Origin: a phage | Strand: one strand, 5' to 3' | Sequence record: NC_042307.1 | Length of the DNA: 64,000 nt | In this document: piece after piece, positions 1 through 64,000 of the stretch | Layout of the letters: the number at the start of each line of letters is the position of its first letter | Position numbering within the stretch: the first letter of the stretch is position 1 | Made by a program: the position numbers and the translations under genes | The notes under the pieces: generated by a model | What the model was told of the DNA's origin: nothing | The model's database searches: none | What the model saw: only the letters and a program-made list of their open reading frames with translations

Positions 1-297
1 ACTAGGATATATGTTATGTATAGCCCCTCACATGGGGTTAAAATAGGTAGGTCTAACAATCCAGAGCGTAGACTTCTACATATTAGATCTAGTAGCCACC
101 TTATTGATTTGGAAATAATTAAAGTATTTGAAATTGGGGAATATAGTAGTGCAGTTCGAATAGAAAAATTAGCCCATAACTACTTTAAAGAGCAGAATTG
201 CCAGTACAAAGATTTTGACGGCGCTACGGAATTCTTCAATATTGAACCAAAAGTAGCTATAAAGTTTATCGAGGAAATAATCAATGACAGAGAATGA
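1..297 (+). CDS. T5orf172/GIY-YIG-like domain protein, C-terminal part; reading frame is open to the window start so the gene is probably 5'-truncated by the window edge
   Basis: Frame open from nt 1 with no stop; motif KIGRSNNPERRL and C-terminal TEFFNIEPKVAIKFIEEI closely parallel the C-terminus of the 51683..52357 ORF (TEFFNVAPEDIVIFLNSF), a T5orf172-like domain by recollection. Confidence 0.5.
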   Translation, partial: TRIYVMYSPSHGVKIGRSNNPERRLLHIRSSSHLIDLEIIKVFEIGEYSSAVRIEKLAHNYFKEQNCQYKDFDGATEFFNIEPKVAIKFIEEIINDRE

Positions 298-2110
298 ATT
301 AATTGAGAATTGCAAAGGTCTGCTCACTCTAACTGCGGATAAGGACTTACAGCATAATAATGCTAATAAGCCTAGTGAGATGTTCCATACTCAAAGAGAC
401 TTATTGGCCGGAGAAATCAACAAATATTTAGTATCGCAGGAATTACCCAAACATCTATTAGACGCCCATAATCTAGGTAAGATACACATTCATGATATGG
501 ATTACAGGGCGCAGGGGTACACTAACTGTTGCTTAGTAGACCTTGGTGGCATGCTGAAGAATGGTACTAAAATTGGTAATGCAAATATTGAAACTCCTAA
601 ATCCATAACTACTGCATGTGCAATCACTGCTCAGATTATTGCCCAAGTATCTGGTGCTCAGTATGGTGGCACCTCTATTGATCGTATCGACGAGGTTCTA
701 GCCCCGTATGTCAGAAAGTCTTACAATAAACATCTGGGTCGTGGGCTACGTTGGCTCAAGGATGAAAGAAAAGCTGCTGTGTATGCTACTGAGCTTACTG
801 AAAAAGAGTGTTATGATGCATTCCAAGCTCTAGAGTATGAAACTAATTCATTATTTAACTCTAATGGGCAGACCCCTTTTGTTACGCTTGGCTTTGGATT
901 AGGTCAGGAGTGGGAGGAAAGGATGATTCAGAAAGCCATCCTCCAAAATCGTATTAAAGGTTTAGGTGCTGCTGAGTCAACCCCTATCTTCCCTAAACTA
1001 GTATTCTCAGTTAAAGAAGGGTTAAATAAAAATCCAGGCGATCCTAACTACGATATAAAACAGCTAGCACTTGAGTGTTCTGCTACCCGTATGTACCCAG
1101 ACTATTTAAGCTATGAGAAAGTTGTAGCTGTTACTGGTGATTTTAAAGCCCCTATGGGTTGTCGTAGCTTTTTATCTGCTATCCCCTCCGGAGAAATTGC
1201 AGGGCGCAATAATTTAGGTGTAGTGTCTATTAATCTACCTATGGTTGCTGCTGAGGCAGATGGGGTTTTTGAAGATTTCTGGGATATTCTGGACAAATAT
1301 GTGGATGAGGCTTTTGAAGCTCATGATTTTTTCTTGGATAGACTTAAGAAAGTGAAGGCTAAACAAGCCCCTATTCTTTATATGCACGGTGGTTTTGGTG
1401 TGCGTTTAGATGGGGAAGAGTATGTATGGCCTATTTTTGAGGGTAGATCTTCTGTATCTCTTGGATACATTGGGGTCTATGAGATGTGCCAAATAATGTT
1501 TAGTCTACCACAAACCCATAGGGATTGTATTGAATTTACAGAAGAAGTTCTTACTCACCTAAAAAATCGTTGCGAAGTTAAAGCTAATGAGACTAATCTT
1601 GGATTTAGCTTATACGCTACCCCTAGTGAGTCTCTATGTAATCGTTTTAATAAATTACTAGAACGTAGATTCCCAGAGTATTCTTGGTTAACAGACAAAG
1701 GCTATCTTACTAATAGTCACCATTTGGACGTAAGAGAGAAGGTAGCCCCAGATACTAAATTTGAGTACGAAGCTCATTTTACCAAAATAGCTAATGGTGG
1801 TAATATATCGTTTGTGGAATTACCACAAATGAAAAAATTCCATAAAGCTCTTGAATACGTAGTAGATAAGGGACTAGAGTGTAGCCATTATATCGGTGTT
1901 AATATACCGATTGACGAGTGTTTCAACTGTGGATATATGGGTGAATCTATTGCCTCTGAGCGTGGGTTTGTATGTCCAAGTTGTGGGTCTGAAGAAATAG
2001 AGGTTACACGTAGGGTTTGCGGGTACCTGGGATCCCCGGGCAGTAGGCCTTTCAATTCTGGGAAACAAAAAGAAGTGCTTGGTAGAGTAAAACACTTAAA
2101 TCTTAAGTAA
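284..2110 (+). CDS. nrdD: anaerobic ribonucleoside-triphosphate reductase (class III RNR, NrdD)
   Basis: 608 aa; C-terminal Zn-ribbon CFNCGYMGES...CPSCGSEE followed by glycyl-radical motif RVCGYLG, both typical of NrdD; start overlaps stop of upstream ORF. Confidence 0.88.
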   Translation: MTENELIENCKGLLTLTADKDLQHNNANKPSEMFHTQRDLLAGEINKYLVSQELPKHLLDAHNLGKIHIHDMDYRAQGYTNCCLVDLGGMLKNGTKIGNANIETPKSITTACAITAQIIAQVSGAQYGGTSIDRIDEVLAPYVRKSYNKHLGRGLRWLKDERKAAVYATELTEKECYDAFQALEYETNSLFNSNGQTPFVTLGFGLGQEWEERMIQKAILQNRIKGLGAAESTPIFPKLVFSVKEGLNKNPGDPNYDIKQLALECSATRMYPDYLSYEKVVAVTGDFKAPMGCRSFLSAIPSGEIAGRNNLGVVSINLPMVAAEADGVFEDFWDILDKYVDEAFEAHDFFLDRLKKVKAKQAPILYMHGGFGVRLDGEEYVWPIFEGRSSVSLGYIGVYEMCQIMFSLPQTHRDCIEFTEEVLTHLKNRCEVKANETNLGFSLYATPSESLCNRFNKLLERRFPEYSWLTDKGYLTNSHHLDVREKVAPDTKFEYEAHFTKIANGGNISFVELPQMKKFHKALEYVVDKGLECSHYIGVNIPIDECFNCGYMGESIASERGFVCPSCGSEEIEVTRRVCGYLGSPGSRPFNSGKQKEVLGRVKHLNLK

Positions 2111-2117
2111 GCTAATC

Positions 2118-2150
2118 AGCCAGGTTGCTAGTCGACCTGGCTTTTATTTT
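2118..2150 (+). terminator. rho-independent terminator downstream of nrdD
   Basis: Stem agccaggt/acctggct with 9-nt loop followed by tttatttt. Confidence 0.6.
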
Positions 2151-2200
2151 ATTTGCTTTCAGCTAAAAATTTATGTATAATAGATTTATAAATTTGAGAG
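2151..2200 (+). promoter_or_regulatory. T5 early-type sigma70 promoter (TTGCTT -35, 17-bp spacer, TATAAT -10, conserved ATAAATTTGAGAG downstream box)
   Basis: -35 ttgctt at 2153-2158, -10 tataat at 2176-2181, then agatttataaatttgagagg; same architecture as promoters at 9887, 10913 and 12130. Confidence 0.65.
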
Positions 2201-2209
2201 GAAAAGACT

Positions 2210-2587
2210 ATGAAAGTAAAACCCTATATCATTGTTTCAACCTGTGGGAGCTACCAATTAGCGGTAGAAACCATAGAAGAAGCTATTTTTGCTGCTACTG
2301 GTGATTATTCTCATCTTGAGGGGGTTGGTTATCCTACCATTATTGGTAATTGGGTGGAAACTAATTTAGATGTTAATCCATATAATTCTGATTATGAAGA
2401 TGAAGAAGAGGTACAGGATAACATTGAATTTGTATATAAAAGAATCTTAAGTATCTATGAGCATCAGGGCAGCCCTATTGAGTATGTGGATATTACTGAA
2501 GTAGCTAAGAAGCGCCTTAAATACGTTTATGCCAATTTTTCAAATGAAGACCTGGAAACAGTTGCAGTGGAGTTTAATAATGACTAA
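2210..2587 (+). CDS. hypothetical protein
   Basis: 125-aa ORF immediately downstream of promoter with GAGAGG RBS; acidic middle region; no recognisable motif (not NrdG: no CxxxCxxC). Confidence 0.6.
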   Translation: MKVKPYIIVSTCGSYQLAVETIEEAIFAATGDYSHLEGVGYPTIIGNWVETNLDVNPYNSDYEDEEEVQDNIEFVYKRILSIYEHQGSPIEYVDITEVAKKRLKYVYANFSNEDLETVAVEFNND

Positions 2588-2786
2588 GAATGTAAAACAC
2601 CTTAAATATCGCTTAATTTACAACGGACGTATGGAAACAGAAGACCTAGCTCAATTAGCTATTAATTCTAATGAGGTCACGGTACGTGCGTTAGCTATTG
2701 AAAAGTTGCGGGCTTCTTATGAAAGTCGTATTATGGAACTAGAGGAGAAACTTTATGGCATTCTCGAAGCCGATGCTACCCGATAA
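2580..2786 (+). CDS. hypothetical protein
   Basis: ORF track 2529..2786; start moved to in-frame ATG at 2580 that overlaps the stop of the upstream gene (ATGA-type junction). Confidence 0.4.
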   Translation: MTKNVKHLKYRLIYNGRMETEDLAQLAINSNEVTVRALAIEKLRASYESRIMELEEKLYGILEADATR

Positions 2787-2976
2787 TGGCTTAAATGCTG
2801 CGCTGGAAAATGCATTGATGCAGCAGTGGGAGGCTGGATATAAGGATGGGGTTGAATCTTGTGCAAAAATAATGGATATTATGGCTAATTCTGTAGTTGG
2901 GAAAGCCCATCCAGAAGTATCTGATATACTCCATAACCTTAGTAAAAACTTCAGAGAGCAGGTGAAAAATGCGTAG
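2755..2976 (+). CDS. hypothetical protein
   Basis: 73-aa ORF in operon context; start uncertain (overlaps upstream ORF). Confidence 0.4.
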   Translation: MAFSKPMLPDNGLNAALENALMQQWEAGYKDGVESCAKIMDIMANSVVGKAHPEVSDILHNLSKNFREQVKNA

Positions 2977-3793
2977 ATTAATTATTATTAGTGGTGCAGG
3001 TTTGAGCGTTGAAAGTGGTGTACGAGCCTTCCGTACTGATACTGCTAGTGGTAAAGCATTGTGGGATGATTATGACTTAGAAGAGGTATGTAATATTCAT
3101 GCCTTTCGTGGTAGCTTTTACCACAAAACTCACGAGTTCTACAACAAACGTCGTGAAGAGTTAGAAACTGTTGAACCCAATCTTGCACACTTGCGTATTG
3201 GTGAGTGGTATAAACAATACCCAGGTCAAGTAGTAAACTTGACTACCAACGTTGATGACCTTATTGAGCGTGCTGGTGTTCCGCATAGTGACATTCTACA
3301 TATTCATGGGTATTTAAAAGAGGTTGTTGTAGCTGACAGCTACAATAGCAGTAATAAACGAGTTATTGATGTTGGGTATAGCTCTATTGACCCGGATGAT
3401 TATAAATGGGTTAAACCTAATGTAATCTTCTTTGGGGAGCATGCTCCAGCGTACGCAGAAATGTACAATATTTTTGATGGTATTACTAGTCAAGATATGA
3501 TAGTTGTAGTTGGTTGCTCTAACCAAGTAATTAATTTCTACTGGGAATTATTTCCTATTCTTAACCGTACTGCTGCGAAACTTATGGTAGTTAACTACTA
3601 TGATAGTGCCCTAGCGGCAGAACCAGGCTATCAAGGTATGACTCGTAGTGATATGTACCAACTGGAAGATCGTGGTATTCCTTACTGGAGTAAAGGTGCG
3701 GTAGATGCTTTCAGTGACCCTGGTTTTATCGCTCGTGTAGAAGCTCATCTAGAGGGTAGACCTTATATGCCGGGGAAACAGACATGTCCATAG
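2969..3793 (+). CDS. Sir2-family (CobB-like sirtuin) protein lacking the Zn-ribbon cysteines
   Basis: Motifs SGAGLSVESGVRAFR (cf. sirtuin GAGIS.ESGI..FR), TTNVDDLIERAG, ILHIHGYL (catalytic HG), NVIFFGE, VVVGCS; no Cys between HG and FGE motifs. Confidence 0.75.
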   Translation: MRRLIIISGAGLSVESGVRAFRTDTASGKALWDDYDLEEVCNIHAFRGSFYHKTHEFYNKRREELETVEPNLAHLRIGEWYKQYPGQVVNLTTNVDDLIERAGVPHSDILHIHGYLKEVVVADSYNSSNKRVIDVGYSSIDPDDYKWVKPNVIFFGEHAPAYAEMYNIFDGITSQDMIVVVGCSNQVINFYWELFPILNRTAAKLMVVNYYDSALAAEPGYQGMTRSDMYQLEDRGIPYWSKGAVDAFSDPGFIARVEAHLEGRPYMPGKQTCP

Positions 3794-3966
3794 TTAAATC
3801 TGTGTATACACATCCTGATGATATATTTGTATGGGCGGATGGTAGTTGGTGTTATCGATGTGAGCTATGGGAAATGGACTATAAATCTGATGACTATGGT
3901 GTCATATATGTTGATACGGTTGAGTATGATACGTTCTTAGCAAGGGACAAAAATGGAAATAAGTAA
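3784..3966 (+). CDS. hypothetical protein
   Basis: 60-aa ORF with overlapping start/stop junctions to neighbours. Confidence 0.4.
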   Translation: MSIVKSVYTHPDDIFVWADGSWCYRCELWEMDYKSDDYGVIYVDTVEYDTFLARDKNGNK

Positions 3967-4459
3967 TACTCCAATTATTTTTCTAGATATTGATGGGGTG
4001 CTCAACTCGAGCATCTCTCATCACCATGCACCTAATGATGAAAAGATTTTCTTTGGAAGTGACTGGGTTTTTAAACCGCTTCTCAAGGCTTTTCAGGACT
4101 TTATTCGTCCTTCTCCAATAATGATTGTTGGGGTATCTTCATGGTTCTCTGTCAGGAATGAGATGGAGAACGTTCAGATTATGACCGGATTAGATCTTAT
4201 CGATCGTTTTCTTGGTACAACGGATTTTACTGGTGGTGGGCTATCTAGGGGTAATTCTGTTCTTCGCTTCGTTGAAAAGTATAAGCTCAAACATTGGTGT
4301 GTGCTGGATGACGCTGGTGCTATGATGTATCAGTATCCAACGGTTATAGTCAATGGTAGAACTGGAATAAATCTTCAAGATTTAAGAGCTGTTAGCTATA
4401 TGTTAGAATTTAGTCCAGATCTTGAAATGTGTAAAGCCCTACAACAATTTAAGGTGTAA
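3953..4459 (+). CDS. HAD-superfamily hydrolase/phosphatase-like protein
   Basis: N-terminal IIFLDIDGVLN (HAD motif I DxDG) and downstream LDDAG. Confidence 0.55.
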   Translation: MEISNTPIIFLDIDGVLNSSISHHHAPNDEKIFFGSDWVFKPLLKAFQDFIRPSPIMIVGVSSWFSVRNEMENVQIMTGLDLIDRFLGTTDFTGGGLSRGNSVLRFVEKYKLKHWCVLDDAGAMMYQYPTVIVNGRTGINLQDLRAVSYMLEFSPDLEMCKALQQFKV

Positions 4460-4461
4460 AT

Positions 4462-4890
4462 ATGTTTAATAATGTATTCTCTAAAGAAGCTAACCCAATA
4501 TTGGTTAATTTTTGGCGTACTCTTCCAGACAACCTGTACAATGAGGCTATTAATGCCCTGAAAATATGGTGTGATAATAATGAAATCTCCTTTGCTTTTA
4601 GAGGTGAGGTTGAAGAATCTCCCTGTATTGGTTTAATTGTGCAGGTAGAGGATGGTTTTGAAGAGATTGTCGGCTGGAAAGAGTTAGATGAAATGGGCTT
4701 GGTTTTTGCATTAAACTATAAGCTATTTATGCCCAATAAACACCGTATTGTTGTTAACTATAAAACCGGTGAATCTCCTGGTTTTCAAGTTAACGAACAT
4801 TACGGTTGGTCTTACTCACCGGAAGAGGTAAATGATGGTATCCAGAAACTTCGTCGTTTTGGTTATCAAATTCCGGGTTTAACTGCCTAA
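4462..4890 (+). CDS. hypothetical protein, tandem paralog 1
   Basis: 142 aa; shares conserved blocks with next ORF (FAFRGEVEESPCIGL vs FTFPEQQIDDPCVGV; C-terminal YQIPGL vs IYVPGL). Confidence 0.6.
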   Translation: MFNNVFSKEANPILVNFWRTLPDNLYNEAINALKIWCDNNEISFAFRGEVEESPCIGLIVQVEDGFEEIVGWKELDEMGLVFALNYKLFMPNKHRIVVNYKTGESPGFQVNEHYGWSYSPEEVNDGIQKLRRFGYQIPGLTA

Positions 4891-4899
4891 GGAGGCACA

Positions 4900-5292
4900 A
4901 TGGAACAAGTATACTGGCGTCAGATAGACCCTAGTTTGGTGAAGCGTGCGGAGAAGCTGCTACAACGTTGGTTGGGGGTAAGACAAGCCTCCTTCACTTT
5001 TCCGGAGCAGCAAATAGACGATCCCTGTGTTGGTGTTTTTCTATCAGGCTACGCTGGGGAATGGGAATTGGATTGGAATGAATTGTCTGCTATAGGTCTA
5101 ATTGTTGCCCTAAATTTCTCTTTGTTCCATCCACGTGGTTTGGCCATATGTCGTGTGCCTGAGGACGGTTGTTCGCCCCATCTTTTACAGGTGGAAGATG
5201 ATATTTGGGAGTACACTCCAGATATTCTCAAAGAAGCCAAAGAACAATTAAACCGTGTTGGGATTTATGTTCCAGGCCTGAATGATGAATGA
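4900..5292 (+). CDS. hypothetical protein, tandem paralog 2
   Basis: 130 aa; paralogous to 4462..4890; GGAG RBS upstream. Confidence 0.6.
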   Translation: MEQVYWRQIDPSLVKRAEKLLQRWLGVRQASFTFPEQQIDDPCVGVFLSGYAGEWELDWNELSAIGLIVALNFSLFHPRGLAICRVPEDGCSPHLLQVEDDIWEYTPDILKEAKEQLNRVGIYVPGLNDE

Positions 5293-5431
5293 TTTTTATT
5301 AGCTGAACTTTGTAATCCGGGCTATTAGTGCTCGGATTATTACATAATCTTTTCAGTCGATTGATAGTCAAAATAAATTGTCGTTGACAATTTGGATGGA
5401 TTATGTAATAATATATGTATTGGAGGTGAGG

Positions 5432-5884
5432 ATGTCATTCACACAGCAAGAACTTTTAGATAACTTCCGGTATGAAGAGGGTAAGTTATTTAGAACTACA
5501 GGAAGAAATGCAGGGAAAGAATGTTGTGTTTCTACGGGTAACGGATATTATCGTATATCTCTAGGGAATAGGACTATGCTTCGGCATAGAGCAATATTTT
5601 TAATGCATCATGGATACTTACCTGATTTAGTAGACCATGTGAATACTATAAAAGGTGATGATCGTATTGAAAATCTTAGAGAGCAGACAGTATCCGGTAA
5701 TCTAAGAAATATCAAATATAAGAAAGGAATGCATGTTTACCCTTCTGGTAGTAAGAACTGGCAAGTGGTATTTACTATTAACCGTAAACGTATAGTTAAA
5801 GGAACATATGACAACTATGAGGTTGCATGTTCTATGGCCAAGATGTTTAGAGGTCAATTATACGGTAGGGAATCAATCCAGTAA
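5432..5884 (+). CDS. HNH homing endonuclease
   Basis: N-terminus MSFTQQELLDNFRYEEGKLF parallels MITQERLKELFDYSPETGEF of other HNH copies; HNH core HRAIFLMHHGYLP...DHVN; start set at ATG 5432 preceded by GGAGGTGAGG. Confidence 0.7.
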   Translation: MSFTQQELLDNFRYEEGKLFRTTGRNAGKECCVSTGNGYYRISLGNRTMLRHRAIFLMHHGYLPDLVDHVNTIKGDDRIENLREQTVSGNLRNIKYKKGMHVYPSGSKNWQVVFTINRKRIVKGTYDNYEVACSMAKMFRGQLYGRESIQ

Positions 5885-5892
5885 AATTTCAT

Positions 5893-5935
5893 TTGCAAGG
5901 GAGTATTATTTTATAGTATAATATTCCCATAAATG
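5893..5935 (+). promoter_or_regulatory. T5 early-type promoter upstream of long leader
   Basis: ttgcaa (5893-5898), 18-bp spacer, tataat (5917-5922), then cataaatgagagac downstream box. Confidence 0.5.
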
Positions 5936-6417
5936 AGAGACATTAGTAAAAATTGATTTTGCTAATTTTTCTTGTTTACAATCCGCGATACGGAACAGTT
6001 AGGCTGCCCCATTAAGGGTTGTTTTAACTATTACTAGTGTTTATATTGCATTAGTTAATCTTCAATTAAGTGATCTGTGTACCCTGAATTCGGAAAGGTA
6101 AATCCAAACCGTGCATATTTAGCTCGTTATATAGGCAGAGTTTTATATGGGGGTGCGAACGAAAAGAGCAGCGAATGGCGGCACGTACAGTAGTCACCTA
6201 CCAATAGGATAGTGAGGACAAATAGAATCGGCTTAGCGGCCAATGACCTAGGTTCTATTCTGTATATGAGCGAAGAGAGCACAGCACTGAGATATGATAA
6301 CTTATTCATATTGTTTGATGATAATTGATGTTTACGTAAATAGTAGTAATAGTTGTTCTATTCTTTCTGAATAGTCCTAAAGAAAAGATTTCGATTAACC
6401 AACACAGGAGTATTGTT

Positions 6418-9207
6418 GTGTTTTCTATCCTCCAAGGTCACGCCGGATTTTCTCGTGATTTAGCAACAGGTATTTGGCGAGAAATCAAAGCGGAAGATTA
6501 TACCTTTGCCAAGCGATTCTCGAAAGAGCATCCAGAAGGTAAACCAGCTTCTATGCCCTTCAAATTTGATGTAATAGAAGAGCACGACCCACAAAGCCTT
6601 GCCGAAATGTTACCCCTTATGAGACGTTTAACGTCTGATCCTCATATCGTTGCGGTACGAGGTCGATGTCTTGCACCAAAAAATAATGTGCGACGTAAGA
6701 AAGGTAACTTTAATGTATCTAATCCTAGTAATATTATTGCTATGGACGTGGATGGTATCCTAGATACCGGTGGGTACGACAAATTTAATCTTGTTGGTAT
6801 GGCCCGCCACATTATTAAGATGTTGAATAGTATTAGTGAGGATATGTTTCCTCTTGATGCAGGCTTTATAGCTCATGCATCGTCTTCGGCTGGGCTAAAA
6901 CCAGGTATCCGAATGCACTTAATGCTAGAATCTAACGTCAAGGTAACTCAGGGTCAGCTAAAGTTCTTATTTACATCTATCAACGATAGCAGTAAGCAAA
7001 AATTTGGTTTTGATATTGCCGACCTAGCTTATTATTCATCTGTCCAGCTCCACTATTTTGCCGACCCCTTATTTAGCGATGGTATTGTTGATCCGTTTAA
7101 AGCGGAGAGTAAGCCACGTCTGGTGTATGTTAAAGGTTCGAAAGTAAATTTGCCCAATAATCTGGTTGACTATGAAACAACTAGAGGGGAGTTTAAGGAA
7201 GAGTTTTATTCCTTACTTGATCAAATTAAAGGCAAAAAGATTGCTTCTGATAAAGTAGAAGAAACCATCAGCGAGTTAGAAGAGGCTGATGATGGAGTGT
7301 ATTTGCGTATTATCCCCAAACTATATCATAGAGCATTAGAGGATGGGGTTGATTTTGCATGGCTAGAACGTGAGATTAAACCAGCTTTATCTGAATATAT
7401 TGCAACTAAAGATAACAGTCGTAATATTCAAGATTACTTTAATAACGGTCGTAAGCAGGCTCTCAAAGCGTTTGTGAATAACTCCAAACGTGAGATTCCA
7501 TTAAATCTGAAAGGTGTTCCACTTAAGAAATTAGAAGTGGATTCTCCACCAGAAGTTCCATACCTGAAGATTAACATTGTGCCCCCAAAAGGCCATATAA
7601 CATTTGTTAAGGCAAGTCTTGGTACTGGTAAAACTACGGCAGTAACTAAATGGCTGGACGCAGGTGTTCTTCCTGGCAACTTTTTAGCAGTTACAAATAC
7701 TAGAGCACTAGTGTCTTCAAATGCTAAGAAATTTAGTGCAGGACAATATGATAAGTCTGTAGATATGCTTAATTTCAAGCGTGGTGCTATTGACCGTATG
7801 TCCACAACTATTCACTCTTTGCACAAGTTTAAGAGTTTTATTGGTCAAATTGATGCAATCTTTATCGATGAATGTGATGCAGTAATGAATGACTTATTAT
7901 TCGCCCCCGTTGTTAAACAACGTCGTGAATGTATTCAGGTTCTTCGGGATATTCTTGCAACTGCAAAAATAATTATATTATCTGATGGTGATATTAGTGC
8001 AGAAACAATTGAAGCCTATGGTTCTTTGATTGATTTTGATAAACCAGTAGCATTTTATAATCATCATCGTAAGATGCTGTCAAAAGCTCACGCTTATGAG
8101 TTTCCTGATGAATCCAGTATTTGGGTTGCACTTCAGACTTCTCTAGAAATGGGTGAGAAGTCCATTCTAGTATCTGATTGTGGGCCTGATGAGCTGAATG
8201 AGAAGGGTATGGCACTACGTCGTAATACTGGTGCGTTAGTTAAGGAAATCCATTCAAACTCTACCTCAGATGTGGATATTCGACGTATTCTGGATTATAC
8301 AACTAATGAGCTAATTGATCAACAAATTGATTGCTTATTATGTAGTCCATCCGTAACGAGTGGCGTTGACTTCAACTATTTCGATAATGTATTTGTTATT
8401 ACTAGAACCAGTAATCAGGCGCCGAACATGCGTTTCCAAGCAATCAGGCGCGACCGTGGTGCTCAGAACATCTATTATTTTATTGATAAATCCACTAGTG
8501 GGTTCTCCGCAGGTTCTGAACAATATAATATTGATGAAGGTTGGCTGGAGTTAGCACAGCAATTATACGCACGTCGTAGAGAGCTGGAATCTAGAAACTA
8601 TACTAGTACCTTACGTTATTATTTGCTTGATCAGGGCGCAACTATTGATATTTTCAGCGAAAGCTGGGGAACTATTGAAGGTGCTGGTAAAGAATATACA
8701 GAAGAGCGAATCAAAGCTATTCTGCATTCAACTCCAGATTATTGTGCCCCACGTCATGCAGATGCATATGAAGCTAAACTACTTCTTGTTCGCTATTATC
8801 ATCTTGAGTCTATTAAAGATGTAACAGTTGAGCATGTTGAACAATATATCAAAGATAAACCGAATGATCGAGCTGCATTCTTCCATAAGATGCACGAGAT
8901 GTTCTGGGAAGATATTAAGAAGTGTTCAAATGTAACCATTAAACCATTCATAGAAGCTCTGAAAGGTAAGAAGAAAGACTTCTTCCTTAAAACAGGTCAG
9001 AGTGCTAACCCAAAATATGCTAGAATGTATCTTGGTATGATGGGTATTGGTAAGGATATGAACACTGAAAATATCGTAGACTGGTACAGAACCTATTGTA
9101 AAATCGAGTGTATGCCGATTCCTTTCAAATTCATGACTGACGAGGAAAAACATATGCATGATGAAGCAATGTCAGAGCTAGGTGCTAGAAATGACAGTGA
9201 AGAATAA
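6418..9207 (+). CDS. putative replication primase-helicase / origin-binding-like protein (P-loop NTPase)
   Basis: 929 aa, GTG start with AGGAG RBS; N-terminal acidic DxD (IIAMDVDGI) and MHLMLE motifs suggestive of primase-polymerase fold; Walker A ASLGTGKTTAV and Walker B FIDECDAV. Confidence 0.6.
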   Translation: MFSILQGHAGFSRDLATGIWREIKAEDYTFAKRFSKEHPEGKPASMPFKFDVIEEHDPQSLAEMLPLMRRLTSDPHIVAVRGRCLAPKNNVRRKKGNFNVSNPSNIIAMDVDGILDTGGYDKFNLVGMARHIIKMLNSISEDMFPLDAGFIAHASSSAGLKPGIRMHLMLESNVKVTQGQLKFLFTSINDSSKQKFGFDIADLAYYSSVQLHYFADPLFSDGIVDPFKAESKPRLVYVKGSKVNLPNNLVDYETTRGEFKEEFYSLLDQIKGKKIASDKVEETISELEEADDGVYLRIIPKLYHRALEDGVDFAWLEREIKPALSEYIATKDNSRNIQDYFNNGRKQALKAFVNNSKREIPLNLKGVPLKKLEVDSPPEVPYLKINIVPPKGHITFVKASLGTGKTTAVTKWLDAGVLPGNFLAVTNTRALVSSNAKKFSAGQYDKSVDMLNFKRGAIDRMSTTIHSLHKFKSFIGQIDAIFIDECDAVMNDLLFAPVVKQRRECIQVLRDILATAKIIILSDGDISAETIEAYGSLIDFDKPVAFYNHHRKMLSKAHAYEFPDESSIWVALQTSLEMGEKSILVSDCGPDELNEKGMALRRNTGALVKEIHSNSTSDVDIRRILDYTTNELIDQQIDCLLCSPSVTSGVDFNYFDNVFVITRTSNQAPNMRFQAIRRDRGAQNIYYFIDKSTSGFSAGSEQYNIDEGWLELAQQLYARRRELESRNYTSTLRYYLLDQGATIDIFSESWGTIEGAGKEYTEERIKAILHSTPDYCAPRHADAYEAKLLLVRYYHLESIKDVTVEHVEQYIKDKPNDRAAFFHKMHEMFWEDIKKCSNVTIKPFIEALKGKKKDFFLKTGQSANPKYARMYLGMMGIGKDMNTENIVDWYRTYCKIECMPIPFKFMTDEEKHMHDEAMSELGARNDSEE

Positions 9208-9442
9208 AAAATGGGAAACAAGGAAGTTTCCAGTAAAAGAACGTAAAGTTCCTGTTTATGATACTTCGGAGAAGCTATGTAGGGTGGTTCCTGCTAGACT
9301 AGCATCCATAAATGGCATAGGCGCATGGTTGCTAAAGCAGAGAAAGCAAAGCATATCATTACGTATATCTTTTGAGTTAGACCAAATCTATAGAGAATTG
9401 GGAGAATTGATTAAAGAAAATGATAACACAGGAAGAGGTTAG
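9191..9442 (+). CDS. hypothetical protein
   Basis: ORF track 9182..9442; likely start at ATG 9191 overlapping upstream gene end. Confidence 0.4.
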   Translation: MTVKNKKWETRKFPVKERKVPVYDTSEKLCRVVPARLASINGIGAWLLKQRKQSISLRISFELDQIYRELGELIKENDNTGRG

Positions 9443-9878
9443 AGAGGCTTTTGAGTATGATCCTGAAACAGGCCATCTTAAATGGAAGAAAACAAGACAG
9501 AAGAGTCTAGTAGGTAAGTTTGCCGGTGGTAAACATAAAGGGTATATAAGAATAGGGTTTAAGCGTAGGCACTGGGGAGAACATCAGCTGGTATTCTTAT
9601 ATCATAAGGGGTACATACCAGAAGAGATAGACCACAAAAACAGGATTAAAGATTGCAACTTTATAGAGAATTTAGAAGACTCCAATAGATCTAAGCAAAT
9701 GCACAATATTAATGTACGTAAAGACAATAAGTTGGGTGAGCCTAATATCTACATGAGGGGCGATAAATATTGTGTGCTAATGCAGAAAGGATCTATTCGT
9801 AAGTACCAGCAGTGCAATACTATAGAAGAGGCTAAAAAAGTTAGGGCTAATTTTAAGTCCGAACTCTATCCAAATTAA
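9420..9878 (+). CDS. HNH homing endonuclease
   Basis: MITQEEVREAFEYDPETGHLKWKK N-terminus and HNH core LVFLYHKGYIPEEIDHKN. Confidence 0.75.
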   Translation: MITQEEVREAFEYDPETGHLKWKKTRQKSLVGKFAGGKHKGYIRIGFKRRHWGEHQLVFLYHKGYIPEEIDHKNRIKDCNFIENLEDSNRSKQMHNINVRKDNKLGEPNIYMRGDKYCVLMQKGSIRKYQQCNTIEEAKKVRANFKSELYPN

Positions 9879-9879
9879 A

Positions 9880-9925
9880 AATTTATTTGCTTTCAGGAAA
9901 AATTTTCTGTATAATAGATTCATAA
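9880..9925 (+). promoter_or_regulatory. strong T5 early promoter (PN25-like)
   Basis: aaatttatttgctttcaggaaaaattttctgtataatagattcataaatttgagagaggag; -35 ttgctt 9887-9892, 17-bp spacer, -10 tataat 9910-9915; matches my recollection of the T5 PN25 promoter. Confidence 0.8.
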
Positions 9926-9946
9926 ATTTGAGAGAGGAGTTTAAAT

Positions 9947-10651
9947 ATGGCTGGTTCTCGCAGAAAGAAACATATCCATGAAATCCCGGATGAAGTCTTT
10001 AAAAAAGTTATAGAGCATCTGGAAAACGGTGGTACTAAGAAAGCAGCATGCGAAATGCTCGGCGTATCATCCAACCCAACTATGGAAAGGATGATAGAAG
10101 AGTGGCAAGACCGTCAGATCCAAGTTGCCGAGATGAAGAAAAAGAAACGTGGTACACTCATTGAAGGTATTGAGTTGGCCAACGTTATTGAACAGTATCT
10201 ATCTGGTGATTCTTTTGAAGAGATTGCCGATCGTAATTACCGCTCCGTAGCAATGGTTAAATCTGTTCTGGAACGCTATGGTGCTCTGCTTCGTTTGAAT
10301 GATATTGTAGATCCATTGAATCCACCAATTATTCCTGATGATGCTGTGGCAGAAGAATTTGAGGTTGGAGAACTAGTTTGGGTTCCTGGATACCAGTGTA
10401 TCGGTGAAATCAAAAAAGCAATGGATAATCCTGTTGGTTGTTACCGTGTCTGGCTTCTATCAGAAGGCAAACAACAGAACGTTCATTATATGAATTACGA
10501 GCTGGCTTCTGTTAAACATCTGGAAAAGTTAGGGGTTGACGTAAAATCCCTGGGGTACAAGTGGACTCGTGAAGAAGTTATTACGTTGATTAACGAAGCT
10601 GTTAAGGCTGCCTTGAAACTTGATAAAGAAAAAGGAAAACGCCGTGAGTAG
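9947..10651 (+). CDS. putative HTH DNA-binding protein
   Basis: 234 aa directly downstream of PN25-like promoter; helix-turn-helix-like segment TKKAACEMLGVSSNPTMERM. Confidence 0.6.
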   Translation: MAGSRRKKHIHEIPDEVFKKVIEHLENGGTKKAACEMLGVSSNPTMERMIEEWQDRQIQVAEMKKKKRGTLIEGIELANVIEQYLSGDSFEEIADRNYRSVAMVKSVLERYGALLRLNDIVDPLNPPIIPDDAVAEEFEVGELVWVPGYQCIGEIKKAMDNPVGCYRVWLLSEGKQQNVHYMNYELASVKHLEKLGVDVKSLGYKWTREEVITLINEAVKAALKLDKEKGKRRE

Positions 10652-10895
10652 ACTAACTGATTTACTTAAAGATGGGGAAGTAAAAACACTATATCGTAGA
10701 AGCTGGGATAACGATAATAACGGCTTAGTGTTACTAACTTTAGATGCTGACTCGGATGTAGCTACTCAGCATACCTGGGTAGCCGGTAACTATCCATATA
10801 GCGAGGTTGTTTCATTAACAGTATGCGAAGCTATTGCAGATGATTGGGAGGTTGCCAGCATCGAGGATATGCTCGCTGTTGGCCTGGTGGAGTAA
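10644..10895 (+). CDS. hypothetical protein
   Basis: ORF track 10620..10895; probable GTG start at 10644 preceded by AAAGGAAAA. Confidence 0.45.
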   Translation: MSRLTDLLKDGEVKTLYRRSWDNDNNGLVLLTLDADSDVATQHTWVAGNYPYSEVVSLTVCEAIADDWEVASIEDMLAVGLVE

Positions 10896-10904
10896 CTACT
10901 TAAA

Positions 10905-10950
10905 AATTTCAGTTGCTTAATCCTACAATTCTTGATATAATATTCTCATA
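10905..10950 (+). promoter_or_regulatory. T5 early-type promoter
   Basis: ttgctt 10913-10918, 17-bp spacer, tataat 10936-10941. Confidence 0.6.
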
Positions 10951-10998
10951 GTTTGAAAGAACTATTCTGTTTAATTCTTAATTAAGGAAATATAAAAT

Positions 10999-11409
10999 AT
11001 GACTACTCCAACTCAGTGGACTGATGAACTGTTCGAAAAAATGTCTTCCGAATACGTTGCTCGTATGGAGCAATTCCCAGAGGATGAACGTCCGGGTGTT
11101 AGCATGGAAATTGTTAGCGAAATTGCCCAGGAAAATGGTGTAACTCCGAACGGTTTTCGTATGAAGCTGACTAAAGCAGGTTTGTATATTAAGAAAGCTG
11201 CTGGTTCTACTTCTAAATCTAGCGCATCTACTGGAGAAAAAGCTTCCGGTGGTTCTCGTACCTCCAAAGCTCAAGCCCATGCCGACCTTCGCGCAGCATT
11301 CTCTGACGCTGGCTTAGCACCAGATTTTATGGATGATGCAATTATCGACAAACTGACTGGTAAAGCGGCCGCTCATCTGGCAGAAGCAATTCGAGCTATC
11401 ACTAAGTAA
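10999..11409 (+). CDS. small highly expressed protein with HeH/Rho_N-like DNA-binding motif
   Basis: 136 aa; host-optimal codons (cgt, ctg, ggt, gct); motif EIVSEIAQENGVTPNGFRMKLTKAGL resembles repeats in 14136..14903. Confidence 0.65.
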   Translation: MTTPTQWTDELFEKMSSEYVARMEQFPEDERPGVSMEIVSEIAQENGVTPNGFRMKLTKAGLYIKKAAGSTSKSSASTGEKASGGSRTSKAQAHADLRAAFSDAGLAPDFMDDAIIDKLTGKAAAHLAEAIRAITK

Positions 11410-11445
11410 TTTTAGATAAATCCACCAACAAAAGGAACTACAGTT

Positions 11446-11601
11446 ATGACCAAAGCTGAAATTATCGCACAATGTGAAAAATTTGGTGAGTTTTATCTTC
11501 ATTACGAGAAACTTCGTCAGAAAGGAACCACGTACCTTCAGGGTACGATGGAATTTGATCCAGCTCAGGATAAATACCTGGCTGAGCGTATTAAACAGTG
11601 A
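11446..11601 (+). CDS. small protein (51 aa), possibly 5' part of a frame-interrupted gene
   Basis: ATG 11446 preceded by AAAAGGAAC; coding-like codon usage; ends ...AERIKQ-TGA; coding-like sequence continues in +1 frame to 11743. Confidence 0.4.
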   Translation: MTKAEIIAQCEKFGEFYLHYEKLRQKGTTYLQGTMEFDPAQDKYLAERIKQ

Positions 11602-11602
11602 A

Positions 11603-11743
11603 CGTATTCGTAAAGCGAAAGATGATGAAATCCTTGTCTTCTCTCGTACTAATGATAGCTTCCGTTTTATTCCTGTCGAGAAAGTTCGTCGTGTGACTAG
11701 CCTCCAATCAGAGTTAGATCGTGCTTCTCCAGTAGGCCGATAA
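11603..11743 (+). other. coding-like segment in +1 frame relative to 11446..11601 (ERIRKAKDDEILVFSRTNDSFRFIPVEKVRRVTSLQSELDRASPVGR), no start codon
   Basis: Strong codon bias, open frame lacking ATG/RBS, immediately after the TGA of the upstream small ORF. Confidence 0.35.
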
Positions 11744-11753
11744 GAAAACAATT

Positions 11754-11776
11754 AGCCCCTATATGGGGCTTTTTGT
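11754..11776 (+). terminator. rho-independent terminator
   Basis: agcccc-tatat-ggggct followed by ttttt. Confidence 0.6.
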
Positions 11777-11793
11777 GTATTTGGGATGTGTAA

Positions 11794-12102
11794 ATGAGCG
11801 AACAGGTAAATCAAAACTATGAAGGACACGTTGATGACCAGTCCATCATACTTTGGGAGAAGGAGGGGGAACAAGTAAGATTAACAGTATCTGAATTTCG
11901 TGGGAATCTATACATGGGTATTCGTTACTGGCTTCTTGATATTAATGATGAATGGTTTCCAACGAAATCTGGCTTCTCTTTTCCTTACACCCTAGAAACA
12001 ACATCACAGCTTTTCTATGCGTTTACACAGATTCTTAGCGAATCTGAGGTTTTACATGAAGTACAGAAACGAGCTGAAGAACTAAAAGCCAAGAATGCCT
12101 AG
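11794..12102 (+). CDS. hypothetical protein
   Basis: 102-aa ORF; stop lies in loop of downstream terminator. Confidence 0.6.
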   Translation: MSEQVNQNYEGHVDDQSIILWEKEGEQVRLTVSEFRGNLYMGIRYWLLDINDEWFPTKSGFSFPYTLETTSQLFYAFTQILSESEVLHEVQKRAEELKAKNA

Positions 12103-12116
12103 TTCTTGGCTTTTTC
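12088..12116 (+). terminator. rho-independent terminator
   Basis: gccaagaa-tgcctag-ttcttggc followed by ttttt. Confidence 0.6.
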
Positions 12117-12124
12117 TTTATAAA

Positions 12125-12170
12125 TGTATTTGCTTTCAACTCAGTTTTGTTATATAATATTTATATAAAT
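12125..12170 (+). promoter_or_regulatory. T5 early-type promoter
   Basis: ttgctt 12130-12135, 17-bp spacer, tataat 12153-12158, then taaattaatgagag. Confidence 0.6.
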
Positions 12171-12189
12171 TAATGAGAGATATAAATAA

Positions 12190-13161
12190 ATGACTAATGT
12201 AAAAGAATTTATTAAACGCTGTCAAGAAGCATATTATCAAGGCATGTCTTTAATCTCAGATGAAGAATATGATCGCCTGGTAAAACGCTTCCCGTTAGAG
12301 GAAGAGATCGGGCCTAAGGGTGATATTCCACATCTATATCGTATGTATTCTTTACAGAAAGTTTACTATAACCGCGGTGATAAACCACCATTCAATCCGT
12401 TAGGTCAAGTAGAAACTGATAAGTTAGATGGTTGTGCAATTTCTCTGCTATATATTAATGGCGAATTTGTTCAAGCACTAACTCGTGGTAATGGTATTCT
12501 GGGGAATGATGTCACAAGCAACGTAAGATTGCTGAACATTCCTAAAAAGATTTCCCAAAAAGTACCTACTCAAATCACTGGTGAAGTTCTAATTACAAAA
12601 GAAGTAGAAAATAAACGTAACTTTGCCTCTGGTGCTATTAACCTCAAAGATAGCGATGATTTCGTACAACGTATCGGGGAAGGTGGTTTAATCTTCGTTG
12701 CATATGGTATCCAGTGTTCTGCTGAATCTGTAGGTATTACAGAAGCATATTTAAAAGATATGCTTTGGCTAGAGAATGAGAACTTCTTAACAGTTGTTAA
12801 TGTGCGTTCCTTCTTTAAATGGATTCCGACGGACGGTAAAGTTGTTCGTATTAATGACAACAACAAATTCTTCCGCGAAGGCTGGACTAATAAATTTCCT
12901 CGTGGAGCATTCGCTGTTAAAGAGGATGAAGAAGGCGAGATTACAACTCTTACTAAAGTTGAATGGCAGGTAGGGGCTTCTGGTAAAGTAACTCCAGTTG
13001 GTTATTTCGAACCGGTAATTATTGATGATGCTACAATTGTTAAGGCGACTCTTAATAACGTTGATTATATTAACTCTCTCGATCTAGAGATCGGTTGCCA
13101 GATTCGAGTGATTCGTGCTGGTGGTGTAATCCCATGCATAGTAGAGCGAGTATACGATTAA
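12190..13161 (+). CDS. NAD-dependent DNA ligase, N-terminal fragment (adenylation + OB domains; 'subunit A')
   Basis: KxDG adenylation motif KLDGCAIS; 323 aa ends before the Zn-finger/HhH/BRCT region, which is encoded by the next ORF. Confidence 0.8.
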   Translation: MTNVKEFIKRCQEAYYQGMSLISDEEYDRLVKRFPLEEEIGPKGDIPHLYRMYSLQKVYYNRGDKPPFNPLGQVETDKLDGCAISLLYINGEFVQALTRGNGILGNDVTSNVRLLNIPKKISQKVPTQITGEVLITKEVENKRNFASGAINLKDSDDFVQRIGEGGLIFVAYGIQCSAESVGITEAYLKDMLWLENENFLTVVNVRSFFKWIPTDGKVVRINDNNKFFREGWTNKFPRGAFAVKEDEEGEITTLTKVEWQVGASGKVTPVGYFEPVIIDDATIVKATLNNVDYINSLDLEIGCQIRVIRAGGVIPCIVERVYD

Positions 13162-13211
13162 TACATAACCCTTTGCTACCCATCTACCATATCGGAATTA
13201 TAAAGTGGTTA

Positions 13212-13240
13212 TTGACATTTTCGCCGCTTAGGTATATACT
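13212..13240 (+). promoter_or_regulatory. consensus-like sigma70 promoter inside the ligase inter-ORF spacer
   Basis: TTGACA (13212-13217), 17-bp spacer, TATACT (13235-13240). Confidence 0.5.
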
Positions 13241-13304
13241 ATTATCATTCAGTTGAGGGATAGAAAGTTATGGCGAGGGTAAGCAAAGTTAGTTAAAATT
13301 GTAG

Positions 13305-13333
13305 TTGCTAAATGCTTAAATACTTGCTATAAT
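13305..13333 (+). promoter_or_regulatory. T5 early-type promoter upstream of ligase C-terminal ORF
   Basis: ttgcta 13305-13310, 17-bp spacer, tataat 13328-13333, then atttatataaattgataagg. Confidence 0.6.
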
Positions 13334-13363
13334 ATTTATATAAATTGATAAGGAAGAAATTTG

Positions 13364-14143
13364 ATGAAAATCGAAATTCCAACACAATGTCCCTCTTGTG
13401 GTTCTAAGCTAGATCTTGTCAACGGACAATTATTCTGTCGTAATAAGTCCAACTGTCCAGCGCAATCAAGTAAGTTAATTGAGAACTTCTGTACAAAAAT
13501 GAAGTTAAAGGGCTTTGGCCCAAAAACTATTGAGAAGCTGGAGCTGACGAAGATTTCAGAACTATTTTACCTAACCGAAGAAGATTTGGTTAGAGCCGTG
13601 GGTAGCAAGGTTGCCGCTAAGTTAATTAGCGAATTAAATACTAAAGTTCGCGGAGACATTGACTTTGGTTCAGTTCTCGGTTCTTTAGGAATCACTCTAA
13701 TTGGAGAGGTTGCAGCAAAGAAATTATCCCAAAATTGCACTAGCTTCCATGATGTGAAGGCTGACGGCAAGGCTGGAGAAAATTACAAAGCCTGGCTAAA
13801 TTCCCCACAAGGCAAGGATGTTATTGAACTACCGTGGAAATTTTCAACTGGTATTAAGGGCACTAAAGCTGACGTCATCATTACAGATGAATTAGTTGCC
13901 CAGCCAAATGGAATCGCGGTATGTATTACCGGATCTTTGCAAGATTTTGCAAATAGAACGGATGCAACAAACTATTTAGAAAGTCTAGGGTATACGGTTA
14001 AGAAATCCGTTACCAAAGACGTCAAATACCTAATCTGTGAGGATGAATCGAAGCGTTCCTCCTCATCTTATAAGAAAGCCGAAACGAATGGGATAGAAAT
14101 CCTGTCGATTAAAGAACTATTGGAGAAAAATAATAATGTCTAA
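13364..14143 (+). CDS. NAD-dependent DNA ligase, C-terminal fragment (Zn-finger, HhH, BRCT-like; 'subunit B')
   Basis: C4 Zn-finger CPSCGSKLDLVNGQLFCRNKSNCPAQ near N-terminus, then helix-hairpin-helix-like GFGPKTIEKL; ATG 13364 with AAGGAAG RBS. Confidence 0.8.
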   Translation: MKIEIPTQCPSCGSKLDLVNGQLFCRNKSNCPAQSSKLIENFCTKMKLKGFGPKTIEKLELTKISELFYLTEEDLVRAVGSKVAAKLISELNTKVRGDIDFGSVLGSLGITLIGEVAAKKLSQNCTSFHDVKADGKAGENYKAWLNSPQGKDVIELPWKFSTGIKGTKADVIITDELVAQPNGIAVCITGSLQDFANRTDATNYLESLGYTVKKSVTKDVKYLICEDESKRSSSSYKKAETNGIEILSIKELLEKNNNV

Positions 14144-14903
14144 ACTGAACTGGAACGTAGAAGGTGTAACCGAGTCTCTGAAAGCAAAAGCCACTGCTCT
14201 GGGTGTTGCTGTAATCTCTCAAGAACAAGTAGCTGCTATCGCTGCTGAACTGGCTGCTGAAACTGGCAAAGATGTTACTGCTCGCTCTGTTGGCTCTAAG
14301 CTGCGTAAAGAAGGTTTTGAAGTACAAAAAGCTAACGAAGTACAGAAATCCCCGTGGACTCCTGAGCAGGAAGCTGAACTGGTTGATTTCCTGAACGCTC
14401 ATGCTGGTCAGTATACCTATGCTGAAATCGCTGCTGCTGTAGCTGGTGGTCAGTTCGGTGCTAAACAGGTACAGGGTAAGATCCTGAGTCTGGAAATGAC
14501 CGCTTCTGTTAAACCAACTGAAAAAGCTGCTGCTGTTCGTTCCTTCACTCCGGATGAAGAAACTGATTTTGTTAATCAGGTTGTTGCTGGAGCTACTATT
14601 GAAGCTATCGCTGCTCACTTCGGTCGCAATATTAAGCAGATCCGTGGTAAAGCTCTGAGCCTGCTTCGTGAAGGTCGTATCGCCGCTATGCCGGTACAGG
14701 AAACTTCAAGTGCTAAAACTCGTGAAGATCTGTTAGAAGGTCTGGATCTGGCTAACATGACTGTTGCTGAGATCGCTGAGAAAACTGGTAAGTCTGAGCG
14801 CGGTGTTAAATCTATGCTGTCTCGTCGTGGTCTGGTTGCTAAGGACTATGATGGTGCCGCTAAGCGTGCTAAACTGGATGCAAAAGCTGCGGCTGCTGAA
14901 TAA
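14136..14903 (+). CDS. highly expressed Ala-rich protein with four tandem HeH/Rho_N-like repeats (putative DNA-binding protein)
   Basis: Four repeats of ~40 aa (e.g. IAAELAAETGKDVTARSVGSKLRKEGF; MTVAEIAEKTGKSERGVKSMLSRRGL); strongly host-optimal codon usage. Confidence 0.7.
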   Translation: MSKLNWNVEGVTESLKAKATALGVAVISQEQVAAIAAELAAETGKDVTARSVGSKLRKEGFEVQKANEVQKSPWTPEQEAELVDFLNAHAGQYTYAEIAAAVAGGQFGAKQVQGKILSLEMTASVKPTEKAAAVRSFTPDEETDFVNQVVAGATIEAIAAHFGRNIKQIRGKALSLLREGRIAAMPVQETSSAKTREDLLEGLDLANMTVAEIAEKTGKSERGVKSMLSRRGLVAKDYDGAAKRAKLDAKAAAAE

Positions 14904-14920
14904 TCTGGTAAATTAAACCT

Positions 14921-14953
14921 AAGGGGAGGGGGCTATGCTCCTTCCCCTTTTTG
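14921..14953 (+). terminator. rho-independent terminator
   Basis: aaggggagg / ccttcccctt hairpin (one G-U position) followed by ttttt. Confidence 0.55.
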
Positions 14954-14985
14954 CATTTAGAAGGCACGAAAGCGTGCAAAGGAGA

Positions 14986-16458
14986 ATGACCTTGTTTAAC
15001 GTGCAAGCTGTAGTGTTGAAGATGCTTCTAGCTTCCGAACAGAAGCAAATAGCATTGGAAACATTCTCAAAACTGCATAAAGATCATTTTAATGACGCTT
15101 TCTCCTCAATTTACCAAGCCGTCCAGAATTATTATAAAAAATATAACACAATGCCGTCCATTGACGCACTGATGCTTGAGGCTAATAGGAACGCCCGCCT
15201 TTCTCAAGCTCTAGTCGTTTTAGCTAACACTCAAATTCCAGAAGTTAGCATGGAACAGGCACTTGAAGTCCTAGAGGCCGAGTATACGCAGGATTTATTC
15301 CTGAAGCTTCTAGAAACAGACGTGCTTCAAGATTTAACAATGCTGGATCAGGGAGAAATTCTTAACCGAGTTGCCTCCCTTCACTTAAAATTAGAAGAGA
15401 AAGTAACGAATACTGGAAAAGTATTCAACGCAGATAACATGCGTATTTTCCAGAGAGAAGAAGATACCAAACTGAACTTAATCGCTCTTGGTATTTGTAA
15501 TGAGTTCGACGCTCAAATTGGTTTAGCTCGCACAGAAACGTTACTGCTTGGTGGTTGGCGTGGTACTGGTAAATCCATTATCTGTTCAAACATACAGGTT
15601 CAGCAATATTTGAATGGAGATATTGCTCCATACTTCTCAATTGAGATGAAAGAACATGAAGTATTTAGACGTAATCTAGCCATGTTAGCTGGTGTATCAG
15701 CACTAGCAATGCGTAATAATACTCTAGAAGGTGCAGCTCTGTTGAGATTAGCCAGAACTAGAGCTAGAATGTTTAACGGTGGTGAAGAGCTTTTCGATAA
15801 CTTCGTTAAACAATACACAATGGCTAAGATGAGTGATTTCTACGATATGGAAAGTAAGCTAATAGAAGGATATGAGCTACATACTCCTATGATTATTGTT
15901 TATGATCCTGAGCTGTCTATTACAACAGTTGACGTAGAATTAAATAAATTAGTTGCTAGATATGGGGATAAAGTTACAGTAGCTTTACTTGACTATATTA
16001 ACCAAACCCGACTTCCAGATTCTAAAACCATTGATATGTATGACTGGAAAGAACAGATGGTTGTTAGCTCGTCTTTCAAATCCCTCTGCCAGAAACATAA
16101 CGTGGCTGGTGTAGCTCCTTACCAGATTGATCAAGATGGTAGAACACGTATGTCAAAAGGGATTCTTGATTCCGCAGACATGGCTGCTAATCTTAATGCT
16201 GCAAAAGCTGATAATGGTCAAGGTGCTATTATGTTTGACTTCGTTAAGACCCGTTCTTCTGATAGCGTGAAGTTTATGCCTAAAATGAACTGGGAAACCC
16301 TGCGGATGGATAACACTACCAACCTAGCAATGGAAGATATATCTCAAATGGAAGCTGAGTTCGTTATCCCTATTGAGAAGGATAAGCCAGCTCAATCTAA
16401 ACGTGCTAAGAAAGACAAAGCTGAAAATTCAACAGGTGAACAGGCCAGCGATATATGA
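14986..16458 (+). CDS. replicative DNA helicase (DnaB-like P-loop ATPase)
   Basis: Walker A LLLGGWRGTGKS; start moved from track 14935 (inside terminator hairpin) to ATG 14986 preceded by AAAGGAGA. Confidence 0.6.
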   Translation: MTLFNVQAVVLKMLLASEQKQIALETFSKLHKDHFNDAFSSIYQAVQNYYKKYNTMPSIDALMLEANRNARLSQALVVLANTQIPEVSMEQALEVLEAEYTQDLFLKLLETDVLQDLTMLDQGEILNRVASLHLKLEEKVTNTGKVFNADNMRIFQREEDTKLNLIALGICNEFDAQIGLARTETLLLGGWRGTGKSIICSNIQVQQYLNGDIAPYFSIEMKEHEVFRRNLAMLAGVSALAMRNNTLEGAALLRLARTRARMFNGGEELFDNFVKQYTMAKMSDFYDMESKLIEGYELHTPMIIVYDPELSITTVDVELNKLVARYGDKVTVALLDYINQTRLPDSKTIDMYDWKEQMVVSSSFKSLCQKHNVAGVAPYQIDQDGRTRMSKGILDSADMAANLNAAKADNGQGAIMFDFVKTRSSDSVKFMPKMNWETLRMDNTTNLAMEDISQMEAEFVIPIEKDKPAQSKRAKKDKAENSTGEQASDI

Positions 16459-16988
16459 TAACACAGGAACGACTAAAAGAACTGTTTGACTACTCCCCAG
16501 AGACTGGGGAGTTTATTAGAAAAGTATCTAGAGGCAACCAGAAAGCCGGGAGTATAGTAACTAGAAAGGATTCAAACGGTTATATAATTATCGGTATAGA
16601 TGGTAGGGATTATAAAGCCCATCGTATGGCCTTCCTATTTATGGAAAACACGTTACCTGAAAAAGTAGACCATATAAACCGTATACGAAGTGATAATCGA
16701 TGGTGTAATCTAAGAGACGCCACAGCCCAGGAAAATAGTAGAAATAAAACCGCATGTAGTAAGTCTGGATATTTGGGAGTTGCTTGGGATATAGAAAAAC
16801 AAAGATGGAGAGTTCAAGTAAGAGACTCTAATAGCACTCTTAAAAATGGTGGCAGATTTAAGTATGAAGAGCTAGAGCTAGCTGTAAATTCAGCAAATAT
16901 ATTAAGGACTAAGTTACATGGAGAACGTGCTGTTATAGAATTTTTTGATACATCTAATTATCCTTCACTGGAGGAGTTAAATTCATGA
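16455..16988 (+). CDS. HNH homing endonuclease
   Basis: MITQERLKELFDYSPETGEF..., HNH core YKAHRMAFLFMENTLPEKVDHINR; ATGA overlap with flanking genes. Confidence 0.8.
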   Translation: MITQERLKELFDYSPETGEFIRKVSRGNQKAGSIVTRKDSNGYIIIGIDGRDYKAHRMAFLFMENTLPEKVDHINRIRSDNRWCNLRDATAQENSRNKTACSKSGYLGVAWDIEKQRWRVQVRDSNSTLKNGGRFKYEELELAVNSANILRTKLHGERAVIEFFDTSNYPSLEELNS

Positions 16989-17875
16989 GTAGAATAACAG
17001 AGTTACTTGATCTAAAAGGAATTGAGTACAAGGATACAGGCGGGGATATTCTTATATGCTGCCTGAATCCTGAACACGAGGATAAACACCCAAGTTTGCG
17101 TATTGATCCTGAAACCGGGATTATGCACTGCTTGAGTTGCGGTTTTGGCAAAGGTATACCTAGTATTTATCATTATTTTAATGAGACTCAATATAGACAA
17201 TCTCCAAGACTATCCCAAGTACGTAAAAAAATTTCTGAGATTAGAAATGGATCTACGAATCTTGCAATCCCAGAATCTGCTTTTCTTTTTGAAGGTGATT
17301 TCCGAGGTATCAGTTCTAAGACCTTAAAGAAATATTTTGCTTTCCAACACCAAGAGGACTGGGAAGGCAGAATTGTATTCCCAATCACAGATGCTGTTGG
17401 ACGCAATATCCTATTTTTGGGTCGTTCTATAAACAGTTCTGCCCCTCCTAAATACTTAGTAAAACCAAAACAAGTTTCACCGCCAATTTTTCCTGTACGA
17501 TATAATACTCCAGTTCTTATTCTAGTTGAAGGCATCTTTGATATGCTGAACCTAGAGGATAATGGTATAGACTATGCTTCTTGCTGCTTTGGTACACATC
17601 AGTTTACATCTGATAACATTGCTGATAAGTTCAGTCCTTACATTATTGCTGGAGTAAGAGTAGTTGTTATCTTGCTAGATAATGATGCCTCTGGTAATAA
17701 AGCTGCTCAAGCACTAGCGAAGCTAATTCGTACAAAAACACGTTTAACACCTGTAGTTGGTAACTTCCTTCTTCCAGAAGGTAAAGACCCAGGTGATTTA
17801 AATAAAGAAGAGATCGATATGTTGGCTCAACGTATTGAAATTTTAGTTGCCGAATCGCTCAAAGATTTGGTATAA
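16985..17875 (+). CDS. DNA primase (DnaG-like, Zn-finger + Toprim)
   Basis: Zn-binding CLNPEHEDKHPSLRIDPETGIMHCLSCGFGKG; Toprim acidic motifs LVEGIFDM and ILLDNDASGNKAA. Confidence 0.8.
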   Translation: MSRITELLDLKGIEYKDTGGDILICCLNPEHEDKHPSLRIDPETGIMHCLSCGFGKGIPSIYHYFNETQYRQSPRLSQVRKKISEIRNGSTNLAIPESAFLFEGDFRGISSKTLKKYFAFQHQEDWEGRIVFPITDAVGRNILFLGRSINSSAPPKYLVKPKQVSPPIFPVRYNTPVLILVEGIFDMLNLEDNGIDYASCCFGTHQFTSDNIADKFSPYIIAGVRVVVILLDNDASGNKAAQALAKLIRTKTRLTPVVGNFLLPEGKDPGDLNKEEIDMLAQRIEILVAESLKDLV

Positions 17876-17937
17876 TATATTGGTAAGTTAGAGAAGAAAC
17901 ACTGAAGTTATACTTACTTACCAAAAGGAGACTAAAT

Positions 17938-20505
17938 TTGAAAATTGCAGTAGTTGATAAAGCTCTAAATAACACTCGTTATGATAAACACTTCCAGCTT
18001 TATGGTGAGGAAGTTGATGTATTCCATATGTGTAACGAGAAGTTATCTGGTCGTTTGCTGAAAAAGCATATTACAATCGGAACTCCAGATAACCCGTTCG
18101 ATCCGAACGATTACGATTTTGTTGTGCTAGTCGGTGCTGAACCTTTCCTGTATTTCGCAGGTAAGAAAGGTATCGGTGATTATACTGGTAAACGTGTAGA
18201 GCATGGTGGCTATGCCAACTGGATTGCAAGTATTAGTCCAGCTCAGCTACACTTTAAACCTGAAATGAAACCAGTTTTCGATGCTACTGTTGAAAGTATT
18301 CACGACATTATTAATGGTCGTGAGAAGATTGCAAAAGCTGGTGATTATCGTCCTATTACTGATCCAGACGAAGCTGAAGAATACATCAAGATGGTGTATA
18401 ACATGGTTATCGGACCTATCGCATTCGACTCCGAAACCTCAGCTCTGTATGCTCGTGATGGTTATCTTCTTGGTGTTTCTATGTCTCACCAAGAGTATCA
18501 GGGTGTCTATATTGACTCTGACAGCATCACCGAAGTAGCTGTACATTATCTCCAGAAAATTCTGGATAGTGAAAACCACACTATTGTTTTTCACAACTTG
18601 AAGTTTGATATGCACTTTTATAAGTACCATCTGGGACTTTCCTTTGAGAAAGCGCATAAAGAGCGTAGACTTCACGATACCATGTTACAACACTATGTTC
18701 TCGATGAACGTCGTGGTACTCACGGCTTGAAATCTCTAGCAATGAAGTATACCGATATGGGTGACTATGACTTCGAACTAGATAAGTTCAAGGATGATTA
18801 TTGCAAGGCACATAAGATCAAAAAAGAGGATTTCAGCTATGATCTGATTCCTTTTGATATTATGTGGCCATATGCTGCAAAAGATACCGATGCTACTCTG
18901 CGTCTGCATAACTTCTTCTTACCAAAAATTGAGAAGAACGAAAAGCTTTGCAGTCTATACTACGAAGTTCTGATGCCTGGTTGTGTATTCCTGCAACGTG
19001 TTGAAGATCGTGGTGTACCGATTTCCGTTGATCGCTTGAAAGAAGCTCAGTATCAGTTGACTCATAATTTGAATAAAGCCCGGGAGAAACTGTACACTTA
19101 TCCAGAAGTCGTTCAGCTGGAGAAGGATCAGAACGAAGCGTTTAACCCGAACTCTGTTAAGCAACTCCGTGTTCTTCTGTTTGATTATGTTGGTTTGACT
19201 CCAACTGGTAAACTGACGGATACAGGTGCAGATTCTACAAATGCAGAAGCTCTGAATGAACTGGCTACTCAGCACCCGATTGCTAAAACTCTGCTAGAGA
19301 TTCGTAAGCTGACTAAGCTGATTTCTACTTATGTTGAGAAGATTCTTCTGAGCATCGATGCAGATGGTTGCATTCGTACAGGTTTCCACGAACACATGAC
19401 TACTTCTGGTCGTCTGAGTTCTTCTGGTAAGCTGAACCTGCAACAGTTACCACGTGATGAATCTATTATCAAGGGTTGTGTAGTAGCTCCTCCTGGATAT
19501 CGTGTAATCGCATGGGACTTAACAACTGCGGAAGTTTACTATGCTGCTGTTCTATCTGGTGACAGAAATATGCAACAAGTATTTATCAACATGAAGAATG
19601 AGCCTGATAAATACCCTGACTTCCACTCAAACATCGCACACATGGTATTTAAACTGACTTGTGAACCACGTGATGTTAAGAAGCTGTTCCCAGCTCTGCG
19701 TCAGGCTGCTAAGGCAATTACCTTCGGTATTCTGTATGGTTCTGGCCCAGCGAAAGTAGCTCATTCTGTTAACGAAGCTCTTCTGGAACAGGCTGCTAAG
19801 ACAGGCGAACCGTTTGTTGAATGTACCGTTGCAGATGCGAAGGACTATATCGAAACTTACTTCGGTCAGTTCCCTCAGCTTAAGCGTTGGATTGATAAGT
19901 GCCACGATCAGATCAAGAATCATGGATTTATCTATAGTCACTTTGGTCGTAAACGTCGTCTGCATAATATCCATTCCGAAGACCGTGGCGTTCAGGGTGA
20001 AGAAATTCGTTCTGGATTTAATGCAATCATTCAGTCTGCTTCTTCTGATAGTCTCCTTTTAGGTGCTGTAGATGCAGATAATGAGATCATTTCTCTTGGC
20101 TTAGAACAAGAGATGAAGATTGTTATGTTGGTTCATGACTCCGTAGTTGCTATTGTTCGTGAAGACTTGATTGATCAATACAATGAAATTCTGATTCGTA
20201 ATATTCAGAAAGACCGTGGTATCAGTATTCCTGGCTGTCCGATTGGTATTGATTCAGATTCTGAAGCTGGAGGTTCTCGTGACTATTCTTGTGGTAAGAT
20301 GAAGAAACAGCACCCATCAATCGCTTGTATTGATGATGATGAATATACTCGTTACGTTAAAGAAATGTTACTTGACGCAGATTTCGAGTATAAGAAATTA
20401 GCTGCAATGGATAAAGAGCATCCAGACCACAGCAAGTACAAGGATGATAAGTTTATTGCTGTATGTAAAGATTTGGATAATGTAAGAAGGATTCTCGGTG
20501 CTTAA
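17938..20505 (+). CDS. DNA polymerase, family A, with 3'-5' exonuclease domain
   Basis: 855 aa; TTG start with AAGGAG RBS; exo motif AFDSETSALY; Pol A motif B RQAAKAITFGILYG; motif C LVHDSVV. Confidence 0.9.
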   Translation: MKIAVVDKALNNTRYDKHFQLYGEEVDVFHMCNEKLSGRLLKKHITIGTPDNPFDPNDYDFVVLVGAEPFLYFAGKKGIGDYTGKRVEHGGYANWIASISPAQLHFKPEMKPVFDATVESIHDIINGREKIAKAGDYRPITDPDEAEEYIKMVYNMVIGPIAFDSETSALYARDGYLLGVSMSHQEYQGVYIDSDSITEVAVHYLQKILDSENHTIVFHNLKFDMHFYKYHLGLSFEKAHKERRLHDTMLQHYVLDERRGTHGLKSLAMKYTDMGDYDFELDKFKDDYCKAHKIKKEDFSYDLIPFDIMWPYAAKDTDATLRLHNFFLPKIEKNEKLCSLYYEVLMPGCVFLQRVEDRGVPISVDRLKEAQYQLTHNLNKAREKLYTYPEVVQLEKDQNEAFNPNSVKQLRVLLFDYVGLTPTGKLTDTGADSTNAEALNELATQHPIAKTLLEIRKLTKLISTYVEKILLSIDADGCIRTGFHEHMTTSGRLSSSGKLNLQQLPRDESIIKGCVVAPPGYRVIAWDLTTAEVYYAAVLSGDRNMQQVFINMKNEPDKYPDFHSNIAHMVFKLTCEPRDVKKLFPALRQAAKAITFGILYGSGPAKVAHSVNEALLEQAAKTGEPFVECTVADAKDYIETYFGQFPQLKRWIDKCHDQIKNHGFIYSHFGRKRRLHNIHSEDRGVQGEEIRSGFNAIIQSASSDSLLLGAVDADNEIISLGLEQEMKIVMLVHDSVVAIVREDLIDQYNEILIRNIQKDRGISIPGCPIGIDSDSEAGGSRDYSCGKMKKQHPSIACIDDDEYTRYVKEMLLDADFEYKKLAAMDKEHPDHSKYKDDKFIAVCKDLDNVRRILGA

Positions 20506-20995
20506 TTTCAAATTGCCCGTCTATGCGTTACGGGCGTTTGTATCAATTGAGCAGGAAGGTGATTATTCCATAATTACAACAAGATATAATAAATATGTGT
20601 TAGATAACAGGGAGTTGCCTGGCACATTCTCTCAACGTAGGTTAGCCTTATTTGAGAAGCGGAAAGAATTACCGTACAAGCTCTATCCTATTAGAGGTAG
20701 AATATCAATGTTGTCTCAATTAGTTGGGTCAAAGCGTAGCCAATTTATAGATTCTGATGGAAATCTTATTAACTGGAAGAAAACTACGTTCTATGATGTT
20801 GTCACCGCTAAAGTTTTGCATTCAGCTAGAATTTATAACGGAAAATACCAATGCTATGTAGCTAAAGTTCCATATCCATTTGTATTATCCTATGTTCCAG
20901 CTTATATAAGCTATATTCTGGTAAATAATAGCCCTGTTATTTATCAAGTCCATCAAGAGGAGCCTGAAATTCCTAGACTTAGAATAAAATTATGA
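20498..20995 (+). CDS. hypothetical protein
   Basis: 165-aa ORF overlapping polymerase stop and helicase start. Confidence 0.5.
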   Translation: MLNFKLPVYALRAFVSIEQEGDYSIITTRYNKYVLDNRELPGTFSQRRLALFEKRKELPYKLYPIRGRISMLSQLVGSKRSQFIDSDGNLINWKKTTFYDVVTAKVLHSARIYNGKYQCYVAKVPYPFVLSYVPAYISYILVNNSPVIYQVHQEEPEIPRLRIKL

Positions 20996-22338
20996 AGGTT
21001 GTTATATCTAATAAAGCCTATTTCAAGCCCGATGATGAACTTTGGGATTATTGTAGTAAGCAAACCACTTATCACATAGAGACAATGACTAGTAAATACC
21101 CTATTATGTATAAGAATAGTGGTGTTGTTGCCAAAGAGATTAAGTGGATTCCTATTACGCGTCTGGACTTATTAGATGCTAAAGGAATAAAATACGAATT
21201 AGTCGATAAACGCACATTAGCTCCGGTAGATATACCAGAACCGTCGTTTAAACTGCGTGAAGAAGATCAGCTTCCAATATACGAAGAATGCGATGATACC
21301 TGTATTATTAATGGTAAGCCTGGGTTTGGTAAAACTATCCTAGCACTTGCACTTGCGTATAAATTTGGCCAGAAAACTTTGGTAATCTGTACGAATACAT
21401 CCATTCGTGAAATGTGGGCGGCAGAAGTTCGTAAATGGTTTGGGTTTGAACCAGGCATCATAGGTTCTGGAAAGTACAATATTGATCCACCCATTGTGGT
21501 CAGTAATATTCAAACAGTGAATAAACATGCGAATAATCTTTCTAAAGTATTCGGTACTGTTATAGTTGATGAAGTTCACCATTGTGTGGCTACAACTTTC
21601 ACTAACTTCCTAGAAATATCATGTGCTCGCTATAAAATTGGACTATCCGGTACACTAAAACGAAAAGATGGTCTACAAGTTATGTTCAAAGATTTCTTTG
21701 GATATAAGATATTTAGCCCACCGGTTAATAATACTGTTGCACCTACAATCCATAGGTACTCCGTGCCTGTTGAGCTATCAGGAAACCAAAACGTACCGTG
21801 GGCATTACGTGCTAACGATGTGTATAACCATCCTGAATACCGAGAGACTATTATAAACCTAGCACATCTATATGTGAATATGGGGCATAAAGTACTCATT
21901 CTAAGTGATAGAACAGAGTTAATCCAAACAGTACTAGAAGCTCTTGCACAGCGTGGTGTTACAACCTATGAGATTATAGGTGCAACCCACTTAGATGACA
22001 GATTAAAAATTCAGGAAGATATAGCAAAAGGTGGGCCGTGTGTGCTTGCAGCAGCTCAAAGCATCTTCTCCGAAGGTATTTCACTTAACGAGCTGTCTTG
22101 TTTAATAATGGGGAGCCTCATTAATAATGAATCTCTCATTGAACAGCTTGCAGGCCGTGTTCAACGTATTGTCGAGGGTAAACTCGACCCAATCGTTGTA
22201 GATCTAATTATGAAAGGTGGCACTGGGTTAAGGCAGGCTTCTGGACGTATGGCCGTGTATCGCAATAACGCGTGGAAAGTAATCACAATGACCCCTGAGA
22301 AAGCTGTGAGATTAGCACAAGAAATATTTAAAACTTGA
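20992..22338 (+). CDS. SF2 DNA helicase (DEAH-like; T5 D10-like)
   Basis: Walker A GKPGFGKT, Walker B IVDEVHH, helicase C-terminal motifs (QLAGRVQR). Confidence 0.8.
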   Translation: MKVVISNKAYFKPDDELWDYCSKQTTYHIETMTSKYPIMYKNSGVVAKEIKWIPITRLDLLDAKGIKYELVDKRTLAPVDIPEPSFKLREEDQLPIYEECDDTCIINGKPGFGKTILALALAYKFGQKTLVICTNTSIREMWAAEVRKWFGFEPGIIGSGKYNIDPPIVVSNIQTVNKHANNLSKVFGTVIVDEVHHCVATTFTNFLEISCARYKIGLSGTLKRKDGLQVMFKDFFGYKIFSPPVNNTVAPTIHRYSVPVELSGNQNVPWALRANDVYNHPEYRETIINLAHLYVNMGHKVLILSDRTELIQTVLEALAQRGVTTYEIIGATHLDDRLKIQEDIAKGGPCVLAAAQSIFSEGISLNELSCLIMGSLINNESLIEQLAGRVQRIVEGKLDPIVVDLIMKGGTGLRQASGRMAVYRNNAWKVITMTPEKAVRLAQEIFKT

Positions 22339-22339
22339 C

Positions 22340-22873
22340 ATGATAACTCAACAAAGATTAAAAGAATTACTAATATATGATCCAGATTCTGGCCACTTTA
22401 TTAACAAGGTGTCCAGGGGCAGAGGAGGTAAAATTGGGGCTATTGCTGGAAGTCCTGATAAAGATGGATATATAATCATAGGTATAGATAGGAAATCTTA
22501 TAAAGCCCATCGCTTAGCCTTCTTGTACATGGAAGGCTATATGCCTACTGAAGTAGACCACGATAATAGAATACCTTATGATAATAAATGGAGTAACTTA
22601 AAAGATTCTTCTCATTCGGAAAATATGAAAAACCGTAACCCTTATAGTAAATCTGGTTATAAAGGAGTTACGTGGAATAAGGTTAAGAAGAAATGGCAAG
22701 TACAAGTGTGTAGGTCAGATGGTTCTACAGTTTATGGTGGGTTATTCCCTTATGAAGAATTAGAGTTAGCTATAAATAAAGCTAATGAACTTAGAGTACA
22801 GCATCTAGGTATGGATTCCAGGCAAGAACTATTTAAAGGATATATTTGCCGACGTGAGGACTTAGATAAGTAA
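22340..22873 (+). CDS. HNH homing endonuclease
   Basis: MITQQRLKELLIYDPDSGHF..., YKAHRLAFLYMEGYMPTEVDHDNR. Confidence 0.8.
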   Translation: MITQQRLKELLIYDPDSGHFINKVSRGRGGKIGAIAGSPDKDGYIIIGIDRKSYKAHRLAFLYMEGYMPTEVDHDNRIPYDNKWSNLKDSSHSENMKNRNPYSKSGYKGVTWNKVKKKWQVQVCRSDGSTVYGGLFPYEELELAINKANELRVQHLGMDSRQELFKGYICRREDLDK

Positions 22874-22881
22874 AATTGCAT

Positions 22882-22910
22882 TTGGCAACTGCTCATAATT
22901 ATTGTATAAT
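22882..22910 (+). promoter_or_regulatory. T5 early-type promoter (first of tandem pair)
   Basis: ttggca 22882-22887, 17-bp spacer, tataat 22905-22910, then cataaatttgagagag. Confidence 0.55.
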
Positions 22911-22981
22911 ATACACATAAATTTGAGAGAGAAAGTTTCGGATTGATAAGAAAGTCCGAAGCAGAAAAATAAAAATTGTAC

Positions 22982-23011
22982 TTGTCAAATCCTCCCGATT
23001 TAATGTATAAT
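22982..23011 (+). promoter_or_regulatory. T5 early-type promoter (second of tandem pair)
   Basis: ttgtca 22982-22987, 18-bp spacer, tataat 23006-23011, then cataaattgatgagagac. Confidence 0.55.
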
Positions 23012-23038
23012 ATATACATAAATTGATGAGAGACAAAA

Positions 23039-23401
23039 ATGAAATTCTTTGATTACGAGAGAATTTACCTCTTAGCTAGAGGAAACTCCGACCTGATTGT
23101 CAAGCTATTTAATAGAATGCTTGCAGAGCCTGATGCTCACCAACTACTGGTCGGTTATTCATTCATCTTGAATGAATCAACTATTGTTGATAACCCTTAC
23201 AAATTGTCTAATAGACAACTGGCAGAATATCTAGGAATTCTAAGTCTACGAAATTATGCCGAATATAAGTTTACAAACGATCCGAGTTTGGACATGCAAT
23301 ATGTTCCCATATGGATACCACGTTCTGTAATCGACACTAACCCACTAATTGCAATCAATAAATCGAAGATAATCTTTAAAGAGGAAATAAAATATGGCTA
23401 A
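23039..23401 (+). CDS. hypothetical protein
   Basis: 120-aa ORF downstream of tandem promoters. Confidence 0.55.
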   Translation: MKFFDYERIYLLARGNSDLIVKLFNRMLAEPDAHQLLVGYSFILNESTIVDNPYKLSNRQLAEYLGILSLRNYAEYKFTNDPSLDMQYVPIWIPRSVIDTNPLIAINKSKIIFKEEIKYG

Positions 23402-24167
23402 GTCTTGGGGCGAAACTACTGGCGGTTCTAACGATAAAATCGACTTCCTGAAATTCAACAACGGTGTAACTCGCGTTCGTATCGTTTCTGGTGTTCTTCC
23501 ACGTTATGTCTACTGGCTGACTAACAAAGATGGTAATGCAGCTCCATTTGAGTGCCTGCGTTTCAACCGTACTAAAGAGAGCTTCGTTCGCGGTAAAGCT
23601 GACCCGATTCACGAAATGGGCTTCTTCGAAAAAGAGCTGGACAAAGATGGTAATCGTGTTCCGCTGAAACCGAAGAAAAACTACATTGCTTTCGTTATCG
23701 ACCGTTCCGATAACAAACTGAAAGTTATGGAAGTTAAAGCTACTATCCTGAAAGGCATCCAGTCTATCATGAAGCAGCTTGAACTGGCAGATCCATTCGA
23801 TATCGATATTTCTATCGAGAAGAAAGGTAAAGGCTTCGATACTGAGTACGATGTACAGCAGATCGCAGCAATGCAGTTCCAGATGAAACTAAAAGATCCT
23901 ACCAGTGCTGAGTCTAAACTGCACGCCGCTGATGTTGATATCCTCGGTGAAGCTATGTGTGATGATACTGGTGAGTTCATCAAGTTCGAAAAGGTTCCTT
24001 CTCTGGAAGAAACCTACCCGGTTCCGTCCTACGAAGAGCAGAAAGAAGCTATTCTCGCCTTCATGGAAGGTCGTGAGAAGCAAGACGGCGGTGACGCTAA
24101 GTCTGGTGGAGATGCTGGTTCTCAGAAAGGCATCGACGCTGAAGCTGCTAGCGATCTGGACGACTAA
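23394..24167 (+). CDS. highly expressed protein with acidic C-terminal tail (putative ssDNA-binding / replication accessory protein)
   Basis: 257 aa; host-optimal codon usage; C-terminus GDAGSQKGIDAEAASDLDD resembles SSB acidic tails; function inferred. Confidence 0.45.
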   Translation: MAKSWGETTGGSNDKIDFLKFNNGVTRVRIVSGVLPRYVYWLTNKDGNAAPFECLRFNRTKESFVRGKADPIHEMGFFEKELDKDGNRVPLKPKKNYIAFVIDRSDNKLKVMEVKATILKGIQSIMKQLELADPFDIDISIEKKGKGFDTEYDVQQIAAMQFQMKLKDPTSAESKLHAADVDILGEAMCDDTGEFIKFEKVPSLEETYPVPSYEEQKEAILAFMEGREKQDGGDAKSGGDAGSQKGIDAEAASDLDD

Positions 24168-24174
24168 TAAACCA

Positions 24175-24201
24175 AGGGGAGCTACGGCTCCCTTTCTTTT
24201 T
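24175..24201 (+). terminator. rho-independent terminator
   Basis: gggagc-tacg-gctccc followed by tttcttttt. Confidence 0.6.
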
Positions 24202-24206
24202 AACTT

Positions 24207-24737
24207 ATGAGAAATAAGCTATATTCCTTATTTTTGGAAGACCCTAAAAAATTCATTTTATTAGTAAATAAATTCAGAGAAAGATTTTCCTATGATCCTG
24301 AGTCCGGGCTACTCTCTAGGAAAATAGGAACGGGTGGTCAGTTACCAGGATCTATAGTAGGCACGGATAATGGAAAAGGATATTTAAGAACCTCATTTAA
24401 TAAGGAGCAGTATCTTGTACATTTAATTATTTATGCCATGCAGACTAATGAAATGGCAGAAGTAGTAGATCACAAAGACTTAGATAAGAAGAATAATAGA
24501 TGGAGTAATCTAAGACCAACTAATAAATCAGGTAATGAAAGAAACACAAGCGTAAGATCTAATAGTACCACAGGTGTTAAAAATGTATATTGGATACCTG
24601 GGAGACATAAGTATAGGGTTCAGTTTAAAATCCACGGAGAAACAAAATACTTTGGATATTATGATACTATTCAAGAAGCAGAAGTAGTAGCTGATAGGGA
24701 ACGTAGGCGACTACACGGAGAATTTGCCAGATCATGA
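24207..24737 (+). CDS. HNH homing endonuclease
   Basis: N-terminal FSYDPESGLLSRK and HNH core YLVHLIIYAMQTNEMAEVVDHKD; ATGA overlap with downstream nuclease gene. Confidence 0.75.
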   Translation: MRNKLYSLFLEDPKKFILLVNKFRERFSYDPESGLLSRKIGTGGQLPGSIVGTDNGKGYLRTSFNKEQYLVHLIIYAMQTNEMAEVVDHKDLDKKNNRWSNLRPTNKSGNERNTSVRSNSTTGVKNVYWIPGRHKYRVQFKIHGETKYFGYYDTIQEAEVVADRERRRLHGEFARS

Positions 24738-25711
24738 AAATACTATTTAGTGCTGATCACCATATAAAACTTGGGCAAGATAAAATTCCCAAAGAATGGC
24801 AGAAGAAAAGATTCTTAATGCTGGGAGACCGTCTAAATGATATATTCCATAATCATAACTGTGATTTGCATATTATTGGTGGTGATTTATTTGATCATTC
24901 CGACCCGTCGTCGGAAGAAGTAGAACTTCTAGAAAAATTTATGTCTAGGCTAGATCATATAGGAATGGTATTTACAGGTAATCATGAATTAATAACTAAA
25001 ACCATTTCATGTCTATACCATTATGCGGGAGTTATTAATAAAGTAACTAGTGGGAAGTGGGAAGTAATTACCAAACCATATCGTTCCCCTGAATTTGATA
25101 TTGTTCCGTATGATGAGATTCATAAACCCAAGTGGAAACCTGCTGAATCAAAACTATGTTTCACGCATGTTCGTGGTGAAATCCCTCCACATGTAAAACC
25201 AGAAATTGATCTAACTAAGTACAACTGTTATGATACTGTAATTGCTGGCGATTTACATTCTTATACTAATAGCCAGACTATCGGATCTACTAGACTCCTC
25301 TATCCAGGGTCTCCATTAACTACATCGTTCCATAGAGAACGCACAAAAGGTACAAATGGTTGCTTTATCATTGATACCGACACATTAAAAGTAGAATGGA
25401 TTGAACTAGGTGATTTACCACAACTGATTCGTAAAACAATCGGAGCAGGTGAAGAGATGGAACCTAGTGATTATGATCGTGTAGTCTACGAAGTTACTGG
25501 TGACGTTGTTCAATTAAAGTCTATCAAAGACTCTGATTTATTAGATAAGAAGATTAACCATCGAGTTACTAAAGACGCTAAGTTAAATCTTGTTGATCTT
25601 GATATGTTAGGTGAACTTGAACTTTACTTCCGTGAAGTCGAGAAGTTATCTCAAGGCGACATTGATAGAATCTTGGCTAGAGCTGCGAAATATGTCAAAG
25701 ATTACAATTAA
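24734..25711 (+). CDS. Mre11/SbcD-like nuclease (calcineurin-like phosphoesterase; T5 D12-like)
   Basis: Motifs SADHH, GGDLFD, GNHE, GDLH in canonical order. Confidence 0.8.
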   Translation: MKILFSADHHIKLGQDKIPKEWQKKRFLMLGDRLNDIFHNHNCDLHIIGGDLFDHSDPSSEEVELLEKFMSRLDHIGMVFTGNHELITKTISCLYHYAGVINKVTSGKWEVITKPYRSPEFDIVPYDEIHKPKWKPAESKLCFTHVRGEIPPHVKPEIDLTKYNCYDTVIAGDLHSYTNSQTIGSTRLLYPGSPLTTSFHRERTKGTNGCFIIDTDTLKVEWIELGDLPQLIRKTIGAGEEMEPSDYDRVVYEVTGDVVQLKSIKDSDLLDKKINHRVTKDAKLNLVDLDMLGELELYFREVEKLSQGDIDRILARAAKYVKDYN

Positions 25712-27530
25712 GACACTAAAATTTAGTAACGTTATGTCTTACGGTAAGGACATCGTAATTCATTTCGATAAGAATCCAGTTACTCAACTAATTGGGGGCA
25801 ATGGGCTAGGGAAGTCCACTATTGCTACGGTTATCGAGGAGTTGTTTTATAACAAGAACTCTCGAGGTATCAAGAAGGATGCATTGTTCTCTTGGAATGC
25901 CCCTAAGAAAGAATACGATATGCACGCTTACTTCTCAAAAGATGAAGATGAGTATGAACTGCATAAAGTAGTTAAATCAACTGCTAAAGTTACACTCATT
26001 AAGAATGGAGAAGATATTAGTGGGCATACGGCAACCCAAACATATAAGATGATTGAAGAGATTATGGGTGGTGACTTTCAAACATTCACCAAACTAATTT
26101 ATCAATCAGTGGGTTCCAACCTAGATTTTCTAAAAGCAACGGATGCAACACGTAAGGCTTTTCTTGTTAACTTGTTCAATCAAGAGCAATACAAAGAAAT
26201 GTCGGAAACTATTAAGGCTGACCGTAAAGAAATAGCAAATACCCTAAATAATTTGCAGGGTCAGATGGCTGTAATTACGAAAATCCTTAATGGGAAAAAT
26301 AATCTAGGAACTTTGCAGGAACCTGTAGAAGTACCGGAGTTTGATGAAGAGCCATTAGCACAAGAACTTACTGAATCGAAAATTAAGGCGGCATTAGCCA
26401 AGTCACAAGAGGCTAATATTACTAAACTCCGTAATTTGGACAAAGCTGTACAAGTTGCCGAACAATCTTTCGAGCCTTTCAAAAATTTCCCTGCGCCCAC
26501 TGACCAATCTGAAGAGATCTCAAGTGTTACGCGTGACTTAACGATTGTTACCTCACGTGCGGGAGAAGTCAAGAAACGTTATCAGAAGTTTAAGCAAGAG
26601 GCTTCAAATACTGAATGTCCTACTTGTGGTACGCATCTTGATACAACTGCTGCTCAAAAAGCAATGGATATGGCTAGAACAGAATATGATCCTCTGTTTA
26701 AAGAGAAACAATCTCTCGAAGCTACATTGGAGCAGTTAAAGAAAGAACAACTCGAGTACGCTGCGTATACTAGAGCTAAGGATGCTTTAGATAAGGCAGT
26801 AGCAGCTAGAGACGAGTTCAAAAATTCAATGAGTGATGCTTCTTTTGAAGAACTCAATGTGCAAATCCTACAGGTGCAAATACGACAATTAGAACAGGAA
26901 ATCGCTGATGGACGTTCTAAAGTTGCAATTGCCAAAGAGCATAATGCAAATGTCGAATTAGCCAATGCAAAATATAAAGCAAAGCTAGAACAGATTGAGA
27001 AAGCAGAAGCAGAAATGACTGAGATTACTTCCAAACTTGATGGAGTAGCCGAAGCTGTAGCTGATCTTGATATTCTGATCGCTGCATTGAAAAATCTGGT
27101 AGGATATAAACTAGAGCATAGTGTGAAAGTATTTGAGGAATTGATTAATAAATATCTTTCTATTATGACTGGTGGTAAGTTCGCACTTGGATTTGAACTT
27201 GATGAAACTAAATTACAAGTAGTAATCTTCAATGATGGAAACCGTACCAGTATGGAGAACTGCTCTACTGGTCAGCAAAGTAGAATTAACCTAGCAACTC
27301 TGTTAGCAATTCGAATGCTGTTAACATCTATTAGTAAAGTTAATATTAATCTTCTGTTCCTTGACGAAGTTATTAGCTTTATTGATACGAAAGGACTTGA
27401 TACTCTCGTTGAATTATTAAATGAGGAAGATAGTCTGAATTCTATCATTGTTTCTCATGGGCACTCCCATCCGCTGGCACATAAGATTACTGTCAAAAAA
27501 GATGCAGAAGGATTTTCCTATTTAGAATAA
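25692..27530 (+). CDS. Rad50/SbcC-like ATPase (T5 D13-like)
   Basis: Walker A GGNGLGKST, long coiled-coil, zinc-hook CPTCG, D-loop/Walker B LLFLDEVISFID; start set at ATG 25692. Confidence 0.8.
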   Translation: MSKITIKTLKFSNVMSYGKDIVIHFDKNPVTQLIGGNGLGKSTIATVIEELFYNKNSRGIKKDALFSWNAPKKEYDMHAYFSKDEDEYELHKVVKSTAKVTLIKNGEDISGHTATQTYKMIEEIMGGDFQTFTKLIYQSVGSNLDFLKATDATRKAFLVNLFNQEQYKEMSETIKADRKEIANTLNNLQGQMAVITKILNGKNNLGTLQEPVEVPEFDEEPLAQELTESKIKAALAKSQEANITKLRNLDKAVQVAEQSFEPFKNFPAPTDQSEEISSVTRDLTIVTSRAGEVKKRYQKFKQEASNTECPTCGTHLDTTAAQKAMDMARTEYDPLFKEKQSLEATLEQLKKEQLEYAAYTRAKDALDKAVAARDEFKNSMSDASFEELNVQILQVQIRQLEQEIADGRSKVAIAKEHNANVELANAKYKAKLEQIEKAEAEMTEITSKLDGVAEAVADLDILIAALKNLVGYKLEHSVKVFEELINKYLSIMTGGKFALGFELDETKLQVVIFNDGNRTSMENCSTGQQSRINLATLLAIRMLLTSISKVNINLLFLDEVISFIDTKGLDTLVELLNEEDSLNSIIVSHGHSHPLAHKITVKKDAEGFSYLE

Positions 27531-27533
27531 AAC

Positions 27534-28016
27534 ATGGCCGTAGATAGTAGAGAGAAAGGTAAACGTGGTGAATATCAGGTAAGAGATATACTACGTGAAC
27601 GTACAGGTCTTGAGTGGGAACGTGTTCCAGGTTCTGGTGCTTTTGGCCAGAGCCATGGACTGAAGGGTGACATCTACCTTCCACCACAAAGCGGACACAT
27701 TAGTAAATACTGCTTCGAAGTTAAGTGGTATAAAGATGATAACATATCAAGTAATTTATTTAACGTTGGTGAATCCACTCTAGAGAAGTGGTGGCAGCAG
27801 TGTTCCCGTGAAGGTGAACAGATGAACTCCAAACCAGCCTTAATATTCAAGAAAGACAGAGGACAGTGGTTAATTGCTTTGGATAGCTCAGACCCTATGG
27901 TCGACAACTTAATGAGTCGTACCCATATGGTGTTAAATAAGAAAGACATGGAAATCGTAATCGGGTTATTCGAACCGTGGTTACATCACGCATCTGTTGA
28001 GGACTTAATTAAATAA
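27534..28016 (+). CDS. Hjc-like Holliday-junction resolvase / PD-(D/E)xK nuclease-like protein (T5 D14-like)
   Basis: KGKRGEYQVRDILRERTG...GSG...GDIY...YCFEVKW pattern resembles archaeal Hjc/RecB-family nuclease core. Confidence 0.5.
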   Translation: MAVDSREKGKRGEYQVRDILRERTGLEWERVPGSGAFGQSHGLKGDIYLPPQSGHISKYCFEVKWYKDDNISSNLFNVGESTLEKWWQQCSREGEQMNSKPALIFKKDRGQWLIALDSSDPMVDNLMSRTHMVLNKKDMEIVIGLFEPWLHHASVEDLIK

Positions 28017-28891
28017 TGAGTAAATCCTGGGGAAAATTTATTGAAGAGGAAGAAGCTGAGCTGGCTTCTCGTCGCAACCTAATGATTGTTGATGGAACTA
28101 ACTTAGGCTTCCGCTTCAAACATAATAATAGTAAGAAACCCTTCGCTTCAAGTTATGTTTCTACAATTCAATCTCTCGCAAAATCCTACTCAGCTAGAAC
28201 TACAATCGTTCTTGGTGATAAAGGAAAGTCTGTATTCCGTTTAGAGCACCTTCCTGATTATAAGGGCAACCGTGATGAAAAGTATGCTCAACGTACAGAA
28301 GAAGAGAAAGCACTAGATGAACAGTTCTTTGAGTATCTTCGTGATGCTTTCGAGTTGTGTGAAACCACATTCCCAACTTTCACTATTCGTGGTGTAGAAG
28401 CAGACGATATGGCAGCTTATATTGTTAAGCTCATAGGGCATTTATATGATCATGTTTGGTTGATTTCTACCGATGGTGACTGGGATACTCTATTAACTGA
28501 TCGAGTTTCTCGCTTCTCCTTCACCACACGTCGTGAGTACCATCTTCGTGATATGTATGAACATCATAACGTTGACGATGTAGATCAGTTTATCTCTCTG
28601 AAAGCAATTATGGGAGATCTTGGTGATAACATCCGTGGTGTTGAAGGCATCGGTGCAAAACGTGGTTATAATATTATCCGTGAATTTGGTAATGTTCTGG
28701 ATATTATTGATCAGCTCCCTCTGCCTGGGAAACAGAAATATATGCAGAATCTAAATGCATCGGAGGAGTTGCTTTTCCGAAATCTGATTCTGGTTGATTT
28801 ACCGACCTATTGTGTAGATGCTATTGCTGCTGTGGGTCAAGACGTATTAAATAAGTTTACGAAAGATATTTTGGAGATCGCGGGACAATGA
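28016..28891 (+). CDS. 5'-3' exonuclease / flap endonuclease (T5 D15-like)
   Basis: 291 aa; N-terminal NLMIVDGTNLGFRF and C-terminal H3TH region AIMGDLGDNIRGVEGIGAKRG; closely matches my recollection of T5 exonuclease. Confidence 0.9.
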   Translation: MSKSWGKFIEEEEAELASRRNLMIVDGTNLGFRFKHNNSKKPFASSYVSTIQSLAKSYSARTTIVLGDKGKSVFRLEHLPDYKGNRDEKYAQRTEEEKALDEQFFEYLRDAFELCETTFPTFTIRGVEADDMAAYIVKLIGHLYDHVWLISTDGDWDTLLTDRVSRFSFTTRREYHLRDMYEHHNVDDVDQFISLKAIMGDLGDNIRGVEGIGAKRGYNIIREFGNVLDIIDQLPLPGKQKYMQNLNASEELLFRNLILVDLPTYCVDAIAAVGQDVLNKFTKDILEIAGQ

Positions 28892-29334
28892 TTAAAATTA
28901 AACTAACTCATCCAGATTGCATGCCAAAGATTGGTTCTAATGATGCCGCAGGTATGGATCTGCGTGCATTCTTTGGTACTAACCTTGCAGCAGATTTACG
29001 TGCTATTGCACCAGGCAAATCCCTTATGATTGACACCGGTGTCGCGGTGGAAATTCCGCGAGGTTGGTTTGGTTTGGTAGTTCCTCGCAGCTCTTTAGGT
29101 AAGCGTAAACTGATGATCGCAAATACCGCAGGAGTGATCGACTCAGACTACCGTGGTACTATTAAGATGAACCTGTTTAACTACGGTTCTGAAATGCAAA
29201 CTCTGGAGAATTTCGAGAGACTTTGTCAGCTAGTGATACTACCATACTACTCAACACATCATTTTGAAATCGTTGACGAACTAGAGGAGACTGATCGTGG
29301 AGAAGGCGGCTTTGGAAGCTCAGGAAGTAAGTAA
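28888..29334 (+). CDS. dut: dUTP diphosphatase
   Basis: 148 aa; dUTPase motifs AAGMDLRA, RSSLG, GVIDSDYRG, RGEGGFGSSG. Confidence 0.9.
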   Translation: MIKIKLTHPDCMPKIGSNDAAGMDLRAFFGTNLAADLRAIAPGKSLMIDTGVAVEIPRGWFGLVVPRSSLGKRKLMIANTAGVIDSDYRGTIKMNLFNYGSEMQTLENFERLCQLVILPYYSTHHFEIVDELEETDRGEGGFGSSGSK

Positions 29335-29586
29335 TTTTGTTGATCCTAATCAAATAGAGATTGATGCTAATCAACACCCTAATTTCTATGGTGTGATTGT
29401 AGCACCCCCCTACCCTTGATAAGGTAGTACTAAAAGTGGATATGTTTGGCAATATGGAGCAATGGAAAGAAGAAGGGTTTATTAAACTGTGTTCTTAGTC
29501 TCAAGATCCTACCCTTAGGGCTATGCTTGCCGTGTATAACTTAGGTATTATCGCAGGTAGTAAAGAGTAATAAAACCCCCCCCCCT

Positions 29587-29616
29587 CCAGTGGACAATCC
29601 ACTGGGGTTTTCTCTT
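29587..29616 (+). terminator. rho-independent terminator closing the plus-strand early operons
   Basis: ccagtgg-acaat-ccactgg followed by ggttttctcttattt; preceded by a C-run. Confidence 0.5.
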
Positions 29617-29782
29617 ATTTAGTAAGGAGTTGTTTTACTAATTCCTTTAGTTTAGTAATCTTTTGTACTGAGAGGGTGCAAAACGAACCTCTTGCATTTT
29701 GTGTTTTCATATGTACATAAGAACAGCCTAAGAATCAGCGAACTGTTAATACAGTAGAACATGCATTGCGTTGCTAGGATAA

Positions 29783-29962
29783 TCAAAATTCAGGCTTGTT
29801 TCGCAGCAATATTTTTTCAGTGGCAAGTTGCTCCTGGAATGCTGTACGCTGTTGATCAAACGACTGAGCAGAGATCGCGCCAGCGATGGTACTAGTGCTA
29901 GAGGTGATCGCAGTGTTCAGCTCTGCAAAACCCTGGACAGACGCCAATAGGTTTTGAGTATT
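29783..29962 (-). other. in-frame coding-like continuation beyond the TAG (59 codons to TGA at 29783-29785), no start codon
   Basis: Same frame as upstream ORF; translation NTQNLLASVQGFAELNTAITSSTSTIAGAISAQSFDQQRTAFQEQLATEKILLRNKPEF with coding-like codon usage. Confidence 0.5.
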
Positions 29963-30292
29963 CTATTGGGTAATAGCGTTCAGGTTCATTGCGCCTGTGT
30001 TAGCGATTGCCAGATTGGTTGCACCCTGACCCTGTACAACAGTTAGGCCCAGATTGTTCAGTCCGCTCTGAATGGATTCGATATCGCTTACCAGTGAAGT
30101 AGTCAGCATGTTTGCAGCAGTACCAGCAACGGAAACCGCGCCATCCACACCACCAACGCCAACACCACGACCACCCACACCATTACCTAACCAGGAATCA
30201 ATCAGCGCACCACTAAAAGCAGCGATACCAGGCATAGCACCGTCACCACCGAGACCGCCCATGTTGGTCGGTAAAAGAGTCCTGTCAGACAT
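29963..30292 (-). CDS. Gly-rich hypothetical protein ending at an in-frame TAG (amber) codon
   Basis: ATG at 30290-30292 with AGGAG RBS 8 nt upstream; MSDRTLLPTNMGGLGGDGAMPG...NLNAITQ then TAG at 29963-29965. Confidence 0.55.
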   Translation of the reverse strand: MSDRTLLPTNMGGLGGDGAMPGIAAFSGALIDSWLGNGVGGRGVGVGGVDGAVSVAGTAANMLTTSLVSDIESIQSGLNNLGLTVVQGQGATNLAIANTGAMNLNAITQ

Positions 30293-30412
30293 AGTAAACA
30301 CTCCTGAGAGTTGATTGTTAAACACATGTAACACGCACATTACGAGTTAAGCATAGTGCATAACAAAAAGTTTACCTGGCATCTGATGTAAAGTTTTGTA
30401 AAGTTAAAAGTG

Positions 30413-30444
30413 ATAAAAATACGCAGCCGAAGCCGCGTATTTTA
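30413..30444 (-). terminator. bidirectional-looking rho-independent terminator downstream of tail fiber gene
   Basis: Near-perfect 12-bp stem aaaauacgcagc/gccgcguauuuu with cgaa tetraloop, flanked by A-run and T-run. Confidence 0.6.
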
Positions 30445-30447
30445 GGA

Positions 30448-32715
30448 TTAAGGAAGGTCTTGATTTGGAGCGGGGTCTTCAGGTAGAGTGGTTGGTTTAT
30501 CTTCTAACAAAGACTCTAACTTACTGACACGGGCGCTTAGCACCTGGATAGCAGCAAGCGCATCCAGTAACAGCACGTTAGTATCAAGCGAAAGAATTGT
30601 ATTTCCCTCCTTGTCCTCGCTTGAGTGTGTGTATTCAGGGTCTATGGTTGCCGCTTGCTGTGCAATGATTCCACGACGTACCCGACGCTTTATATCATCT
30701 TTGAAGATAAACGTCACGAGCTCTAACTGATTGATGTTGTTTAACGCACTCTTACCGTCCCATGGCTCAACCTGTTCTTTATAATCAATGTCGCTTGTAG
30801 GATCCAGCGTTACTCGCCCAATACGAGTACTATCAATCCATACATCGACTCCCGGATTTTCCCACGAGAAAGAATAGCTATTTGCTTGGAAATTACCACC
30901 AATACCTCTACGGCAAATGACACCTGCCGAGGGTAAGAGAGTTGTTAAGCGAGTAGCATCGTAGGTATCTAAAACAGATCGTGCAGTTCCATCGTAAAAA
31001 TCTACACGAGCGGCGTACTGTGTCACCTGCCCCGCCCCATAACTCAACTCCATGTTACCGGACGCCTCTCCTGGCGCACCTGTGTTACGACTAATAATCA
31101 GGCTTCTAATATTAGACATTTCGCCAAAGTCGCTAAAAAGATACTCCCAGCTTTCACCGGACACTCGAGTAGGCTTAATGCAGGCATATGTGACGCTTCC
31201 TACTGTGTGGTTTACGTAAAAATCAGCAGTCGCCGTTCCGATACCATAGCCTTCTACAATTGATCGCCACGACCAACCCAAAATTTGACCTGTTGAGCCA
31301 GCAGGATAATAATGTTTAGTAGCAATCATGGCGGTCGCAGTGTCACCACCTTTGGACAGCGCCCCGATGTTGTTGCGAGCACCCTCTGCGTCCCAAGCTC
31401 CAGTGCCGCCCTGTCCTACTCCTAAAGGTTTAAATACATTACTAGTATCGTCATAGACACCCCAAGACCCTGTATCCATTACAACTAAGTTGTAGCGGTT
31501 TGTCGGGTCATAAATGCGGGAACTATCAGCGCTCTGTTTAAGACGATCCACACTTAGGTTTATACGAGCCTGTACCTTGTCACTTAAGTCTGCAAGGTTC
31601 TGATCCTTTAACAAAGATATGCTCAAAGTTTGTTCAGCTTTGTTTGCTGCGGTCTCAGCTCGAGTTGCGGAACTGGATGCTGCTACGGCTTGTTCTCCTG
31701 CGGTTGTAGCGCTTCCAGCCGCGGCTGTAGCCTGTTCTGTAGCCGTTACTGCCTTTTGTCCAGCTAAGGTGGCAGCGTCTTCCGCAGCTTGTTTTAACGG
31801 GGTGATTTCAGCAATTGCGTTTGCCTTAGCTGTGTCAATTGCTCCTACTGCGTCCGTCTTAGCTGCTCCAATCTCTGTCGCCGCACCTTCTTTAATGGTC
31901 TGAGTGTCCGCTTTAAGCTGTTCAACATCGGACTTAAGACCCTGTATTGTGGTCATAGCTTGCGTAGCTATGTTCGCGCTATCTGATGCACCTTGCTGAG
32001 CTAGCTTAGCAGCGTCTTCACTAGCTTTTGAGTTAATTTCGCTAGTCTTTGTATTAGTTTCTGAGTTTTTTGCTGCTAATGCTGATGTGGAGGCTTGTGC
32101 AGCGAATGCTTCTGCTTCATCCCTGAATCCTTTGGAGTCAGAAGCAGAGGCAGCGGAATCAGCAGCATTAGTCTCGCTAGTTTTTGCTGCTGCTGCATAT
32201 GCTGCTGCATTAGTCTCGCTAGTTTTTGCGTTAGTCTCACTAGTTTTTGCATTAGTCTCACTAGTTTTTGCTGCAGCTGATGATTCTAGAGCGTTAGTTT
32301 CACTAGTTTTTGCTGCAGCTGATGATTCTGCAGCTTTAGTAGCGGACGCAGCAGATTGAGAAGCAGAAATAGCAGAGGCATCGGCACTATCTTTAGATAA
32401 ACCAGCTTGTCTCTCCGCTTCAGTAGCAGAAGTAGCAGATTGAGTTGCAGAAGCTTCTGAAGAGTTAGCATAATTTGCAGATAGGTTCTCAGAGTCCTTA
32501 GCATTTATTTCAGATTCTTTTGCTGCAATTTCAGAATCTTTTGCAGCCGCAGCAGACTTAGCTGCTGCCTCAATAGAAGATACTAACTCACTTGCAGTAA
32601 TAGAGCTAATAGAATTACCTAGAGTTACTGTATATCTAGGAAACTTACTAGCAGTAGCTTTAGTATCGTCAATATTTAATATCTGTTGTACAATAATTTT
32701 AGTAGTTACTGACAT
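30448..32715 (-). CDS. L-shaped tail fibre protein with C-terminal intramolecular chaperone (peptidase S74-like) domain
   Basis: 755 aa; Ala/Ser/Thr-rich N-terminal repeats (AKTSETNA); C-terminal SDIDYKEQVEP...RGIIAQQAATIDPEYT...KLESLLEDK matches the auto-cleaving chaperone domain of endosialidases and T5 pb1. Confidence 0.8.
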   Translation of the reverse strand: MSVTTKIIVQQILNIDDTKATASKFPRYTVTLGNSISSITASELVSSIEAAAKSAAAAKDSEIAAKESEINAKDSENLSANYANSSEASATQSATSATEAERQAGLSKDSADASAISASQSAASATKAAESSAAAKTSETNALESSAAAKTSETNAKTSETNAKTSETNAAAYAAAAKTSETNAADSAASASDSKGFRDEAEAFAAQASTSALAAKNSETNTKTSEINSKASEDAAKLAQQGASDSANIATQAMTTIQGLKSDVEQLKADTQTIKEGAATEIGAAKTDAVGAIDTAKANAIAEITPLKQAAEDAATLAGQKAVTATEQATAAAGSATTAGEQAVAASSSATRAETAANKAEQTLSISLLKDQNLADLSDKVQARINLSVDRLKQSADSSRIYDPTNRYNLVVMDTGSWGVYDDTSNVFKPLGVGQGGTGAWDAEGARNNIGALSKGGDTATAMIATKHYYPAGSTGQILGWSWRSIVEGYGIGTATADFYVNHTVGSVTYACIKPTRVSGESWEYLFSDFGEMSNIRSLIISRNTGAPGEASGNMELSYGAGQVTQYAARVDFYDGTARSVLDTYDATRLTTLLPSAGVICRRGIGGNFQANSYSFSWENPGVDVWIDSTRIGRVTLDPTSDIDYKEQVEPWDGKSALNNINQLELVTFIFKDDIKRRVRRGIIAQQAATIDPEYTHSSEDKEGNTILSLDTNVLLLDALAAIQVLSARVSKLESLLEDKPTTLPEDPAPNQDLP
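32160..32330. repeat. imperfect tandem repeats of a ~24-nt unit (gcattagtctcgctagtttttgc) inside the tail fibre gene
   Basis: At least five copies visible between 32160 and 32330; encode AKTSETNA-type repeats on the minus strand. Confidence 0.7.
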
Positions 32716-33137
32716 TATTTAGTTACCCCATCACTGATAAATACTTTACCCTCCATTATACGAAAAGAGCTAATTGCAGATCCTATAACATCTCGTGTCA
32801 TAATTATATCATAGTATCCTGCAAAACGTTGGCGAGGATTATATTTATCTCTTTCTTTGGTGGCTTTTTCACCAATATTCTCTACCGCCTCTACGGGTAA
32901 ACTTATAGCTATAGCACCTTGAGCAGCATCAATAATTTTAGTAGTAAAAGATGCCAAAGTTTCCGCATTCTCGTCAAGCCCGGCCTTTATAGTACCCCTT
33001 AGGGAATACCCTGTTAAGTTAACAGGGGTATTTGTAGGTGGATAAGTACTATCATCAACATCTAAGAATTGCATCATTAGACCATAAGGTACTTTCTCAG
33101 CTATTACTAAGTCTATAACTCTATTTTCAGTACTCAT
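32715..33137 (-). CDS. small tail/baseplate protein (T5 p132-like by size and position)
   Basis: 140 aa, immediately downstream of pb4-like gene and upstream of tail fibre gene; start overlaps fibre stop. Confidence 0.45.
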
Positions 33138-33143
33138 TATTTA

Positions 33144-35216
33144 TTACCTTATATGGATATACCCACTATTTAGGTCTATCTTCATCTTGTAGTATGCCTC
33201 AGGGTTTCCTGATAATGCAGCATTCCTATCATAAATGATGTTAACACCGATCTGAGATAAGAAAGCATTTCCTGCTACAATTTTATCTGCCGTCACCGTT
33301 CCATTAACAATCATGTTTCCGTGGAGAACCATTGCTGGACTAACCCAACCGGAACCATTCCACTGACGAGTAAATGCGGATTGCGGAGCATTACTATTAA
33401 ACTCAGTCAATACATCATATCTAACAGGAGGACTACCAAAGTTATTCTGGAAGAAGGCGTTAGCTTGTCCATCATCCCAGCCTCCAAGACCAGGAATACC
33501 TAAGGAGTACATTCCAGGACCACGTTGTCCATCATGTCCTATAGTACCTTCAGTACCACTCCACTGAACTACATCTGACCAGCTAGTACCCTCTAATAAT
33601 CTATTAGTAACTGGATCAAGTGTACCAGTAGTCGCATAGATATTTTGAGTCATATCTGTACGATTAGGTGGAGTTTTTGACCAACCAGGAGGTGGATAAT
33701 CTTGTTCTAGTGGTTTAGCTGGTAGAGATGTTGCTAACTTATAAACAAATACTGTCTGTTTACCTTGTAATCCAGTTCCAATATCTACGTCACCATTTGG
33801 TGTTCCAATGACTACACCACTAGAGATACGCAAAGTAGTACCATCATAACGTATCCATTGTGTAGCATTACCAATGTCTAATTTAGCTTTGGCAGAGGTA
33901 TTATCCATACCCATCCAAATACCAGAGTTATTATCCCCCCAAGATTTACCTTGAGTGTAGATTGCTGGATTATCCTTACCAGATAAATTAGTCATGATAA
34001 AATTCGCAGCATTAATATCTCTAGTAATTACTTTACCATCAACGTTAACAACACGGTTTATAGGGTCAAAAGAAATAGGTGCTTTTCCTTCTTCATCTAG
34101 CAGACCAATGTTAATAGCACCAGTAGCTGCGTCGATTAAGAATGTCTGTCTCCAGATTTCTCCATCTTTCATGCTGCCCTTAATAAAGGCATAATTAACA
34201 TCAATACCCGTCTCATTGACAAAGCTGTTGTCTAGAGGAGTATCTTCATTCAATATAAATGTTACAGGAGCTGATTCTGTTATATCTTGCTTATTTGGTC
34301 CCCAGGCAATTGATGATACCTTAAAAGTATGCTCAACTTTCCATGGGAATGATATAATCGTTGCAGCTCTAGCAGCACCAACGTTTATCTTTTGAGCTTT
34401 AGCCCAGCCAGTCTTAGCGTATTCTTCAGAGTTTATATAAGTAACCAGAAATTCACGGACATTAGCACCAGCACCACGTTCCCAGTCCCACTCTATTCTA
34501 ACATCATATCGTTCCTTACCATCTGCGATTCGTGCAGCTTTAAAGGCAATGTTAGTAGGTGCAGTAGGTGGTACGAAATTATAAGCTACAGTGAAAACGC
34601 TAGGATATTCATAATAGCCAGATGAGTCAACTGTAACACCATCTGGCATCGTAACTTGACCAGATATTCTGATCTTATAGTCGCCAACAGGAACACCACC
34701 AAATTTGATAGTAGGTCCCAGCGCGCCTATATAATACTTAACCCATTCACTATCTTCTGATGCAGTACTTTTTAATTCAATAGTGCAGTAACTAGCTTCA
34801 CCAGTAGTATCTACAACAACTATTGGAGCACCAACACCTACGTCGACGGGCTCTGATTCAGATCTTGCTGCAACAATTGTTGGCTTTTCTTTTGTCTTAA
34901 AGTTAGTTTCATTAGAGAGGTTGATACCAATTTTTGCATTTAAAAGCTCTGAGTCAATAATTGAGTCATAGAAAGCCCCCTGAATCTCATAGGAAGTAGA
35001 GGGGGTTAGATTATTAATCATTACGAAGAAAGTATCTATACCGGTGTAATCACGTCTATCTATACTTTCTCCTATTTTTAACCAAAAAGATCTACCAATA
35101 ACATCATAATCAGTATAAATGGAGTGCTGGACATAAGCCAAAGTATATCCAGTCATTATACTATTTAAGACCATTTTGGCTGGTGCATTATTTGAAATCA
35201 TTAAATGGATGCCCAC
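33144..35216 (-). CDS. baseplate/central fibre protein (T5 pb4-like)
   Basis: 690 aa between hub-like and collar-like genes; assignment by synteny and size. Confidence 0.5.
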   Translation of the reverse strand: MGIHLMISNNAPAKMVLNSIMTGYTLAYVQHSIYTDYDVIGRSFWLKIGESIDRRDYTGIDTFFVMINNLTPSTSYEIQGAFYDSIIDSELLNAKIGINLSNETNFKTKEKPTIVAARSESEPVDVGVGAPIVVVDTTGEASYCTIELKSTASEDSEWVKYYIGALGPTIKFGGVPVGDYKIRISGQVTMPDGVTVDSSGYYEYPSVFTVAYNFVPPTAPTNIAFKAARIADGKERYDVRIEWDWERGAGANVREFLVTYINSEEYAKTGWAKAQKINVGAARAATIISFPWKVEHTFKVSSIAWGPNKQDITESAPVTFILNEDTPLDNSFVNETGIDVNYAFIKGSMKDGEIWRQTFLIDAATGAINIGLLDEEGKAPISFDPINRVVNVDGKVITRDINAANFIMTNLSGKDNPAIYTQGKSWGDNNSGIWMGMDNTSAKAKLDIGNATQWIRYDGTTLRISSGVVIGTPNGDVDIGTGLQGKQTVFVYKLATSLPAKPLEQDYPPPGWSKTPPNRTDMTQNIYATTGTLDPVTNRLLEGTSWSDVVQWSGTEGTIGHDGQRGPGMYSLGIPGLGGWDDGQANAFFQNNFGSPPVRYDVLTEFNSNAPQSAFTRQWNGSGWVSPAMVLHGNMIVNGTVTADKIVAGNAFLSQIGVNIIYDRNAALSGNPEAYYKMKIDLNSGYIHIR

Positions 35217-38050
35217 TCCACAGACTGTTCTCCATCATCCCCTTCAGCTCTAATACGAAAATACAATTTTCTATTTATACCTAGAGCACCGCTGTTCTGG
35301 AGAGCAAAATCTGCCTTATTATATGTTAATAAATAGTCATAAGTATACTGATTTTCAATACGTACACTTCTTAACATCCTATTTTGCGAATCGTGTATTT
35401 CAAGGGTATAAAATATACTCTCTATTATATCTTCTTCAGGTATTCTATCCCAGGCTAGTTTCACATCTGGGCCAACAAACTCAGTTACATCTCCAGAGGC
35501 AGTATTAGTTACTCTAAAATTAGATACTACGCTTAGGTTTTTAGCAGAGTTAAGTTCTATAGATAATGTTACTGGAGAACTTCTTCTACCATTAATATCT
35601 ACTGCCCTTATTTCAAATATTGCTAAACCTGCAGGCTCTCCAATTATCTCTTGGATCATGCGTTCATTGGGATTTGTTTCTAGTTGCTGCACAATATAAG
35701 GTTCAGCATGACCGGAATGCACGATAGAGTAATAAACTACGTTATTAGTTAAGCTTGGAAGCCAAGATAACTCACCATTTTTTCCTATAGAACCTACTAA
35801 ACCGCCAGGAGTAGGGGTATACTTAAAGTCTCTAGGAGGAAGGACATTGTTACTAATATCAGGAATATCATTACCGCTATTATCAACCTGCTCAGAGTTG
35901 ATGAACACATCCTCTCCATACTCTTGTAGGGTAACATTTATCTTTCCTTCCCTAGAGTTTTCCACTTCGTCTACTAGGAAGTACTTCTTATCCCATCCGT
36001 AACGGTCGTATGTAAATGCAATAGCATCATTAGGCTCAATACCGATGAATTGATATGGCAATGAGAAAGAAAGTGTTCTTGAGTATCTAGATTTCTTAAG
36101 TTCCCTATCAGCAAAACTTCTTGCAGTATAATAATTAGTAATATTAGCAAAAGATAGTTGTAGTTTTTTATCCAGGTTCTTGTCTTGTTCCTTATACTTG
36201 GAGTTATAGAATGTAATGGCATTAGTTTTCCAACTAAGGGCAGGATCCACAATAGATGCTTGAACTGAGTTGAATTTATTTCTACCAGTAGTATCAGATA
36301 GCTCCAAATCACCGTAAGTATCTAGAAAATTAATCTCTAATGGAGTATTAGAGTATTTTTCTACAGTAACCCTATACTGGCCAGATAAATTGTTAATAGC
36401 CCCACCATAGGACTCTAACAAACCTTGCACATTTTTAAATACTGATTCAGATGTATCCAGAATAGTATTCATTTGTACTATTTGTCTATTTTCTGCTAGT
36501 GGATCAGTCCACCCAACGTATCTCCAATATGGCTGCCAAGATACCTGATAGGATTCATCTATAATATCTAAAATAGCTGCTTCCTGTATTAGTTGCTGAA
36601 GGGGGAACTGATCAATGGTAATATTAGCGCCGTATCTATCAGAGGTTAAGTAATCAAGTGTTTGCCAAATACCATTTAAACTAGTACTATTAGCAGTTAC
36701 TCTACCATCAGAATGATAGACTTTTACTTTTTTACCTTGAATTTCAGCACTAACTTCAGGAATCTCAGTCCTATTTTCATTAATAGTGAAGCGCACCACT
36801 GCGTATGCAGTATCTAGTAGTTTATACCTAGCATCCCAGTACTCCGGTCCATTGCCATTCATATTCTGGAGGTAGAACCCACGTTCTTTAGCTATATCTA
36901 CTAGTACTTCAGAAGCCGTTTGATCAGATTTTCCATGATACGTCCAAATTCTTATGTCCCCGTTACCATCATTATACTTATATTCCTGACCGTGCATGGA
37001 AGGGCTACTAGAGGGTGTCCCTGATGCTATTCTTTGCATGGTGTCCCCAGCCACTTTTTTAACACCAAAGCAGGTTCTGGAAGAACTATCATTATCATTC
37101 ATACAAATCATAGGGTTATCGCCAAAGGAAAAATCAAGAAAACCGTCTATCTCCCCTTCAGCAAAAGCATATACTACATAAACTATATTAGGATTATGTA
37201 GTTCTGTATCCGCAAAAATAGGTATTCCTGGTATTTTCTGCACGCCATAAACTACTGGTATATATTTAGCAGCAAGATTAAAATCTATATCTACTTCCTT
37301 AGTAACAGTTTCATAGTACTTTTTAAGGCTGTAGCTTCTAGATAAGCCAAATAGTTTTTTCTTTGATTTTAGCTTATACCTTTCTTCCTGTACTTGGTAC
37401 TTTGCTAGTATAGATATACTTTTATTAGCATGAAAGAACCCATAATCTTCTTGGTACTCAGGTCTTTTAGCCCCATTAGATGGAACTAATTGTCCTGCTA
37501 CAACTTCAAGTCCCCTATGGGAAGCGTCATCAGTATATCTACCATTAACTCTATCAAAGTCATAGAATTGGTTAGAACAATTCCAGGTAATTGTAGAGGT
37601 TCCTACTCCAGAGGTACTAATGTTATCTTTAATACCACCACCAGTAATCCTCCCCCTAAAATATAGTAAAGGACCATTTGTATCTGGGTCTACTGGTAGA
37701 ATAGAACCATCTTCAGTAATAATAGCTTGATGGATTGATACTGTCCTGTCTAAAAAGGATACACCATTTTGTACTAGTTTTAGTACTTCATCCTGTGCTG
37801 TACCAGTAATAGTAAAAGATAGACTACCAATAGATAAATCTCTATTTTGTTTGTGTGAGCTAATAGACTTAACTTTACCTGCCTGGTATAGGATGCCATT
37901 ATATAGTACATCCCTAAAATAATCAGTTAAATAAATAAAAGCAGTACTAGTACCAGTAGAGCCAGGTAACTCTAGGGAAATTAGACTAGCAGTTTTTATT
38001 CTGCTATTATTTTTTAAGTAGTTTCTAGCACTATCTAGTATTTTTTTCAT
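35201..38050 (-). CDS. baseplate hub protein (T5 pb3-like)
   Basis: 949 aa, directly downstream of distal tail protein gene; assignment by synteny and size. Confidence 0.55.
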   Translation of the reverse strand: MKKILDSARNYLKNNSRIKTASLISLELPGSTGTSTAFIYLTDYFRDVLYNGILYQAGKVKSISSHKQNRDLSIGSLSFTITGTAQDEVLKLVQNGVSFLDRTVSIHQAIITEDGSILPVDPDTNGPLLYFRGRITGGGIKDNISTSGVGTSTITWNCSNQFYDFDRVNGRYTDDASHRGLEVVAGQLVPSNGAKRPEYQEDYGFFHANKSISILAKYQVQEERYKLKSKKKLFGLSRSYSLKKYYETVTKEVDIDFNLAAKYIPVVYGVQKIPGIPIFADTELHNPNIVYVVYAFAEGEIDGFLDFSFGDNPMICMNDNDSSSRTCFGVKKVAGDTMQRIASGTPSSSPSMHGQEYKYNDGNGDIRIWTYHGKSDQTASEVLVDIAKERGFYLQNMNGNGPEYWDARYKLLDTAYAVVRFTINENRTEIPEVSAEIQGKKVKVYHSDGRVTANSTSLNGIWQTLDYLTSDRYGANITIDQFPLQQLIQEAAILDIIDESYQVSWQPYWRYVGWTDPLAENRQIVQMNTILDTSESVFKNVQGLLESYGGAINNLSGQYRVTVEKYSNTPLEINFLDTYGDLELSDTTGRNKFNSVQASIVDPALSWKTNAITFYNSKYKEQDKNLDKKLQLSFANITNYYTARSFADRELKKSRYSRTLSFSLPYQFIGIEPNDAIAFTYDRYGWDKKYFLVDEVENSREGKINVTLQEYGEDVFINSEQVDNSGNDIPDISNNVLPPRDFKYTPTPGGLVGSIGKNGELSWLPSLTNNVVYYSIVHSGHAEPYIVQQLETNPNERMIQEIIGEPAGLAIFEIRAVDINGRRSSPVTLSIELNSAKNLSVVSNFRVTNTASGDVTEFVGPDVKLAWDRIPEEDIIESIFYTLEIHDSQNRMLRSVRIENQYTYDYLLTYNKADFALQNSGALGINRKLYFRIRAEGDDGEQSVEWASI

Positions 38051-38661
38051 AAACTTTCCCGTAAATTTAATGAGATGCCGGAATATGTTCCGTTATTATT
38101 TAATGTAGATCCGAAAGCATCACCATTCATGAGTTTTGTTCTAAATAGTATCCCATTAAATACTGGTTTTTCAGCTCCAGTAGTAGTTACAAATAAATCA
38201 GGGTATAAATTTATAGACCATATATTGCCTGATTTGTTAAATGATGTTATTTTATATACTTTTGGGTGGTTAGACAGCTTAAATAGATCCCCCGGTTTTG
38301 GAGTACCCGTTAGGAGCCCTTTTGTATCCATAGTAATATTGGAACCTTTTTGTCCTGCTGGTATATTTACTGAGTTAGTATTACCCCTAACCCTAAAAGC
38401 CTCATACTGAGGTAATATAACATCAATGTAGCCTCCTGTCCTCTTATACTCTAGAATAAAGGAATCTAGAACACTATATTCATCTGGAAACAATTCTGGG
38501 TAAGAAATGTTTATACCCCAGTACTGAGCAGATACCTTAACTTCGTTAACTTTACCATTAGGTAACTCATCACGAATTACTGGGTCATTATCAATCAGGT
38601 TAACACTTTCGAATCCTAATCCTGAAAGTTCTGGATTCGTGTATGGGTCTGGTAATCTCAT
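38047..38661 (-). CDS. distal tail protein (Dit; T5 pb9-like)
   Basis: 204 aa, immediately downstream of tape-measure gene; AGGAG RBS; synteny. Confidence 0.55.
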   Translation of the reverse strand: MRLPDPYTNPELSGLGFESVNLIDNDPVIRDELPNGKVNEVKVSAQYWGINISYPELFPDEYSVLDSFILEYKRTGGYIDVILPQYEAFRVRGNTNSVNIPAGQKGSNITMDTKGLLTGTPKPGDLFKLSNHPKVYKITSFNKSGNIWSINLYPDLFVTTTGAEKPVFNGILFRTKLMNGDAFGSTLNNNGTYSGISLNLRESL

Positions 38662-38736
38662 AGTTAATTTCTCCTCTTAGATACAATTATTATAATAGTA
38701 TTAGAAAATTTTATCAAGAAATTTTTATTTTTCCAT

Positions 38737-38765
38737 AAAGAAAAGGAGGACTCAAAGTCCTCCTC
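38737..38765 (-). terminator. possible intra-operon terminator/attenuator between tape-measure and Dit genes
   Basis: aggaggact-caa-agtcctcct hairpin followed on minus strand by ttttcttt. Confidence 0.35.
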
Positions 38766-38770
38766 CAGTT

Positions 38771-41700
38771 TTAAGAATTTCCTAGTGTTTTTAGGCTAGC
38801 ACCATTCTCATTCAGAGCTAATTCTACTGCATCCCTCAGAGCACCGCTATTACTAGAGGCGAACTCTCTAAAACTAGCGGCATCCATAGCACTAATATTC
38901 AGGATGATAGGTCTTCCTGAGGTTGAATTAGAGGAATTTTTTAACTCATCATTAGGCGTAGCTTTCATAGGAATCATAGGTGTAATTACTTCTGTACCAT
39001 GTTCTCCCATCTGGTAGCTAACCCCTGGGTACATATTACCACCTTCGGCACGCGGCACAAATGAATTAGCATTACCAATACCTTGATCACCACGTACATA
39101 AGATAGTTCTCCAGCATTAGCAGACATAGATACATCAATGTTCTTCTGACGCTCTCCAAGAGTTAAATAACTAGTAGTATCCGCTCCAGAATCTGCAATA
39201 CTTGACATACTAGAGGCAGAGGATGCCTGCGCTAATGCCAGAGCACCTGCTAATCCTGCCGCTACCATCAGAGGGATAGAGAACGGGTATGGTACAGCTG
39301 TTGCTGCCTGCATAACTGCTACTGCAGTTTGGATGATAATCTGCTTCTTAGCTGCATCTTGTTGAATCTTCAGCTTTTCAGCTTCTAGCTTCTTCAATTT
39401 AGCTTTAGATGCTTCTGATTTACCATCACGTTTCTGCTCCGCTGCGATAGCTGCATCAATAGCACTAACCTGTTGACTAGTACTATACTGAATCATAGAA
39501 GATACAGTTTGCATGCCAGAAGCAATCAAGGAGGTAGTATCTAGGGATCCCTGAGAGAACTGAATCATAGCGTTAGTTAAGTTACCCATACTTTGAGCCA
39601 CAGCGGTTGCTTCAGAATTTAATTCAGATAGCTTAGAGATTGCCTGATCATAAGAAGCCATTCTATTTTGCATATCTGCAAAATCTTTGTCTTCCCCAGA
39701 TAGTCCAGTTGTAGGAGTGTACACAGCACCCACAGAAGATCCTACCTGTTGCTGCATTTGGCCTTCTCTTTGCTTTCTAAGTTGCTCTAGAGCAGCAGCA
39801 GTTTTATAGATCTCATTACGATACTTGATCTCTTCTTCGGTATTGCCCTTAGATAGTTCTAGCTGTTCTTGCAAAACAGATAATCTTTCCGTAAGAATCT
39901 GAGCTTGGCCAGTAACATTTCTTTGTGTTTGGCTGACTTCTAGTGCATCCATGAGAGCTGATACATGTGAGGCAGTTGCCTGCTTCTCCGCCTCCCATAA
40001 CTCCCGGCTTATTTGTGCTTGCGCACGTCTAGACTGTTCCGCCTCTTTCTGTTTGTCCGCTTGTTTTGTATACCATTCGTACTTCTCTTTCTCTACAGTT
40101 AGTTCTAGTTTTAGCTGAGCTAATCTATATTGAGTAGTAGTCATAGTACGGTCATTCAGAAGAGCTATCTCACGATCTACACCAAGAATTTTATCTGTGT
40201 AATCCTTGACCTTCTTCTGGGCTTCCATACCCTGATTGGTAAGTTTAAGTTTCTCCAGCTGAATTTTTTCAATTTCTTTCTCAACAGCTTTATTTCCCTG
40301 GTTTGTTTGAAGAACACGGCGTAAAGCAGCTTCTTGCTCTTCTAACTGTTGCAACTCTAAACGTCTACCAGCTTCCTGAGCCTTTTCCTTATCCTTAGTT
40401 TGATTATACACATCTGCTATCTTCTGATGAACAGCCAACTGATTCTTAGTCTCATTACCAGTTAGCTTAACGTATTCAGACAAGGCTTGAGAAGCAGTTT
40501 TCATCTCAGATAGTGTGTTATAACCTAGGTTAAGGTTTTTAACATACTCATCTGCGCTTTTACCGGTACCTTGAGATAGAGATTCTATGTTTTTTATAGC
40601 ATCTGCTAAAGTAGCACTAGTTTTAGCTGCAGTATCTGTATTCTGAGCAACGTTTTGTATATCATTAGCTAAGTCACTAGCAGTTTTCTTAGTTTGATTA
40701 TATGCTTTCTGTTGTTCAGTTAGTCCTTTTAATACTGTGGAGTTAAAGTCATATACAGCACCAGGATCAGTAGTATCCCTCTGTAGATTAATCTGTTTTT
40801 GGAATTCTGGATTAGCTTTTGCAGCAGCAGCACCCGCAGCTTGATAGGCTGACTTCCAAGCATTAAGGTTTTCAGTAGAATCTTCTACCTCCTTACCTAG
40901 TCTGGTTACTTGTAGACCCATAGCCGCAGTTTCTTCTACGAATTTTTTATTAGCTTCGGAAGCACCGGCAGCAGCAAGACCAACAGGAATACCTTCACCA
41001 ACTTGACGTATGGCTAATCTTGTATAGAAATCCGCTTGCTCCATTCGTTTATCGAATTCGGATTTTAGCTTATTACGCTTATCAAGAGATTCCTTATACA
41101 TATCTAGAGCTTTATTATAGCCTTCTTCAGAAGCGGCCAAACTTAAAGCAACAGCACCAACGTTGGTAGGATCTATCTGTCTATTAGTTTTTTCTTGAGC
41201 TCTAGCTGCTTCAGCAGATACAGAAGCCTGAGAAGTATAAAATACTGTGTTGATAGCATCAATTACTGGCCCTAAGTACTTAGCAGCAGCCTGCTGAATC
41301 TTTCTCAGTGCGGCATCAGCATTAGCGGCAAACTGCTCCCACGGGGTAGCACGTAAAACTTCATCTAAGTAACCAAAACGTTTAGTAGACTCTGCTATAA
41401 CAGCATTAGCATACGCTTGCTGTTTCTGGAAGGTAGTAAGGCTATTAATATTATATGTTATACCTGTGTTTGCAGCATTTAACTGTTTAACGTAATCAGC
41501 ATAAGCATCGTTAAGACGAATAGTAACACCAAGCTCATCCAGAAGTTCGATTTCCTGTTTAGATACACCCTTAATTACACGGTTAAGTGCATCAGTCATA
41601 TCAACGCCAAGAACAGCAGCAGCACGACGAGCTACTAGACCAAATTTATTAAGTTGTTCAGCATCAAAACCGTATGCAGAAGCAGAGGATGCTTGTCTCA

Positions 41701-42451
41701 TAGCTTCTTCAAAGGAAATAGCGTACCCGGCTGCTTCTTGTAGGGATCTAGCAAGGGACTGAACAGGAGTACCTGTCTGAGTACCCACTATAACACCAAA
41801 TTTTTCTAGACGATTTAGCTGATCACCTAGTTTAAGTTGTTCGAATGCAGATTGCAAAACGAAGATGTTGGAAGCAAGAGCTGCATACATAATAGGTAAA
41901 CTACCACCGATCTTAGCCATTGCTGCAAAGTCACGGGTAGCCCCACGTGCCGAACCAGAAGTATTACCAATAGCTCTAGAAGCTCTACCAGCAGCACCAG
42001 TAGTATCATTAAAGCCTTTAGCCGTACCTCCTAAAGCCCTATTAGTGTCGTATAACCTATCTTGAACTTTCTCTGTTGCAGCTGCAACATCATTGCCCAT
42101 TGTTTTAACAGATCTAGAAACTCCATCGAATCCAACTTCTAGCTTATCAGCTACCTCGATCATTGTAATAGCAAGGTCGTCCAGCTTAGCTCCTATATCA
42201 TTAATAGATTTAGTAACACTAAGCATACCCCTACTAGCCTGCATTTTAGTAAGACTTTTTGCTGCTCTATCTGCTGCCCTCTCAATGGAGTATAGAGTTT
42301 TGGGCATTTTACCTAACTGTTCATTCGTTAGCTCAGAAGCCGCAGCAGCATTCTCTAATGCATCAGATACGTTTTCAATAGACTTTGCAGTACGAGTTGC
42401 CCCCTTCTGTTTAACGTCTATTAGTAATTCTCGTATTAGCTTATCAGTCAT
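38771..42451 (-). CDS. tail tape-measure protein (T5 pb2-like)
   Basis: 1226 aa, extensive coiled-coil, C-terminal hydrophobic segment (IIIQTAVAVMQAATAVPYPFSIPLMVAAGLAGALALAQ); downstream of chaperone pair. Confidence 0.8.
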   Translation of the reverse strand: MTDKLIRELLIDVKQKGATRTAKSIENVSDALENAAAASELTNEQLGKMPKTLYSIERAADRAAKSLTKMQASRGMLSVTKSINDIGAKLDDLAITMIEVADKLEVGFDGVSRSVKTMGNDVAAATEKVQDRLYDTNRALGGTAKGFNDTTGAAGRASRAIGNTSGSARGATRDFAAMAKIGGSLPIMYAALASNIFVLQSAFEQLKLGDQLNRLEKFGVIVGTQTGTPVQSLARSLQEAAGYAISFEEAMRQASSASAYGFDAEQLNKFGLVARRAAAVLGVDMTDALNRVIKGVSKQEIELLDELGVTIRLNDAYADYVKQLNAANTGITYNINSLTTFQKQQAYANAVIAESTKRFGYLDEVLRATPWEQFAANADAALRKIQQAAAKYLGPVIDAINTVFYTSQASVSAEAARAQEKTNRQIDPTNVGAVALSLAASEEGYNKALDMYKESLDKRNKLKSEFDKRMEQADFYTRLAIRQVGEGIPVGLAAAGASEANKKFVEETAAMGLQVTRLGKEVEDSTENLNAWKSAYQAAGAAAAKANPEFQKQINLQRDTTDPGAVYDFNSTVLKGLTEQQKAYNQTKKTASDLANDIQNVAQNTDTAAKTSATLADAIKNIESLSQGTGKSADEYVKNLNLGYNTLSEMKTASQALSEYVKLTGNETKNQLAVHQKIADVYNQTKDKEKAQEAGRRLELQQLEEQEAALRRVLQTNQGNKAVEKEIEKIQLEKLKLTNQGMEAQKKVKDYTDKILGVDREIALLNDRTMTTTQYRLAQLKLELTVEKEKYEWYTKQADKQKEAEQSRRAQAQISRELWEAEKQATASHVSALMDALEVSQTQRNVTGQAQILTERLSVLQEQLELSKGNTEEEIKYRNEIYKTAAALEQLRKQREGQMQQQVGSSVGAVYTPTTGLSGEDKDFADMQNRMASYDQAISKLSELNSEATAVAQSMGNLTNAMIQFSQGSLDTTSLIASGMQTVSSMIQYSTSQQVSAIDAAIAAEQKRDGKSEASKAKLKKLEAEKLKIQQDAAKKQIIIQTAVAVMQAATAVPYPFSIPLMVAAGLAGALALAQASSASSMSSIADSGADTTSYLTLGERQKNIDVSMSANAGELSYVRGDQGIGNANSFVPRAEGGNMYPGVSYQMGEHGTEVITPMIPMKATPNDELKNSSNSTSGRPIILNISAMDAASFREFASSNSGALRDAVELALNENGASLKTLGNS

Positions 42452-42465
42452 ATTTTATTTTTCCC

Positions 42466-42498
42466 AATAAAAAGGCTCTGGGCATATCACCCAGAGCC
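42466..42498 (-). terminator. rho-independent terminator directly upstream of tape-measure start
   Basis: ggctctggg-catatca-cccagagcc followed on minus strand by tttttattgggaaaaataaaatATG. Confidence 0.6.
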
Positions 42499-42534
42499 AA
42501 GCCTCATCGTGGAACGCCCCATTGGAGGAAACTT

Positions 42535-42903
42535 TTACCGTGCACGAGATCTAGCATGTGGCTTAACGTTAGGTATTCTACCGTTTTGCGGCTTATGCTT
42601 CTCAGCACGTTTACGTGCAGCGTCTACAGCTTTAGCATCAAATATATTGATGATGTGTAGAACAAATTCTTTTTCTATAGGATCGGTAATCCCATAAATA
42701 TCGAATAAAACACCTAGGGCAGCCTTGTCTTTACCTATAAAGATAGGGAAGTCACCAGGTATGAAACAGTCAACTAGACTATTATAAATATTCATACTAA
42801 TAGCTACAATAGGTGGAAAATCTTCAAGTTCAACAGGCATAGCCTTAGGATCAGGTTCTATACCCATTGACTCACAAAGTATTAAATATTGTTGTTTAGT
42901 CAT
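42535..42903 (-). CDS. tail assembly chaperone, downstream ORF (candidate T-like extension)
   Basis: 122 aa; no Shine-Dalgarno upstream of ATG; frame stays open upstream into the end of the preceding ORF (42968-42990). Confidence 0.45.
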   Translation of the reverse strand: MTKQQYLILCESMGIEPDPKAMPVELEDFPPIVAISMNIYNSLVDCFIPGDFPIFIGKDKAALGVLFDIYGITDPIEKEFVLHIINIFDAKAVDAARKRAEKHKPQNGRIPNVKPHARSRAR

Positions 42904-42964
42904 TTTAGATGCTGAGCTTTTAATACACTTATCTGCAAAATCAGCAACAGCATCTAGTAGTTCT

Positions 42965-43369
42965 TTACGCTTTTGAGCTACGAAAAGTGTCTAAGTGGAA
43001 CACTGTCTGGTTGATCCAAGAATCAAACGCAGCAGAGTTCTGCATAAGCATTACAGCATTATCACGACTAAATGAAACTTCAGTAGCAGGATCAGCATCT
43101 GTTTCAATCAGCATCAGTTTTTCAACATCGCCTACAGTCAAACCAGTCCAACCTTTAATCGCAGCATCAACGAAAGCCTCAATAAACTTATCGTCATCCT
43201 GTACTTGAATTAGAGTACCATTAACCCATTCATCGCGTTTGGCAGAAGAGACAACACGCTTAGAAGTAGCACGAGACATGTAGTTAAGCTCTAGCTTAAA
43301 GTTTGGCATACCTGGGTATGAAAGAGTAATAGTACGGGTATCAAGAGTAATATCTTTTAAGTTAATCAT
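42965..43369 (-). CDS. tail assembly chaperone, upstream ORF (G-like)
   Basis: Start moved to ATG 43367-43369 (GGAGA RBS 8 nt upstream); position immediately upstream of tape-measure gene. Confidence 0.5.
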   Translation of the reverse strand: MINLKDITLDTRTITLSYPGMPNFKLELNYMSRATSKRVVSSAKRDEWVNGTLIQVQDDDKFIEAFVDAAIKGWTGLTVGDVEKLMLIETDADPATEVSFSRDNAVMLMQNSAAFDSWINQTVFHLDTFRSSKA

Positions 43370-44264
43370 TTTTAATTTCTCCAAAGAAATCTATTCTCAC
43401 AGGGTCTGAAGAAGCAGTAGGTATAATATCCCACTCAACTTTATACACATCTGAGAAATTTAGGCGTTTTGTAATACGTGCTAAAGGAAAATCTATAGAA
43501 ATATTATTATTTCTTATATTTAAAGGTACATCGGTTTCTGGTTCAATATTGTAAACCATATCTCCAGCAAAACGTTTTAAGTAATATAGAGAAATGGTTG
43601 CTGAAGCATTCATTTCATTTACATAGGCTCTTTTATTATTATAGACTTTATTTATATCAAAAACACTCTTATCTTCTCTCCAAGAGCATTGCTGTTGAAA
43701 AGATAAAGAAGCGGAAATAAGACCAGGTAAGATGCTACCGTTAGTAGAAACTATTACCGGGCTATAAGACATTGCTTCACCCTGTATAATAGAAGCTGCT
43801 TCTCTATATGTAGATACTTCGGAGAATTTCCCTGATTCGATACCAACGTTAAGAATTGGTATATTCTTATCCAAAGAAAAATCTACAGTAGATACATAGC
43901 AGTTCTCAAAATATACACAGTTATTATCTTTATTTACTATATAGATATTAAACATAATAGGTTCAATATTGTTACTATATAGTGGTAGTAAGAAAGTATT
44001 ACCTTTTCTATCAAAACCTAGCCATTCAAAAAAGTTAGCTTCAGTAAGTGTATTACTAAAATTTATTGCTAATGATATGGAAGAAGGAGTTTGAGCATTT
44101 ATAATAGAGTCTGCATAGTTAGTTCTACGATGAATAGTCCTACGAAGAGTCTTAAATTCTTCGTAGGAGGTTTGTACATCATAGTTTGTTAGGGCATCAA
44201 AATGAAATGCCCTACCATCATACTCAACTAAAACTTTTGACTCTCGCATTAGAGAGTAGTACAT
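43362..44264 (-). CDS. tail protein (T5 p140-like by size and position)
   Basis: 300 aa between tail tube gene and chaperone genes. Confidence 0.45.
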   Translation of the reverse strand: MYYSLMRESKVLVEYDGRAFHFDALTNYDVQTSYEEFKTLRRTIHRRTNYADSIINAQTPSSISLAINFSNTLTEANFFEWLGFDRKGNTFLLPLYSNNIEPIMFNIYIVNKDNNCVYFENCYVSTVDFSLDKNIPILNVGIESGKFSEVSTYREAASIIQGEAMSYSPVIVSTNGSILPGLISASLSFQQQCSWREDKSVFDINKVYNNKRAYVNEMNASATISLYYLKRFAGDMVYNIEPETDVPLNIRNNNISIDFPLARITKRLNFSDVYKVEWDIIPTASSDPVRIDFFGEIKND

Positions 44265-44268
44265 TTAT

Positions 44269-45675
44269 TTAACCACCAGCACTAACTGTGATAGTTTTAG
44301 TACCTTCTACACCAGAACCGTCTTTAGCTACAGCCTTCACAGTAACTTCACCAGTTCTAGAAGCATCGGCTGTTAATAGTCCAGATTCGGCATCAATCGT
44401 AGCGGCGTCACCACTAGAGATAGACCAAGTCACAGCCTTATTAGTAGCTTCTGGAGGTGTTACCTCAACAGACATCTGTAAAGTATTACTATTTGTTACA
44501 GAAGTAGCATCAGCAGCAGATTTAACTGTGATTGATTCGACTAGTTTTGGTGGAGTTTTAGCACCATCCCCCGTAGCAATCAGATTAGCCACAGTAGTTT
44601 TTGTATACTTGTTAGAAAATCCAAGATAACCTTCGTCACCAGTATCCAAATCTGTAGGAATAGCCTTAAACTCTACTGAAGTACCAAGTACATCATCAGT
44701 CTCAATAGTAGGAATGTTAACGTGTGCCTGTTTAGCAACTAACACAGCTGCCGGACGTTCATCATCATATTCACCACCGAGGATAAGTGCGATTTCAAAA
44801 CGGTTAACTACCTTAAGGGTTTTAATTAGATCTTTATATAATTCCATAGATCCTAGAGCTTTATCGTTAAGGTATGCCGTTAGAGAACCCGTTAACTCAA
44901 ATGCACCTGTAAATGAGCCAATTGAAATATTTACACGTGACATAATATCCGGGGTTAGGTACGTGATGTTGTTATTAATGGTAAAAGTACCACCAGTAAT
45001 AGGAATATCATATGCCTTATCAGAATCCATATCCTTAATTTTCAGGATAGTTAACTTGTTCTTAATGTAAGAACTCTGAATAGTCATATAGGTTTCATCA
45101 TCAATACCTAATGCATCCGGATCAAATGGTTGCGCATCCAGAGGAATAAGCTGATTACCATTACCAGACCAAGTTACACGACCAATATCCTCAATATCAA
45201 CGTTAACTTCTGCCTGATTAATCTGACAGGAATCGATATAACTCCATGCTTTATCAGTCAGAATATAAATATGTAACATTGCTAACTCATGATAAGAGTT
45301 ATCTTTAAAGTTAACCATGAAGTTAGCTTCATTATTATGCGCACCTGTGTCTCCCTCAAGGTTTAATGCTTTACCACTAGAAAGAGCGTGCCATAACATA
45401 TAGTCAGGAACAATCTGTTTGTTAGTAGTTTTATCTTTATATGGCAGGATATAAGTAGAGAAACTCCACTCAGCCGCGTTTAAAGAGTCATTAAAACGTT
45501 TAGAACCACGAGTTGGACGCGGACCAGCTTCATTAACAGTAATATCTGTTGAGTTACTGTCCTGACCCCAAGAAATATCATCCTGAACTAGAATCTCTTG
45601 CGTGTTGGTCTTATCATGACCAGTCTTAACCGTAGACACGAAGATTCGAGTATTACGTAATAGTTGTAAAGACAT
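44269..45675 (-). CDS. major tail tube protein with C-terminal Ig-like (Big_2-type) domain (T5 pb6-like)
   Basis: 468 aa; C-terminal AVTWSISSGDAATIDAESGLLTADASRTGEVTVKAVAKDGSGVEGTKTITV typical of Big_2 decoration domains. Confidence 0.75.
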   Translation of the reverse strand: MSLQLLRNTRIFVSTVKTGHDKTNTQEILVQDDISWGQDSNSTDITVNEAGPRPTRGSKRFNDSLNAAEWSFSTYILPYKDKTTNKQIVPDYMLWHALSSGKALNLEGDTGAHNNEANFMVNFKDNSYHELAMLHIYILTDKAWSYIDSCQINQAEVNVDIEDIGRVTWSGNGNQLIPLDAQPFDPDALGIDDETYMTIQSSYIKNKLTILKIKDMDSDKAYDIPITGGTFTINNNITYLTPDIMSRVNISIGSFTGAFELTGSLTAYLNDKALGSMELYKDLIKTLKVVNRFEIALILGGEYDDERPAAVLVAKQAHVNIPTIETDDVLGTSVEFKAIPTDLDTGDEGYLGFSNKYTKTTVANLIATGDGAKTPPKLVESITVKSAADATSVTNSNTLQMSVEVTPPEATNKAVTWSISSGDAATIDAESGLLTADASRTGEVTVKAVAKDGSGVEGTKTITVSAGG

Positions 45676-45701
45676 TTAATTATTTTCTCCTAATCTGTAA
45701 C

Positions 45702-46187
45702 TTATCTGCGAAGTGACCTACGTGGAGGCTGATACCTCACTGTTACATTTATTTCTGCTAAACCATATGGGGCCAGTAGACCCTCATCTGTACTAACTGA
45801 TGTAATGCTCATATCAGTCGCCTCACATGGGAAGGTCGATCCATTAGGTTTACTAACAGTATATTCTAAATTTCCACCTGTGTCAATAACGGTTTTTATA
45901 TCCGCTACGAGTTTTTCAAGTTGCTCTTGAATGTCTGTTTTCTCTTTATCGTACACCAGGATTGGAAGTTCTAAAAACATCCACTGTTGACCTGAAGGAA
46001 GATACTGCCCAGTTTCAGTTCCGATATGAACTGCAACATAAGGAAACTCTCGTATCTCCTCAAACTTATAAGTTTGACGTGAGACGTTTCCATACAAGTT
46101 ATTAAAATATTCATCTGGTCGGGAGCCATCCATTTGTTTGGCTATTCGATCAACCAGAGCTTGTGCTATACTTGTTCTGTGATCCAT
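45702..46187 (-). CDS. tail terminator-like protein
   Basis: 161 aa directly upstream of tail tube gene; synteny only. Confidence 0.4.
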   Translation of the reverse strand: MDHRTSIAQALVDRIAKQMDGSRPDEYFNNLYGNVSRQTYKFEEIREFPYVAVHIGTETGQYLPSGQQWMFLELPILVYDKEKTDIQEQLEKLVADIKTVIDTGGNLEYTVSKPNGSTFPCEATDMSITSVSTDEGLLAPYGLAEINVTVRYQPPRRSLRR

Positions 46188-46190
46188 TTA

Positions 46191-46958
46191 TTAGGTTCCT
46201 TGATTAACCTTAATTTTGTATCTGGAGTGAATTAAGTCTCTTGCAGCTTTAGCTATAGCCTCTCCAATTAGTCTTTGAGGGTTTCTAGCACCTGGGTAGG
46301 GTCGTAATGACAATCTTCGATATGTAGATACTGCAGGATTAAATACTGAATATGGACGTACCATATAATTATATGTAACATTTAATTCAGGAGCACCTTT
46401 GCTAGTTCCAGCATCTCTAAGCATAACATCTTTAACTTTTAGAGAATTTGCAAAACGACCTGTTCTAAATTTAAGTGGAGCTCCTGCTTTTTTCATATCC
46501 TTTATTAAGTATTCTTTAGCAACCAACTCCAGAATAACCTTCATATTACTGTTTGATACAAAACGACCAGAAGCACCTGTTACTGCGCCGGAATACCCAC
46601 CCTCAACATCACTAGGATCACCAAAGTTTACCTGTACCCTACCAGTAGAACGTTTTTTACCTACAGAGGATTTTTTACCAGCGGTTGCTTGAATAAGGCT
46701 TTCTAAAGCCCCTAAGTCTCCTGTTAGATCTAAGCTAGAAGATACAGCTTTTAGAATAGAAGCGGTCCTAACATTAAGGAGATCTTGGGATACAGGTTTT
46801 GAGAACTTAAAAGATACCTGAGCAACAGTACCATCCCTAGTAGGATCTTTTAGTCCTGTTTCAATAGAATATACAACAGTATTCTTATTGTTCTCGGAAC
46901 GCCCAACATTATCTAGCTGCTCCTTAATAATTTGTGTAGCTAAGTCAGAAAGAGACAT
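46191..46958 (-). CDS. head-tail joining / tail completion protein (hypothetical)
   Basis: 255 aa in neck-gene position; synteny only. Confidence 0.4.
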   Translation of the reverse strand: MSLSDLATQIIKEQLDNVGRSENNKNTVVYSIETGLKDPTRDGTVAQVSFKFSKPVSQDLLNVRTASILKAVSSSLDLTGDLGALESLIQATAGKKSSVGKKRSTGRVQVNFGDPSDVEGGYSGAVTGASGRFVSNSNMKVILELVAKEYLIKDMKKAGAPLKFRTGRFANSLKVKDVMLRDAGTSKGAPELNVTYNYMVRPYSVFNPAVSTYRRLSLRPYPGARNPQRLIGEAIAKAARDLIHSRYKIKVNQGT

Positions 46959-47470
46959 TATACTCTCCTGTAAACTTCAATAATAGTACGAATATGCTCT
47001 GGAATACCAGACTTAGTATTATTAAAAGTAACTGTTTCTCCGCCAATTGTTTTAGCTTGACGGTAATCCTGTTTATGCCAATGATCTACTAGCATACATG
47101 CTGCAAGTTTGAGATCCTCAGGTATTGGATTAAATCCACCTTGTGTGTATTCTACATCCATATAACCTTCCGGAGGATTAAATTTAAGAAGTATAACCCC
47201 ATCAGAGTACAACTTATACTGTTCGGGATCTATCTCCTTATCATTAATAGTCATTTTGGTTACTGAAGTAGCTGAGGGAGAACTTAAAAAGTATTTTTTA
47301 CGAGTAGGTTTTGTATTGATTAACTGGTCTACCGCATCAGCATCATCCATACCTAAAAGGCTAGTAATCAGCGCATTGGCAGCAGTAATCATCATCTCTA
47401 TTCCAGATTCTAGTTCAGGTCGTTTTAAACCACCGTATAATCTATAGTCTTCAGCTGTGATTATTTGCAT
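46958..47470 (-). CDS. head completion / adaptor-like protein (hypothetical)
   Basis: 170 aa; ATG preceded by conserved tttttattgggaaaaataa element. Confidence 0.4.
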   Translation of the reverse strand: MQIITAEDYRLYGGLKRPELESGIEMMITAANALITSLLGMDDADAVDQLINTKPTRKKYFLSSPSATSVTKMTINDKEIDPEQYKLYSDGVILLKFNPPEGYMDVEYTQGGFNPIPEDLKLAACMLVDHWHKQDYRQAKTIGGETVTFNNTKSGIPEHIRTIIEVYRRV

Positions 47471-47482
47471 TTATTTTTCCCA

Positions 47483-47510
47483 ATAAAAAAGGAGAGCCGA
47501 AGCTCTCCTT
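47483..47510 (-). terminator. rho-independent terminator downstream of major capsid gene
   Basis: aaggagagc-cgaa-gctctcctt followed on minus strand by ttttttattggg. Confidence 0.65.
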
Positions 47511-47529
47511 ATCGGCTGAAAAGCCTGTA

Positions 47530-48906
47530 TTAAGCGGTAGCGTAAGCACCGGATACAACACCATTACTAAAGTAACGTTGCAGGTTAACACGCTGAGTAA
47601 CGTAGTATGCATCACGCTGTTTACCAGCTTGGCGCTCACGTTCAACAGTAACAGCACGCTGACGTGGCATTACGAAGTTATCTTTATAAACAATAACTGC
47701 GAACTCTTTCTCAGCTGCTTTAGCTGGGAAGTACTCAGAAACCACAACCGGCAGACCATAAATACGACCAACCTGACCTTGCAGTTTAACAGCATCGTTA
47801 CCAACCTGTGCAACATCCTGCCATTCTTCATCTTCCAGAAGATCATAGTAAGCATCCATAGATACGATAAGTACCAGTTTGCTCAGTTTCAGACCATGAC
47901 GGCCCAGTTTACGACGCAGTTTAGAGATAGTTTTAGCAGTTACCAGAACAGAACCATCAGCTTTAGCTTCAGTAGTAACTTTAGCACCATCATCTTCAGC
48001 CAGTTTCAACAGACCTTTCGGCTTACCAGTACCATCACCAGTCATAAAAGCTTCTTCGATAGAAACAGCGTGTGCTTCAATCAGACGCTTACGCAGCAGC
48101 GGCAGCAGGGAGAAGATTGCATCTTCTTCAGTTTCATCAGTAATGAAGGACTTAGCAGCCAGTTTGTAAGTACTGAAGTGAATTTCTTTAAGAGCACCTT
48201 TAACTTCATCACCGGTAGTAGTATCAGTACCATAAGTAGAAGCAGCAACCCAAGTAGCTTTACCAGCATCCGGTTCAACCAGCATAGTAAGAATCTTACT
48301 GGACATCGGCAGTTCTTCAAACAGTGCGCCAACTACCAGCTCTTTCTGCAGGTCACGGATAATACGCTGAGAGAAAATAGTTTCATAGCTTTCACTAGAA
48401 ACTTCTACAGAAGAAGACTGATTCACTGCTTTCAGGTGTTTTTGACCGTGTTCGGTTTCGAATACACCTTTTTCCATTACGTAAGACAACAGAACCAGTT
48501 TTTCTACTTCGTCTTCAAAGTTTTCCTGAGTACCATACAGTGCTTTAGCAACACTATCACCAACGAAGGAACGACCTTCACGAGCTGTTAGCAGAGATTT
48601 AATTTCGTCCTGAAGACCAACAATAGTTTCCTGTTGTTTTTCTACAGTTTGTGCAAACAGTTCTGCGCTCTTCTTAGATTTCTCATCCAGAGACTTAACC
48701 AAATCCAGAGCCTCTTCCAGACGCTTACGGTCTTCACCAACAGCTTTAGAAACTAGGTCATTCATACGAGCCAGTTCTTTTTCTTCCTGCTCTTTACGCA
48801 TACGTTCAGCTTCCTGAGCTTTCTGAGCAGCGGTCAGACCTTCCAGAGATTTAGCCAGATCACCCAGACCAAGTTCTTCTTTCAGCTTATTAATATCAAT
48901 AGTCAT
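47530..48906 (-). CDS. major capsid protein precursor with N-terminal scaffold-like delta domain (T5 pb8-like)
   Basis: 458 aa; N-terminal ~150 aa coiled-coil (EELGLGDLAKSLEGLTAAQKAQEAERMRKEQEEKELARM); strong RBS; upstream of protease gene. Confidence 0.8.
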   Translation of the reverse strand: MTIDINKLKEELGLGDLAKSLEGLTAAQKAQEAERMRKEQEEKELARMNDLVSKAVGEDRKRLEEALDLVKSLDEKSKKSAELFAQTVEKQQETIVGLQDEIKSLLTAREGRSFVGDSVAKALYGTQENFEDEVEKLVLLSYVMEKGVFETEHGQKHLKAVNQSSSVEVSSESYETIFSQRIIRDLQKELVVGALFEELPMSSKILTMLVEPDAGKATWVAASTYGTDTTTGDEVKGALKEIHFSTYKLAAKSFITDETEEDAIFSLLPLLRKRLIEAHAVSIEEAFMTGDGTGKPKGLLKLAEDDGAKVTTEAKADGSVLVTAKTISKLRRKLGRHGLKLSKLVLIVSMDAYYDLLEDEEWQDVAQVGNDAVKLQGQVGRIYGLPVVVSEYFPAKAAEKEFAVIVYKDNFVMPRQRAVTVERERQAGKQRDAYYVTQRVNLQRYFSNGVVSGAYATA

Positions 48907-48923
48907 TTTTAAATAATTCTCCG

Positions 48924-49556
48924 TTATTCTTTAACGTAGCCTAAAGCTATCGCAAGTTTTTCTAGTTCAGAAAGATTACGTTCTTGAGCTGGGACAGCTT
49001 TAGAACTTATTGCAGTAAAAGATTTACGCCATTCAGTATAATCATGACCATTCATGCTCTTAGCGAGATTGAATGTTGAGTCCTGATTACAAGGTACAGA
49101 AACTACCGAGACTTCGTATAGTTCTAAATCTTTAATAATAAATATATCAGTAGCTTCATCCCACTCTGCATCTAGGCAGCGGAATCCGATACTAAAAGTT
49201 TTCAGTACACCGTTTTTAATTAGTGAAAAGATAGCCGGATCAGAACTTTCATAGATCTCGCATTCGATTTCGAGACCCATTTCAGTAGGGTTAAGATCAA
49301 TACACTTACCGATTGGACGACGATGATCGTGTCCGAAAAGAATAATCGGGTTTTTCATGTAGTTAGTAAGTGCATTAGACGTTTTCCACGCAGAAGCAGG
49401 AATTACATCACCAGCGCGATCTTTACTAATTGTATTAGCGAATCCACGGATTTTTACAACACCTTCTTTGGATTCGCTATCAATAGATTTAATATAAGCA
49501 TCTAAATGAACGGGTGCTGATTTTAACTTGTTATAGTCAATAGCAGCTTGTGTCAT
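48924..49556 (-). CDS. prohead maturation protease
   Basis: 210 aa between decoration and capsid genes; synteny and size. Confidence 0.55.
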   Translation of the reverse strand: MTQAAIDYNKLKSAPVHLDAYIKSIDSESKEGVVKIRGFANTISKDRAGDVIPASAWKTSNALTNYMKNPIILFGHDHRRPIGKCIDLNPTEMGLEIECEIYESSDPAIFSLIKNGVLKTFSIGFRCLDAEWDEATDIFIIKDLELYEVSVVSVPCNQDSTFNLAKSMNGHDYTEWRKSFTAISSKAVPAQERNLSELEKLAIALGYVKE

Positions 49557-49559
49557 TTA

Positions 49560-50042
49560 TTAGCCTCCAACACCAAGGTTAACTGTCACAGTACACGCAG
49601 TAGAATCCTTACTTACTCGCTTACTATCTGTTACAGTTACTTTATAAGAGCCTGCATCCTCAGCTGCTGCTGTAGGCTTAGTATAGGTAGCTCCTGAAGC
49701 ACCAGGAATAGGAGAACCATTTTTAGTCCATGCATAGGTATATGGACCAGTACCACCAGTTGCAGTAACAGAAAGTGTTAAAGCTGCTCCAGTATCAACG
49801 GACATGCTAGCAGTTAAATCTTTAGAAAGAGTTAATGGTGGAGCTGGAGGAATTGCTTTACCATAAGCCTCTACAAATTTCTTCCATACTTTACGGTTAG
49901 TATGCGCAGATGAAAGTCCTAGTTCTCTACGCAGAAAAGCATAGCTAGGAACATATTTATGCGCAGCAACCGTAGCAAAGAAGATATGAGATTCTGGTAG
50001 TTTTTCACCAAAAATGGTCCTTAGACCACTATAATCAATCAT
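49560..50042 (-). CDS. capsid decoration protein with C-terminal Ig-like domain (T5 pb10-like)
   Basis: 160 aa; C-terminal TGGTGPYTYAWTKNGSPIPGASGATYTKPTAAAEDAGSYKVTVTD is a typical I-set/Ig-like domain. Confidence 0.6.
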   Translation of the reverse strand: MIDYSGLRTIFGEKLPESHIFFATVAAHKYVPSYAFLRRELGLSSAHTNRKVWKKFVEAYGKAIPPAPPLTLSKDLTASMSVDTGAALTLSVTATGGTGPYTYAWTKNGSPIPGASGATYTKPTAAAEDAGSYKVTVTDSKRVSKDSTACTVTVNLGVGG

Positions 50043-50044
50043 TC

Positions 50045-51256
50045 TTAATCTCCCTCGGTGGAACCTTTAGGTCTACCACCTTCTTGACCAGATACACCTG
50101 TTGCAGAACCAGCGACGTTAGCAGGAATACGGATCTTATTCATCTGCTCATCATCTAAAGGCTCAAGGTTCAGCTCTGAACGAGCTTCGTTACCGGTTAT
50201 AATACCATTATTAACCAATGAGGTTAAATGTTTAGCCTCTGCTTCTTTATCTGGTGTTAATGCTGCGACTTCCTTAGTATTAGGAGTGATCTTATAACCA
50301 AAAAAGAAAGTAAGAGAACTAGTCAGTTTGTTCAGCATAGGAATGATAGTCATATAATAGAACAATTCGATGTTTGGTCGAATGTTCGCATTATTACCAC
50401 CATCAAGCAGTACTTGCGGAACTCCAAAGGCTAGACAAATAGATTTATTAAATCCTTCGATGTCTTCCTTAAAGTCTAGATCTTTAAAAGAGGATATTTG
50501 GGAGTACGGTTTAGCTTTCATACCACCATCTAGAATCAGGACAGAAGACTGACCCGTACTAGGATTATAATCGAGTTGTAATTCTTCTTGTTTACGCTCA
50601 CGCAATTTCTTGTTCAGGATTTCATCCGTCTCAAGAATAAGACCAATCACGGTTCCGTTATCGAGGAATTTCTCTTTAAAGTTAAGCATCTTAGAACGCT
50701 TCTCAAGAGAATCAATAACAGTAGCAACACGAGATTGTCCAGAAATTTGAGAGTTTGTGCCACACACGTAACTGTTATCCTTTATAAAGATAATCTCATC
50801 TACGCGATAGTCTATCTGATTATTAAATGTAAATTTTTTGATAAACTTATTGGCATCTGCCTCGACCTGCATAAGAGCAGCCGGGACGTGGTAAAGCGAT
50901 GTGCCATCCCAATAGATGTATGCACAACCTTCAAAAAGTAGGTCAGTGACTACAAGTCTACGGAATGTGCTTATATCCATGAATGGATTAGGTCGTACAT
51001 TTAAGAGAGTGTCTAGAGTCTTTGTTTTGACGCCATTAGCGTACGTAACAATATTATATTTATCTCCGACAGTATAAGAACACTCCGCCGCACTATCTAT
51101 AACCATATTAGCAGTTCGATTGAGAATCTCAATCTTGCTATAGGCTTGTCCAGTGGTAAAAGGCTTACGGTTAGTGCGATGACTAACTGGTTCCATGTCT
51201 CTTATAATACGTTGACCCGGATTTAGCTTTTCAGTAATCCAGCTTTTAAAACCCAT
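50045..51256 (-). CDS. portal protein
   Basis: 403 aa between terminase region and decoration/protease genes; synteny and size. Confidence 0.65.
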   Translation of the reverse strand: MGFKSWITEKLNPGQRIIRDMEPVSHRTNRKPFTTGQAYSKIEILNRTANMVIDSAAECSYTVGDKYNIVTYANGVKTKTLDTLLNVRPNPFMDISTFRRLVVTDLLFEGCAYIYWDGTSLYHVPAALMQVEADANKFIKKFTFNNQIDYRVDEIIFIKDNSYVCGTNSQISGQSRVATVIDSLEKRSKMLNFKEKFLDNGTVIGLILETDEILNKKLRERKQEELQLDYNPSTGQSSVLILDGGMKAKPYSQISSFKDLDFKEDIEGFNKSICLAFGVPQVLLDGGNNANIRPNIELFYYMTIIPMLNKLTSSLTFFFGYKITPNTKEVAALTPDKEAEAKHLTSLVNNGIITGNEARSELNLEPLDDEQMNKIRIPANVAGSATGVSGQEGGRPKGSTEGD

Positions 51257-51708
51257 TATAAGAACCTTGCGAATCCTGATTTTGTTTCAGTCTTGACTTG
51301 TGTCTTTTCTTGAGGATTCTGTATTTTGTCTTTCTGCTTTTGAACCCACACTTTTTGCTTATTAGCAGAAAATAAAGGAGGTTCTTTTGTGTAAACCTTA
51401 TGTAATAGTTGGTGATGGTGCTGGCACAATGTTACCACGTCCCTAACTAACTCATGCTCATATTTCTTGTAGAATGCTTCCCTATTTGAAAGGACGATAT
51501 TCTCATCAGTGAAATCCAGCTGGAGTTCTTTAGCAAATTTTTTTATTAGCTGAGATATAGTATGATAGTGATGAAGTTCTAGGTCTTCACTACTACCACA
51601 TATAGCACAGCAACCATCCTTACTATACCTAGATTTTATACCATCCCTCATTATGGAAATGGCATCACGTTTGTACTTAGTATTAGTGGCCATACTCCTC
51701 CAATCCAA
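51256..51708 (-). CDS. HNH endonuclease (terminase-associated type)
   Basis: 150 aa; CAICGSSEDLELHHYH...CQHHHQLLHKV HNH/Zn motif. Confidence 0.7.
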   Translation of the reverse strand: MDWRSMATNTKYKRDAISIMRDGIKSRYSKDGCCAICGSSEDLELHHYHTISQLIKKFAKELQLDFTDENIVLSNREAFYKKYEHELVRDVVTLCQHHHQLLHKVYTKEPPLFSANKQKVWVQKQKDKIQNPQEKTQVKTETKSGFARFL

Positions 51709-52357
51709 AGCTATTTAGAAAGATTACTATATCCTCAGGAGCAACATTAAAAAATTCCGTGCTTCCTGTAAAATTAGAAAACCCACAGTTTTTATTATAA
51801 TATTCTCTGTGAACTTCCTTTTCTAAATCTAAAGCAGTCTCTCTATCTGGCAGATGATACATGGTGAACAAGTACAGGTCAGAAAATCCAGATTCTCTTT
51901 TAACTTCATTCAACCGTTTCTCGGGATATAAGCTTATGCCTACTTTAGTACCGCTAGAGAAGGACATGATATAGAGGAATCCACCATTCTCCCACTTAAG
52001 AGAACAATAAGGACATCTCTTACCTTGAGTCAATCCATCTAAGGTAATGAAACAGTCATGCCCATTATTGCAGCGTAGATGTAGTTTTGTTTTAGCATTA
52101 GTATAGCTGCTTAACAGAGTATACCCTATATTAGATATTCTGTTACTAACTTCATCTAACGATATTGTATTATTGGAGCAGTGTGGACAACCTCTCCTCA
52201 TATGGAGTATAGAATGTGGTGTTGCTTCCCAAACGTGTGCTCTCTGGCATTTAAATACTGTTTTTGTACGTTGGTTTACATATTCACCGACAATTTGGAT
52301 TCCACGATCAGCTAATCTAATATTTATATCTTTTATTGTTAGCTTTTGTCGACCCAT
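51683..52357 (-). CDS. T5orf172/GIY-YIG-like domain protein with duplicated Zn-ribbon-like motifs
   Basis: Start moved to ATG (MGRQKLTIKD) with AGGAG RBS; RGCPHCSNN and RCPYCS motifs; C-terminal FLYIMSFSSGTKVGIS...TEFFNVAP homologous to ORF at 1..297. Confidence 0.55.
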   Translation of the reverse strand: MGRQKLTIKDINIRLADRGIQIVGEYVNQRTKTVFKCQRAHVWEATPHSILHMRRGCPHCSNNTISLDEVSNRISNIGYTLLSSYTNAKTKLHLRCNNGHDCFITLDGLTQGKRCPYCSLKWENGGFLYIMSFSSGTKVGISLYPEKRLNEVKRESGFSDLYLFTMYHLPDRETALDLEKEVHREYYNKNCGFSNFTGSTEFFNVAPEDIVIFLNSFGLEEYGH

Positions 52358-52473
52358 AGAATCTCCTACACCCATGTAGAGCATTAATTTTTCTTGTTTA
52401 CGTTCTATTATGGGAGAAGTTCTCCCGATCAATGAATATAGTATACATAATCGTATCGAATTTGTAAAGGGGA

Positions 52474-52514
52474 TTTTAAAATACAGGAATGGGATACCAA
52501 CTGAGTAGTATCCC
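52474..52514 (-). terminator. hairpin downstream of terminase large subunit gene (possible terminator)
   Basis: gggatac-N10-gtatccc stem followed on minus strand by auuccuguauuuu. Confidence 0.35.
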
Positions 52515-52527
52515 ATCCTATACTTAT

Positions 52528-53844
52528 TTATTTACCACGGGAAATAGAGTAAATTCCATAGCGGAGCGCGTCACAAAGGTGAGAGTTTGCATCATGACGT
52601 GGTTTTTCACGTGATAATTTCTCTTCGCCTTCCTGGAAGTCCCACTTATAGTTCTGCAATGCATGAATTAAGGAGGAACATGAGGCATCCACAATAATTT
52701 TCCCTTGCTGGAATAACGCTTGCAAACATGCTAGGCCATCTAGAACAGATTTTTTAGCTGGAGCTGATGCAATTTCGTGCTCGTAAGCTAAGTCCTGGCG
52801 GAATTGGGCTGCTGCGGAGTCCACAAAGATACGATCAACGTTGTAACGATCTATACAGTGCTGAATATATGCTGCATGTTGAGCCGTGGTCTTCTCAGCT
52901 TGCTGGTATTCCTCCAATACATAGTAGATATCGGTATCGTAATGATATTTAATAGTAAGAACTGCGGTAGGATCTCGATAACCAACGTCAATACCAAGTA
53001 AGGTTTCGAATGCTTCATCATCTTTAAAGAAGTGACGCATACCTTTAAGGTCTTTAACATGCTCAATGGCGTTGAAGGTATCAAAGATCTGTCCTTCGAA
53101 CACAGAGAAGTCAGCCTCATATTCTTGTCGGAAGTAGTTTTTACTAACAGTACGACGAGCTTCCTCGATATCGTTAAGGTCAGCACGTGGGTTGTCACGA
53201 TACGTCCCATGGATAGATACCCAGTTAGGTAGTGTCTCGTTAAATCCTTTCTCATAAAACTCTTTGAACCAGTTACCACCACGAGGGGTAGAAATGAAAA
53301 GAGCCTTAGAGTTTGGTTTATCTAGGGTTGGACGAAGCTGAATATCGAATGCAGCACCACCAACGTCAGAGATTGCGGCTTCATCAAAGATGATGAAATC
53401 ATAGGAACGACCAACTGCGGAGTCAGCCTGAGCAGCAGAAGCTAATTTGAACAGAGAACCGTTGGCCAGCTCAATTTCTTTATCTTTGGCATTCTCACGC
53501 TCAGTCTGCAATCCATATTTTTTAATTAGACCACGAATCTGTGACCAACCGATGTTTGCTAGTGAGTAGTTAGGTGCAACTACCAGCACTTTTACATTAG
53601 GTTCTAGCAGTTTTAGGAACCCAAGTGTATATGCGATAAATGACTTACCTACACGACGTGATACACAAGCAGTTACGAAACGATGTCTAGGATCTTCCAG
53701 TGCGTTAATAATAGCTACCTGAGGGGCATTAGGCGTAATCCCCTCTTGAGCTAGAATACTGGAAACTGGTAAACGAAAGAAACGTTTATCAATCCCAAAG
53801 TCTATGACGTCTGTTGTGTTAATATAGGGTCTTGAGACCTCCAT
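52528..53844 (-). CDS. terminase large subunit
   Basis: 438 aa; Walker A-like ACVSRRVGKSF, Walker B-like DFIIFDEAA, C-terminal nuclease-like acidic motifs. Confidence 0.8.
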   Translation of the reverse strand: MEVSRPYINTTDVIDFGIDKRFFRLPVSSILAQEGITPNAPQVAIINALEDPRHRFVTACVSRRVGKSFIAYTLGFLKLLEPNVKVLVVAPNYSLANIGWSQIRGLIKKYGLQTERENAKDKEIELANGSLFKLASAAQADSAVGRSYDFIIFDEAAISDVGGAAFDIQLRPTLDKPNSKALFISTPRGGNWFKEFYEKGFNETLPNWVSIHGTYRDNPRADLNDIEEARRTVSKNYFRQEYEADFSVFEGQIFDTFNAIEHVKDLKGMRHFFKDDEAFETLLGIDVGYRDPTAVLTIKYHYDTDIYYVLEEYQQAEKTTAQHAAYIQHCIDRYNVDRIFVDSAAAQFRQDLAYEHEIASAPAKKSVLDGLACLQALFQQGKIIVDASCSSLIHALQNYKWDFQEGEEKLSREKPRHDANSHLCDALRYGIYSISRGK

Positions 53845-54326
53845 TACCTTTTACCTCCCGTTGCTAGCGAGGTAATTAAGTCCATGTAGTTCTGATCACC
53901 GGAGCCAGCAATAATATTGTTCTGAATATTAGTCTGATTAGTAGGAGCACGAGTGGCAGCTCTTGCCTTCTCCAGCTCTACCATCATCTTCATTTCTTCC
54001 ATCTTCATTTTATGGGCTTTCCACAGAATATCCATGATATCCTGGTCAGATCCCATACCCGTTTCTTCAAGTTCTTCCAGCTTACGCTTGATAACCTCAT
54101 CAAGAACTCCAAACAACTTGTCACGGTTGCGGAACCCACTTTCCATAAAGATATCATTGAGGTAGTTCTTAACTTCCCCACGATTCATAATATCCCTGAA
54201 TGCAATTTCCGACATACCAAGACTACGGGCAGCCATGCGTACATCGCTACCGCACTGTAAATAAGCCTCGATTACATCCATGCCTTCAGGGGACATAAGA
54301 TCCGGTACTAAAACATCATTTGCCAT
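53844..54326 (-). CDS. putative terminase small subunit
   Basis: 160 aa immediately upstream of and overlapping large terminase start; HTH-like N-terminus; synteny. Confidence 0.4.
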
Positions 54327-56239
54327 TATGTTAACCTCTGAATATTAAGTCTTAGTTTGTGGTATTGAACCCACGGAGTATATGAAACAGGCAGACCGCT
54401 CATTGGCAATGCCCTAGAAGTTACCCAGAATTCTAGGATATTGGAGGCGTTCTTTCTGATATAGTATTGGAATTTGTTTCGAGGAGCACCAGCAGCACCT
54501 CCAGCATACGAGATAGTATTAGTAGTTAGAATAGGTACAAAAGTATTTGTATGTAATACTACAATTTGGTGAGAAACACCATCACCAGCGTCATAGTCAT
54601 ACTTAGTCAAACGTCTGGCAGCCCCCACATATGGACCACTACCTGCACCGCTACCAGCATTGTTACCAATACGCTGCATGTTTACGTCACCATCAGTATC
54701 ACATAGAGAGTTACCCATCCATTCAATACTTAGGAGAATCGTGGAAGGTTCTGGACTACCACCTAAACCAACATCAACTGTGTTTATTAATCTGGTTTCA
54801 CCATATGCCATAGGATACAGCCTACCATTATCTCCAAGAATAATATTGTTGGCTTTATTCTGCGTAAATAAATGTAGAGGTCTTACATTGGGACTCCAGA
54901 TATCCACACCGTTAATAGCTATCTTATTCTGTGGGGAGTTAATCTCGATATTACTATTTTGTGGAAGTCTGTACAATCCGATATTCCATGGTGTTGAGTT
55001 ACCCACTGTACTACCTGTGTTACTTCCAGTAAATCCTTTCAAACCGCCCCAGGCATTAGCACCAAAGAATCTGAAAGCACCACCATCATCCATCTCTGTA
55101 GAGGACCAAGCAAACACGTTACTAGAGAAGTAAGTATTACTAATGCTAGGAGTACCGGTACTCACAGCTGCTAACATTTCGTAGTTGGTATTTCTTAGAT
55201 CAACTCCTTTAATTATGAAGGAATCTTTTGCAATCTTAATGTCATTACCAGTAAACAGGTTTTCAGCTGAGTAACCCCAGTAGTTATCAAACGTAACGTT
55301 TAACCATAGGTACTCCATACGAACTGGGGTGAATGGGTAGTAAACCTCACTGAATCCAGACATACGCGCATTAGCCACATGACGTTCAGCACCAGCAGTT
55401 AGATAAGCGGAACTAGAGTTAGCCATTGGAATCTGATAGGGGAAATCCAGGTTACGAACCTTAGTATAAGCTGTATTACCATAGGCATTAGGATCACCCA
55501 TACCAGTAGCACATCTAGCACCACCTGCTCTAACATACACAGCATCGTAAACACTGCTAGAAGGTCCAAGTGGATGCATGTAATCAGGATTTACCAGGTT
55601 CTGACTGTCTTCATAGTTCATGATAGGACGGCTTTGAGCACGTGGTATCCAGTTAGTATACATATACCAGTCCTGTGGATCACGCCATTGGTACATAATC
55701 CAACCACCCGCTAAATCATAATAGGCATCAGCAGCGTAGTCTTCACCACCTTCATGGTCAAATATAGTATGCCCACCAGTACCATAGTTACCAATCTGAT
55801 CCCAGACAGCACCACCCTGTTTCCAGTACCCCCATTCAAGGTTCAAGTCAAACTGAATAGATCCGGTATATTGACCCCAGATACTAATATTCTCATAAAG
55901 GTTACGCCATCTATACGTACTGTTCCTCTGAATACCTGTCATCTGGTGGTAATATTCTGTACCATCAGCATTATCTCGTACCACTAGGACTGGAAGAATC
56001 ACATTTGCCCTATTTGCTAGAAGATAGCTGAGGTCGGATGGTAAGGCTCCGGTAAAGTATCCATTACCTGCGTTCCCTAAACCCACCTGAAAACGGCGTT
56101 TAACAAACATGTGAGGCATGTCTGAATGGAAGATGGAGTTTGTGTTGGGACTGTAATGAACGTTGATGTCTCCTCCACTAGCCCTATTTAAAGATAGGAC
56201 TGTTTTTCCATCTGTATATTTTCCTGCGAAGAAGCTCAT
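54326..56239 (-). CDS. putative receptor-binding tail protein (T5 pb5-like by size and position)
   Basis: 637 aa, Gly/Asn/Tyr-rich, last late gene before the early-promoter cassette; synteny only. Confidence 0.45.
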
Positions 56240-56257
56240 AAAATCTCAAAATTTCAC

Positions 56258-56290
56258 TTGTCAACAAGTCTTTATTTTTATATAATATAA
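56258..56290 (+). promoter_or_regulatory. sigma70 promoter (TTGTCA-17-TATAAT) driving plus-strand cassette
   Basis: ttgtca 56258-56263, 17-bp spacer, tataat 56281-56286. Confidence 0.6.
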
Positions 56291-56361
56291 GTATAAATTA
56301 AAAAGGCATCCAAGTAAACAAATTTTTTTATTTTCTGGATGGGTCACTGGTAGCAAACACT

Positions 56362-56688
56362 ATGCAAGAAGATGATAAGCCCTTTCAGGAACCTCTACCA
56401 CTAGAAATGAATCCTAGGGCTAAAGCAGTTCATGATGCAGTTAACGAAATCATTCAAGACGTCATAGAAGATACAATGGAAGATGTGATGGGTACATCCT
56501 TCATACTAGAAGAATCCGGCTTTGATGAAGTAATGGATATTATTGGGACAGTCGTTATGGTTCGTGCAATATGTAGAATTTTTCAAATACCAGGCTTACA
56601 GGAGAAGCAGCGTGCTAACGCAAGAAAGATTAAAAGAAGTGCTAAGGTACGACCCGAATACCGGTATATTTGTAAATTTACAAAGTAG
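56362..56688 (+). CDS. hypothetical acidic protein
   Basis: 108-aa ORF with no obvious RBS; C-terminal part overlaps HNH start in another frame. Confidence 0.35.
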   Translation: MQEDDKPFQEPLPLEMNPRAKAVHDAVNEIIQDVIEDTMEDVMGTSFILEESGFDEVMDIIGTVVMVRAICRIFQIPGLQEKQRANARKIKRSAKVRPEYRYICKFTK

Positions 56689-57146
56689 AGGAAACAAAAA
56701 AGCAGGTAGTATAGCAGGTACATCGAGATAAAGATGGCTATATAGTAATTCGTATTGACAGACTACCTTATAGAGCACATAGACTGGCCTTCTTATACAT
56801 GGAAGGATATATGCCCGTAGAAGTGGACCATGATAATAGAGTTAGAGATGATAATAGGTGGGATAATCTATTTGATGCATCTAGGCAGGAAAATATGCGT
56901 AATAGACCTTCTTGGGGTATATCTGGTTACCTAGGAGTATCCTGGAATAAATTAAAACAAAAATGGCAAGTTAGAGTACAAGATAGTAAAGGTAATCAAA
57001 TATCTGGAGGATTCTTTCCCTACCAAGATCTAAAGTTAGCGGTGGAGAAGGCTAATACGATGCGCGTACAGTTTCATGGACCACGTGCAGTTCAGGAGTT
57101 ATTTAAGGGATACAAAGTTTCTAGTGTGGAGGAGTTAAATAAATGA
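56612..57146 (+). pseudogene. HNH homing endonuclease gene interrupted by a +1 frame change near 56715-56730
   Basis: GTG 56612 (GGAGAAG RBS) encodes VLTQERLKEVLRYDPNTGIF...AGSIAGTSR-stop (56729-56731); HNH core continues in next frame from 56727 (RDKDGYIVIRIDRLPYRAHRLAFLYMEGYMPVEVDHDNR...) to 57146. Confidence 0.7.
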
Positions 57147-57262
57147 GTAAAAATAAAAGAGGGGAAGTATATGAAAGTTGGATAAATTCTTTCGGATTCG
57201 GGACTGTGTTATTCTTTATCTTTGTACTCTTTTGGTTAGCAGCTATGGCGGGGTGGTTATAA
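57143..57262 (+). CDS. small membrane protein (39 aa)
   Basis: MSKNKRGEVYESWINSFGFGTVLFFIFVLFWLAAMAGWL; ATG overlaps HNH stop; one predicted TM helix; not in ORF track (below 60 aa). Confidence 0.4.
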   Translation: MSKNKRGEVYESWINSFGFGTVLFFIFVLFWLAAMAGWL

Positions 57263-57366
57263 TGGAAGTAGTAATTATTGCTTTACTAGTTGTGGTAATT
57301 ATAGGGCAGTGCATCTTAGATAACCACTTAGCTCGTATCGAACGTAAGCTGCGGGGAGACAAGTAA
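57262..57366 (+). CDS. small membrane protein (34 aa)
   Basis: MEVVIIALLVVVIIGQCILDNHLARIERKLRGDK; internal ATG of track ORF 57178..57366; overlaps upstream stop. Confidence 0.4.
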   Translation: MEVVIIALLVVVIIGQCILDNHLARIERKLRGDK

Positions 57367-57611
57367 TGTTTAGTTTTGTAGCTATCTTCATTATCGGGGT
57401 ACTTGCGGGAATCTTCGGAACACTCGGGGCTATTAACAAACATCGTGAATATATTGCGGGGGTATCGCGAGAGCTTTCGGAAAGAGAGCGGAGGTTTGCG
57501 GAGAAACGTGCGGAGTTTGAACGAGAAGGGTCTGAGGGATCTCGGGCGTCGCGGAGGAGATTTCGTATGTCAGAATCAGGAGACAAGCCGGTAGACCGGT
57601 GTTCCTCCTAA
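57366..57611 (+). CDS. small membrane-anchored protein (81 aa)
   Basis: N-terminal TM helix MFSFVAIFIIGVLAGIFGTLGAI followed by charged Arg/Glu-rich tail; TAATG overlap with upstream ORF. Confidence 0.5.
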   Translation: MFSFVAIFIIGVLAGIFGTLGAINKHREYIAGVSRELSERERRFAEKRAEFEREGSEGSRASRRRFRMSESGDKPVDRCSS

Positions 57612-57722
57612 GTTAGCGCTAATTACCAATTCTCGAAATCTCATAAGATTACACATGCGGATGGGCCCAGTGGTTCCCCAGATGAGAATGAGTCTCATTA
57701 CCGCCCCCTTACTTAGCAAGCT

Positions 57723-57770
57723 AATAGTCACACCATGTTATCATTACACAGTGTGACTATTTTATTTTTA
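57723..57770 (+). terminator. rho-independent terminator between convergent plus-strand cassette and minus-strand dmp-like gene
   Basis: 11-bp inverted repeat aatagtcacac/gtgtgactatt with 17-nt loop, followed by ttttatttttaa. Confidence 0.55.
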
Positions 57771-57774
57771 ATTA

Positions 57775-58509
57775 TTATGCAACTTTTAGTTTCTCAATAT
57801 ATTGTTGCGGGCTGCAACTATATTCTGCGCGTTCTTCCTCGGTCATACCTTCCCAACATAATTGCAGGCGGTCGGCTAGGAACTGATAATCATTATCATC
57901 CTCAAGAGATTCATCAATAAAGGTTTCACCTATCAATGTAACCCCAATCGATAGAATATCGTTTATAGCTTGCGCGTCCAGCGTTTTAAACCCATATGAT
58001 GCCGCCGCCGCCAATACTCCTTTATGATCGTCGATCATCGTGAAATCAGCGTTCGGATATAGTTGTTTAAATAACTCAAAGTAATGGCTTTTATAAATAG
58101 CGTCCTTACTGTGGTATATTTCGCTAACCTTATCAGCCTCAAAATATTTGTGTAGTGTATCGCGGGAAAATACACGGATATTACTATCACCACGACCGCG
58201 CAACCCTTGTTTACGCAAATAATAATAGTCCGACTTGCTCATTAGTCGAGCGGTGCAAATAATGTTTAAAGTATTTGCGTCATTCATGCACTGGCGCATA
58301 TATTCAACTAATGGTAATAATGAATCCTGCATTATTAAATGATGTTTACACGCTTCATTTTTATACTTATTTAAATCTAAATTCCCGTTATCATCAAAGC
58401 AAGGCGCTACACGATGGAAAGAATTTATAATCGTTCCGTCTAAATCCCAAATCATAACGCGGGAAATATGCGGGAAAGCGCGGGTAATATTCATATTGAC
58501 TTTATTCAT
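57775..58509 (-). CDS. dmp: HAD-family 5'-deoxyribonucleotidase (T5 Dmp-like)
   Basis: 244 aa; HAD motif I VMIWDLDGTIINSF; size and location next to A1-like gene match T5 pre-early dmp by recollection. Confidence 0.6.
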   Translation of the reverse strand: MNKVNMNITRAFPHISRVMIWDLDGTIINSFHRVAPCFDDNGNLDLNKYKNEACKHHLIMQDSLLPLVEYMRQCMNDANTLNIICTARLMSKSDYYYLRKQGLRGRGDSNIRVFSRDTLHKYFEADKVSEIYHSKDAIYKSHYFELFKQLYPNADFTMIDDHKGVLAAAASYGFKTLDAQAINDILSIGVTLIGETFIDESLEDDNDYQFLADRLQLCWEGMTEEERAEYSCSPQQYIEKLKVA

Positions 58510-58589
58510 TTTGTTACGTTCTCCATTTAAGGGATTAGATTAATTCAGCATTACCCGCTATTTATAAGCGGGTAATAATAAATTAACTA

Positions 58590-58982
58590 TTAAAGACCAT
58601 AAGCCAACGCATCAGCGATAAAACTAACATCTTCACCCGATACACTGGAACGAATCCCCGCACAAGTATATACTTTTGCGCTGATCAATTGATCATCAAG
58701 ACAAGCGGGGCAAGGCGCGACAACTGCAAAGGCTAGGCCGGATTTTACGGCGTCGATGATAATCGTTTCTTGTTTCACCGTGTCAACATAAACGCCTGCG
58801 GCCTTAATGTAACTACTTGCGCGGCCTTGCGTATAGGCAAAGGTAGTAACCTGCAAAGCGTCATTAAAGTCTAGTAGTTCATCAATAACGTGCCCTGCCT
58901 CAACGTGATACCGCTCACCATTAGAATAAACCAGAACAATTGAGGACTGAGCGCGATCGAATGGAATATTTTGCTTTTTCAT
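58590..58982 (-). CDS. hypothetical pre-early-module protein
   Basis: 130-aa ORF with GC-richer codon usage. Confidence 0.5.
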   Translation of the reverse strand: MKKQNIPFDRAQSSIVLVYSNGERYHVEAGHVIDELLDFNDALQVTTFAYTQGRASSYIKAAGVYVDTVKQETIIIDAVKSGLAFAVVAPCPACLDDQLISAKVYTCAGIRSSVSGEDVSFIADALAYGL

Positions 58983-59003
58983 ATTTATATAACTCCAATT
59001 AAT

Positions 59004-59513
59004 TTAATAAGGGATATTAAATTCTTTACACTTTGATTTAACCCATTCTAAAAGAATAGATAAATCATAATTGCCTTTTGAAACATATTTATTTGTTATA
59101 GGGTTTTTAATTTTTGCCCTGTAATATTCTCCCGCTATGGGATCAACTTTATCAAGATAAATATATTTCGGTAGTTTATTACGCCTTTTATAATCACTCT
59201 TATTTGTCATATTAACAGCATGAGTAACTAGGCGTAAATTATTTATATCGTTGTTAACGGGGTAAGAAATTATTTTATGATCTATATCTAAATCAGGGTT
59301 AATTTCTTTATTAAATAAAACCCAAATTAAACGATGAGCTTTATATAATTCACCATTAATCATTACATCATAATAGCCTGTCTGATTTAATGTTCCCGCT
59401 ACACTTCCAGCTTTCACACCGGGCTTACTTATTTTCCATCGTAAAAATGATGGGCTAGATTCATCATAATAAACATTCTCGTTAACTTCATTAAAATCTA
59501 TTTCTTTTGCCAT
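59004..59513 (-). CDS. HNH homing endonuclease
   Basis: YKAHRLIWVLF...DIDHKI...INNLRLVTHAVN HNH motif; C-terminus homologous to decayed copy at 63500..63960. Confidence 0.7.
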   Translation of the reverse strand: MAKEIDFNEVNENVYYDESSPSFLRWKISKPGVKAGSVAGTLNQTGYYDVMINGELYKAHRLIWVLFNKEINPDLDIDHKIISYPVNNDINNLRLVTHAVNMTNKSDYKRRNKLPKYIYLDKVDPIAGEYYRAKIKNPITNKYVSKGNYDLSILLEWVKSKCKEFNIPY

Positions 59514-59583
59514 TTATAATCCTCCAATTAATATTGTCTCACTAATTGGAGGATTTAGGCAAATAAGATTTTAATTTATTGGC

Positions 59584-61308
59584 TTACTGTACAAAAAATT
59601 TACCGTTTTTAAAGTCGATCAAAGTACGTTGCCCGTTTGCATAGGTAATTAAATGCGTTTGCGTCCAGCTTGACGCGCCCACGTTGTAGCCCATATCAAG
59701 CGACCCCGCCACGCCAGCGGTATAAACGCCGCCGTAAATGCTAGCCGTATGAGTATGACCAGTGTTAAGGCGTCCCAACTTTTTAAACTGCTTAGGATTG
59801 CCCCGACTGCCGTTAATGCCATTGTGACCGTGTACGCCGCATTCAATGCCAGCGATTTTAAATGATTGGTCTGTCGTCAGGAAAATAGCGTTAAATTCGC
59901 AACCTGCGACATTACGCAAGGCGTAATCTAGAACGTTAAAGGTATCATCCTTTTCAGCAATAGCGGCGTAAATCGCAGCGTTTAGACGGTGATACAATTC
60001 CGCGTTTGCGGGATCGTCTTTAATGTTTGCGTTACGATCATCTAGCCAGCGTGAAAGAGCTAAATCATGGTTAGATTCCACAATGATTGTTTGAGAGAAA
60101 TCACGCTCCATAGACTCTAAAACGCGTCCAGTATCGATAAGATCATCTAGAACCTTGTCACGTCCGGCGGCGTACTGTTTAGCAAGGAATACACCACTTG
60201 CGCGGTTATGATGATTGCGCGATGTAAAATCATGCACATCATGAATAAACTGATATTTCGGTTTAAGAATATCAAGCAAGCTGTTTTCACTAGCCCATGA
60301 TGCAACGGCGCAATCATCATCTAATTTTTCGGCGTGAATATCGCCATATTGCAAGCCTAGAACATGATCGGATGTTTCAAAACATCCGGTAGGCATAGCG
60401 CAAACATTCAAATCGTAGAACATGCCGCTTTCGTCCATTGTTTCAAGCTGGCGGCAATAAAATTCTCCGTCGTCGTCAAATTCTACTAGCAAAGCGCCGA
60501 AATTATGTAAAGCCTCGGCTTTTTGACCTGCTTTCTGCTGAATGTAGTTTTTAAGCGTAGCCGTTCCGGTTGAATACATACGGCGCACTACTTCACCTTT
60601 TAACGCTGGCACACTTTCAGCGGTGATTTTAGCATGACCGATTGCCAAACCTTCGATATTTAAAGCCGTGGCGGTTTCTGCGAATCCTGAAAGCGGATAA
60701 TCTGCCGTTGGTAAAACGTTAATTTCAGCCATGAAAGCGAAACGGCGGTTATTTAAAAACACGTTTTTGCTGCAAATATATTTGTCAAATGCAGAATCAT
60801 ATTTGATTCCGTCGGCGCCCTCGCCATTTTGAAAACCGTTTTTATTATAAATATATTTTGAAACGAGCAAATCAGCGCCGATAAACTGGGCATATTGTTC
60901 AAGCGCGGCCAAAAAGTTTTTATGCGGGAACGTATTATTCTGAATCGACGTAATAATGAAGCGGTTGCCCTGCTTTACTTCCCAGCTTTCTACCGTGCTA
61001 GAAATAACTCCAGCGGCTTCAGGGCGTTCGTCGTTTTTGATAGCTTTTACAGCTTTCGCCGTTTTTGGTTTCGCTGGTTTATTTGCTTCCAACCAATCAC
61101 AAATAGCGGTGGAATGTTTTGCAGTATCGTAAACCATTTTTGAGATGTCGTCGCATACTTCCAGCTTAGTAGCGCGCAGACGTTTACCGTAGAAATTGAA
61201 ATCAGCGGCAAGGTTGAGGATCTGGGTTTGTTTTTCTGCGGAAATAACCATAGTAATAAACTCCATTAAAGGGATTAAAAAACGTTTGTTATTGGCAAAT
61301 ATTGCCAA
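59584..61308 (-). CDS. A1-like pre-early protein with calcineurin-like metallophosphoesterase motifs
   Basis: 574 aa; motifs GDIHAE, SNHDLA, GVHGHNG, NTGHTH in the order expected for metallophosphatase active site. Confidence 0.6.
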   Translation of the reverse strand: MAIFANNKRFLIPLMEFITMVISAEKQTQILNLAADFNFYGKRLRATKLEVCDDISKMVYDTAKHSTAICDWLEANKPAKPKTAKAVKAIKNDERPEAAGVISSTVESWEVKQGNRFIITSIQNNTFPHKNFLAALEQYAQFIGADLLVSKYIYNKNGFQNGEGADGIKYDSAFDKYICSKNVFLNNRRFAFMAEINVLPTADYPLSGFAETATALNIEGLAIGHAKITAESVPALKGEVVRRMYSTGTATLKNYIQQKAGQKAEALHNFGALLVEFDDDGEFYCRQLETMDESGMFYDLNVCAMPTGCFETSDHVLGLQYGDIHAEKLDDDCAVASWASENSLLDILKPKYQFIHDVHDFTSRNHHNRASGVFLAKQYAAGRDKVLDDLIDTGRVLESMERDFSQTIIVESNHDLALSRWLDDRNANIKDDPANAELYHRLNAAIYAAIAEKDDTFNVLDYALRNVAGCEFNAIFLTTDQSFKIAGIECGVHGHNGINGSRGNPKQFKKLGRLNTGHTHTASIYGGVYTAGVAGSLDMGYNVGASSWTQTHLITYANGQRTLIDFKNGKFFVQ

Positions 61309-61348
61309 ATATAACGCCGTTTATTTACAGCGTTATAATTTGCAACAT

Positions 61349-61546
61349 TTAACTAATTGGCATTAGGCTAGAACTAACACCACAAACAACGGCGGCAATA
61401 AAACAAAGTAAGCCCAAACGCTTAGCTAATTTAGATTTACGTTTAAAATAATATGAATCTAAATCATTTTGAAAATAAGCAAACAATAATGAGGCCGCCA
61501 TAATAAATAAGCCTAGAATTAAAGATTCAGTAGGAAAGAAAATCAT
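61349..61546 (-). CDS. small membrane protein
   Basis: 65 aa with two hydrophobic segments. Confidence 0.4.
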   Translation of the reverse strand: MIFFPTESLILGLFIMAASLLFAYFQNDLDSYYFKRKSKLAKRLGLLCFIAAVVCGVSSSLMPIS

Positions 61547-61635
61547 TTTTAAAACTCCTGATTTAAGGGAAGAAAATAACTATCGCTAAACAGTTATATT
61601 ATTGCCCTCCCACTAGGAAGGGCAAGGTATAACTA

Positions 61636-62052
61636 TTATTCACCTGCGGCTTGTTTTACTTCATCGGCAACGCCTAACAGTTGCGCCACGGCGTCCAGCG
61701 TTTCCAATTTTGCACTTTCCAGTGATGCCAAATCGTCGGCGTCTTTGATAATGCCTGAATCGATGGCATGTTTTGCAATAACACGCACATAATGCGCTTT
61801 ACGGATGGAACTACCGCCGCCAACTTTACGCGGTTTATCACTTTTCTGGTACGCTTTTGCGCTTGTCAGTTTAGAACGTACAGAAACAGGGCTTGCAGCG
61901 CCAACGGCGGCGGCAATTTCTTTCAGGCCGTCACTGTTAGCAAATTCAATTCCGCTTTTAGCGACCATTTCAGAATACATAGAAACAGCCTTTTCGGTGT
62001 TTTCTTCGTTCCAAGAGAATTTTGCGGTTTTTTCGGTTTTAACGTTAGACAT
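61636..62052 (-). CDS. hypothetical pre-early-module protein
   Basis: 138-aa ORF, GC-richer codon usage; upstream AT-rich intergenic region. Confidence 0.55.
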   Translation of the reverse strand: MSNVKTEKTAKFSWNEENTEKAVSMYSEMVAKSGIEFANSDGLKEIAAAVGAASPVSVRSKLTSAKAYQKSDKPRKVGGGSSIRKAHYVRVIAKHAIDSGIIKDADDLASLESAKLETLDAVAQLLGVADEVKQAAGE

Positions 62053-62111
62053 AATTTAATACTCCATTCAATTATTAATTAAGGGATTATGATTAACTAA
62101 ATGTTAATCGC

Positions 62112-62138
62112 TATATATTCTATTAGCTAGAATATATA
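62112..62138. repeat. AT-rich perfect 10-bp inverted repeat (tatatattct / agaatatata, 7-nt spacer)
   Basis: Located in the 285-bp AT-rich intergenic region upstream of the 61636..62052 gene; operator/terminator-like. Confidence 0.5.
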
Positions 62139-62338
62139 ACGGAAACATTTTATTTTTATTTCCAGTTTCAAGCGGTTTATTAATTCCCGAATATATTTAT
62201 ATTCTCACCTTATCCGGCTTGCCAGAGAATTAATAAGGCAACATTGTATTTATACGCTGTTTATTATTCCGTTCACGCTAGGAATATTTCGAGTTATCTT
62301 TATTGCCTAACTAAGCATGATATGTAAGGCGCATTAAT

Positions 62339-62590
62339 TTATGCGATAGCTTGCCATTTATCATCTTTCTGAATGATTTTTACAACGTCGCCAGATTTAA
62401 CACGGACGTTATAAATAGGCTTGCCGTGGTTACTGCGTTCCGTTTCCGCATAGACCGCTTCAATCTTATCAAAGGGATCAAGCGCCGCACCTTTAATACG
62501 TTCGGCTTTTCCGGTTAATTCATCCGTTTTAGTTACAAAAGGAATGAATACAGATTGACCTACTTTCGGCGCGGTAATAACGTTTTGCAT
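62339..62590 (-). CDS. hypothetical protein
   Basis: 83-aa ORF. Confidence 0.5.
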   Translation of the reverse strand: MQNVITAPKVGQSVFIPFVTKTDELTGKAERIKGAALDPFDKIEAVYAETERSNHGKPIYNVRVKSGDVVKIIQKDDKWQAIA

Positions 62591-62754
62591 TTTTAATACT
62601 CCGGTTTATTGGGGATTATTCCACAATAGCGCCTCGATACTTTGAAACGCTATTAGATTATAATCCGCTAGGAGTTAGCCTAAACATTACCGTTATCCAA
62701 ATTGTTAAAGAGCAGTTACTACGGGGAACATCTTAAAACCTATCGGCTAGCGTG

Positions 62755-62973
62755 TCAAGCGTTTTTTAAACTTTTTTCGATTTGATGTGAGTTATATAAA
62801 TCAATCATTATATTACGCCACACCATTTCCAGACCTTGCTGCTTACCTTTCTTGTATTGCTTGAATCTGTATTTTACAGATCTTTGCGCTACTGTCAACA
62901 AATTTTTTGTTCTGCTATCCAGTGGGCTAGCAGGTTTTGCACTAATCACTAAAGCGTTTTTTGATTTGATCAT
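62755..62973 (-). CDS. hypothetical basic protein
   Basis: 72-aa Lys/Arg-rich ORF. Confidence 0.4.
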   Translation of the reverse strand: MIKSKNALVISAKPASPLDSRTKNLLTVAQRSVKYRFKQYKKGKQQGLEMVWRNIMIDLYNSHQIEKSLKNA

Positions 62974-63431
62974 TATCGTCGATTCCTTATAATGTATAAG
63001 TTTACCGCCGATAGGCTTTAAGATGTTCCCTAGTTTTTAAAGAGCATGGCGGTAAACTTCCCCGCCGTTGTAGTCTGGCCTTTCGTTTCCGTCTTGCCGT
63101 CCTACGAGATAAATAATAGGTTATTCCCGAAAATGGCGCAAGCGTATTTTTGTAAAGAAACGTAAAGAAAACCACTACCCGCAAACGTCCAGCGACTGCC
63201 TAAAATTTAATGAAACGGGCGCGAATACCATAAAACCTAGCAGGTTGGCAAGTAATTTTTTCATTTATATCTGCTCTAGGGTACTTGATTTTTCTAGAAT
63301 CCATCAGGTGAGGCGATCGGCATAGTGGCAATGCACTTGCCTAGCTTTTCCTTTGAGGCGCTTAGAATGCGTTCTAGACGCCTTAAATTGGACTTAACAA
63401 ATATTTAACAAAAGCAAAAATGAAATAAATA

Positions 63432-63464
63432 CGAAAAACCCCTTGACTTATAAAAATCAAGGGG
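63432..63464 (-). terminator. rho-independent terminator downstream of decayed HNH gene
   Basis: ccccttga-N10-tcaagggg hairpin followed on minus strand by ttttt. Confidence 0.6.
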
Positions 63465-63499
63465 CATTGCGTTAATTTATTAAATAAAATATTTGACTT

Positions 63500-63960
63500 T
63501 TAAATATTATACTGAATGCCATGCTCTGCACATTTTTTGATCACCCAATCTAGTAACGTAGGTAAATCATAACCAGACTTACTAATGCGCCGCTTACTAT
63601 TAGGAATCCTAATTTGAGCCAGCAAATAATCACGTCCGTTACTATCACGCTTGCCATTACTACTACGATAAATAAAACGAGGTAAATCATTATCACGCTT
63701 ACTATTAACACGATTATTATTATTCTGCATATGATCAACTAAACGTAAGTTTTTAATGTTATTATTTAGCCGGTTATTATCTATATGATCAATTAATAAG
63801 GCGCTATCTATTTCACCATTGAAATATTACCCATATGATTCGAATTCCACTGTAAACAGCGGTAACCATAACCCTAAGGGCATAATAACCAACTGGTAAT
63901 TAATACATTCCCGGCCAATTTTTAACGCGGCCTTTTTAATTTTCCTCCGCGGGTTATTTT
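63500..63960 (-). pseudogene. decayed HNH homing endonuclease paralog (multiple frameshifts/stop)
   Basis: Track ORF 63500..63730 is only the C-terminus (SGYDLPTLLDWVIKKCAEHGIQYNI, cf. NYDLSILLEWVKSKCKEFNIPY of 59004..59513); HNH core (IDHIDNNRLNNNIKNLRLVDH) continues upstream without Met; GYYALRVMVTAVYSGIRIIWVIF lies in another frame ending in a stop. Confidence 0.6.
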
Positions 63961-64000
63961 TCCCACTCTTAAAAAAAATGTATTGGCGGAATGCACTCCC

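Follow-up and report, generated by a model that had tools for sequence, protein, structure and literature searches.

The 274-amino-acid protein encoded at positions 2969-3793 (+) of the window, the 64,000-nucleotide stretch of phage DNA analysed here (NC_042307.1), is a sirtuin without the structural zinc site and probably a catalytically competent NAD+-using enzyme, as judged from its sequence. We propose that it belongs to a phage-specific subclade derived from the class-III (CobB/SIRT5-like) sirtuins. As to its function, we tentatively favour NAD-dependent RNA-end repair in partnership with a HAD_SAK_2 phosphatase, as first proposed by Iyer et al. in 2022. In T5-like phages the gene has long been annotated as 'cobB/Sir2'; it is annotated in hundreds of phage genomes and has a PHROG family of its own, making this a rediscovery accompanied by a published hypothesis; zinc loss was reported in 2016 and the link to RNA repair was predicted in 2022. 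Since the RNA substrate is already in print as a prediction, novelty on that point would lie in its proof. What the present analysis adds is the co-variation of zinc loss with a Gln-to-Thr exchange, the retention of the class-III Tyr/Arg pair, strong purifying selection despite a 'Not Fit' knockdown and a distribution among phages that is complementary to that of KptA.

The open reading frame is a real one according to the ORF list and the translation of the window. The sequence-only reading had recognised Sir2/CobB motifs in the correct order, and all five were found again in that order: GAGLSVESGVRAFR (residues 9-22), TNVDDLIERAG (93-103), HIHG (111-114), VIFFGE (152-157) and VVVGCS (179-184). 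The match to Pfam SIR2 (PF02146) spans profile positions 1-178 of 180 and, with a score of 85.5 bits (E = 5.5e-24) where the cutoff is 24, is far above chance; PHROG 2162 'Sir2' was matched at E = 5.9e-120. PF02146 was the sole Pfam family listed at E ≤ 1, indicating a single-domain protein that is not placed in a non-sirtuin Rossmann family. Alignment of homologs showed conservation of the NAD-binding and catalytic motif residues, namely G9-A10-G11, S13, F21 and R22 for NAD binding, T92-T93-N94-V95-D96 in place of the TQNID motif (with Thr instead of Gln at T93), the catalytic H113, F154-F155-G156-E157, G182, S184 and the ribose-binding N209. H113 and N94 were invariant in all 140 cluster representatives. 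The AF2 model was confident (pLDDT 89, pTM 0.88) and a fold search identified it as a sirtuin fold, with a Rossmann domain and a small domain.

A four-Cys zinc site in the small domain is typical of the SIR2 family, yet it is not demanded by the Pfam definition. The protein has just three cysteines (C41, C183 and C273), and the 40 residues that separate G114 from F155, from the HG to the FGE motif, contain none of them, as had been noted from the sequence. This stretch was likewise free of cysteine in 38 of 38 homologs at ≥50% identity. The CxxC...CxxC positions of Escherichia coli CobB and of the nearest zinc-bearing relatives align to 'VVADS/YNSSN' and 'DYKW', so that the four-Cys structural site is absent, and its loss co-varies with the exchange of Gln for Thr in the TQNID motif. 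Absence of the zinc site was reported by Skliros et al. (2016; PMC5107563) for the Sir2/CobB of large Vibrio phages, with T5 named as having a homolog. The corresponding proteins of KVP40, phiSt2 and phiGrn1 are homologous to that of the window (39% identity over residues 3-209), also lack zinc cysteines and also carry a residue other than Gln in the TQNID motif (TANVS), but they are more distant and have a different C-terminus; in KVP40 the gene is immediately next to uncharacterised genes and topoisomerase II.

The gene lies in a tightly packed string on one strand (Table 1). The sequence-only reading had assigned it to an early operon with nrdD and a HAD phosphatase, of which the second part held: the HAD gene is in the same tightly coupled string, while nrdD is set apart by a terminator-like hairpin directly 3' of its stop codon (2108-2110) and by a promoter-like site, so that nrdD and the sirtuin gene are not simply one operon. 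The promoter-like site was unlisted in the promoter scan because just 3 of 6 positions agree in its -35 element; a GAGAGG ribosome-binding site and the ATG at 2210 come after it. At the equivalent places, T5 is annotated with a rho-independent terminator after nrdD and then the early promoter T5P31. Within the string, the phrog_5236 gene probably starts at the ATG at 2580, which overlaps the preceding stop, since the PHROG match begins at residue 19; the phrog_5827 gene overlaps the sirtuin start by 8 nt. The overlaps of the phrog_5116 gene with the sirtuin stop (10 nt) and the HAD start (14 nt) suggest translational coupling. The HAD protein has a DxDxV motif (DIDGV, residues 12-16); its designation as HAD_SAK_2 is a prediction made by computation. 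The second of the two DUF7415 proteins gave a confident predicted model and no significant match in a fold search of solved structures. The hairpin after the last gene is probably the 3' boundary of the transcription unit, and T5 is annotated with a terminator at the equivalent position.

Table 1. Features of the sirtuin gene string and its boundaries in the window.
Feature	Position	Strand	Evidence
Terminator-like hairpin, 10-bp stem, 6 GC pairs, T-tract	2118..2142	+	Hairpin scan and sequence
Promoter-like site: -35 TTGCTT (2153-2158), 17-nt spacer, -10 TATAAT (2176-2181)	2153..2181	+	Read from sequence
First gene of the string, 125 aa, phrog_11748, equivalent to T5 ORF094/T5.100	2210..2587	+	ORF list and PHROG
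Small gene, phrog_5236, equivalent to T5 ORF095/T5.101	2529..2786	+	ORF list and PHROG
73-aa gene, phrog_5827	2755..2976	+	ORF list and PHROG
Zinc-less sirtuin, 274 aa, ortholog of T5 cobB/T5.102	2969..3793	+	Profile, PHROG, homolog alignments, model
60-aa gene, phrog_5116	3784..3966	+	ORF list and PHROG
HAD-superfamily phosphatase, 168 aa, PF18143 HAD_SAK_2, equivalent to T5.105	3953..4459	+	Pfam E = 3.7e-19, phrog_1818
DUF7415 protein a, 142 aa, PF24187, phrog_2502, equivalent to T5.106	4462..4890	+	Pfam and PHROG
DUF7415 protein b, 130 aa, paralog of DUF7415 protein a, equivalent to T5.107	4900..5292	+	
Stable 11-bp hairpin with poor U-tract, after the last gene of the string	5312..5340	+	dG -19.7 kcal/mol, z -4.1

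Compared to T5, where the ortholog is annotated as 'putative transferase' or 'Sir2 NAD-dependent deacetylase' (PHROG 2162), the protein is 95% identical over 271 residues, and in both phages the gene lies between nrdD and the gene for the origin-binding protein with the same flanking genes. The differences are that T5 has two tandem phrog_5116 copies (T5.103/T5.104) against one in the window, and that additional ORFs of homing-endonuclease type lie nearby in the window (16-297 and 5378-5884); in other respects the regions are equivalent. The region is also 90% identical in DNA to that of the T5-like Escherichia phage SP15, which has the same pairing of sirtuin and HAD genes. SP15 is the example given by Iyer, Burroughs, Anantharaman and Aravind (2022; PMC9503650, section 3.7.3) for the pair of T5-like sirtuin and 'Swiss-army-knife' HAD (configuration 3) within a 'distinct clade of viral sirtuins' predicted to have a Tpt1/KptA-like role in RNA repair. 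The protein of the window is a member of this clade, and we saw no difference from it.

We compared the gene neighbourhood in 61 IMG/VR loci and in T5, Murica and KVP40. In T5-like phages the sirtuin gene and HAD_SAK_2 belong to one overlapping string, the sirtuin gene lying two genes upstream. In five lineages of Vequintavirus, Mydovirus and Erwinia-phage type, it lies inside a cluster with an Rnl1-type RNA ligase (PF09511) and usually a cREC cyclic-phosphate-processing domain (PF20274), an AAA_33 kinase, a calcineurin-like phosphoesterase and a MazG-like enzyme, which recovers the ligase/cREC/kinase/MazG configuration of PMC9503650; the sirtuin of the Vequintavirus Murica is 56% identical to that of the window. 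In a 608-kb phage, the genes bordering a zinc-bearing relative encode an RNA ligase (E = 2.7e-28), a HAD-like protein with a DxDxT motif and a P-loop protein. The gene context is recurrent and independent, and matches the published description. The association varies, however: two T5-like lineages (L058/L059 and L055) keep the sirtuin and DUF7415 genes and lack the HAD gene, and in four phage lineages of ~150 kb (lineages 2, 3, 5 and 10) the gene is surrounded not by RNA-repair genes but by DNA methyltransferase-like genes and others that code for unannotated proteins. Among Salmonella-phage records, the Rnl1-type ligase was found in 14 and the sirtuin in 289. T5-like phages lack the Rnl1-type ligase that neighbours the sirtuin gene in other phage groups, so a full heal-and-seal pathway is not visible in the phage of the window.

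Sirtuin homologs were detected in 999 of 50,697 phage records, mainly from Escherichia, Salmonella and Klebsiella phages of 100-150 kb. KptA homologs were present in 98 records, from jumbo Erwinia, Dickeya, Klebsiella and Serratia phages, Clostridioides phages and Bacillus phage G; 'Escherichia' and 'Salmonella' were absent from the ten organism names listed for them. At this coarse level, the distributions of the two enzymes among phages are complementary. The sirtuin gene is under strong purifying selection, with a dN/dS of 0.04-0.10 among T5-like phages.

The reaction of sirtuins and that of Tpt1 both begin with attack of a substrate oxygen on C1'' of NAD+ and loss of nicotinamide, and both proceed to a 1'',2''-cyclic species through the 2''-OH of the ribose. 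Class-III sirtuins bind an anionic group by means of a Tyr/Arg pair; Y58 and R61 of the phage protein align with this Tyr-x-x-Arg pair (Y92/R95 of CobB) and are invariant in 38 close homologs, so that binding of a phosphate is possible. If the favoured reading is right, the sirtuin would most likely act on RNA and not on acyl-lysine, spending NAD+ to remove or ADP-ribosylate a phosphate on the end or junction of a damaged RNA such as tRNA. It would be a functional analogue of the RNA 2'-phosphotransferase Tpt1/KptA, and with its presumed partner, the co-transcribed HAD_SAK_2 phosphatase, would form an accessory early-gene module that mends RNA cut by host nucleases. What the analysis shows is membership of the sirtuin family, catalytic residues that are intact, loss of the zinc site, the gene context and the selection; the RNA substrate and the Tpt1-like chemistry are inferred. 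The analogy, which would cover use of NAD+, release of nicotinamide and attack at C1'', is one of proposed chemistry only, because Tpt1/KptA has an unrelated fold (the ART superfamily) and no homology to sirtuins. In a knockdown screen of T5 on a laboratory host, T5.102 was scored 'Not Fit', with no significant effect (PMC11879866, supplementary file 16); the screen is insensitive, since even the origin-binding protein T5.108 was 'Not Fit'. Together with the strong purifying selection, this result fits a function needed under certain conditions, such as stress or host defence. A literature search for experimental work on phage sirtuins, including the biochemistry of any member of the clade, found none; the mentions of 'Sir2' in the PhageMaP paper on Bas63 refer to a host defence system and not to a phage gene.

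A bolder version of this reading, which we regard as possible though somewhat speculative, is that the zinc-less TTNVD phage sirtuins are the first with RNA as physiological substrate. They would be Rossmann-fold analogues of Tpt1/KptA that mend tRNAs cut by host anticodon nucleases through NAD+-driven stripping or ADP-ribosylation of a 2'- or terminal phosphate, with the Tyr58/Arg61 pocket repurposed from succinyl-lysine to phosphate, and with the Gln-to-Thr exchange and zinc loss marking the switch of substrate.

Alternatively, the database annotations could be right and the protein could deacylate protein lysines in an NAD-dependent, CobB-like manner, probably favouring acidic acyl groups (succinyl, malonyl). 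Its targets would be proteins of the host or of the phage, remodelled early in infection; the transcription machinery and metabolic enzymes such as Acs are examples. CobB and the class-III sirtuins SIRT5 and Sir2Af1 are the best matches of the phage protein in sequence and structure and share its fold, NAD-binding motifs, catalytic His and Y-x-x-R pair. Alignment to CobB, used to map the pocket residues, showed that those of the acyl-lysine tunnel are kept (V95, V152, F155 and V187), and the solved structures closest to the model are all protein deacylases; a protein substrate is therefore fully plausible. Nevertheless, the identity to CobB and other class-III sirtuins is only ~24-26%, TQNID is replaced by TTNVD with loss of its invariant Gln, the substrate loop V-Y-P of CobB reads V-I-N-F with Asn/Asp for the conserved Pro, an invariant Cys occupies the position of A76 in the pocket, and the protein has an extra C-terminal segment of ~60 residues. 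All NCBIfam CobB/deacylase models scored far below their cutoffs, the best at 101.9 bits (cutoff 243) and 91 bits (cutoff 320). Moreover, the host already has a CobB, and a deacylase would leave unexplained why genes for RNA ligase, cREC, kinase, phosphoesterase or HAD_SAK_2 recur in linkage with the sirtuin gene. We consider a deacylase the main rival to RNA-end repair, and only somewhat less likely.

A mono-ADP-ribosyltransferase that modifies host proteins or the bases or ends of DNA or RNA as a host-takeover factor, analogous to Alt, ModA and ModB of T4, to SirTM or to SIRT6-type sirtuins, appears unlikely. SirTM is linked or fused to a macro domain; a Pfam scan of the ten neighbours of the phage gene found none, which argues against a toxin/antitoxin pair of the SirTM type.

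Still less probable is the idea of the sequence-only reading that this is a zinc-less SIR2 like those of immune effectors, manipulating the NAD+ pool or NAD-derived signals as an NADase or as a counter to Thoeris, DSR or Sir2-HerA. The protein shares with the defence SIR2 NADases (ThsA, DSR1/2, SIR2-HerA, pAgo-SIR2, Avs5) a sirtuin-type Rossmann core and NAD+ as substrate, and consumption of NAD+ is expected from the chemistry of the family. However, the supposed likeness to these effectors did not hold up: no defence SIR2 profile was matched in PADLOC, where no SIR2 model appeared at E ≤ 1, or in Pfam at the same threshold, and the defence SIR2 proteins were the most distant sirtuin-fold matches to the model. 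There was no fusion or operon with a SLOG, HerA, pAgo, STAND or TIR partner, the neighbours being HAD_SAK_2, DUF7415 and small ORFs. To our knowledge, the ways of countering NAD-depleting defences are to rebuild NAD+ or to sequester signals, never to consume NAD+. In one lineage (L063) the sirtuin gene is directly downstream of a nicotinamide phosphoribosyltransferase gene, and T5-like phages carry an NAD+-rebuilding pathway (NARP3 of Bas30; PMC13464706), which together link the supply and the use of NAD in phages. Such adjacency would be equally expected for any nicotinamide-releasing enzyme, though, and an NAD+-destroying enzyme would oppose the phage's own regeneration of NAD+; no NAD-biosynthesis genes were seen within 14 kb upstream of the T5 locus. 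As a whole, the interpretation given in that reading is partly supported.

A remnant that has decayed, lost catalysis or kept a purely structural role, with zinc loss as loss of function, is highly improbable. The zinc module does normally stabilise the small domain of sirtuins, and knockdown in T5 had no effect on fitness; but dN/dS is low, the full-length gene is kept in 839 of the 999 matching phage records, the catalytic residues are invariant, and the model is well folded and of high confidence across the former zinc module, where an IGY motif is conserved.

Carriers of the sirtuin include KVP40 and the model phage T5, as well as phages of the rV5 and phi92 types that serve in therapy cocktails. 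Tpt1-like RNA repair, if true, would mean that sirtuin chemistry reaches beyond protein lysines to nucleic acids, and would add an NAD-dependent arm to the phage counters of tRNA-cleaving defences, while a deacylase would offer a direct handle on how phages rewire the acylation of host proteins.

A kinship between the sirtuin and the HAD protein was hinted at by phrog_18062 ('Sir2'), which matches both, and was rejected: BLASTP between the two gave E = 0.19, and phrog_18062 in fact corresponds to the HAD protein's C-terminal half (E = 1e-57), the label being an artefact that reflects neither homology nor fusion. Distant members of the family carry domain fusions (WG repeats, RHS repeats, tandem SIR2), none of which bears on the phage clade.

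The intact 274-codon ORF encodes a protein carrying the five sirtuin motifs in canonical order (residues 9-22, 93-103, 111-114, 152-157, and 179-184). The Pfam SIR2 profile (PF02146) aligned with it over essentially the full profile length (85.5 bits; cutoff, 24; E = 5.5e-24), and PHROG 2162, "Sir2 (NAD-dependent deacetylase)", matched at E = 5.9e-120. An AlphaFold2 model built with 38 homologs was confident (pLDDT 89.2, pTM 0.88). In canonical sirtuins, a CxxC...CxxC zinc ribbon is located between the HG and FGE motifs. The 40 residues from the catalytic HG to FGE contain no cysteine in the window sirtuin, whose three cysteines are C41, C183, and C273, and none of the 38 homologs of at least 50% identity has a cysteine in this interval. 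The sequence-only reading, which described a phage-encoded sirtuin lacking zinc and left its function undecided, was therefore right about the motifs and the missing zinc cysteines, and both the profile search and the structure prediction agree with it.

The closest solved relatives by sequence were E. coli CobB (E = 2.5e-17), Sir2Af1/Af2, SIRT5, and Sir2Tm. Sirtuin-fold matches included ADP-ribosylating types (SirTM, 14.7; SIRT6, 14.0) and defense SIR2 proteins (PsSIR2, 13.4; HerA-Sir2, 12.3; ThsA, 12.2; Avs5, 9.5). PADLOC returned no SIR2 defense model even at E ≤ 1, so membership of the immune SIR2 families was rejected and the central analogy of the earlier reading, with immune SIR2 NADases, proved wrong. 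Identity as a CobB equivalog was also rejected, because all NCBIfam CobB/deacylase models scored far under their cutoffs. Overall, the protein falls among sirtuins of the canonical type.

An exhaustive search of 1.84 billion representative proteins recovered 2,976 relatives at E ≤ 1e-3. Zinc-less and zinc-bearing members were mixed among the best 150, in which the zinc-bearing relatives place a perfect CxxC...CxxC opposite "VVADS/YNSSN" and "DYKW" of the window sirtuin, and both kinds conserve a (D)IGY motif in the small domain. This mixing and the common motif indicate that the zinc ligands were lost inside a small-sirtuin clade that keeps the fold of the module. Across 140 representatives, zinc loss co-varied with an altered active-site TQNID: the Gln was replaced, mostly by Thr, in 40 proteins without zinc and 13 with zinc, and kept in 10 and 77, respectively (odds ratio 24, Fisher p = 1e-14, kinship among representatives being ignored). 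The catalytic His and Asn were invariant in 140/140. Residues invariant among the 38 homologs included G9, A10, G11, S13, F21, R22, C41, Y58, R61, R62, T92-T93-N94-V95-D96, H113, G114, F154, F155, E157, G182, S184, and N209. Mapping onto CobB placed the class-III anion-binding pair Y92/R95 at Y58/R61 and the tunnel residues I131, V187, F190, and V219 at V95, V152, F155, and V187; the A76 position is the invariant C41, and the V-Y-P loop reads V-I-N. Compared with ten T5-like orthologs, dN/dS was 0.04-0.10. All of these sequence comparisons point toward a working enzyme that consumes NAD+, is under selection, and has a changed substrate site.

The eight genes of the sirtuin unit overlap or lie at most 10 nt apart, the 60-aa ORF overlapping both its neighbors and the two terminal DUF7415 proteins being paralogs. 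Given this continuous series and the hairpin and promoter-like site after nrdD, which coincide with an annotated terminator and the early promoter T5P31 of T5, the sirtuin belongs to the early operon of the HAD gene, as had been proposed; nrdD, placed in the same operon by that proposal, is set apart. By its Pfam match (E = 3.7e-19), the HAD protein belongs to PF18143 HAD_SAK_2, "HAD domain in Swiss Army Knife RNA repair proteins". In place of the single phrog_5116 ORF, T5 has two tandem copies (57243-57601; T5.103/T5.104), which are not annotated in its 2005 GenBank record.

Features of the sirtuin region and its flanks
Feature	Position	Strand	Remarks
93-aa ORF, T5orf172/MUG113 domain (PF10544, E = 2e-11)	16-297	+	overlaps nrdD start at 284
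GC-rich hairpin, 10 bp, with T-tract	2118-2142		3' of nrdD stop
TTGCTT-17-TATAAT site	2153-2181		3' of that hairpin
Eight-gene series	2210-5292		three small unknown ORFs, sirtuin, 60-aa ORF, HAD phosphatase, two DUF7415
Sirtuin	2969-3793	+	
60-aa phrog_5116 ORF	3784-3966		between sirtuin and HAD
HAD_SAK_2 gene	3953-4459	+	
Stable hairpin	5312-5340		closes unit
HNH_3 endonuclease gene (PF13392, phrog_99)	5378-5884	+	between sirtuin operon and 929-aa origin-binding (D5-like) gene
TTGACA-17-AATAAT site, near-consensus	5384-5412		described as preceding the HNH_3 gene

The sirtuin was present in 999 of 50,697 phage records by tblastn, with at least 80% of its length covered in 839; carriers were T5-like, Vequintavirus (rV5-type), phi92-type, Mydovirus-type, KVP40-type Vibrio, and jumbo phages. 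It is therefore a very widespread gene, and one long annotated. Many T5-like phages are 88-94% identical to the region in DNA, and the T5 gene "cobb: putative transferase" (AY587007), named T5.102 in the PMC11879866 supplement, shares 95% protein identity. Skliros et al. 2016 (PMC5107563) found no zinc site in Sir2/CobB of KVP40, phiSt2, and phiGrn1 and listed T5 among phages carrying the gene. Iyer et al. 2022 (PMC9503650) described three sirtuin neighborhoods, namely 2H, Nudix, cREC, and PIN genes in jumbo phages, RNA ligase, cREC, kinase, and MazG genes in rV5/Mydo-type phages, and a Swiss-army-knife HAD in SP15-type (T5-like) phages, and proposed that the sirtuins of this viral clade are KptA-like and remove RNA 2'-phosphates. 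Our literature search found no experimental characterization of any clade member. The gene, its lack of a zinc site, and its place in a described clade for which a function has been proposed in print are thus all prior knowledge; our small additions are the co-variation of zinc loss with Gln-to-Thr, the kept anion-binding pair of class III, an invariant cysteine in the pocket, a distribution complementary to KptA, and selection data set beside a knockdown result. In that CRISPRi-ART screen of T5 (PMC11879866 supplementary file 16), both T5.102 (p = 0.72) and the HAD gene T5.105 came out as "Not Fit", and DUF7415-b (T5.107) reached "Fit" by a small margin (p = 0.02); the sensitivity of the screen is low, since even the origin-binding protein was "Not Fit".

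ORFs were called and proteins clustered at 61 IMG/VR loci and in T5, Murica, and KVP40, giving 19 sirtuin lineages. T5-like lineages have the order nrdD, small ORFs, sirtuin, small ORF, HAD, two DUF7415, and origin-binding protein gene, and two of them lack the HAD gene and keep DUF7415. Five lineages of the Vequintavirus, Mydovirus, and Erwinia-phage types carry the sirtuin inside a cluster with an Rnl1-type RNA ligase (PF09511), an AAA_33 kinase, a calcineurin-like phosphoesterase, and a MazG-like protein. The cREC cyclic-phosphate-processing domain (PF20274) occurs in the Vequintavirus- and Mydovirus-type clusters and was not detected in the Erwinia-phage-type ones; T5-like phages have no Rnl1-type ligase. 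The second and third published configurations (rV5/Mydo-type and SP15-type) are thereby reproduced. A 608-kb phage has a zinc-bearing relative among an RNA ligase (E = 2.7e-28), a DxDxT HAD-like protein, and a P-loop protein. Neighbors were uninformative in lineages 2, 3, 5, and 10 (~150 kb).

We tentatively rank first a Tpt1-like role in RNA repair, because independent phage groups repeatedly link the sirtuin to RNA-end-healing genes, a linkage that no rival model explains. No macro domain adjoins the sirtuin, which favors this role, as does the complementary distribution of KptA: its homologs were limited to 98 phage records, from jumbo phages of Erwinia, Dickeya, Klebsiella, and Serratia, from Clostridioides phages, and from Bacillus phage G, and the ten organism names listed include neither "Escherichia" nor "Salmonella". 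The parallel two-step chemistry argues likewise: in the established mechanisms of both sirtuins and Tpt1, C1'' is attacked with loss of nicotinamide, and the 2''-OH then joins in to form a 1'',2''-cyclic species. The kept Tyr/Arg pair could hold phosphate in place of carboxylate. The main rival, a CobB-like deacylase acting on acidic acyl-lysines, is favored by the closest structural relatives and the conserved tunnel residues, and we consider it somewhat less likely. Both are likelier than the remaining models: ADP-ribosylation for host takeover is improbable, manipulation of NAD pools or counter-defense more so, and a dead remnant, contradicted by the selection data, is very improbable.

Two other contigs showed distinct pairings. 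On a ~120-kb phage contig (IMGVR_UViG_3300033696_000004, 5057-7705), a zinc-less TTNVD sirtuin lies directly 3' of nicotinamide phosphoribosyltransferase (NAMPT), followed by endonuclease VII, nrdD, nrdG, and a glutaredoxin-like gene; an enzyme that releases nicotinamide would here sit beside one that salvages it. In a 279-kb phage (IMGVR_UViG_3300001199_000001, 7001-8198), a nucleoside 2-deoxyribosyltransferase-like PF15891 protein (E = 1e-33) begins 1 nt after a zinc-bearing relative, another nucleotide/NAD-processing pairing, accounted for by none of the models.

Phrog_18062, labeled "Sir2 (NAD-dependent deacetylase)", hits the HAD_SAK_2 protein in its C-terminal half (E = 1e-57) and the real sirtuin only weakly (E = 3e-6); similarity between the two proteins was rejected (BLASTP E = 0.19). 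PHROG-based annotation therefore gives SP15, Baret, and slur09 two "Sir2" entries each, and the label looks like a propagated mislabel. ARAGORN found no tRNA genes in window 1-64000, so the tRNA cluster that T5-like phages typically carry must be outside it. Of a 576-position endonuclease PHROG, the 93-aa ORF covers just the C-terminal part; it looks like a homing-endonuclease-type gene that is short or a remnant, and T5 has only a promoter region there. The HNH_3 gene, missing at this position in T5, is probably a mobile homing endonuclease.

Follow-up and report, generated by a model that had tools for sequence, protein, structure and literature searches.

Eight predicted HNH_3 homing endonuclease genes and a separate SciA-type nicking endonuclease gene in a T5-like phage genome

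Two Kinds of His-Me-Finger Nuclease Genes

A total of nine His-Me-finger nuclease genes, seven of them intact, were identified in the 64,000-nt stretch of phage DNA that was analyzed (sequence record NC_042307.1, hereafter the window), and they fall into two distinct kinds: eight genes of the HNH_3 family and one sciA gene (table 1). Based on sequence comparisons, the eight HNH_3 genes are predicted to be I-HmuI-like free-standing homing endonuclease genes. The account in which these eight genes are homing genes, the sciA product is a nonmobile nickase, and the two disrupted HNH_3 copies have undergone little real decay is, taken as a whole, considered highly probable. The window covers the replication and late regions and the right pre-early region of a Tequintavirus (T5-like) genome, and its overall identity is 97% to phage SHSML-45, 96.4% to Shivani, and 93.7% to T5.

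The eight HNH_3 loci consist of six intact genes, one gene with a 1-nt frameshift and one gene that is garbled at the window edge (individual genes are referred to by their first coordinate, the garbled one as the 63.5 kb copy). All six intact genes score above the curated cut-off of Pfam PF13392 (E = 3.9e-6 to 2.9e-11), as do both disrupted copies, and all six are matched by phrog_99 "HNH endonuclease" (E = 7.8e-37 to 1.7e-59). A six-frame scan of the window with an HMM trained on the copies that it contains revealed no HNH_3 sequence beyond the eight loci, and none of 20 additional small ORFs (21 with 20498-20995) proved to be an HNH gene in Pfam scans. The initial annotation had counted ten HNH genes, eight of them intact, but listed only seven intact and two broken copies, and these nine are the number found. 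Each of the seven genes listed as intact is a real ORF located where it had been placed. Their treatment as a single HNH group holds for the six that are Pfam HNH_3 genes but not for the gene at 51256, which belongs to another family (PF26848, SciA).

Table 1. Coordinates of predicted nuclease genes and of a predicted nick site in the window.
Feature	Coordinates	Strand	Details
Predicted HNH_3 homing endonuclease gene, intact	5432..5884	+	150 aa; after T5.107 homologue; Pfam E=2.9e-11
Predicted HNH_3 homing endonuclease gene, intact	9420..9878	+	152 aa; between T5.110-like ORF and D2; Pfam E=2.3e-10
Predicted HNH_3 homing endonuclease gene, intact	16455..16988	+	177 aa; between D6 replicative helicase and primase; Pfam E=3e-10
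Predicted HNH_3 homing endonuclease gene, intact	22340..22873	+	177 aa; directly after D10 SF2 helicase; Pfam E=1e-8
Predicted HNH_3 homing endonuclease gene, intact	24207..24737	+	176 aa; between D11 and D12 (SbcD/Mre11-like); Pfam E=1.6e-7
Predicted HNH_3 homing endonuclease gene, intact	59004..59513	-	169 aa; pre-early/terminal-repeat region, between dmp side and A1; Pfam E=3.9e-6
HNH_3 gene, one inserted T at 56723	56612..57146	+	GTG start, 177 codons if repaired; two-frame HMM hits
HNH_3 gene, 5' third garbled, runs off window	63503..64000	-	Pfam HNH_3 E=1.9e-9 on 63503-63826
Predicted sciA nicking endonuclease gene	51256..51693	-	145 aa; PDB 9qgv/9qgx E=5e-76; PF26848
Predicted SciA major nick site 5'-G|GCGCAGG-3', inside D13	26490..26497	-	regex R/GCGCRGG plus T5 context
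T5orf172 endonuclease gene, T5.154 homologue	51683..52516	-	Pfam T5orf172 E=3.6e-8
T5orf172 endonuclease gene, C-terminal part, cut by window start	1..297	+	Pfam T5orf172 E=5.9e-12

Relationships and Domains of the HNH_3 Genes

The HNH_3 paralogues within the window share 21-35% amino acid identity, with closer subgroups at 52-60% (the trio 16455, 22340, and 56612) and 48%. At 60% identity at most, a recent intragenomic duplication is ruled out, and the alignment that the initial annotation had suggested for dating duplications points to old paralogues instead of recent copying. Orthologues at the same site in other phages are 96-100% identical: the 5432 gene corresponds to Shivani gp134 (99% on the amino acid level), the 24207 and 59004 genes are 100% identical to Shivani gp112 and gp073, and the 16455 gene has its orthologue in T5 hegJ (P-TflX; 96% on the amino acid level, same site). 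The mobile genes are better conserved than their flanks (99.4-100% compared with 89.7-97.5%), as illustrated by the 22340 gene, which shows 99.4% DNA identity to Shivani while the flanking D10 gene shows 89.7%.

Residues H56, D72, H73, N85, and N97 are invariant in an alignment of the window's HNH_3 copies, and the closest solved structure to the HNH_3 profile is I-HmuI (1u3e, E = 1.6e-8). Most of the genes may in addition encode an AP2-like C-terminal DNA-binding part, as suggested by a match of the family profile to the AP2/ERF structure 7et4 (E = 0.0011); the Pfam AP2 model itself gave a weak match in one copy only (22340, 18.9 bits against a cut-off of 33.3).

Insertion Sites and Distribution

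The distribution of the HNH_3 genes among related phages is patchy. With presence defined as megablast coverage of at least 80% of the gene plus flanks, with duplicate RefSeq/GenBank records included in the counts and with a diverged or different HNH gene at the same site scored as absent, the gene is present in 42/439 related records for 5432, 35/464 for 9420, 70/438 for 16455, 8/440 for 22340, 28/441 for 24207, 18/438 for 59004, and 12/254 for 56612, the last of the eight counts being 6/266. Each of the six intact genes is thus found at its site in 2-16% of approximately 440 related records; T5 carries neither the 5432 copy nor a copy at the 59004 site.

Comparisons with gene-less alleles place the insertions at gene boundaries. 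The 16455 gene is an exact 530-nt insertion at an ATGA stop/start overlap (empty-site junction GCGATAT|ATGAGTAGAATAACAGAAC), and the identity of its flanks to the gene-less allele is asymmetric (296/300 on the left, 255/300 on the right). The 22340 and 24207 genes represent insertions of 554 nt and 527 nt relative to T5, the latter taking over the start of D12 and recreating an ATGA overlap, and the 9420 gene represents a 454-nt insertion relative to phage FFH1. The ATGA-type overlaps noted in the initial annotation are present on both sides of 16455 and at the 3' end of 24207 but not at 22340, which starts 1 nt past the D10 stop. The proposal that the HNH_3 genes are mobile insertions is borne out by this presence/absence polymorphism and by the exact gene-boundary sites next to essential replication genes. 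The opposite case, in which the copies are vertically inherited core genes, does not apply to the HNH_3 genes but does apply to the gene at 51256. A shared target motif at the 3' junctions of 16455 (ATGAGTAGAATAAC) and 56612 (ATGAGTAAAAATAA) was considered and rejected; the resemblance is too weak to interpret because the gene-less T5 allele differs there.

Homing could proceed as follows. During a mixed infection, the HNH_3 enzyme would nick or cut a gene-less allele near the conserved gene boundary, and recombinational repair from the gene-bearing genome would then copy the approximately 0.5 kb gene, together with some flanking sequence, into the site. The flanks would thereby become mosaic, and the distribution of the gene would be patchy among phages that are syntenic elsewhere. 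Both steps, cleavage and gene conversion, are proposed on the model of I-HmuI and the T4 Seg/Mob enzymes.

Two T5orf172 genes, which are absent from the list in the initial annotation, were also identified (46.4 bits for 1-297 and 34.3 bits for 51683-52516 against a cut-off of 20). The latter gene additionally matches Pfam MUG113, CapR, and DUF4379, encodes zinc-finger domains, is matched by an endonuclease family (phrog_681), and is absent from phage ESCO40; phage Key also has no homologue of it (PMC10194208). The gene at 1-297 is a homologue of Shivani gp141, annotated as "endonuclease" upstream of nrdD, a location where T5 has no gene. The T5orf172 genes (GIY-YIG-like) form a second class of variable endonuclease genes that is probably mobile.

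The SciA Nicking Endonuclease and Predicted Nick Sites

The ORF at 51256 had been listed as extending to 51708 on the minus strand, but the true start is the ATG at 51693. No match to its protein was found in the copy of Pfam-A that was searched, even at E = 1. The UniRef name of the protein is "Nicking endonuclease" (family PF26848), and the same title is carried by the PDB entries that it matches (table 1). It displays the motifs CxxC...HH...CxxH...H, and all of 19 homologues retain residues C30, C33, H42, H43, C91, H95, and H99. A Foldseek comparison returned the T5 "SciA(H42Q/H42A) endonuclease ... 10 bp DNA (GCGC)" at 98% identity and an rmsd of 0.8-0.9, with TM scores of 0.97-0.98 when normalized to the solved chain and 0.80-0.81 when normalized to the model (the SciA and GCGC identity of 9qgv and 9qgx is taken from the PDB titles). 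The gene is matched in all 438 of the 438 related records found, lies at the same position as T5.153, with the terminase side on one flank and the portal gene on the other, and carries the annotation "nicking site-specific endonuclease" in records including that of ESCO40. By homology, the 51256-51693 gene is assigned as sciA, a core late gene for a predicted zinc-finger His-Me/HNH-like nickase, and is neither a homing endonuclease gene nor mobile.

SciA is predicted to recognize GCGC-containing sites (R/GCGCRGG, the nick consensus of PMC3517423) and to make strand-specific nicks in T5-type virion DNA. The predicted nick site in table 1 has its T5 homologue in the "major DNA single-chain interruption" in D13 (AY543070, 78573-78574). 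A second minus-strand match to the consensus is located at 39226-39233, and the 8-mer alone is insufficient because two plus-strand matches exist as well; insufficiency of the 8-mer for nicking has also been reported (PMC3517423). GCGC is not depleted in the window (83 observed compared with approximately 93 expected from a composition estimate), and nothing can be read from the counts of RGCGC on the two strands (49 and 38).

The intact HNH enzymes had been put forward in the initial annotation as candidates for the site-specific nicking of T5-type genomes. I-HmuI nicks one strand, and as a homing endonuclease and the closest solved relative of the HNH_3 enzymes it lends this idea some appeal, as do the "minor" nicks that T5 has besides its five major ones (PMC3517423). 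However, the reference phage for these nicks is T5, in which five of the six intact HNH_3 copies are missing. The HNH_3 copies are also located in early or pre-early operons, whereas the nicks reappear late and the late region is where sciA and sciB have been mapped, as cited in PMC3517423. Furthermore, the nickase of T5 is known, with a structure determined in complex with GCGC DNA, and 51256-51693 is the orthologue in the window. Nicking of virion DNA at specific sites by the mobile HNH_3 enzymes is accordingly rated as very improbable. The nicking idea suits the 51256 gene and not the mobile genes because the former is the SciA orthologue and a core late gene, and it is this gene that represents the nickase candidate in the window. 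A combined scheme, in which HNH_3 enzymes would add strain-specific "minor" nicks on top of those of SciA in virion or replicating DNA and in which, separately, 16455, 22340, and 56612 would represent one lineage retargeted to three boundaries, is also thought to be quite improbable; if true, T5-like phages with different sets of HNH_3 genes should differ in their nick maps.

Two Disrupted HNH_3 Copies

The disruption of the 56612 copy was confirmed to be a single +1 frame change: the N-terminal part is encoded in frame 56534-56728 and the remainder in the next frame (56715-57143), and the change is caused by a single extra T at 56723 that Shivani and SB9 lack. The copy is the orthologue of Shivani gp081, and the repaired gene differs from it by six synonymous changes and one conservative V/I change, so that nothing apart from the insertion points to relaxed constraint. 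A conserved non-HNH gene carries a similar 1-nt insertion (an A) at 11599, and the likeness of the two lesions suggests sporadic base-call insertions. The lesion in 56612 appears to be either a base-call error or of very recent origin. Programmed ribosomal frameshifting could in principle exploit the arrangement of the two frames, which share an overlap of a few codons and show no other interruption, but the Shivani and SB9 orthologues are uninterrupted ORFs without the extra T, no slippery heptamer is present at GGTACATCGAGATAA, and expression would require a +1 skip without known stimulatory context. Programmed frameshifting was rejected as extremely improbable.

The 63.5 kb copy is broken as originally described, with 108 intact C-terminal codons (63503-63826, minus strand) and several frame changes and stops upstream. 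It is identical to phage PH204 over 63400-63818 (419/419) and to ESCO30 over 63450-63818 (369/369), but the following approximately 157 nt contain 21 insertions, one deletion, and approximately 14 mismatches. The garbled 5' third (63819-64000) coincides with the last approximately 180 nt of the window and is marked by insertions of 1-2 nt, and 31 out of 41 insertions into the window in an alignment of 63000-64000 repeat the adjacent base. No phage record matches the garbled tail and an exact 59-nt search of IMG/VR returned no match. The most likely explanation is poor sequence at a contig end, a reading favored because 100% identity turns abruptly into an insertion-dominated pattern. A recombination breakpoint that joins a fresh 3' part to an old, decayed 5' part would also fit, as it would likewise produce an abrupt change in identity.

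Both copies might alternatively be true pseudogenes that reflect the loss of homing endonucleases that follows fixation in the classic homing cycle. Both are indeed disrupted, truncated HNH genes exist in relatives (in this region, for example, Shivani gp067 is a fragment of 113 aa), and the T inserted at 56723 does not extend a homopolymer. Against this, the 56612 copy contains one lesion and six of its seven substitutions relative to Shivani are synonymous, and the same type of lesion is found at 11599 in a conserved nonmobile gene. In the 63.5 kb copy, zero differences in 419 nt are followed by 21 insertions and one deletion that worsen toward the window end, whereas neutral decay is expected to be spread along a gene and not to consist of insertions only. 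Genuine decay of both copies is regarded as rather unlikely; the two disruptions provide little evidence of biological decay. The snapshot of HNH gain and loss drawn in the initial annotation is upheld for gain, which is visible as polymorphism, but not for loss, for which the two "decaying" copies offer a single 1-nt lesion and an insertion pattern at the window edge. Verification of the sequence is needed before these "pseudogenes" can serve as evidence that endonuclease genes decay.

Comparison with Known Systems

Variable HNH homing endonuclease genes have already been described in T5-like phages (PMC12639943), whose genomes differ from one another mainly in their homing endonucleases (PMC10644984), and T5 encodes nine HNH enzymes (bioRxiv 10.64898/2026.04.02.716235). 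As the SciA structures are also known, the window is an ordinary one and the consequences go little beyond correct annotation, although the empty and occupied junctions could guide homing-site assays.

The T5 heg genes (hegI/P-TflIX and hegJ/P-TflX) resemble those of the window in being HNH_3 genes of approximately 150-180 codons with matching intergenic locations between essential genes, although the two phages differ in which sites are occupied. F-TflI, II, and IV of Akulenko et al. 2004 are reportedly free-standing HNH homing endonucleases of T5. The region equivalent to the window contains three HNH_3 genes in T5 (hegI, hegJ, and a pre-early gene) compared with eight in the window, and Shivani contains eleven over a somewhat larger stretch that reaches the genome end. 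The T5 hegI gene is located upstream of T5.110, on the opposite side from the 9420 copy, and the two share 26% amino acid identity. The 63.5 kb copy sits where T5 has its pre-early-region HNH gene, presumably hegG, whose product shares 62% identity with the intact protein of ESCO30.

The HNH_3 core of I-HmuI from Bacillus phage SPO1 aligns with the window's copies, including the invariant His, Asp-His, and Asn. However, I-HmuI is encoded in an intron whereas the window's genes are free-standing, and the possibly AP2/ERF-like C-terminal part of the latter would set them apart. The window's SciA is 98% identical to T5 SciA (T5.153), from which it differs by an A/V substitution, and shares its site upstream of the portal gene and its Cys/His motifs including His42, the residue that is mutated in the crystallized proteins; its family is unrelated in sequence to HNH_3. 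The T4 Seg/Mob genes have the same lifestyle, being intergenic selfish nuclease genes located between conserved genes, with a patchy distribution among relatives and flanks made mosaic by co-conversion, but the T4 Seg enzymes are of the GIY-YIG type, whereas HNH_3 is the dominant class in the window and the two GIY-YIG-like T5orf172 genes form a minor one.

Genome Context

Positions 14000-26000 of the window matched 543 records in a megablast search of the phage collection, with the best matches in Shigella phage SHSML-45 (97.0% identity) and Salmonella phage Shivani (96.4%) and with 93.7% identity to T5. Judged by these identities, the window is a portion of a Tequintavirus genome. According to the Shivani and T5 annotations, the left part contains the nrdD region followed by replication genes on the plus strand up to ~29.4 kb, the late structural genes occupy the minus strand at ~30-56 kb, and the window closes with pre-early genes, part of the right terminal repeat, from ~57.5 kb onward. 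The left part also carries a Sir2-family gene (2969-3793, +, E = 5.5e-24), two adjoining paralogues with two DUF7415 repeats apiece (4462-4890 and 4900-5292, +, Pfam E = 1.8e-33 and 3e-30), and a small open reading frame (10620-10895, +) with a faint, below cut-off match to Tad2-like Thoeris anti-defence proteins (E = 0.0099).

Inventory of the Nuclease Genes

The window encodes nine His-Me-finger genes, of which seven are intact, rather than the ten HNH genes (eight intact) counted in the initial annotation, whose own list holds seven intact and two broken genes. Six of the seven listed as intact were confirmed as HNH_3 genes (table); the seventh, at 51256, had been misclassified and is the core nickase SciA, and its reading frame (51256-51708, -) had no match in the Pfam-A copy searched. 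A hidden Markov model built from the six intact HNH_3 genes and run on all six reading frames identified two additional loci only, and Pfam scans of 20 further small open reading frames plus 20498-20995 found no other HNH genes. Besides these, the window has two T5orf172 (GIY-YIG-like) endonuclease genes that had gone unnoticed; they represent a further type of variable nuclease gene.

Nuclease genes in the window and the number of matched T5-like records that contain each HNH_3 gene
Gene	Coordinates	Strand	Evidence or remark	Present/matched
HNH_3, intact	5432-5884	+	Pfam HNH_3 above curated cut-off; phrog_99 "HNH endonuclease"	42/439
HNH_3, intact	9420-9878	+	Pfam HNH_3 above curated cut-off; phrog_99 "HNH endonuclease"	35/464
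HNH_3, intact	16455-16988	+	Pfam HNH_3 above curated cut-off; phrog_99 "HNH endonuclease"	70/438
HNH_3, intact	22340-22873	+	Pfam HNH_3 above curated cut-off; phrog_99 "HNH endonuclease"	8/440
HNH_3, intact	24207-24737	+	Pfam HNH_3 above curated cut-off; phrog_99 "HNH endonuclease"	28/441
HNH_3, intact	59004-59513	-	Pfam HNH_3 above curated cut-off; phrog_99 "HNH endonuclease"	18/438
HNH_3, disrupted (56612 copy)	56612-57146		model hits 56534-56728 and 56715-57143 (one gene, two frames)	12/254
HNH_3, disrupted (63.5 kb copy)	63503-63826	-	C-terminal fragment (model hit)	6/266
SciA	51256-51693	-	T5.153 orthologue	
T5orf172	1-297	+	clipped by window start; T5 without counterpart	
T5orf172	51683-52516	-	ESCO40 and phage Key without counterpart	

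The HNH_3 family profile matches the homing endonuclease I-HmuI (1u3e, E = 1.6e-8) and, in its C-terminal part, an AP2/ERF domain (E = 0.0011). Alignment of the copies, proposed earlier as a means of dating duplications, revealed no recent duplicates: amino acid identity is 21-35% except in one subgroup (16455, 22340, and 56612; 52-60%) and between 59004 and the uninterrupted ESCO30 gene corresponding to the 63.5 kb copy (48%). Every copy has a same-site orthologue in another phage that is 96-100% identical. The 22340 counterpart in Shivani (gp115, 23488-24042 of the comparison stretch) is a complete open frame with zero indels relative to the window yet is annotated as 333 nt, so the public entry appears to under-annotate it.

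Insertion Sites and Distribution

Each copy with 400 bp of flank on either side was compared with ~440 T5-like records, and a gene was scored as present at ≥80% query coverage, which is impossible without the gene. The counts (table) include duplicate RefSeq/GenBank entries and score a different HNH gene at the same site as absent, but the patchy distribution is unambiguous despite both effects. Of the six intact copies, only 16455 occurs in T5, where it is hegJ/P-TflX; the other five are absent there.

Junction alignments against relatives without the given copy revealed clean insertions at four sites, and the neighbors and ATGA overlaps noted initially are correct. The 16455 gene, which overlaps the D6 helicase gene on one side and the primase gene on the other through ATGA, is an exact 530-nt insertion at the ATATGA overlap of helicase stop and primase start, recreating the overlap at both sides. 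Compared with T5, 554 nt are inserted at the D10 end to give the 22340 gene, whose start lies 1 nt beyond the D10 stop. Downstream of the D11 terminator hairpin, the 24207 gene amounts to 527 inserted nt that capture the D12 start codon and supply D12 with a new start overlapping the 3′ end of 24207 through ATGA. The 9420 gene is a 454-nt insertion, and the replacements at 5432 and 59004 are more complex. Compared with saus47N, which lacks the 16455 gene, 296/300 positions are identical in the left flank and 255/300 in the right (window 16985-17300), where the inspected near-junction substitutions in the 5′ end of the primase gene fall at third codon positions. This asymmetry could mark the side of cleavage or co-conversion.

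Between the window and Shivani, the 22340 (99.4%) and 24207 (100%) genes are more conserved than D10 (89.7%), D11 (95.8%), and D12 (97.5%), as expected from recent lateral spread into mosaic backgrounds. The 1.3 kb between these two genes (22871-24213, a T5.125-like frame and D11) is 86.6% identical to T5, compared with 95.6% upstream and 92.7% downstream. A mosaic patch with a mobile nuclease gene at either end is in line with the view that exchanged segments have nuclease genes at their borders.

Disrupted Copies

Both copies described as decaying are disrupted in the record, but the reading as decay went too far. The 56612 copy contains one inserted T (position 56723) relative to the uninterrupted Shivani and SB9 genes; disregarding it, six synonymous changes and one V/I change separate it from Shivani, a pattern without any hint of relaxed constraint. 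Scanning the whole window revealed just one frame break besides those in the HNH copies, an inserted A at 11599 (within 11416-11743, +) that is extra relative to both T5 and Shivani and splits the homologue of T5.114/Shivani gp128, a conserved non-endonuclease gene, into two frames. Single-nucleotide insertions are therefore not specific to mobile genes; they may be base-call errors, and the 11599 break suggests that such errors occur sporadically in the sequence.

The 63.5 kb copy is identical to an intact PH204 gene across 63400-63818 (419/419) and, from 63450, to an intact ESCO30 gene (369/369), whereas from 63819 to the window end the alignment to the intact genes contains 21 inserted bases, one deletion, and ~14 mismatches. 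The switch at 63819 possibly reflects recombination that joined the copy to an old pseudogene. However, the differences grow toward 64000, the final 25 nt are unalignable, and across the 63000-64000 alignment 31 of 41 insertions into the window duplicate the adjacent base. This abrupt, insertion-only, and end-weighted pattern resembles a poor-quality read tail, and the last ~180 nt (63819-64000) are probably a low-quality contig end and not the product of neutral decay, so features read from them are unreliable.

SciA and Nicking

The gene at 51256, with its true start at the ATG at 51693, lies directly upstream of the portal gene and was matched in 438/438 related records found, several of which annotate the homologue as "nicking site-specific endonuclease"; its UniRef name is "Nicking endonuclease" (PF26848). 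A profile of 19 homologues with invariant CxxC, HH, C, and H residues matches PDB entries 9qgv and 9qgx (E = 5e-76; released 2026-03-25), entitled [quoted passage not shown]. The AlphaFold model (pLDDT 84.6) superposes on these structures with 98% sequence identity and with TM scores of 0.97-0.98 (normalized to the solved chain) or 0.80-0.81 (normalized to the model).

The consensus of the major T5 nicks is R/GCGCRGG, and sciA and sciB map to the late region (PMC3517423). The annotated major nick site in T5 D13 is conserved at 26490-26497 (-). Other exact RGCGCRGG matches occur at 508-515 (+), 58477-58484 (+), and 39226-39233 (-); two of the three lie on the strand that is un-nicked in T5, so a match to the 8-mer is not enough to define a SciA site. 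The suggestion that the intact HNH enzymes are candidates for T5-type nicking thus holds for this core gene and not for the mobile HNH_3 genes, which are located in early operons and mostly absent from T5.

Comparison with Known Systems

The earlier finding is correct yet routine apart from the miscount, the misclassified gene, and the over-read decay, and nothing here is new: earlier work has already named variable HNH homing endonucleases as the principal source of T5-like genome differences (PMC10644984, PMC12639943), T5 is credited with nine HNH enzymes (bioRxiv 10.64898/2026.04.02.716235), and SciA has been identified and its structure solved. By analogy with I-HmuI and T4 Seg/Mob, the HNH_3 enzymes would act during co-infection by nicking or cutting alleles without the gene, which recombinational repair would then copy in. 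SciA, as in T5, would introduce its nicks late in infection, in one strand and at GCGC sites.

Follow-up and report, generated by a model that had tools for sequence, protein, structure and literature searches.

Evidence for a large conserved RNA structure upstream of the D2 helicase gene in T5-like phages

The locus, its early promoter and its coding potential

T5 is a textbook phage, yet the roughly 500 nt that precede its D2 helicase gene are blank, or filled with dubious small ORFs, in the sampled public records. What these nucleotides encode is the question addressed here. We analyzed a 64,000-nt stretch of phage DNA (record NC_042307.1; hereafter the window), in which the region at 5885-6417 shares 99.4% identity with Escherichia phage AKFV33, a relative of T5; with T5 itself, the identity is 98.4% across 5917-6417. 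The region is a non-coding stretch between the gene of a free-standing HNH endonuclease (5432-5884) and D2 (6418-9207). Given that the HNH gene is missing at the same site in T5 and present in AKFV33, this HNH_3 ORF looks like a homing-endonuclease insertion beside the promoter. Another free-standing HNH_3 endonuclease ORF was found at 9420-9878, the pair bracketing the leader and D2 unit, and two adjoining paralogous DUF7415 genes (4462-4890 and 4900-5292) were located upstream of the HNH insertion.

An early sigma-70 promoter was identified at 5893-5922 on the + strand, with the -35 element TTGCAA (5893-5898), an 18-nt spacer and the -10 element TATAAT (5917-5922). It matched the consensus at 10 of 12 positions in the scan and is annotated at the same place in the AKFV33 and T5 records, which bears out the promoter placed at 5893-5935 by the initial annotation. 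The alignment showed the same promoter position to be occupied in all lineages. Moreover, the promoter has ATATT as its discriminator, as is described for the early promoters of T5 (PMC7472727). Transcription probably starts at about 5929. From the promoter to the GTG of D2 there are about 490 nt without a conserved ORF, and neither a promoter nor a terminator was called on the + strand between 5983 and 6417. A second promoter candidate, TTGATT-18 nt-TACAAT at 5953-5982, was unconserved in the Sugarland-like, DU_PP_V and My1 phages and was therefore not adopted. The AKFV33-type promoter alone has an 11-nt inverted repeat, GGGAGTATTAT/ATAATATTCCC (5899-5909/5918-5928), across its spacer and -10 element; this repeat, which could be an operator, accounts for the sole Rfam noise matches (mir-3938).

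Translation of D2 starts at the GTG at 6418, behind the Shine-Dalgarno sequence AGGAG at 6407-6411 (the two together spanning 6407-6420), according to the ORF list and the T5 and AKFV33 annotation, so that the GTG start and the 929-aa product first proposed were both correct. D2 is annotated as 'replication origin binding protein' in T5 and AKFV33. Its Pfam match is confined to residues 389-533, which correspond to Herpes_ori_bp, the herpes UL9-type helicase core, and it also matches herpes origin-binding protein chains in the PDB; since only this segment matches a family, the 'primase' in the name given to the protein initially was unsupported. Published work established D2 as a bipolar SF2 helicase (PMC3632103).

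The region had also been described as about 480 nt without a convincing ORF, and this description held: the longest open frame on the + strand is 44 codons from stop to stop, open frames vary among the lineages in where they lie, in frame and in strand, and no ORF was conserved in position, frame, strand or peptide. Short ORFs are present, among them two with a GTG start and 38 codons (6077-6193 and 6212-6328), and several public records place two or three 'hypothetical protein' calls under the match. However, most sampled records annotate nothing, or only a promoter, there, and the substitutions are compensatory across helices rather than codon-periodic, which, with the lack of any ORF kept across lineages, makes it hardly credible that the region encodes one or more small proteins. 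No RNA feature is annotated here in the sampled public records, and neither the literature searched nor Rfam gave a description of this RNA; the 'Rad' of T5-like phages turned out to be an unrelated protein. Using cmscan with the 4227 models of Rfam 15, positions 5000-7000 gave microRNA and snoRNA noise only at E <= 10, the whole window gave no match at the gathering thresholds, and eight related loci gave only two terminator-like small-RNA matches at E <= 1, both outside the element. Similarly, ARAGORN called no tRNA or tmRNA gene in the whole window.

Distribution and two interchangeable cores

The region was found in 443 phage records, essentially every T5-like genome, and a close D2 in about 440, the RNA always lying directly upstream of D2 in the same orientation. 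In about 170 of the 443 records, the match was limited to the first ~125 nt and the last ~75 nt, and an equally long segment that could not be aligned by BLAST took the place of the middle 300 nt (6042-6344). We named these versions A (that of the window) and B, and those of the Klebsiella Sugarland-like, Pectobacterium DU_PP_V and My1 phages K, P and M, respectively. Forced alignment of the A and B cores gave only 35-48% identity, compared with 86-97% in the flanks and 67-97% in D2. The core, of which near-identical phages carry one or the other of two "alleles" that cannot be aligned, diverges much faster than D2 does. When the sequences upstream of D2 from A, B, K, P and M were aligned, the identity islands were a 26-nt motif and GGCTTAGCGGCC; in the segments flanking these islands, the sequence differs and the complementarity is kept. 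The architecture is common to Klebsiella, Pectobacterium and Providencia phages and to an uncultured viral contig (L061) with a D2 of 66% identity. When metagenomes were scanned with an 18-mer from the invariant motif, most matches were random, only about nine T5-like contigs being useful, and a scan of genome contigs for D2 relatives found none. Phage NR01 (L022:2460-2560), L017, 26175I, 1586 and atrejo carry a 96-nt insertion between the 5' hairpin and the invariant motif, with a TTTTTCTT duplication on its flanks and an 8-bp hairpin of its own. Because it occurs with both A-type and B-type cores, this insertion looks like a small mobile or inserted RNA module.

We also inspected more distant Demerecviridae, in which the D2 homologue is named obp. 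In the Vibrio phages Brizo, Pylo, KIT04 and D233 and the Aeromonas phage TS3, a consensus promoter is followed by 0.6-1.6 kb without credible genes upstream of obp, and in Brizo (L070:1704-2417), Pylo (L193:1166-2001) and KIT04 (L194:1161-2000) the layout upstream of obp is that of the T5-like phages. Within the Vibrio group, the first ~130 nt, which hold a hairpin and a U-run, and the last ~30 nt are conserved, while the 550-700-nt core of Brizo cannot be aligned with that of Pylo/KIT04, which repeats the cassette pattern of A and B. Apparent compensatory changes were noticed between Pylo and KIT04. The Aeromonas TS3 locus (L072:718-2309) has about 1.6 kb without an annotated gene upstream of obp, with two tandem promoter-like sites, two hairpin loops containing CTTAGCGG (at 1197 and 1442) and, by eye, a terminator-like hairpin with a U-run at about 2180-2245.

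Folding and covariation of the RNA

We propose, with a probability of about 90%, that the + strand of 5929-6417, transcribed from the early promoter, folds into a large and evolutionarily conserved RNA. A structured leader RNA had been one of the suggestions in the initial annotation, and it is now strongly supported by covariation, by strand-specific folding and by the promoter found immediately upstream in each lineage. For the + strand of 6026-6354, the folding energy is -89.2 kcal/mol and z = -3.06 (none of 100 shuffles was as good), compared with z = -1.25 for the - strand, and covarying pairs stand well above the controls.

At the 5' end, the minimum-energy fold contains the hairpin P0 (5943-5973), in which UUAGUAAAA (5943-5951) pairs with UUUUGCUAA (5957-5965) and is followed by the U-run UUUUUCUU (5966-5973). 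The P0 stem covaries, being UUAGACAA/UUGUCUAA in DU_PP_V, and a U.G pair becomes U-A in L023. Other hairpins occupy the P0 position in My1 and a Sugarland-like phage, and the hairpin and U-run of the Vibrio phages are analogous. The AU-rich stem was not called by the terminator scan, though the hairpin with its U-run is structurally conserved, and P0 looks like an attenuator or a 5' stabiliser. Downstream of it lies the 26-nt motif GAUACGGAACAGUUAGGCUGCCCCAU (5987-6012), which is nearly invariant and predicted to be mostly single-stranded. It is near-identical in the T5-like, Klebsiella Sugarland-like and Pectobacterium My1/DU_PP_V phages, the D2 proteins of which are only 75-79% identical. 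No pairing partner was found for this motif. An outer closing helix, GAACAG (5993)/UUGUUC (6351), was considered and rejected, as it pairs in the T5-like and Sugarland-like phages and fails in DU_PP_V and My1.

The folded core (6026-6354) consists of an interrupted closing stem, P1-P2, around two domains, with the hairpin P8 branching off; the repeat search detected two inverted repeats (I1 and I2) within it. The closing stem comprises about 40 bp and has a conserved 2-nt bulge. Its elements P1 (6026-6036/6344-6354), P2a (6069-6072/6285-6288) and P2b (6075-6080/6279-6284), as well as P8 (6292-6297/6306-6311), are complementary with different sequences in five lineages. P1a (6038-6044/6336-6342), P1b (6048-6060/6320-6331) and P1c (6062-6065/6315-6318) were taken from the minimum-energy fold and, in the window type, are compatible with the substitutions in L012; a different register for P1c in the window type (6062-6068/6322-6328) implied a disruptive L012 change and was dropped, since the minimum-energy register fits better.

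Domain 1 (6081-6160) is closed by P3 (6081-6085/6150-6154) around branched hairpins. The window (A) type diverges in this domain: it has no obvious P4, and only P3 could be assigned, by eye. A kissing-loop pseudoknot between P3b and P8 was inconsistent across lineages and was discarded. Domain 2 (6166-6275) is a three-way junction of P5 (6185-6190/6260-6265), P6 (6193-6195/6217-6219 with an inner hairpin) and P7 (6221-6227/6253-6259), each of which shows compensatory changes between the window and L012. The tip of P7, GGCU-UAGC-GGCC (6230-6241), holds the octamer CUUAGCGG (6232-6239), which is invariant in all 15 distinct sequences of the domain 2 alignment (A5), with covariation (G-C, A-U, U.G) in the pairs that immediately flank it; the octamer also occurs in a Providencia PR1-like phage (L028) and in L061. 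The imperfect inverted repeat noted initially around 6225-6270 corresponds to P7 together with P5. An exact 10-nt direct repeat, GTTCTATTCT, is found at 6252-6261 and 6355-6364 in the A type only; the 3' strand of P7 thereby recurs just past P1 as an alternative partner for 6221-6227, and a conformational switch is possible.

On the 3' side of the core, the hairpin P9 (6358-6374, CUAUUC-UUUCU-GAAUAG) covaries, being CUAUC/GAUAG in a Sugarland-like phage and CUUUCC/GGAAAG in DU_PP_V, and ends 32 nt before the Shine-Dalgarno sequence. As the hairpin is not followed by a U-run, P9 is not a terminator. An AT-rich tract with direct repeats had been pointed out at 6340-6380; the tract is real, with 25% GC across 6300-6399, while the repeats are trivial. 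The tract corresponds to the 3' strand of P1 (6344-6354) plus P9, and the bases of the 25%-GC stretch serve at the same time as the 3' strands of P1-P1c and P8.

The same helices are thus built from differing sequences in the five lineages, covariation being seen in about a dozen helices. P1 reads AACUAUUAC/GUAAUAGUU, AACUGUUAC/GUAACAGUU, GGCUUA/UAAGCU, GAUUAUUAUAC/GUAUAAUAAUU and GGUUAUUAUAUAAC/GUUAUAUAAUAACC, and P2b reads CUGUGU/GCACAG, CUGCGU/GCGCAG, CUACAU/GUGUAG, CUAGAA/UUCUAG and CUACAC/GUGUAG. Within lineages, where closely related phages are compared and the alignment is trivial, the variant pairs comprised 11 double compensatory, 7 one-sided compatible and 3 disruptive changes, and slid controls with the partner shifted by 1-3 nt gave zero or one double change.

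A covariance model was then applied to domain 2. Built from the B-type domain only, the model placed the domain where it was expected in types K, P, M and A, as well as in two Providencia PR1-like phages (L028 and L034) and L061. In the resulting alignment A5, 93.7% of the cells were paired, compared with 35-44% in the slid controls, and 25 of the 27 pairs changed on both sides; the covariation score was 0.61, compared with at most 0.13 in the controls, and none of 500 shuffles reached this value. Domain 1 behaved similarly in the alignment A8 of the B, DU_PP_V and My1 types, with 97.1% of the cells paired compared with 43-54% when slid, 9 of 15 pairs changed on both sides, and P3, P3b and P4 covarying. 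These percentages come from alignments fitted to a model, which lean towards the structure of that model, and few independent lineages stand behind the sequences. The rebuilt domain 2 model (R2) scored the window domain at 69.6 bits (E = 7e-14) and detected the untrained homologue L061 at E = 0.007, with no false match in 530 kb of unrelated metagenomic DNA at E <= 0.1 and no second copy within the window. The Vibrio and Aeromonas upstream regions gave no significant match to R2, and the domain 1 model (R3) detected neither the window type nor the Sugarland-like type.

Could the helices be mere by-products of palindromic sites in a region that acts only as double-stranded DNA, bound by D2 or by transcription factors? 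The 26-nt motif and CTTAGCGG could serve as protein-recognition sequences, but helices whose strands lie up to 330 nt apart (P1, P2) covary, many pairs are G.U and would not be complementary on the other strand, the fold is strand-asymmetric, and there are no repeated boxes; we regard this explanation as very improbable. We regard the element as a new family of RNA; its general kind, that of the large structured leaders or non-coding RNAs, is a known one. Complex folded RNAs of more than 300 nt are rare in bacteria and phages, and those that are understood mostly have notable biochemical roles. Like GOLLD, ROOL, OLE, HEARO and raiA, the element is several hundred nt long, has a multi-domain covarying architecture and is phage-borne. 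Unlike them, it has no match, even at E <= 10, among the 4227 models of Rfam 15, its host range is that of the Demerecviridae of Enterobacterales, and it is fixed upstream of one gene rather than lying near tRNA genes.

Possible roles of the RNA

In the window phage, the RNA forms, in physical terms, the leader at the 5' end of the D2 mRNA, because no promoter or terminator separates the two. For this reason we rank first, as a leading guess at somewhat less than even odds, a cis-acting control or processing module that sets the amount of D2 helicase. The invariant 26-nt motif or the CUUAGCGG loop would be the candidate binding site of a protein, which could be D2 or a different early one, and binding would shift the folding of the leader, its stability, or read-through of the promoter-proximal hairpin and U-run. 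Long autoregulated 5' leaders include the ~360-nt E. coli rne leader and the translational operators of phage T4 gene 32 and gene 43. The element resembles these in being a promoter-proximal folded RNA upstream of the gene of a nucleic-acid enzyme, and by analogy its conserved hairpins could bind the product of that gene. However, in size and branching it goes far beyond the T4 operators, it has no sequence or Rfam relationship to them or to the rne leader, and the helicase gene of L061 has a promoter of its own, downstream of the RNA. That promoter (TTGACA, 18 nt, TATAAT) is a consensus one and lies between the RNA and obp, and in Vibrio D233 and Aeromonas TS3, terminator-like hairpins with U-runs, identified by eye, follow the upstream non-coding region. 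Given these two observations, the RNA need not belong to the helicase mRNA everywhere, and both count against a cis leader. So do the fast divergence of the core and its two unalignable alleles, which would be unusual for a housekeeping operator, and the hairpin around the Shine-Dalgarno sequence, which has no conservation outside the T5-like phages.

Nearly as likely as a cis leader, though still tentative, is a stand-alone stable non-coding RNA acting in trans; its target could, for example, be a protein of the host or the phage, or it could serve as a decoy during host takeover or anti-defence. The separate obp promoter in L061, downstream of a proven homologue of the RNA, and the terminator-like hairpins of D233 and TS3 speak for it, as does a strong promoter of its own in every lineage. 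Moreover, the size, complexity and invariant loop motifs are typical of partner-binding RNAs, and the core is swapped as a cassette between near-identical phages, in the T5-like as well as the Vibrio group, which is common for host-interaction loci. In T5-like phages, such an RNA would be cut from the D2 leader, for example by RNase III or RNase E at the P1-P2 stem, and its adjacency to D2 would be inherited gene order only. The RNase III sites of T7 early genes are simple hairpins of about 60 nt. By analogy with these, P1-P2 is a long irregular stem (about 40 bp) with internal loops in an early polycistronic transcript; unlike them, it closes a 200-nt multi-domain core, and cleavage here is putative. 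Against a trans-acting RNA stand the lack of a terminator in the window scan of 5983-6417 and the lack of a significant R2 match in the Vibrio and Aeromonas regions.

A replication origin had also been suggested for this region, and for that we found no support. No DnaA box (TTATCCACA, <=1 mismatch) was found in 2493-7310, the only direct repeats are short and present in two copies, which leaves no iterons, and the GC skew does not change sign at the region, being positive across 1-30 kb and turning only at about 30 kb, a change that presumably reflects the early/late transcription strand switch and is unrelated to the finding. A related and rather improbable reading is that of an origin-associated transcript, in which a promoter-driven, purine-rich folded RNA forms an R-loop or primer, or loads D2, at an origin beside the initiator gene, and the AT-rich 6300-6400 would be the unwinding element. 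The ColE1 RNA II pre-primer and the R-loop origins of T4, ori(uvsY) and ori(34), are examples of this kind. Like them, the region has a strong promoter and a folded transcript of several hundred nt beside replication functions, and a purine-rich segment (6150-6249, AT skew +0.375, GC skew +0.19) followed by an AT-rich stretch, whose 25% GC across 6300-6399 is what an unwinding element calls for. The RNA adjoins the gene of a UL9-like origin-binding helicase in all Demerecviridae examined. D2 starts at 59,615 of 121,752 bp in T5, that is, at 49% of the genome, and one of the internal T5 origins that Bourguignon described is reportedly central. Such internal origins were seen as bidirectional ones by electron microscopy (Bourguignon 1976, according to a passage in PMC3632103). 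However, T5 recombineering showed a strand bias at sites across the genome that indicates a predominance of unidirectional replication starting at one end and argues against a dominant central origin (PMC10055335). Moreover, the DnaA boxes, iterons and skew inflection are absent here, no promoter-like site on the - strand, of the antisense RNA I type known from ColE1, was found inside 5886-6417, and simple R-loop origins do not require conserved multi-branch folding.

We also considered a single-strand origin of the ssoA type, which is defined by an RSB and a CS-6 element, the latter being TAGCGT (PMC4598088). The element shares with ssoA a folded single strand with a conserved hairpin tip containing TAGCG (here UAGCGG), and the loop TAGCGG has 5 of the 6 bases of CS-6. 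No RSB was found within 3 mismatches in the whole window, T5 is not a rolling-circle plasmid, and CTTAGCGG showed no enrichment in the window (3 copies, compared with 1.3 expected). This candidate was rejected, the RNA reading being simpler because a promoter lies directly upstream.

A further possibility, which we also hold to be rather doubtful, is that the RNA is a specificity or cofactor element that is recognised by, or loads, the UL9-like helicase D2, and that RNA and protein co-evolve. It is raised because the two unalignable RNA alleles are accompanied by the same split in D2 at nt 7484-7783. With only three lineages, this shared A/B split may be chance. If the reading were true, the element would represent a new class of large structured RNAs, one linked to the initiation of replication in a classical model phage. 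The element adjoins the gene of a replication initiator helicase and makes testable how T5 controls or initiates its replication, and why two interchangeable forms of one large RNA are maintained in a phage; the two invariant motifs, the 26-nt one and CUUAGCGG, are ready-made targets for mutagenesis. The D2 segment at nt 7484-7783 (residues ~356-455, the linker before Walker A) is the most divergent part of D2. No A/B split is seen in the roughly 900 nt that separate this segment from the RNA; in the segment itself, the A1 and A2 groups are 81% identical to each other and both are 67-68% identical to the B-type phages.

Follow-up and report, generated by a model that had tools for sequence, protein, structure and literature searches.

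D5 and D3, two early genes of a T5-like phage, encode proteins built from tri-helical HTH units and are probably highly expressed

Two open reading frames in this phage DNA (sequence record NC_042307.1; the whole analysed stretch of 64,000 nucleotides is called the window) raise the question of which genes they are, what DNA-binding module their products are built from, and whether these products are abundant. Both frames singled out by the original prediction, 10999..11409 and 14136..14903, are present. The best explanation, which we consider very probable, is that they are the T5 early genes D3 and D5, built from HTH units and expressed at high output, and that D5 coats phage DNA. We computed gene identity, unit architecture, fold class, codon bias and the promoter and terminator context, and took DNA binding, phenotypes and retron triggering from the literature and from annotations.

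The region 10900-15000 shows 97.8% DNA identity to T5, with the same gene order. The ORF 14136-14903 encodes a protein identical to T5 D5 at 253 of 255 amino acids, and the product of the ORF 10999-11409 is identical to its T5 counterpart, T5.113 (phrog_1725), at 135/136. D5 has the same length as the T5 product (T5.118, YP_006946; phrog_323), the same ligB and D6 helicase flanks and the same upstream promoters, and differs by two substitutions, A25 (D in T5) and A206 (V in T5). The order ligB-D5-D6 replicative helicase in the early region matches that of annotated T5 and BF23 gene for gene. The original prediction likened the location of the ORF to that of the T5 D5 protein; the ORF turns out to be D5, with its ligB and D6 neighbours. 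Among PHROG families, phrog_323 (“D5-like transcriptional regulator”) matches D5 residues 1-253 (E 1.9e-71) and phrog_1725 (“DNA binding protein”) matches D3 (E 1.2e-49, profile positions 1-127 of 129). The NCBIfam profile search gave no match for D5, D3, A2 or D2, and Pfam PF26822.1 is among the precomputed matches of some relatives of D5 and some of D3. The features of the two loci are:

10893..10967, + strand: early promoter P-N 26, immediately preceding D3 (-35 TTGCTT, 17-nt spacer, -10 TATAAT; 75/75 identical to the T5 NC_005859 annotation)
10999..11409, + strand: D3, 136 aa
11011-11178, + strand: N-terminal three-helix HTH unit of D3, residues ~5-60
Between this unit and the C-terminal domain, + strand: D3 linker, disordered and Ser/Gly/Lys-rich
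11254-11406, + strand: conserved C-terminal helical domain of D3, residues ~86-136
11754..11774, + strand: Rho-independent terminator (hairpin and T-run by scan; 20/20 identical to the T5 annotation)
13192-13266, + strand: early promoter P-K 28b (TTGACA-17-TATACT; 75/75 identical to the T5 annotation)
13285-13359, + strand: early promoter P-K 28a (TTGCTA-17-TATAAT with TG; 75/75 identical to the T5 annotation)
13364..14143, + strand: ligB, NAD-dependent DNA ligase, C-terminal subunit (T5 annotation; Pfam BRCT and HhH)
14136..14903, + strand: D5, 255 aa, 27 kDa, four tandem HTH units
14921..14949, + strand: strong terminator-like hairpin (13-bp stem with 8 G-C pairs and a T-run, by scan)

The terminator at 11754..11774 closes the unit formed by P-N 26, D3 and T5.114, the next gene after D3. 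The tandem promoters P-K 28b and P-K 28a, with 11/12 and 10/12 matches in the consensus scan, drive ligB and D5. The last 8 nt of ligB overlap the start of D5, which makes D5 the second gene of its unit, and the downstream hairpin starts 18 nt past the D5 stop codon.

The presence of four related units in D5 is confirmed. They lie as follows:

14145-14315, + strand: unit 1, residues ~4-60
14349-14495, + strand: unit 2, residues ~72-120
14538-14675, + strand: unit 3, residues ~135-180
14721-14840, + strand: unit 4, residues ~196-235
After unit 4: C-terminal helix, residues 240-254

We compared the units profile to profile (hhalign) on segments cut from an alignment of 26 sequences. Units 2 and 3 matched with 96% probability (E 3e-9), followed by the pairs 1-4 (66%), 3-4 (65%) and 1-3 (61%); in the same comparison the pairs 1-2 and 2-4 showed no similarity significant on its own. 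The AlphaFold2 model (mean pLDDT 90) has three helices in each of units 1-3, and a short first helix followed by two full ones in unit 4, which lacks the N-terminal aromatic residue. The high pLDDT together with a pTM of 0.43 fits confident domains whose relative orientation is uncertain. The units start near W6, W74, F137 and R196, giving a period of 61-68 aa made up of a core of ~45 aa and linkers. The four tandem repeats of the original prediction were thus recovered by sensitive self-comparison and in the model, whereas its contiguous ~40-aa period was not. BLASTP of D5 against itself returned the identity alignment alone, and the DNA-level repeat search of D5 found none with the unit period; GCTGCTG-type DNA matches within the gene are due to codon bias. 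The 44 third-helix positions hold 15 of the 25 invariant residues of D5 (p 3.5e-7), so that most invariant residues lie in the predicted third (recognition) helix of each unit.

The units of D5 and D3 are HTH domains of the Myb/SANT/GcrA-DBD type, i.e., small three-helix domains, joined in D5 by flexible linkers. DSSP on the predicted models shows a three-helix bundle, a helix 2-turn-helix 3 arrangement and a conserved third helix. The modelled D5 units superpose on solved tri-helical HTH structures (Myb/SANT/GcrA-DBD-like), the closest match being the DNA-binding domain of GcrA (Caulobacter crescentus, PDB 5YIU). In Pfam, Sigma70_r4_2 matches D5 residues 204-230 with 29.1 bits (cut-off 25.7) and is matched by 22 of the 26 family members; HTH_23 is matched by 16/26 and Myb by 9/26. 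Against PDB sequences, the profile of units 2 and 3 found proteins with Myb repeats, SNAPC4 at E 1.2e-5 and c-Myb at E 3.4e-4, and the GcrA chain only at E 0.27.

D5 falls outside the strict limits of each of these families. Its score for Pfam Myb (PF00249) is 17.6 bits, below the cut-off of 24.4. True Myb repeats have three regularly spaced tryptophans. Compared with the Myb/SANT arrays of c-Myb (R1R2R3) and SNAPC4, D5 has only a single aromatic residue in each unit (W6, W74, F137) and longer linkers. The GcrA family (PF07750) has no match to the D5 or D3 of the window at E <= 0.01 and is weakly matched by three of the 26 relatives. GcrA has a single such domain and a sigma-70-interacting domain, whereas D5 has four units and no detected sigma-interacting domain. 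Nor is D5 a sigma factor: Sigma70_r2, responsible for core binding and -10 recognition, has no Pfam match in D5 or its 26 relatives, and the match to sigma region 4 arises because the HTH is common to both.

The original prediction had also placed one similar module in the ORF 10999..11409, and this proved correct: D3 residues 1-71 match D5 unit 1 with 87.6% probability in hhalign (E 3.5e-6) and unit 4 with 87%. D3 most likely binds duplex DNA through this predicted HTH unit. The module extends to a pre-early gene at the other end of the window:

61636..62052, - strand: A2, pre-early gene, 138 aa (annotation in T5-like records)

A2 falls with D3 into one PHROG family (phrog_1725, E 5.8e-51, positions 1-128 of 129), and its residues 9-63 match D5 unit 1 with 95% probability in hhalign (E 3.6e-8). 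A2 and D3 align with only 18% probability by hhalign and only ~28% identity by BLASTP (E 0.016). Judged by sequence, D3 is a paralogue of A2, with the N-terminal HTH unit in common. A2 is pre-early, essential and needed in second-step DNA transfer, whereas D3 has no role on record, and we found no function for it in the literature searched. Judging from its sequence, the N-terminal part of the D2 helicase may carry the same module. The N-terminus of A1 has been published as GcrA-like by structure; it showed no sequence similarity to the D5 and D3 profiles (probability <1%), and we did not count A1 among the tested members.

To assess codon usage, we computed the codon adaptation index (CAI) with weights derived from 31 genes of the E. 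coli K-12 translation apparatus (28 for ribosomal proteins, plus rpoA, tufA and fusA) and ranked the 72 heuristically called genes of the window. D5 came first (0.771, against a window median of 0.33), D3 fourth (0.632) and A2 fifth (0.588); the other high-CAI genes are those of the major head protein (0.741) and SSB (0.728), which are expected to be abundant. D5 uses CTG for 17 of 19 Leu, GCT for 40 of 46 Ala, GGT for 16 of 19 Gly and CGT for 9 of 12 Arg. When synonymous codons were redrawn at the frequencies found elsewhere in the window, the observed bias stood at z = 13.5 for D5 and z = 5.9 for D3. The bias of D3 is weaker, with GCT in just 8 of 21 Ala codons and most single-amino-acid tests not significant. 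In virion preparations of phiR2-01 the D5 homologue was among the most abundant proteins, and D5 was not found among the T5 virion proteins (PMC8624392). No proteome of T5-infected cells and no paper on promoter strength turned up in the literature search. The step from codon usage to high expression is well supported, and D5 and D3 are probably made in large amounts. The host-optimal codons proposed initially are borne out by the CAI ranks and the resampling, strongly for D5, and the very high expression proposed with them is supported by these results, the promoters and the phiR2-01 homologue.

The published record on D5 fits the initial guess of an abundant DNA-binding or transcription-switch protein. 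The note on D5 in the T5 record describes the protein as DNA-binding, needed for DNA replication and late transcription, and involved in the shutoff of expression; PMC12630848 cites McCorquodale et al. 1979 for this role. A preprint (10.64898/2026.07.11.737809) reports that D5 has an HTH fold, binds the msDNA of retron-Kva2 and triggers this retron, whose escape mutants were altered in D5, D3 and D2. We propose that each D5 unit would sit in one DNA major groove, such that a single molecule could span several successive grooves; we infer this groove-by-groove coating geometry from fold and architecture only. Many D5 molecules would then coat duplex phage DNA and alter the state of the template, which would shut off early transcription and permit replication and late transcription, as in the D5 note of the T5 record. 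The high output of D5 and D3 would be achieved by early promoters, codons of the translation-apparatus type and terminator-like hairpins closing the units. D5 is nearly neutral (pI 6.8, 34 K+R and 34 D+E), with unit 4 alone basic, unlike what is expected of a purely electrostatic coat.

Other readings were weighed against this one. The original prediction saw in the repeats a resemblance to helix-extension-helix (HeH) modules of the SAP/Rho_N type. In modules of this class, to which LEM also belongs, two helices joined by an extended loop bind the DNA backbone. Such modules are likewise small, helical, nucleic-acid-binding and similar in size to the D5 units, and short helical Ala/Lys-rich units of ~40 aa can give this impression by eye. 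Yet they consist of two helices and an extended connector, whereas the models show three helices in units 1-3 with a tight turn and the classic helix 2-turn-helix 3 spacing, and the two-helix topology is absent from the D5 and D3 models. Pfam gave no SAP, Rho_N, HeH or LEM match for D5 or D3 at E <= 1, nor across the 26 family members at E <= 0.01, the search filters discarding most matches above E ~0.1; the families matched are instead Sigma70_r4_2, HTH_23 and Myb, and the D5 profile finds Myb proteins. With neither sequence nor structure matching, and Pfam, model and profile contradicting it, we regard an HeH fold as highly improbable. We give just as little credence to the idea that the codon bias arose from something other than expression level: a protein rich in Ala, Gly and Leu, the base composition of the region, or a gene recently taken up from the host. 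D5 does contain 18% alanine, and local G+C is slightly raised (0.41-0.42 vs ~0.38). However, when codons were resampled with the protein held fixed, the CAI averaged 0.40 and never exceeded 0.52 over 5000 trials, compared with the observed 0.77, which contradicts a compositional origin. The GC3 of D5 (0.31) is not above that of most other top-ranked genes listed, the favoured codons are T-ending ones and CTG rather than G+C-rich ones, and the major head protein and SSB genes share the high CAI. As to host acquisition, most of the homologues matched carry no source name; those that do come from phages or metagenomes, apart from two incomplete sequences, 99% identical, that are recorded under Enterococcus faecalis.

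A further alternative concerns function: D5 might act chiefly as a transcription factor of the GcrA or sigma type rather than as a coat, working stoichiometrically with host sigma-70 RNA polymerase at specific late promoters, with HTH units that read specific sequences or a unit 4 that mimics sigma region 4. Unit 4 scores above the Sigma70_r4_2 cut-off, the nearest structure is that of the DNA-binding domain of GcrA, which is a cofactor of sigma-70 (PMC4647560), late transcription needs D5 according to the T5 record note, and a 2020 study (PMC7472727) stated that the mechanism switching the T5 temporal classes was unknown. Still, the codon optimisation of D5 exceeds that of the major head protein, which points to a far larger amount of D5 than of RNA polymerase; Pfam detected no sigma region 2-like or GcrA sigma-interacting region; and the terms “gpD5”, “gene D5” and “D5 gene” are absent from one T5 RNA polymerase-binding study. 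We therefore consider this alternative unlikely, although D5 could play both roles. A broader version, to which we assign a similarly low probability, would have one GcrA/Myb-like HTH module spread over two temporal classes, the pre-early protein A2 and the early proteins D3 and D5 (with four copies in D5), possibly also D2 and A1, with D5 as more than a coat, namely a host sigma-70 cofactor marking replicated phage DNA for late transcription. If true, D5 as a GcrA-like cofactor would be the early-to-late switch that T5 has been lacking, and the convergence of unrelated retrons (Ec67 via A1, Kva2 via D5) on sensing the HTH module would be explained.

With D5 as a probable coat protein, probably abundant and built of HTH units, the finding is real but ordinary: it rediscovers known T5 genes and reveals no new protein. 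That T5 makes this DNA-binding protein, and that replication, the shut-off of early transcription and late transcription need it, has been on record since the 1970s, and a 2026 preprint has already reported both its HTH fold and its ability to trigger a retron. What remains is a cleaner description: four GcrA/Myb-like HTH units in a row make up D5, whose codons are the most optimised of any gene in the 64-kb stretch, ahead of those for the major head protein, and D3 and A2 are paralogues that carry one HTH unit each. This description could guide work on the early-to-late transcription switch of T5.

The stretch 10900-15000 of the window matched Escherichia phage T5 with 97.8% identity and 100% coverage (megablast against phage records), and it matched hundreds of further T5-like phages. 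The T5 reference has the order P-N 26, D3, T5.114, terminator, T5.115 (PC4-like), promoter, ligA, P-K 28b and P-K 28a, ligB, D5, D6 helicase, and BF23 shares this order. Given the T5 match and the common gene order, the two ORFs are T5 genes: 14136-14903 is D5 itself and 10999-11409 is D3. The original prediction, that the T5 D5 protein sits in a comparable position, understated the relation. The D5 product has 2 substitutions in 255 positions relative to its T5 counterpart, and the D3 product 1 in 136. In PHROGs, D5 falls into phrog_323 ("transcriptional regulator, D5-like", E 1.9e-71) and D3 into phrog_1725 ("DNA binding protein", E 1.2e-49).

Four features of the surrounding region were recorded:
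9420-9941, + strand: region 5' of promoter P-N 25, sequence unlike T5, holding a 152-aa ORF
10620-10895, + strand: T5.112 homologue (91 aa), weak Pfam match to the Thoeris anti-defence Tad2-like domain (E 0.0099, below cut-off)
11446-11743, + strand: T5.114 homologue, 1-nt insertion at ~11597 relative to T5 and BF23
11794-12102, + strand: T5.115 homologue, PC4 (transcriptional coactivator p15, ssDNA-binding) domain, 32.1 bits vs a Pfam cut-off of 25
The annotated P-N 25 promoter region is 67/75 identical to T5 overall, with a diverging 5' end; the 152-aa ORF resembles an HNH homing endonuclease by eye, which suggests an endonuclease insertion other than that of T5. PHROGs classes the T5.112 homologue as a transcriptional regulator. 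The frame of the T5.114 homologue is broken into a 51-aa ORF and an out-of-frame remainder; the gene is a pseudogene in this phage, or the sequencing is in error. The T5.115 homologue adds a second small protein that binds nucleic acid to the interval from D3 to the ligase. Elsewhere, 30001-32000 is a local G+C peak (0.477 vs about 0.38), where the sign change in GC skew corresponds to the flip of gene orientation from the + to the - strand.

We scored the codon adaptation index (CAI) of 72 heuristically called window genes. The weights came from 31 genes of the E. coli K-12 translation apparatus in the annotated MG1655 record, namely 28 for ribosomal proteins plus rpoA, tufA and fusA; spot-checked reference genes had CAIs of 0.55-0.84 themselves. 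D5 had the highest CAI of all (0.771), followed by the window's other strongly codon-optimised genes:
47530-48906, - strand: major head protein gene, CAI 0.741
23394-24167, + strand: SSB gene, CAI 0.728
D3 (0.632) and A2 (0.588, rank 5) came next, and the median was 0.33. The DNA polymerase (0.531) and major tail protein (0.454) genes were less codon-optimised. In D5, leucine was encoded by CTG in 17 of 19 cases (vs 16% elsewhere in the window, p 4e-12), alanine by GCT in 40 of 46 (p 1e-7), glycine by GGT in 16 of 19 and arginine by CGT in 9 of 12; AGA, AGG, CTA and GGG codons were absent. When the protein sequence was kept and codons were redrawn from window usage (5000 trials), D5 reached a CAI of 0.40 +/- 0.03 (maximum 0.52). 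The observed value was 13.5 sd higher, and that of D3 exceeded its redrawn-codon expectation by 5.9 sd, bearing out the predicted host-optimal codons. With a GC3 of 0.31 in D5, G+C content does not account for the bias.

At E <= 0.001 we found 726 relatives of D5; the most distant are about 50% identical, and the set includes Vibrio phage and marine metagenome sequences. An alignment of 26 relatives was cut into four segments (units U1-U4), which were compared profile against profile. U2 and U3 matched with 96% probability (E 3e-9), U1-U4 with 66%, U3-U4 with 65% and U1-U3 with 61%, while U1-U2 and U2-U4 showed no significant similarity by themselves. The AlphaFold2 model built on the same alignment had a mean pLDDT of 90 and a pTM of 0.43, which fits confidently predicted domains whose mutual orientation is not fixed. 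It placed these elements in D5:
residues 11-22, 29-43 and 49-58: helices of unit 1
residues 76-88, 95-101 and 109-118: helices of unit 2
residues 139-150, 155-162 and 166-178: helices of unit 3
residues 205-207, 210-217 and 221-231: short turn, then two helices, of unit 4
residues 240-254: C-terminal helix, after unit 4
The profile matches and the model together establish that the four related units are real. Their period is 61-68 residues and their cores about 45 residues, so that the predicted "four tandem ~40-aa repeats" stand in number and kinship but not in contiguous 40-residue spacing. At the DNA level D5 has no repeat with the unit period, only GCTGCTG-like matches that its codon bias produces, so the duplication is an old one. 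A profile search gave 490 cluster representatives at 50% identity (E <= 0.001), of which about 55 retain the four-unit form (233-262 aa). In at least one relative (P0172, 309 aa), a second copy resembling U2 adds a fifth unit. Unit count varies among the relatives (e.g., also P0305, P0309 and P0317), and in proteins of 515-692 aa the HTH repeats of the W-T-x-E-E type that match the D5 profile number six to eight or more.

The likening of these units to HeH, SAP or Rho_N modules failed every test run. Neither D5 nor D3 matched SAP, Rho_N, HeH or LEM in Pfam, even at E <= 1, and the modelled units have three helices each, vs two for HeH. Residues 204-230 of D5 matched Sigma70_r4_2 (29.1 bits vs a cut-off of 25.7), with HTH_23, Sigma70_r4 and Myb_DNA-binding listed beside it; among the 26 relatives, Pfam matched Sigma70_r4_2 in 22, HTH_23 in 16, Myb in 9 and GcrA in 3. 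D5 has this region 4-type match of the sigma-70 family but lacks region 2, and is therefore not a sigma factor. Whole-chain Foldseek with the D5 model gave nothing significant in the PDB. When units 2 and 3 of all D5 relatives were combined into one profile and searched against PDB sequences, the matches included the Myb-repeat proteins SNAPC4 (1.2e-5), c-Myb (3.4e-4) and MYB21 (7.6e-4). The units are not strict Myb repeats, because their Pfam score is under the cut-off and each has one aromatic residue, whereas Myb repeats have three spaced tryptophans. The third helices of the four units (44 positions) hold 15 of the 25 invariant family residues (hypergeometric p 3.5e-7), the pattern that would be expected of recognition helices.

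The unit recurs outside D5. With a family alignment of 18 sequences, D3 residues 1-71 matched D5 unit 1 (hhalign 87.6%, E 3.5e-6) and the alignment matched unit 4 (87%); D3 was therefore correctly credited with one similar module. Two further genes are concerned:
61636-62052, - strand: pre-early gene A2, N-terminal motif as in D5 and D3, spotted during codon-usage ranking
9947-10651, + strand: D2 (published as bipolar helicase), residues 16-113 align to D5 units 3-4
A2 shares phrog_1725 with D3 over its full length and matched D5 unit 1 (hhalign 95% probability); it carries the HTH unit of D5 and D3. The D2 alignment is weaker (hhalign 70%, E 4e-5; BLASTP E 3.8e-5), and D2 may therefore begin with two HTH units of the D5 kind. 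No sequence similarity to the D5 and D3 profiles was seen in the N-terminus of A1, which has been published as structurally GcrA-like.

Independent support for D5 abundance comes from phiR2-01, a T5-like phage of Yersinia: its D5 homologue was one of the proteins with the highest spectral counts in virion preparations, although the virion proteins of T5 did not include D5 (PMC8624392). D3 follows the annotated P-N 26 promoter region at a distance of 32 nt, and ligB-D5 lies downstream of P-K 28b and P-K 28a. Each is 75/75 identical to the T5 annotation, and two of the three were near-consensus in a promoter scan. We take them to belong to the very strong T5 promoter set characterised by Bujard's laboratory. 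Scanning also placed terminator-like hairpins at the ends of both transcription units:
11754-11774, + strand: end of the D3 unit
14921-14949, + strand: end of the D5 unit
Within 14921-14990 (+ strand), the ATG of the D6 helicase ORF at 14935, onto which the annotated D6 start of T5 maps, falls inside the loop of the strong post-D5 terminator hairpin. The in-frame ATG at 14986, adjoining GGAG, may be the real D6 start.

gpD5 is produced in large amounts and, when purified, shows cooperative binding to duplex DNA. The note on D5 in the T5 record describes it as DNA-binding, needed for DNA replication and late transcription, and with a part in expression shutoff; PMC12630848 cites McCorquodale et al. 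1979 for this role. An earlier genome paper already named the D5 homologue as an HTH protein. In a 2026 preprint (10.64898/2026.07.11.737809), D5 is the natural trigger of retron-Kva2, its "helix-turn-helix fold" binds msDNA, D5 alone is mildly toxic, and escape mutations fall in D5, D3 and D2. Our best reading is that D5 coats phage duplex DNA groove by groove, in a geometry that we infer: each unit would occupy one major groove, many copies of the flexible four-unit chain would cover the DNA, and the coat would change its template state. D5 is close to neutral overall (pI 6.8), unit 4 being its one basic unit, which argues against a simple electrostatic coat. As a minority alternative, D5 could be a GcrA-like cofactor of sigma-70 RNA polymerase; in its favour, how T5 switches between its temporal classes was still called unknown in 2020 (PMC7472727). 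The earlier observation is partly confirmed: it holds for the repeats, the common module and the codon bias, but not for the HeH resemblance. Its functional interpretation essentially rediscovers T5 D5.
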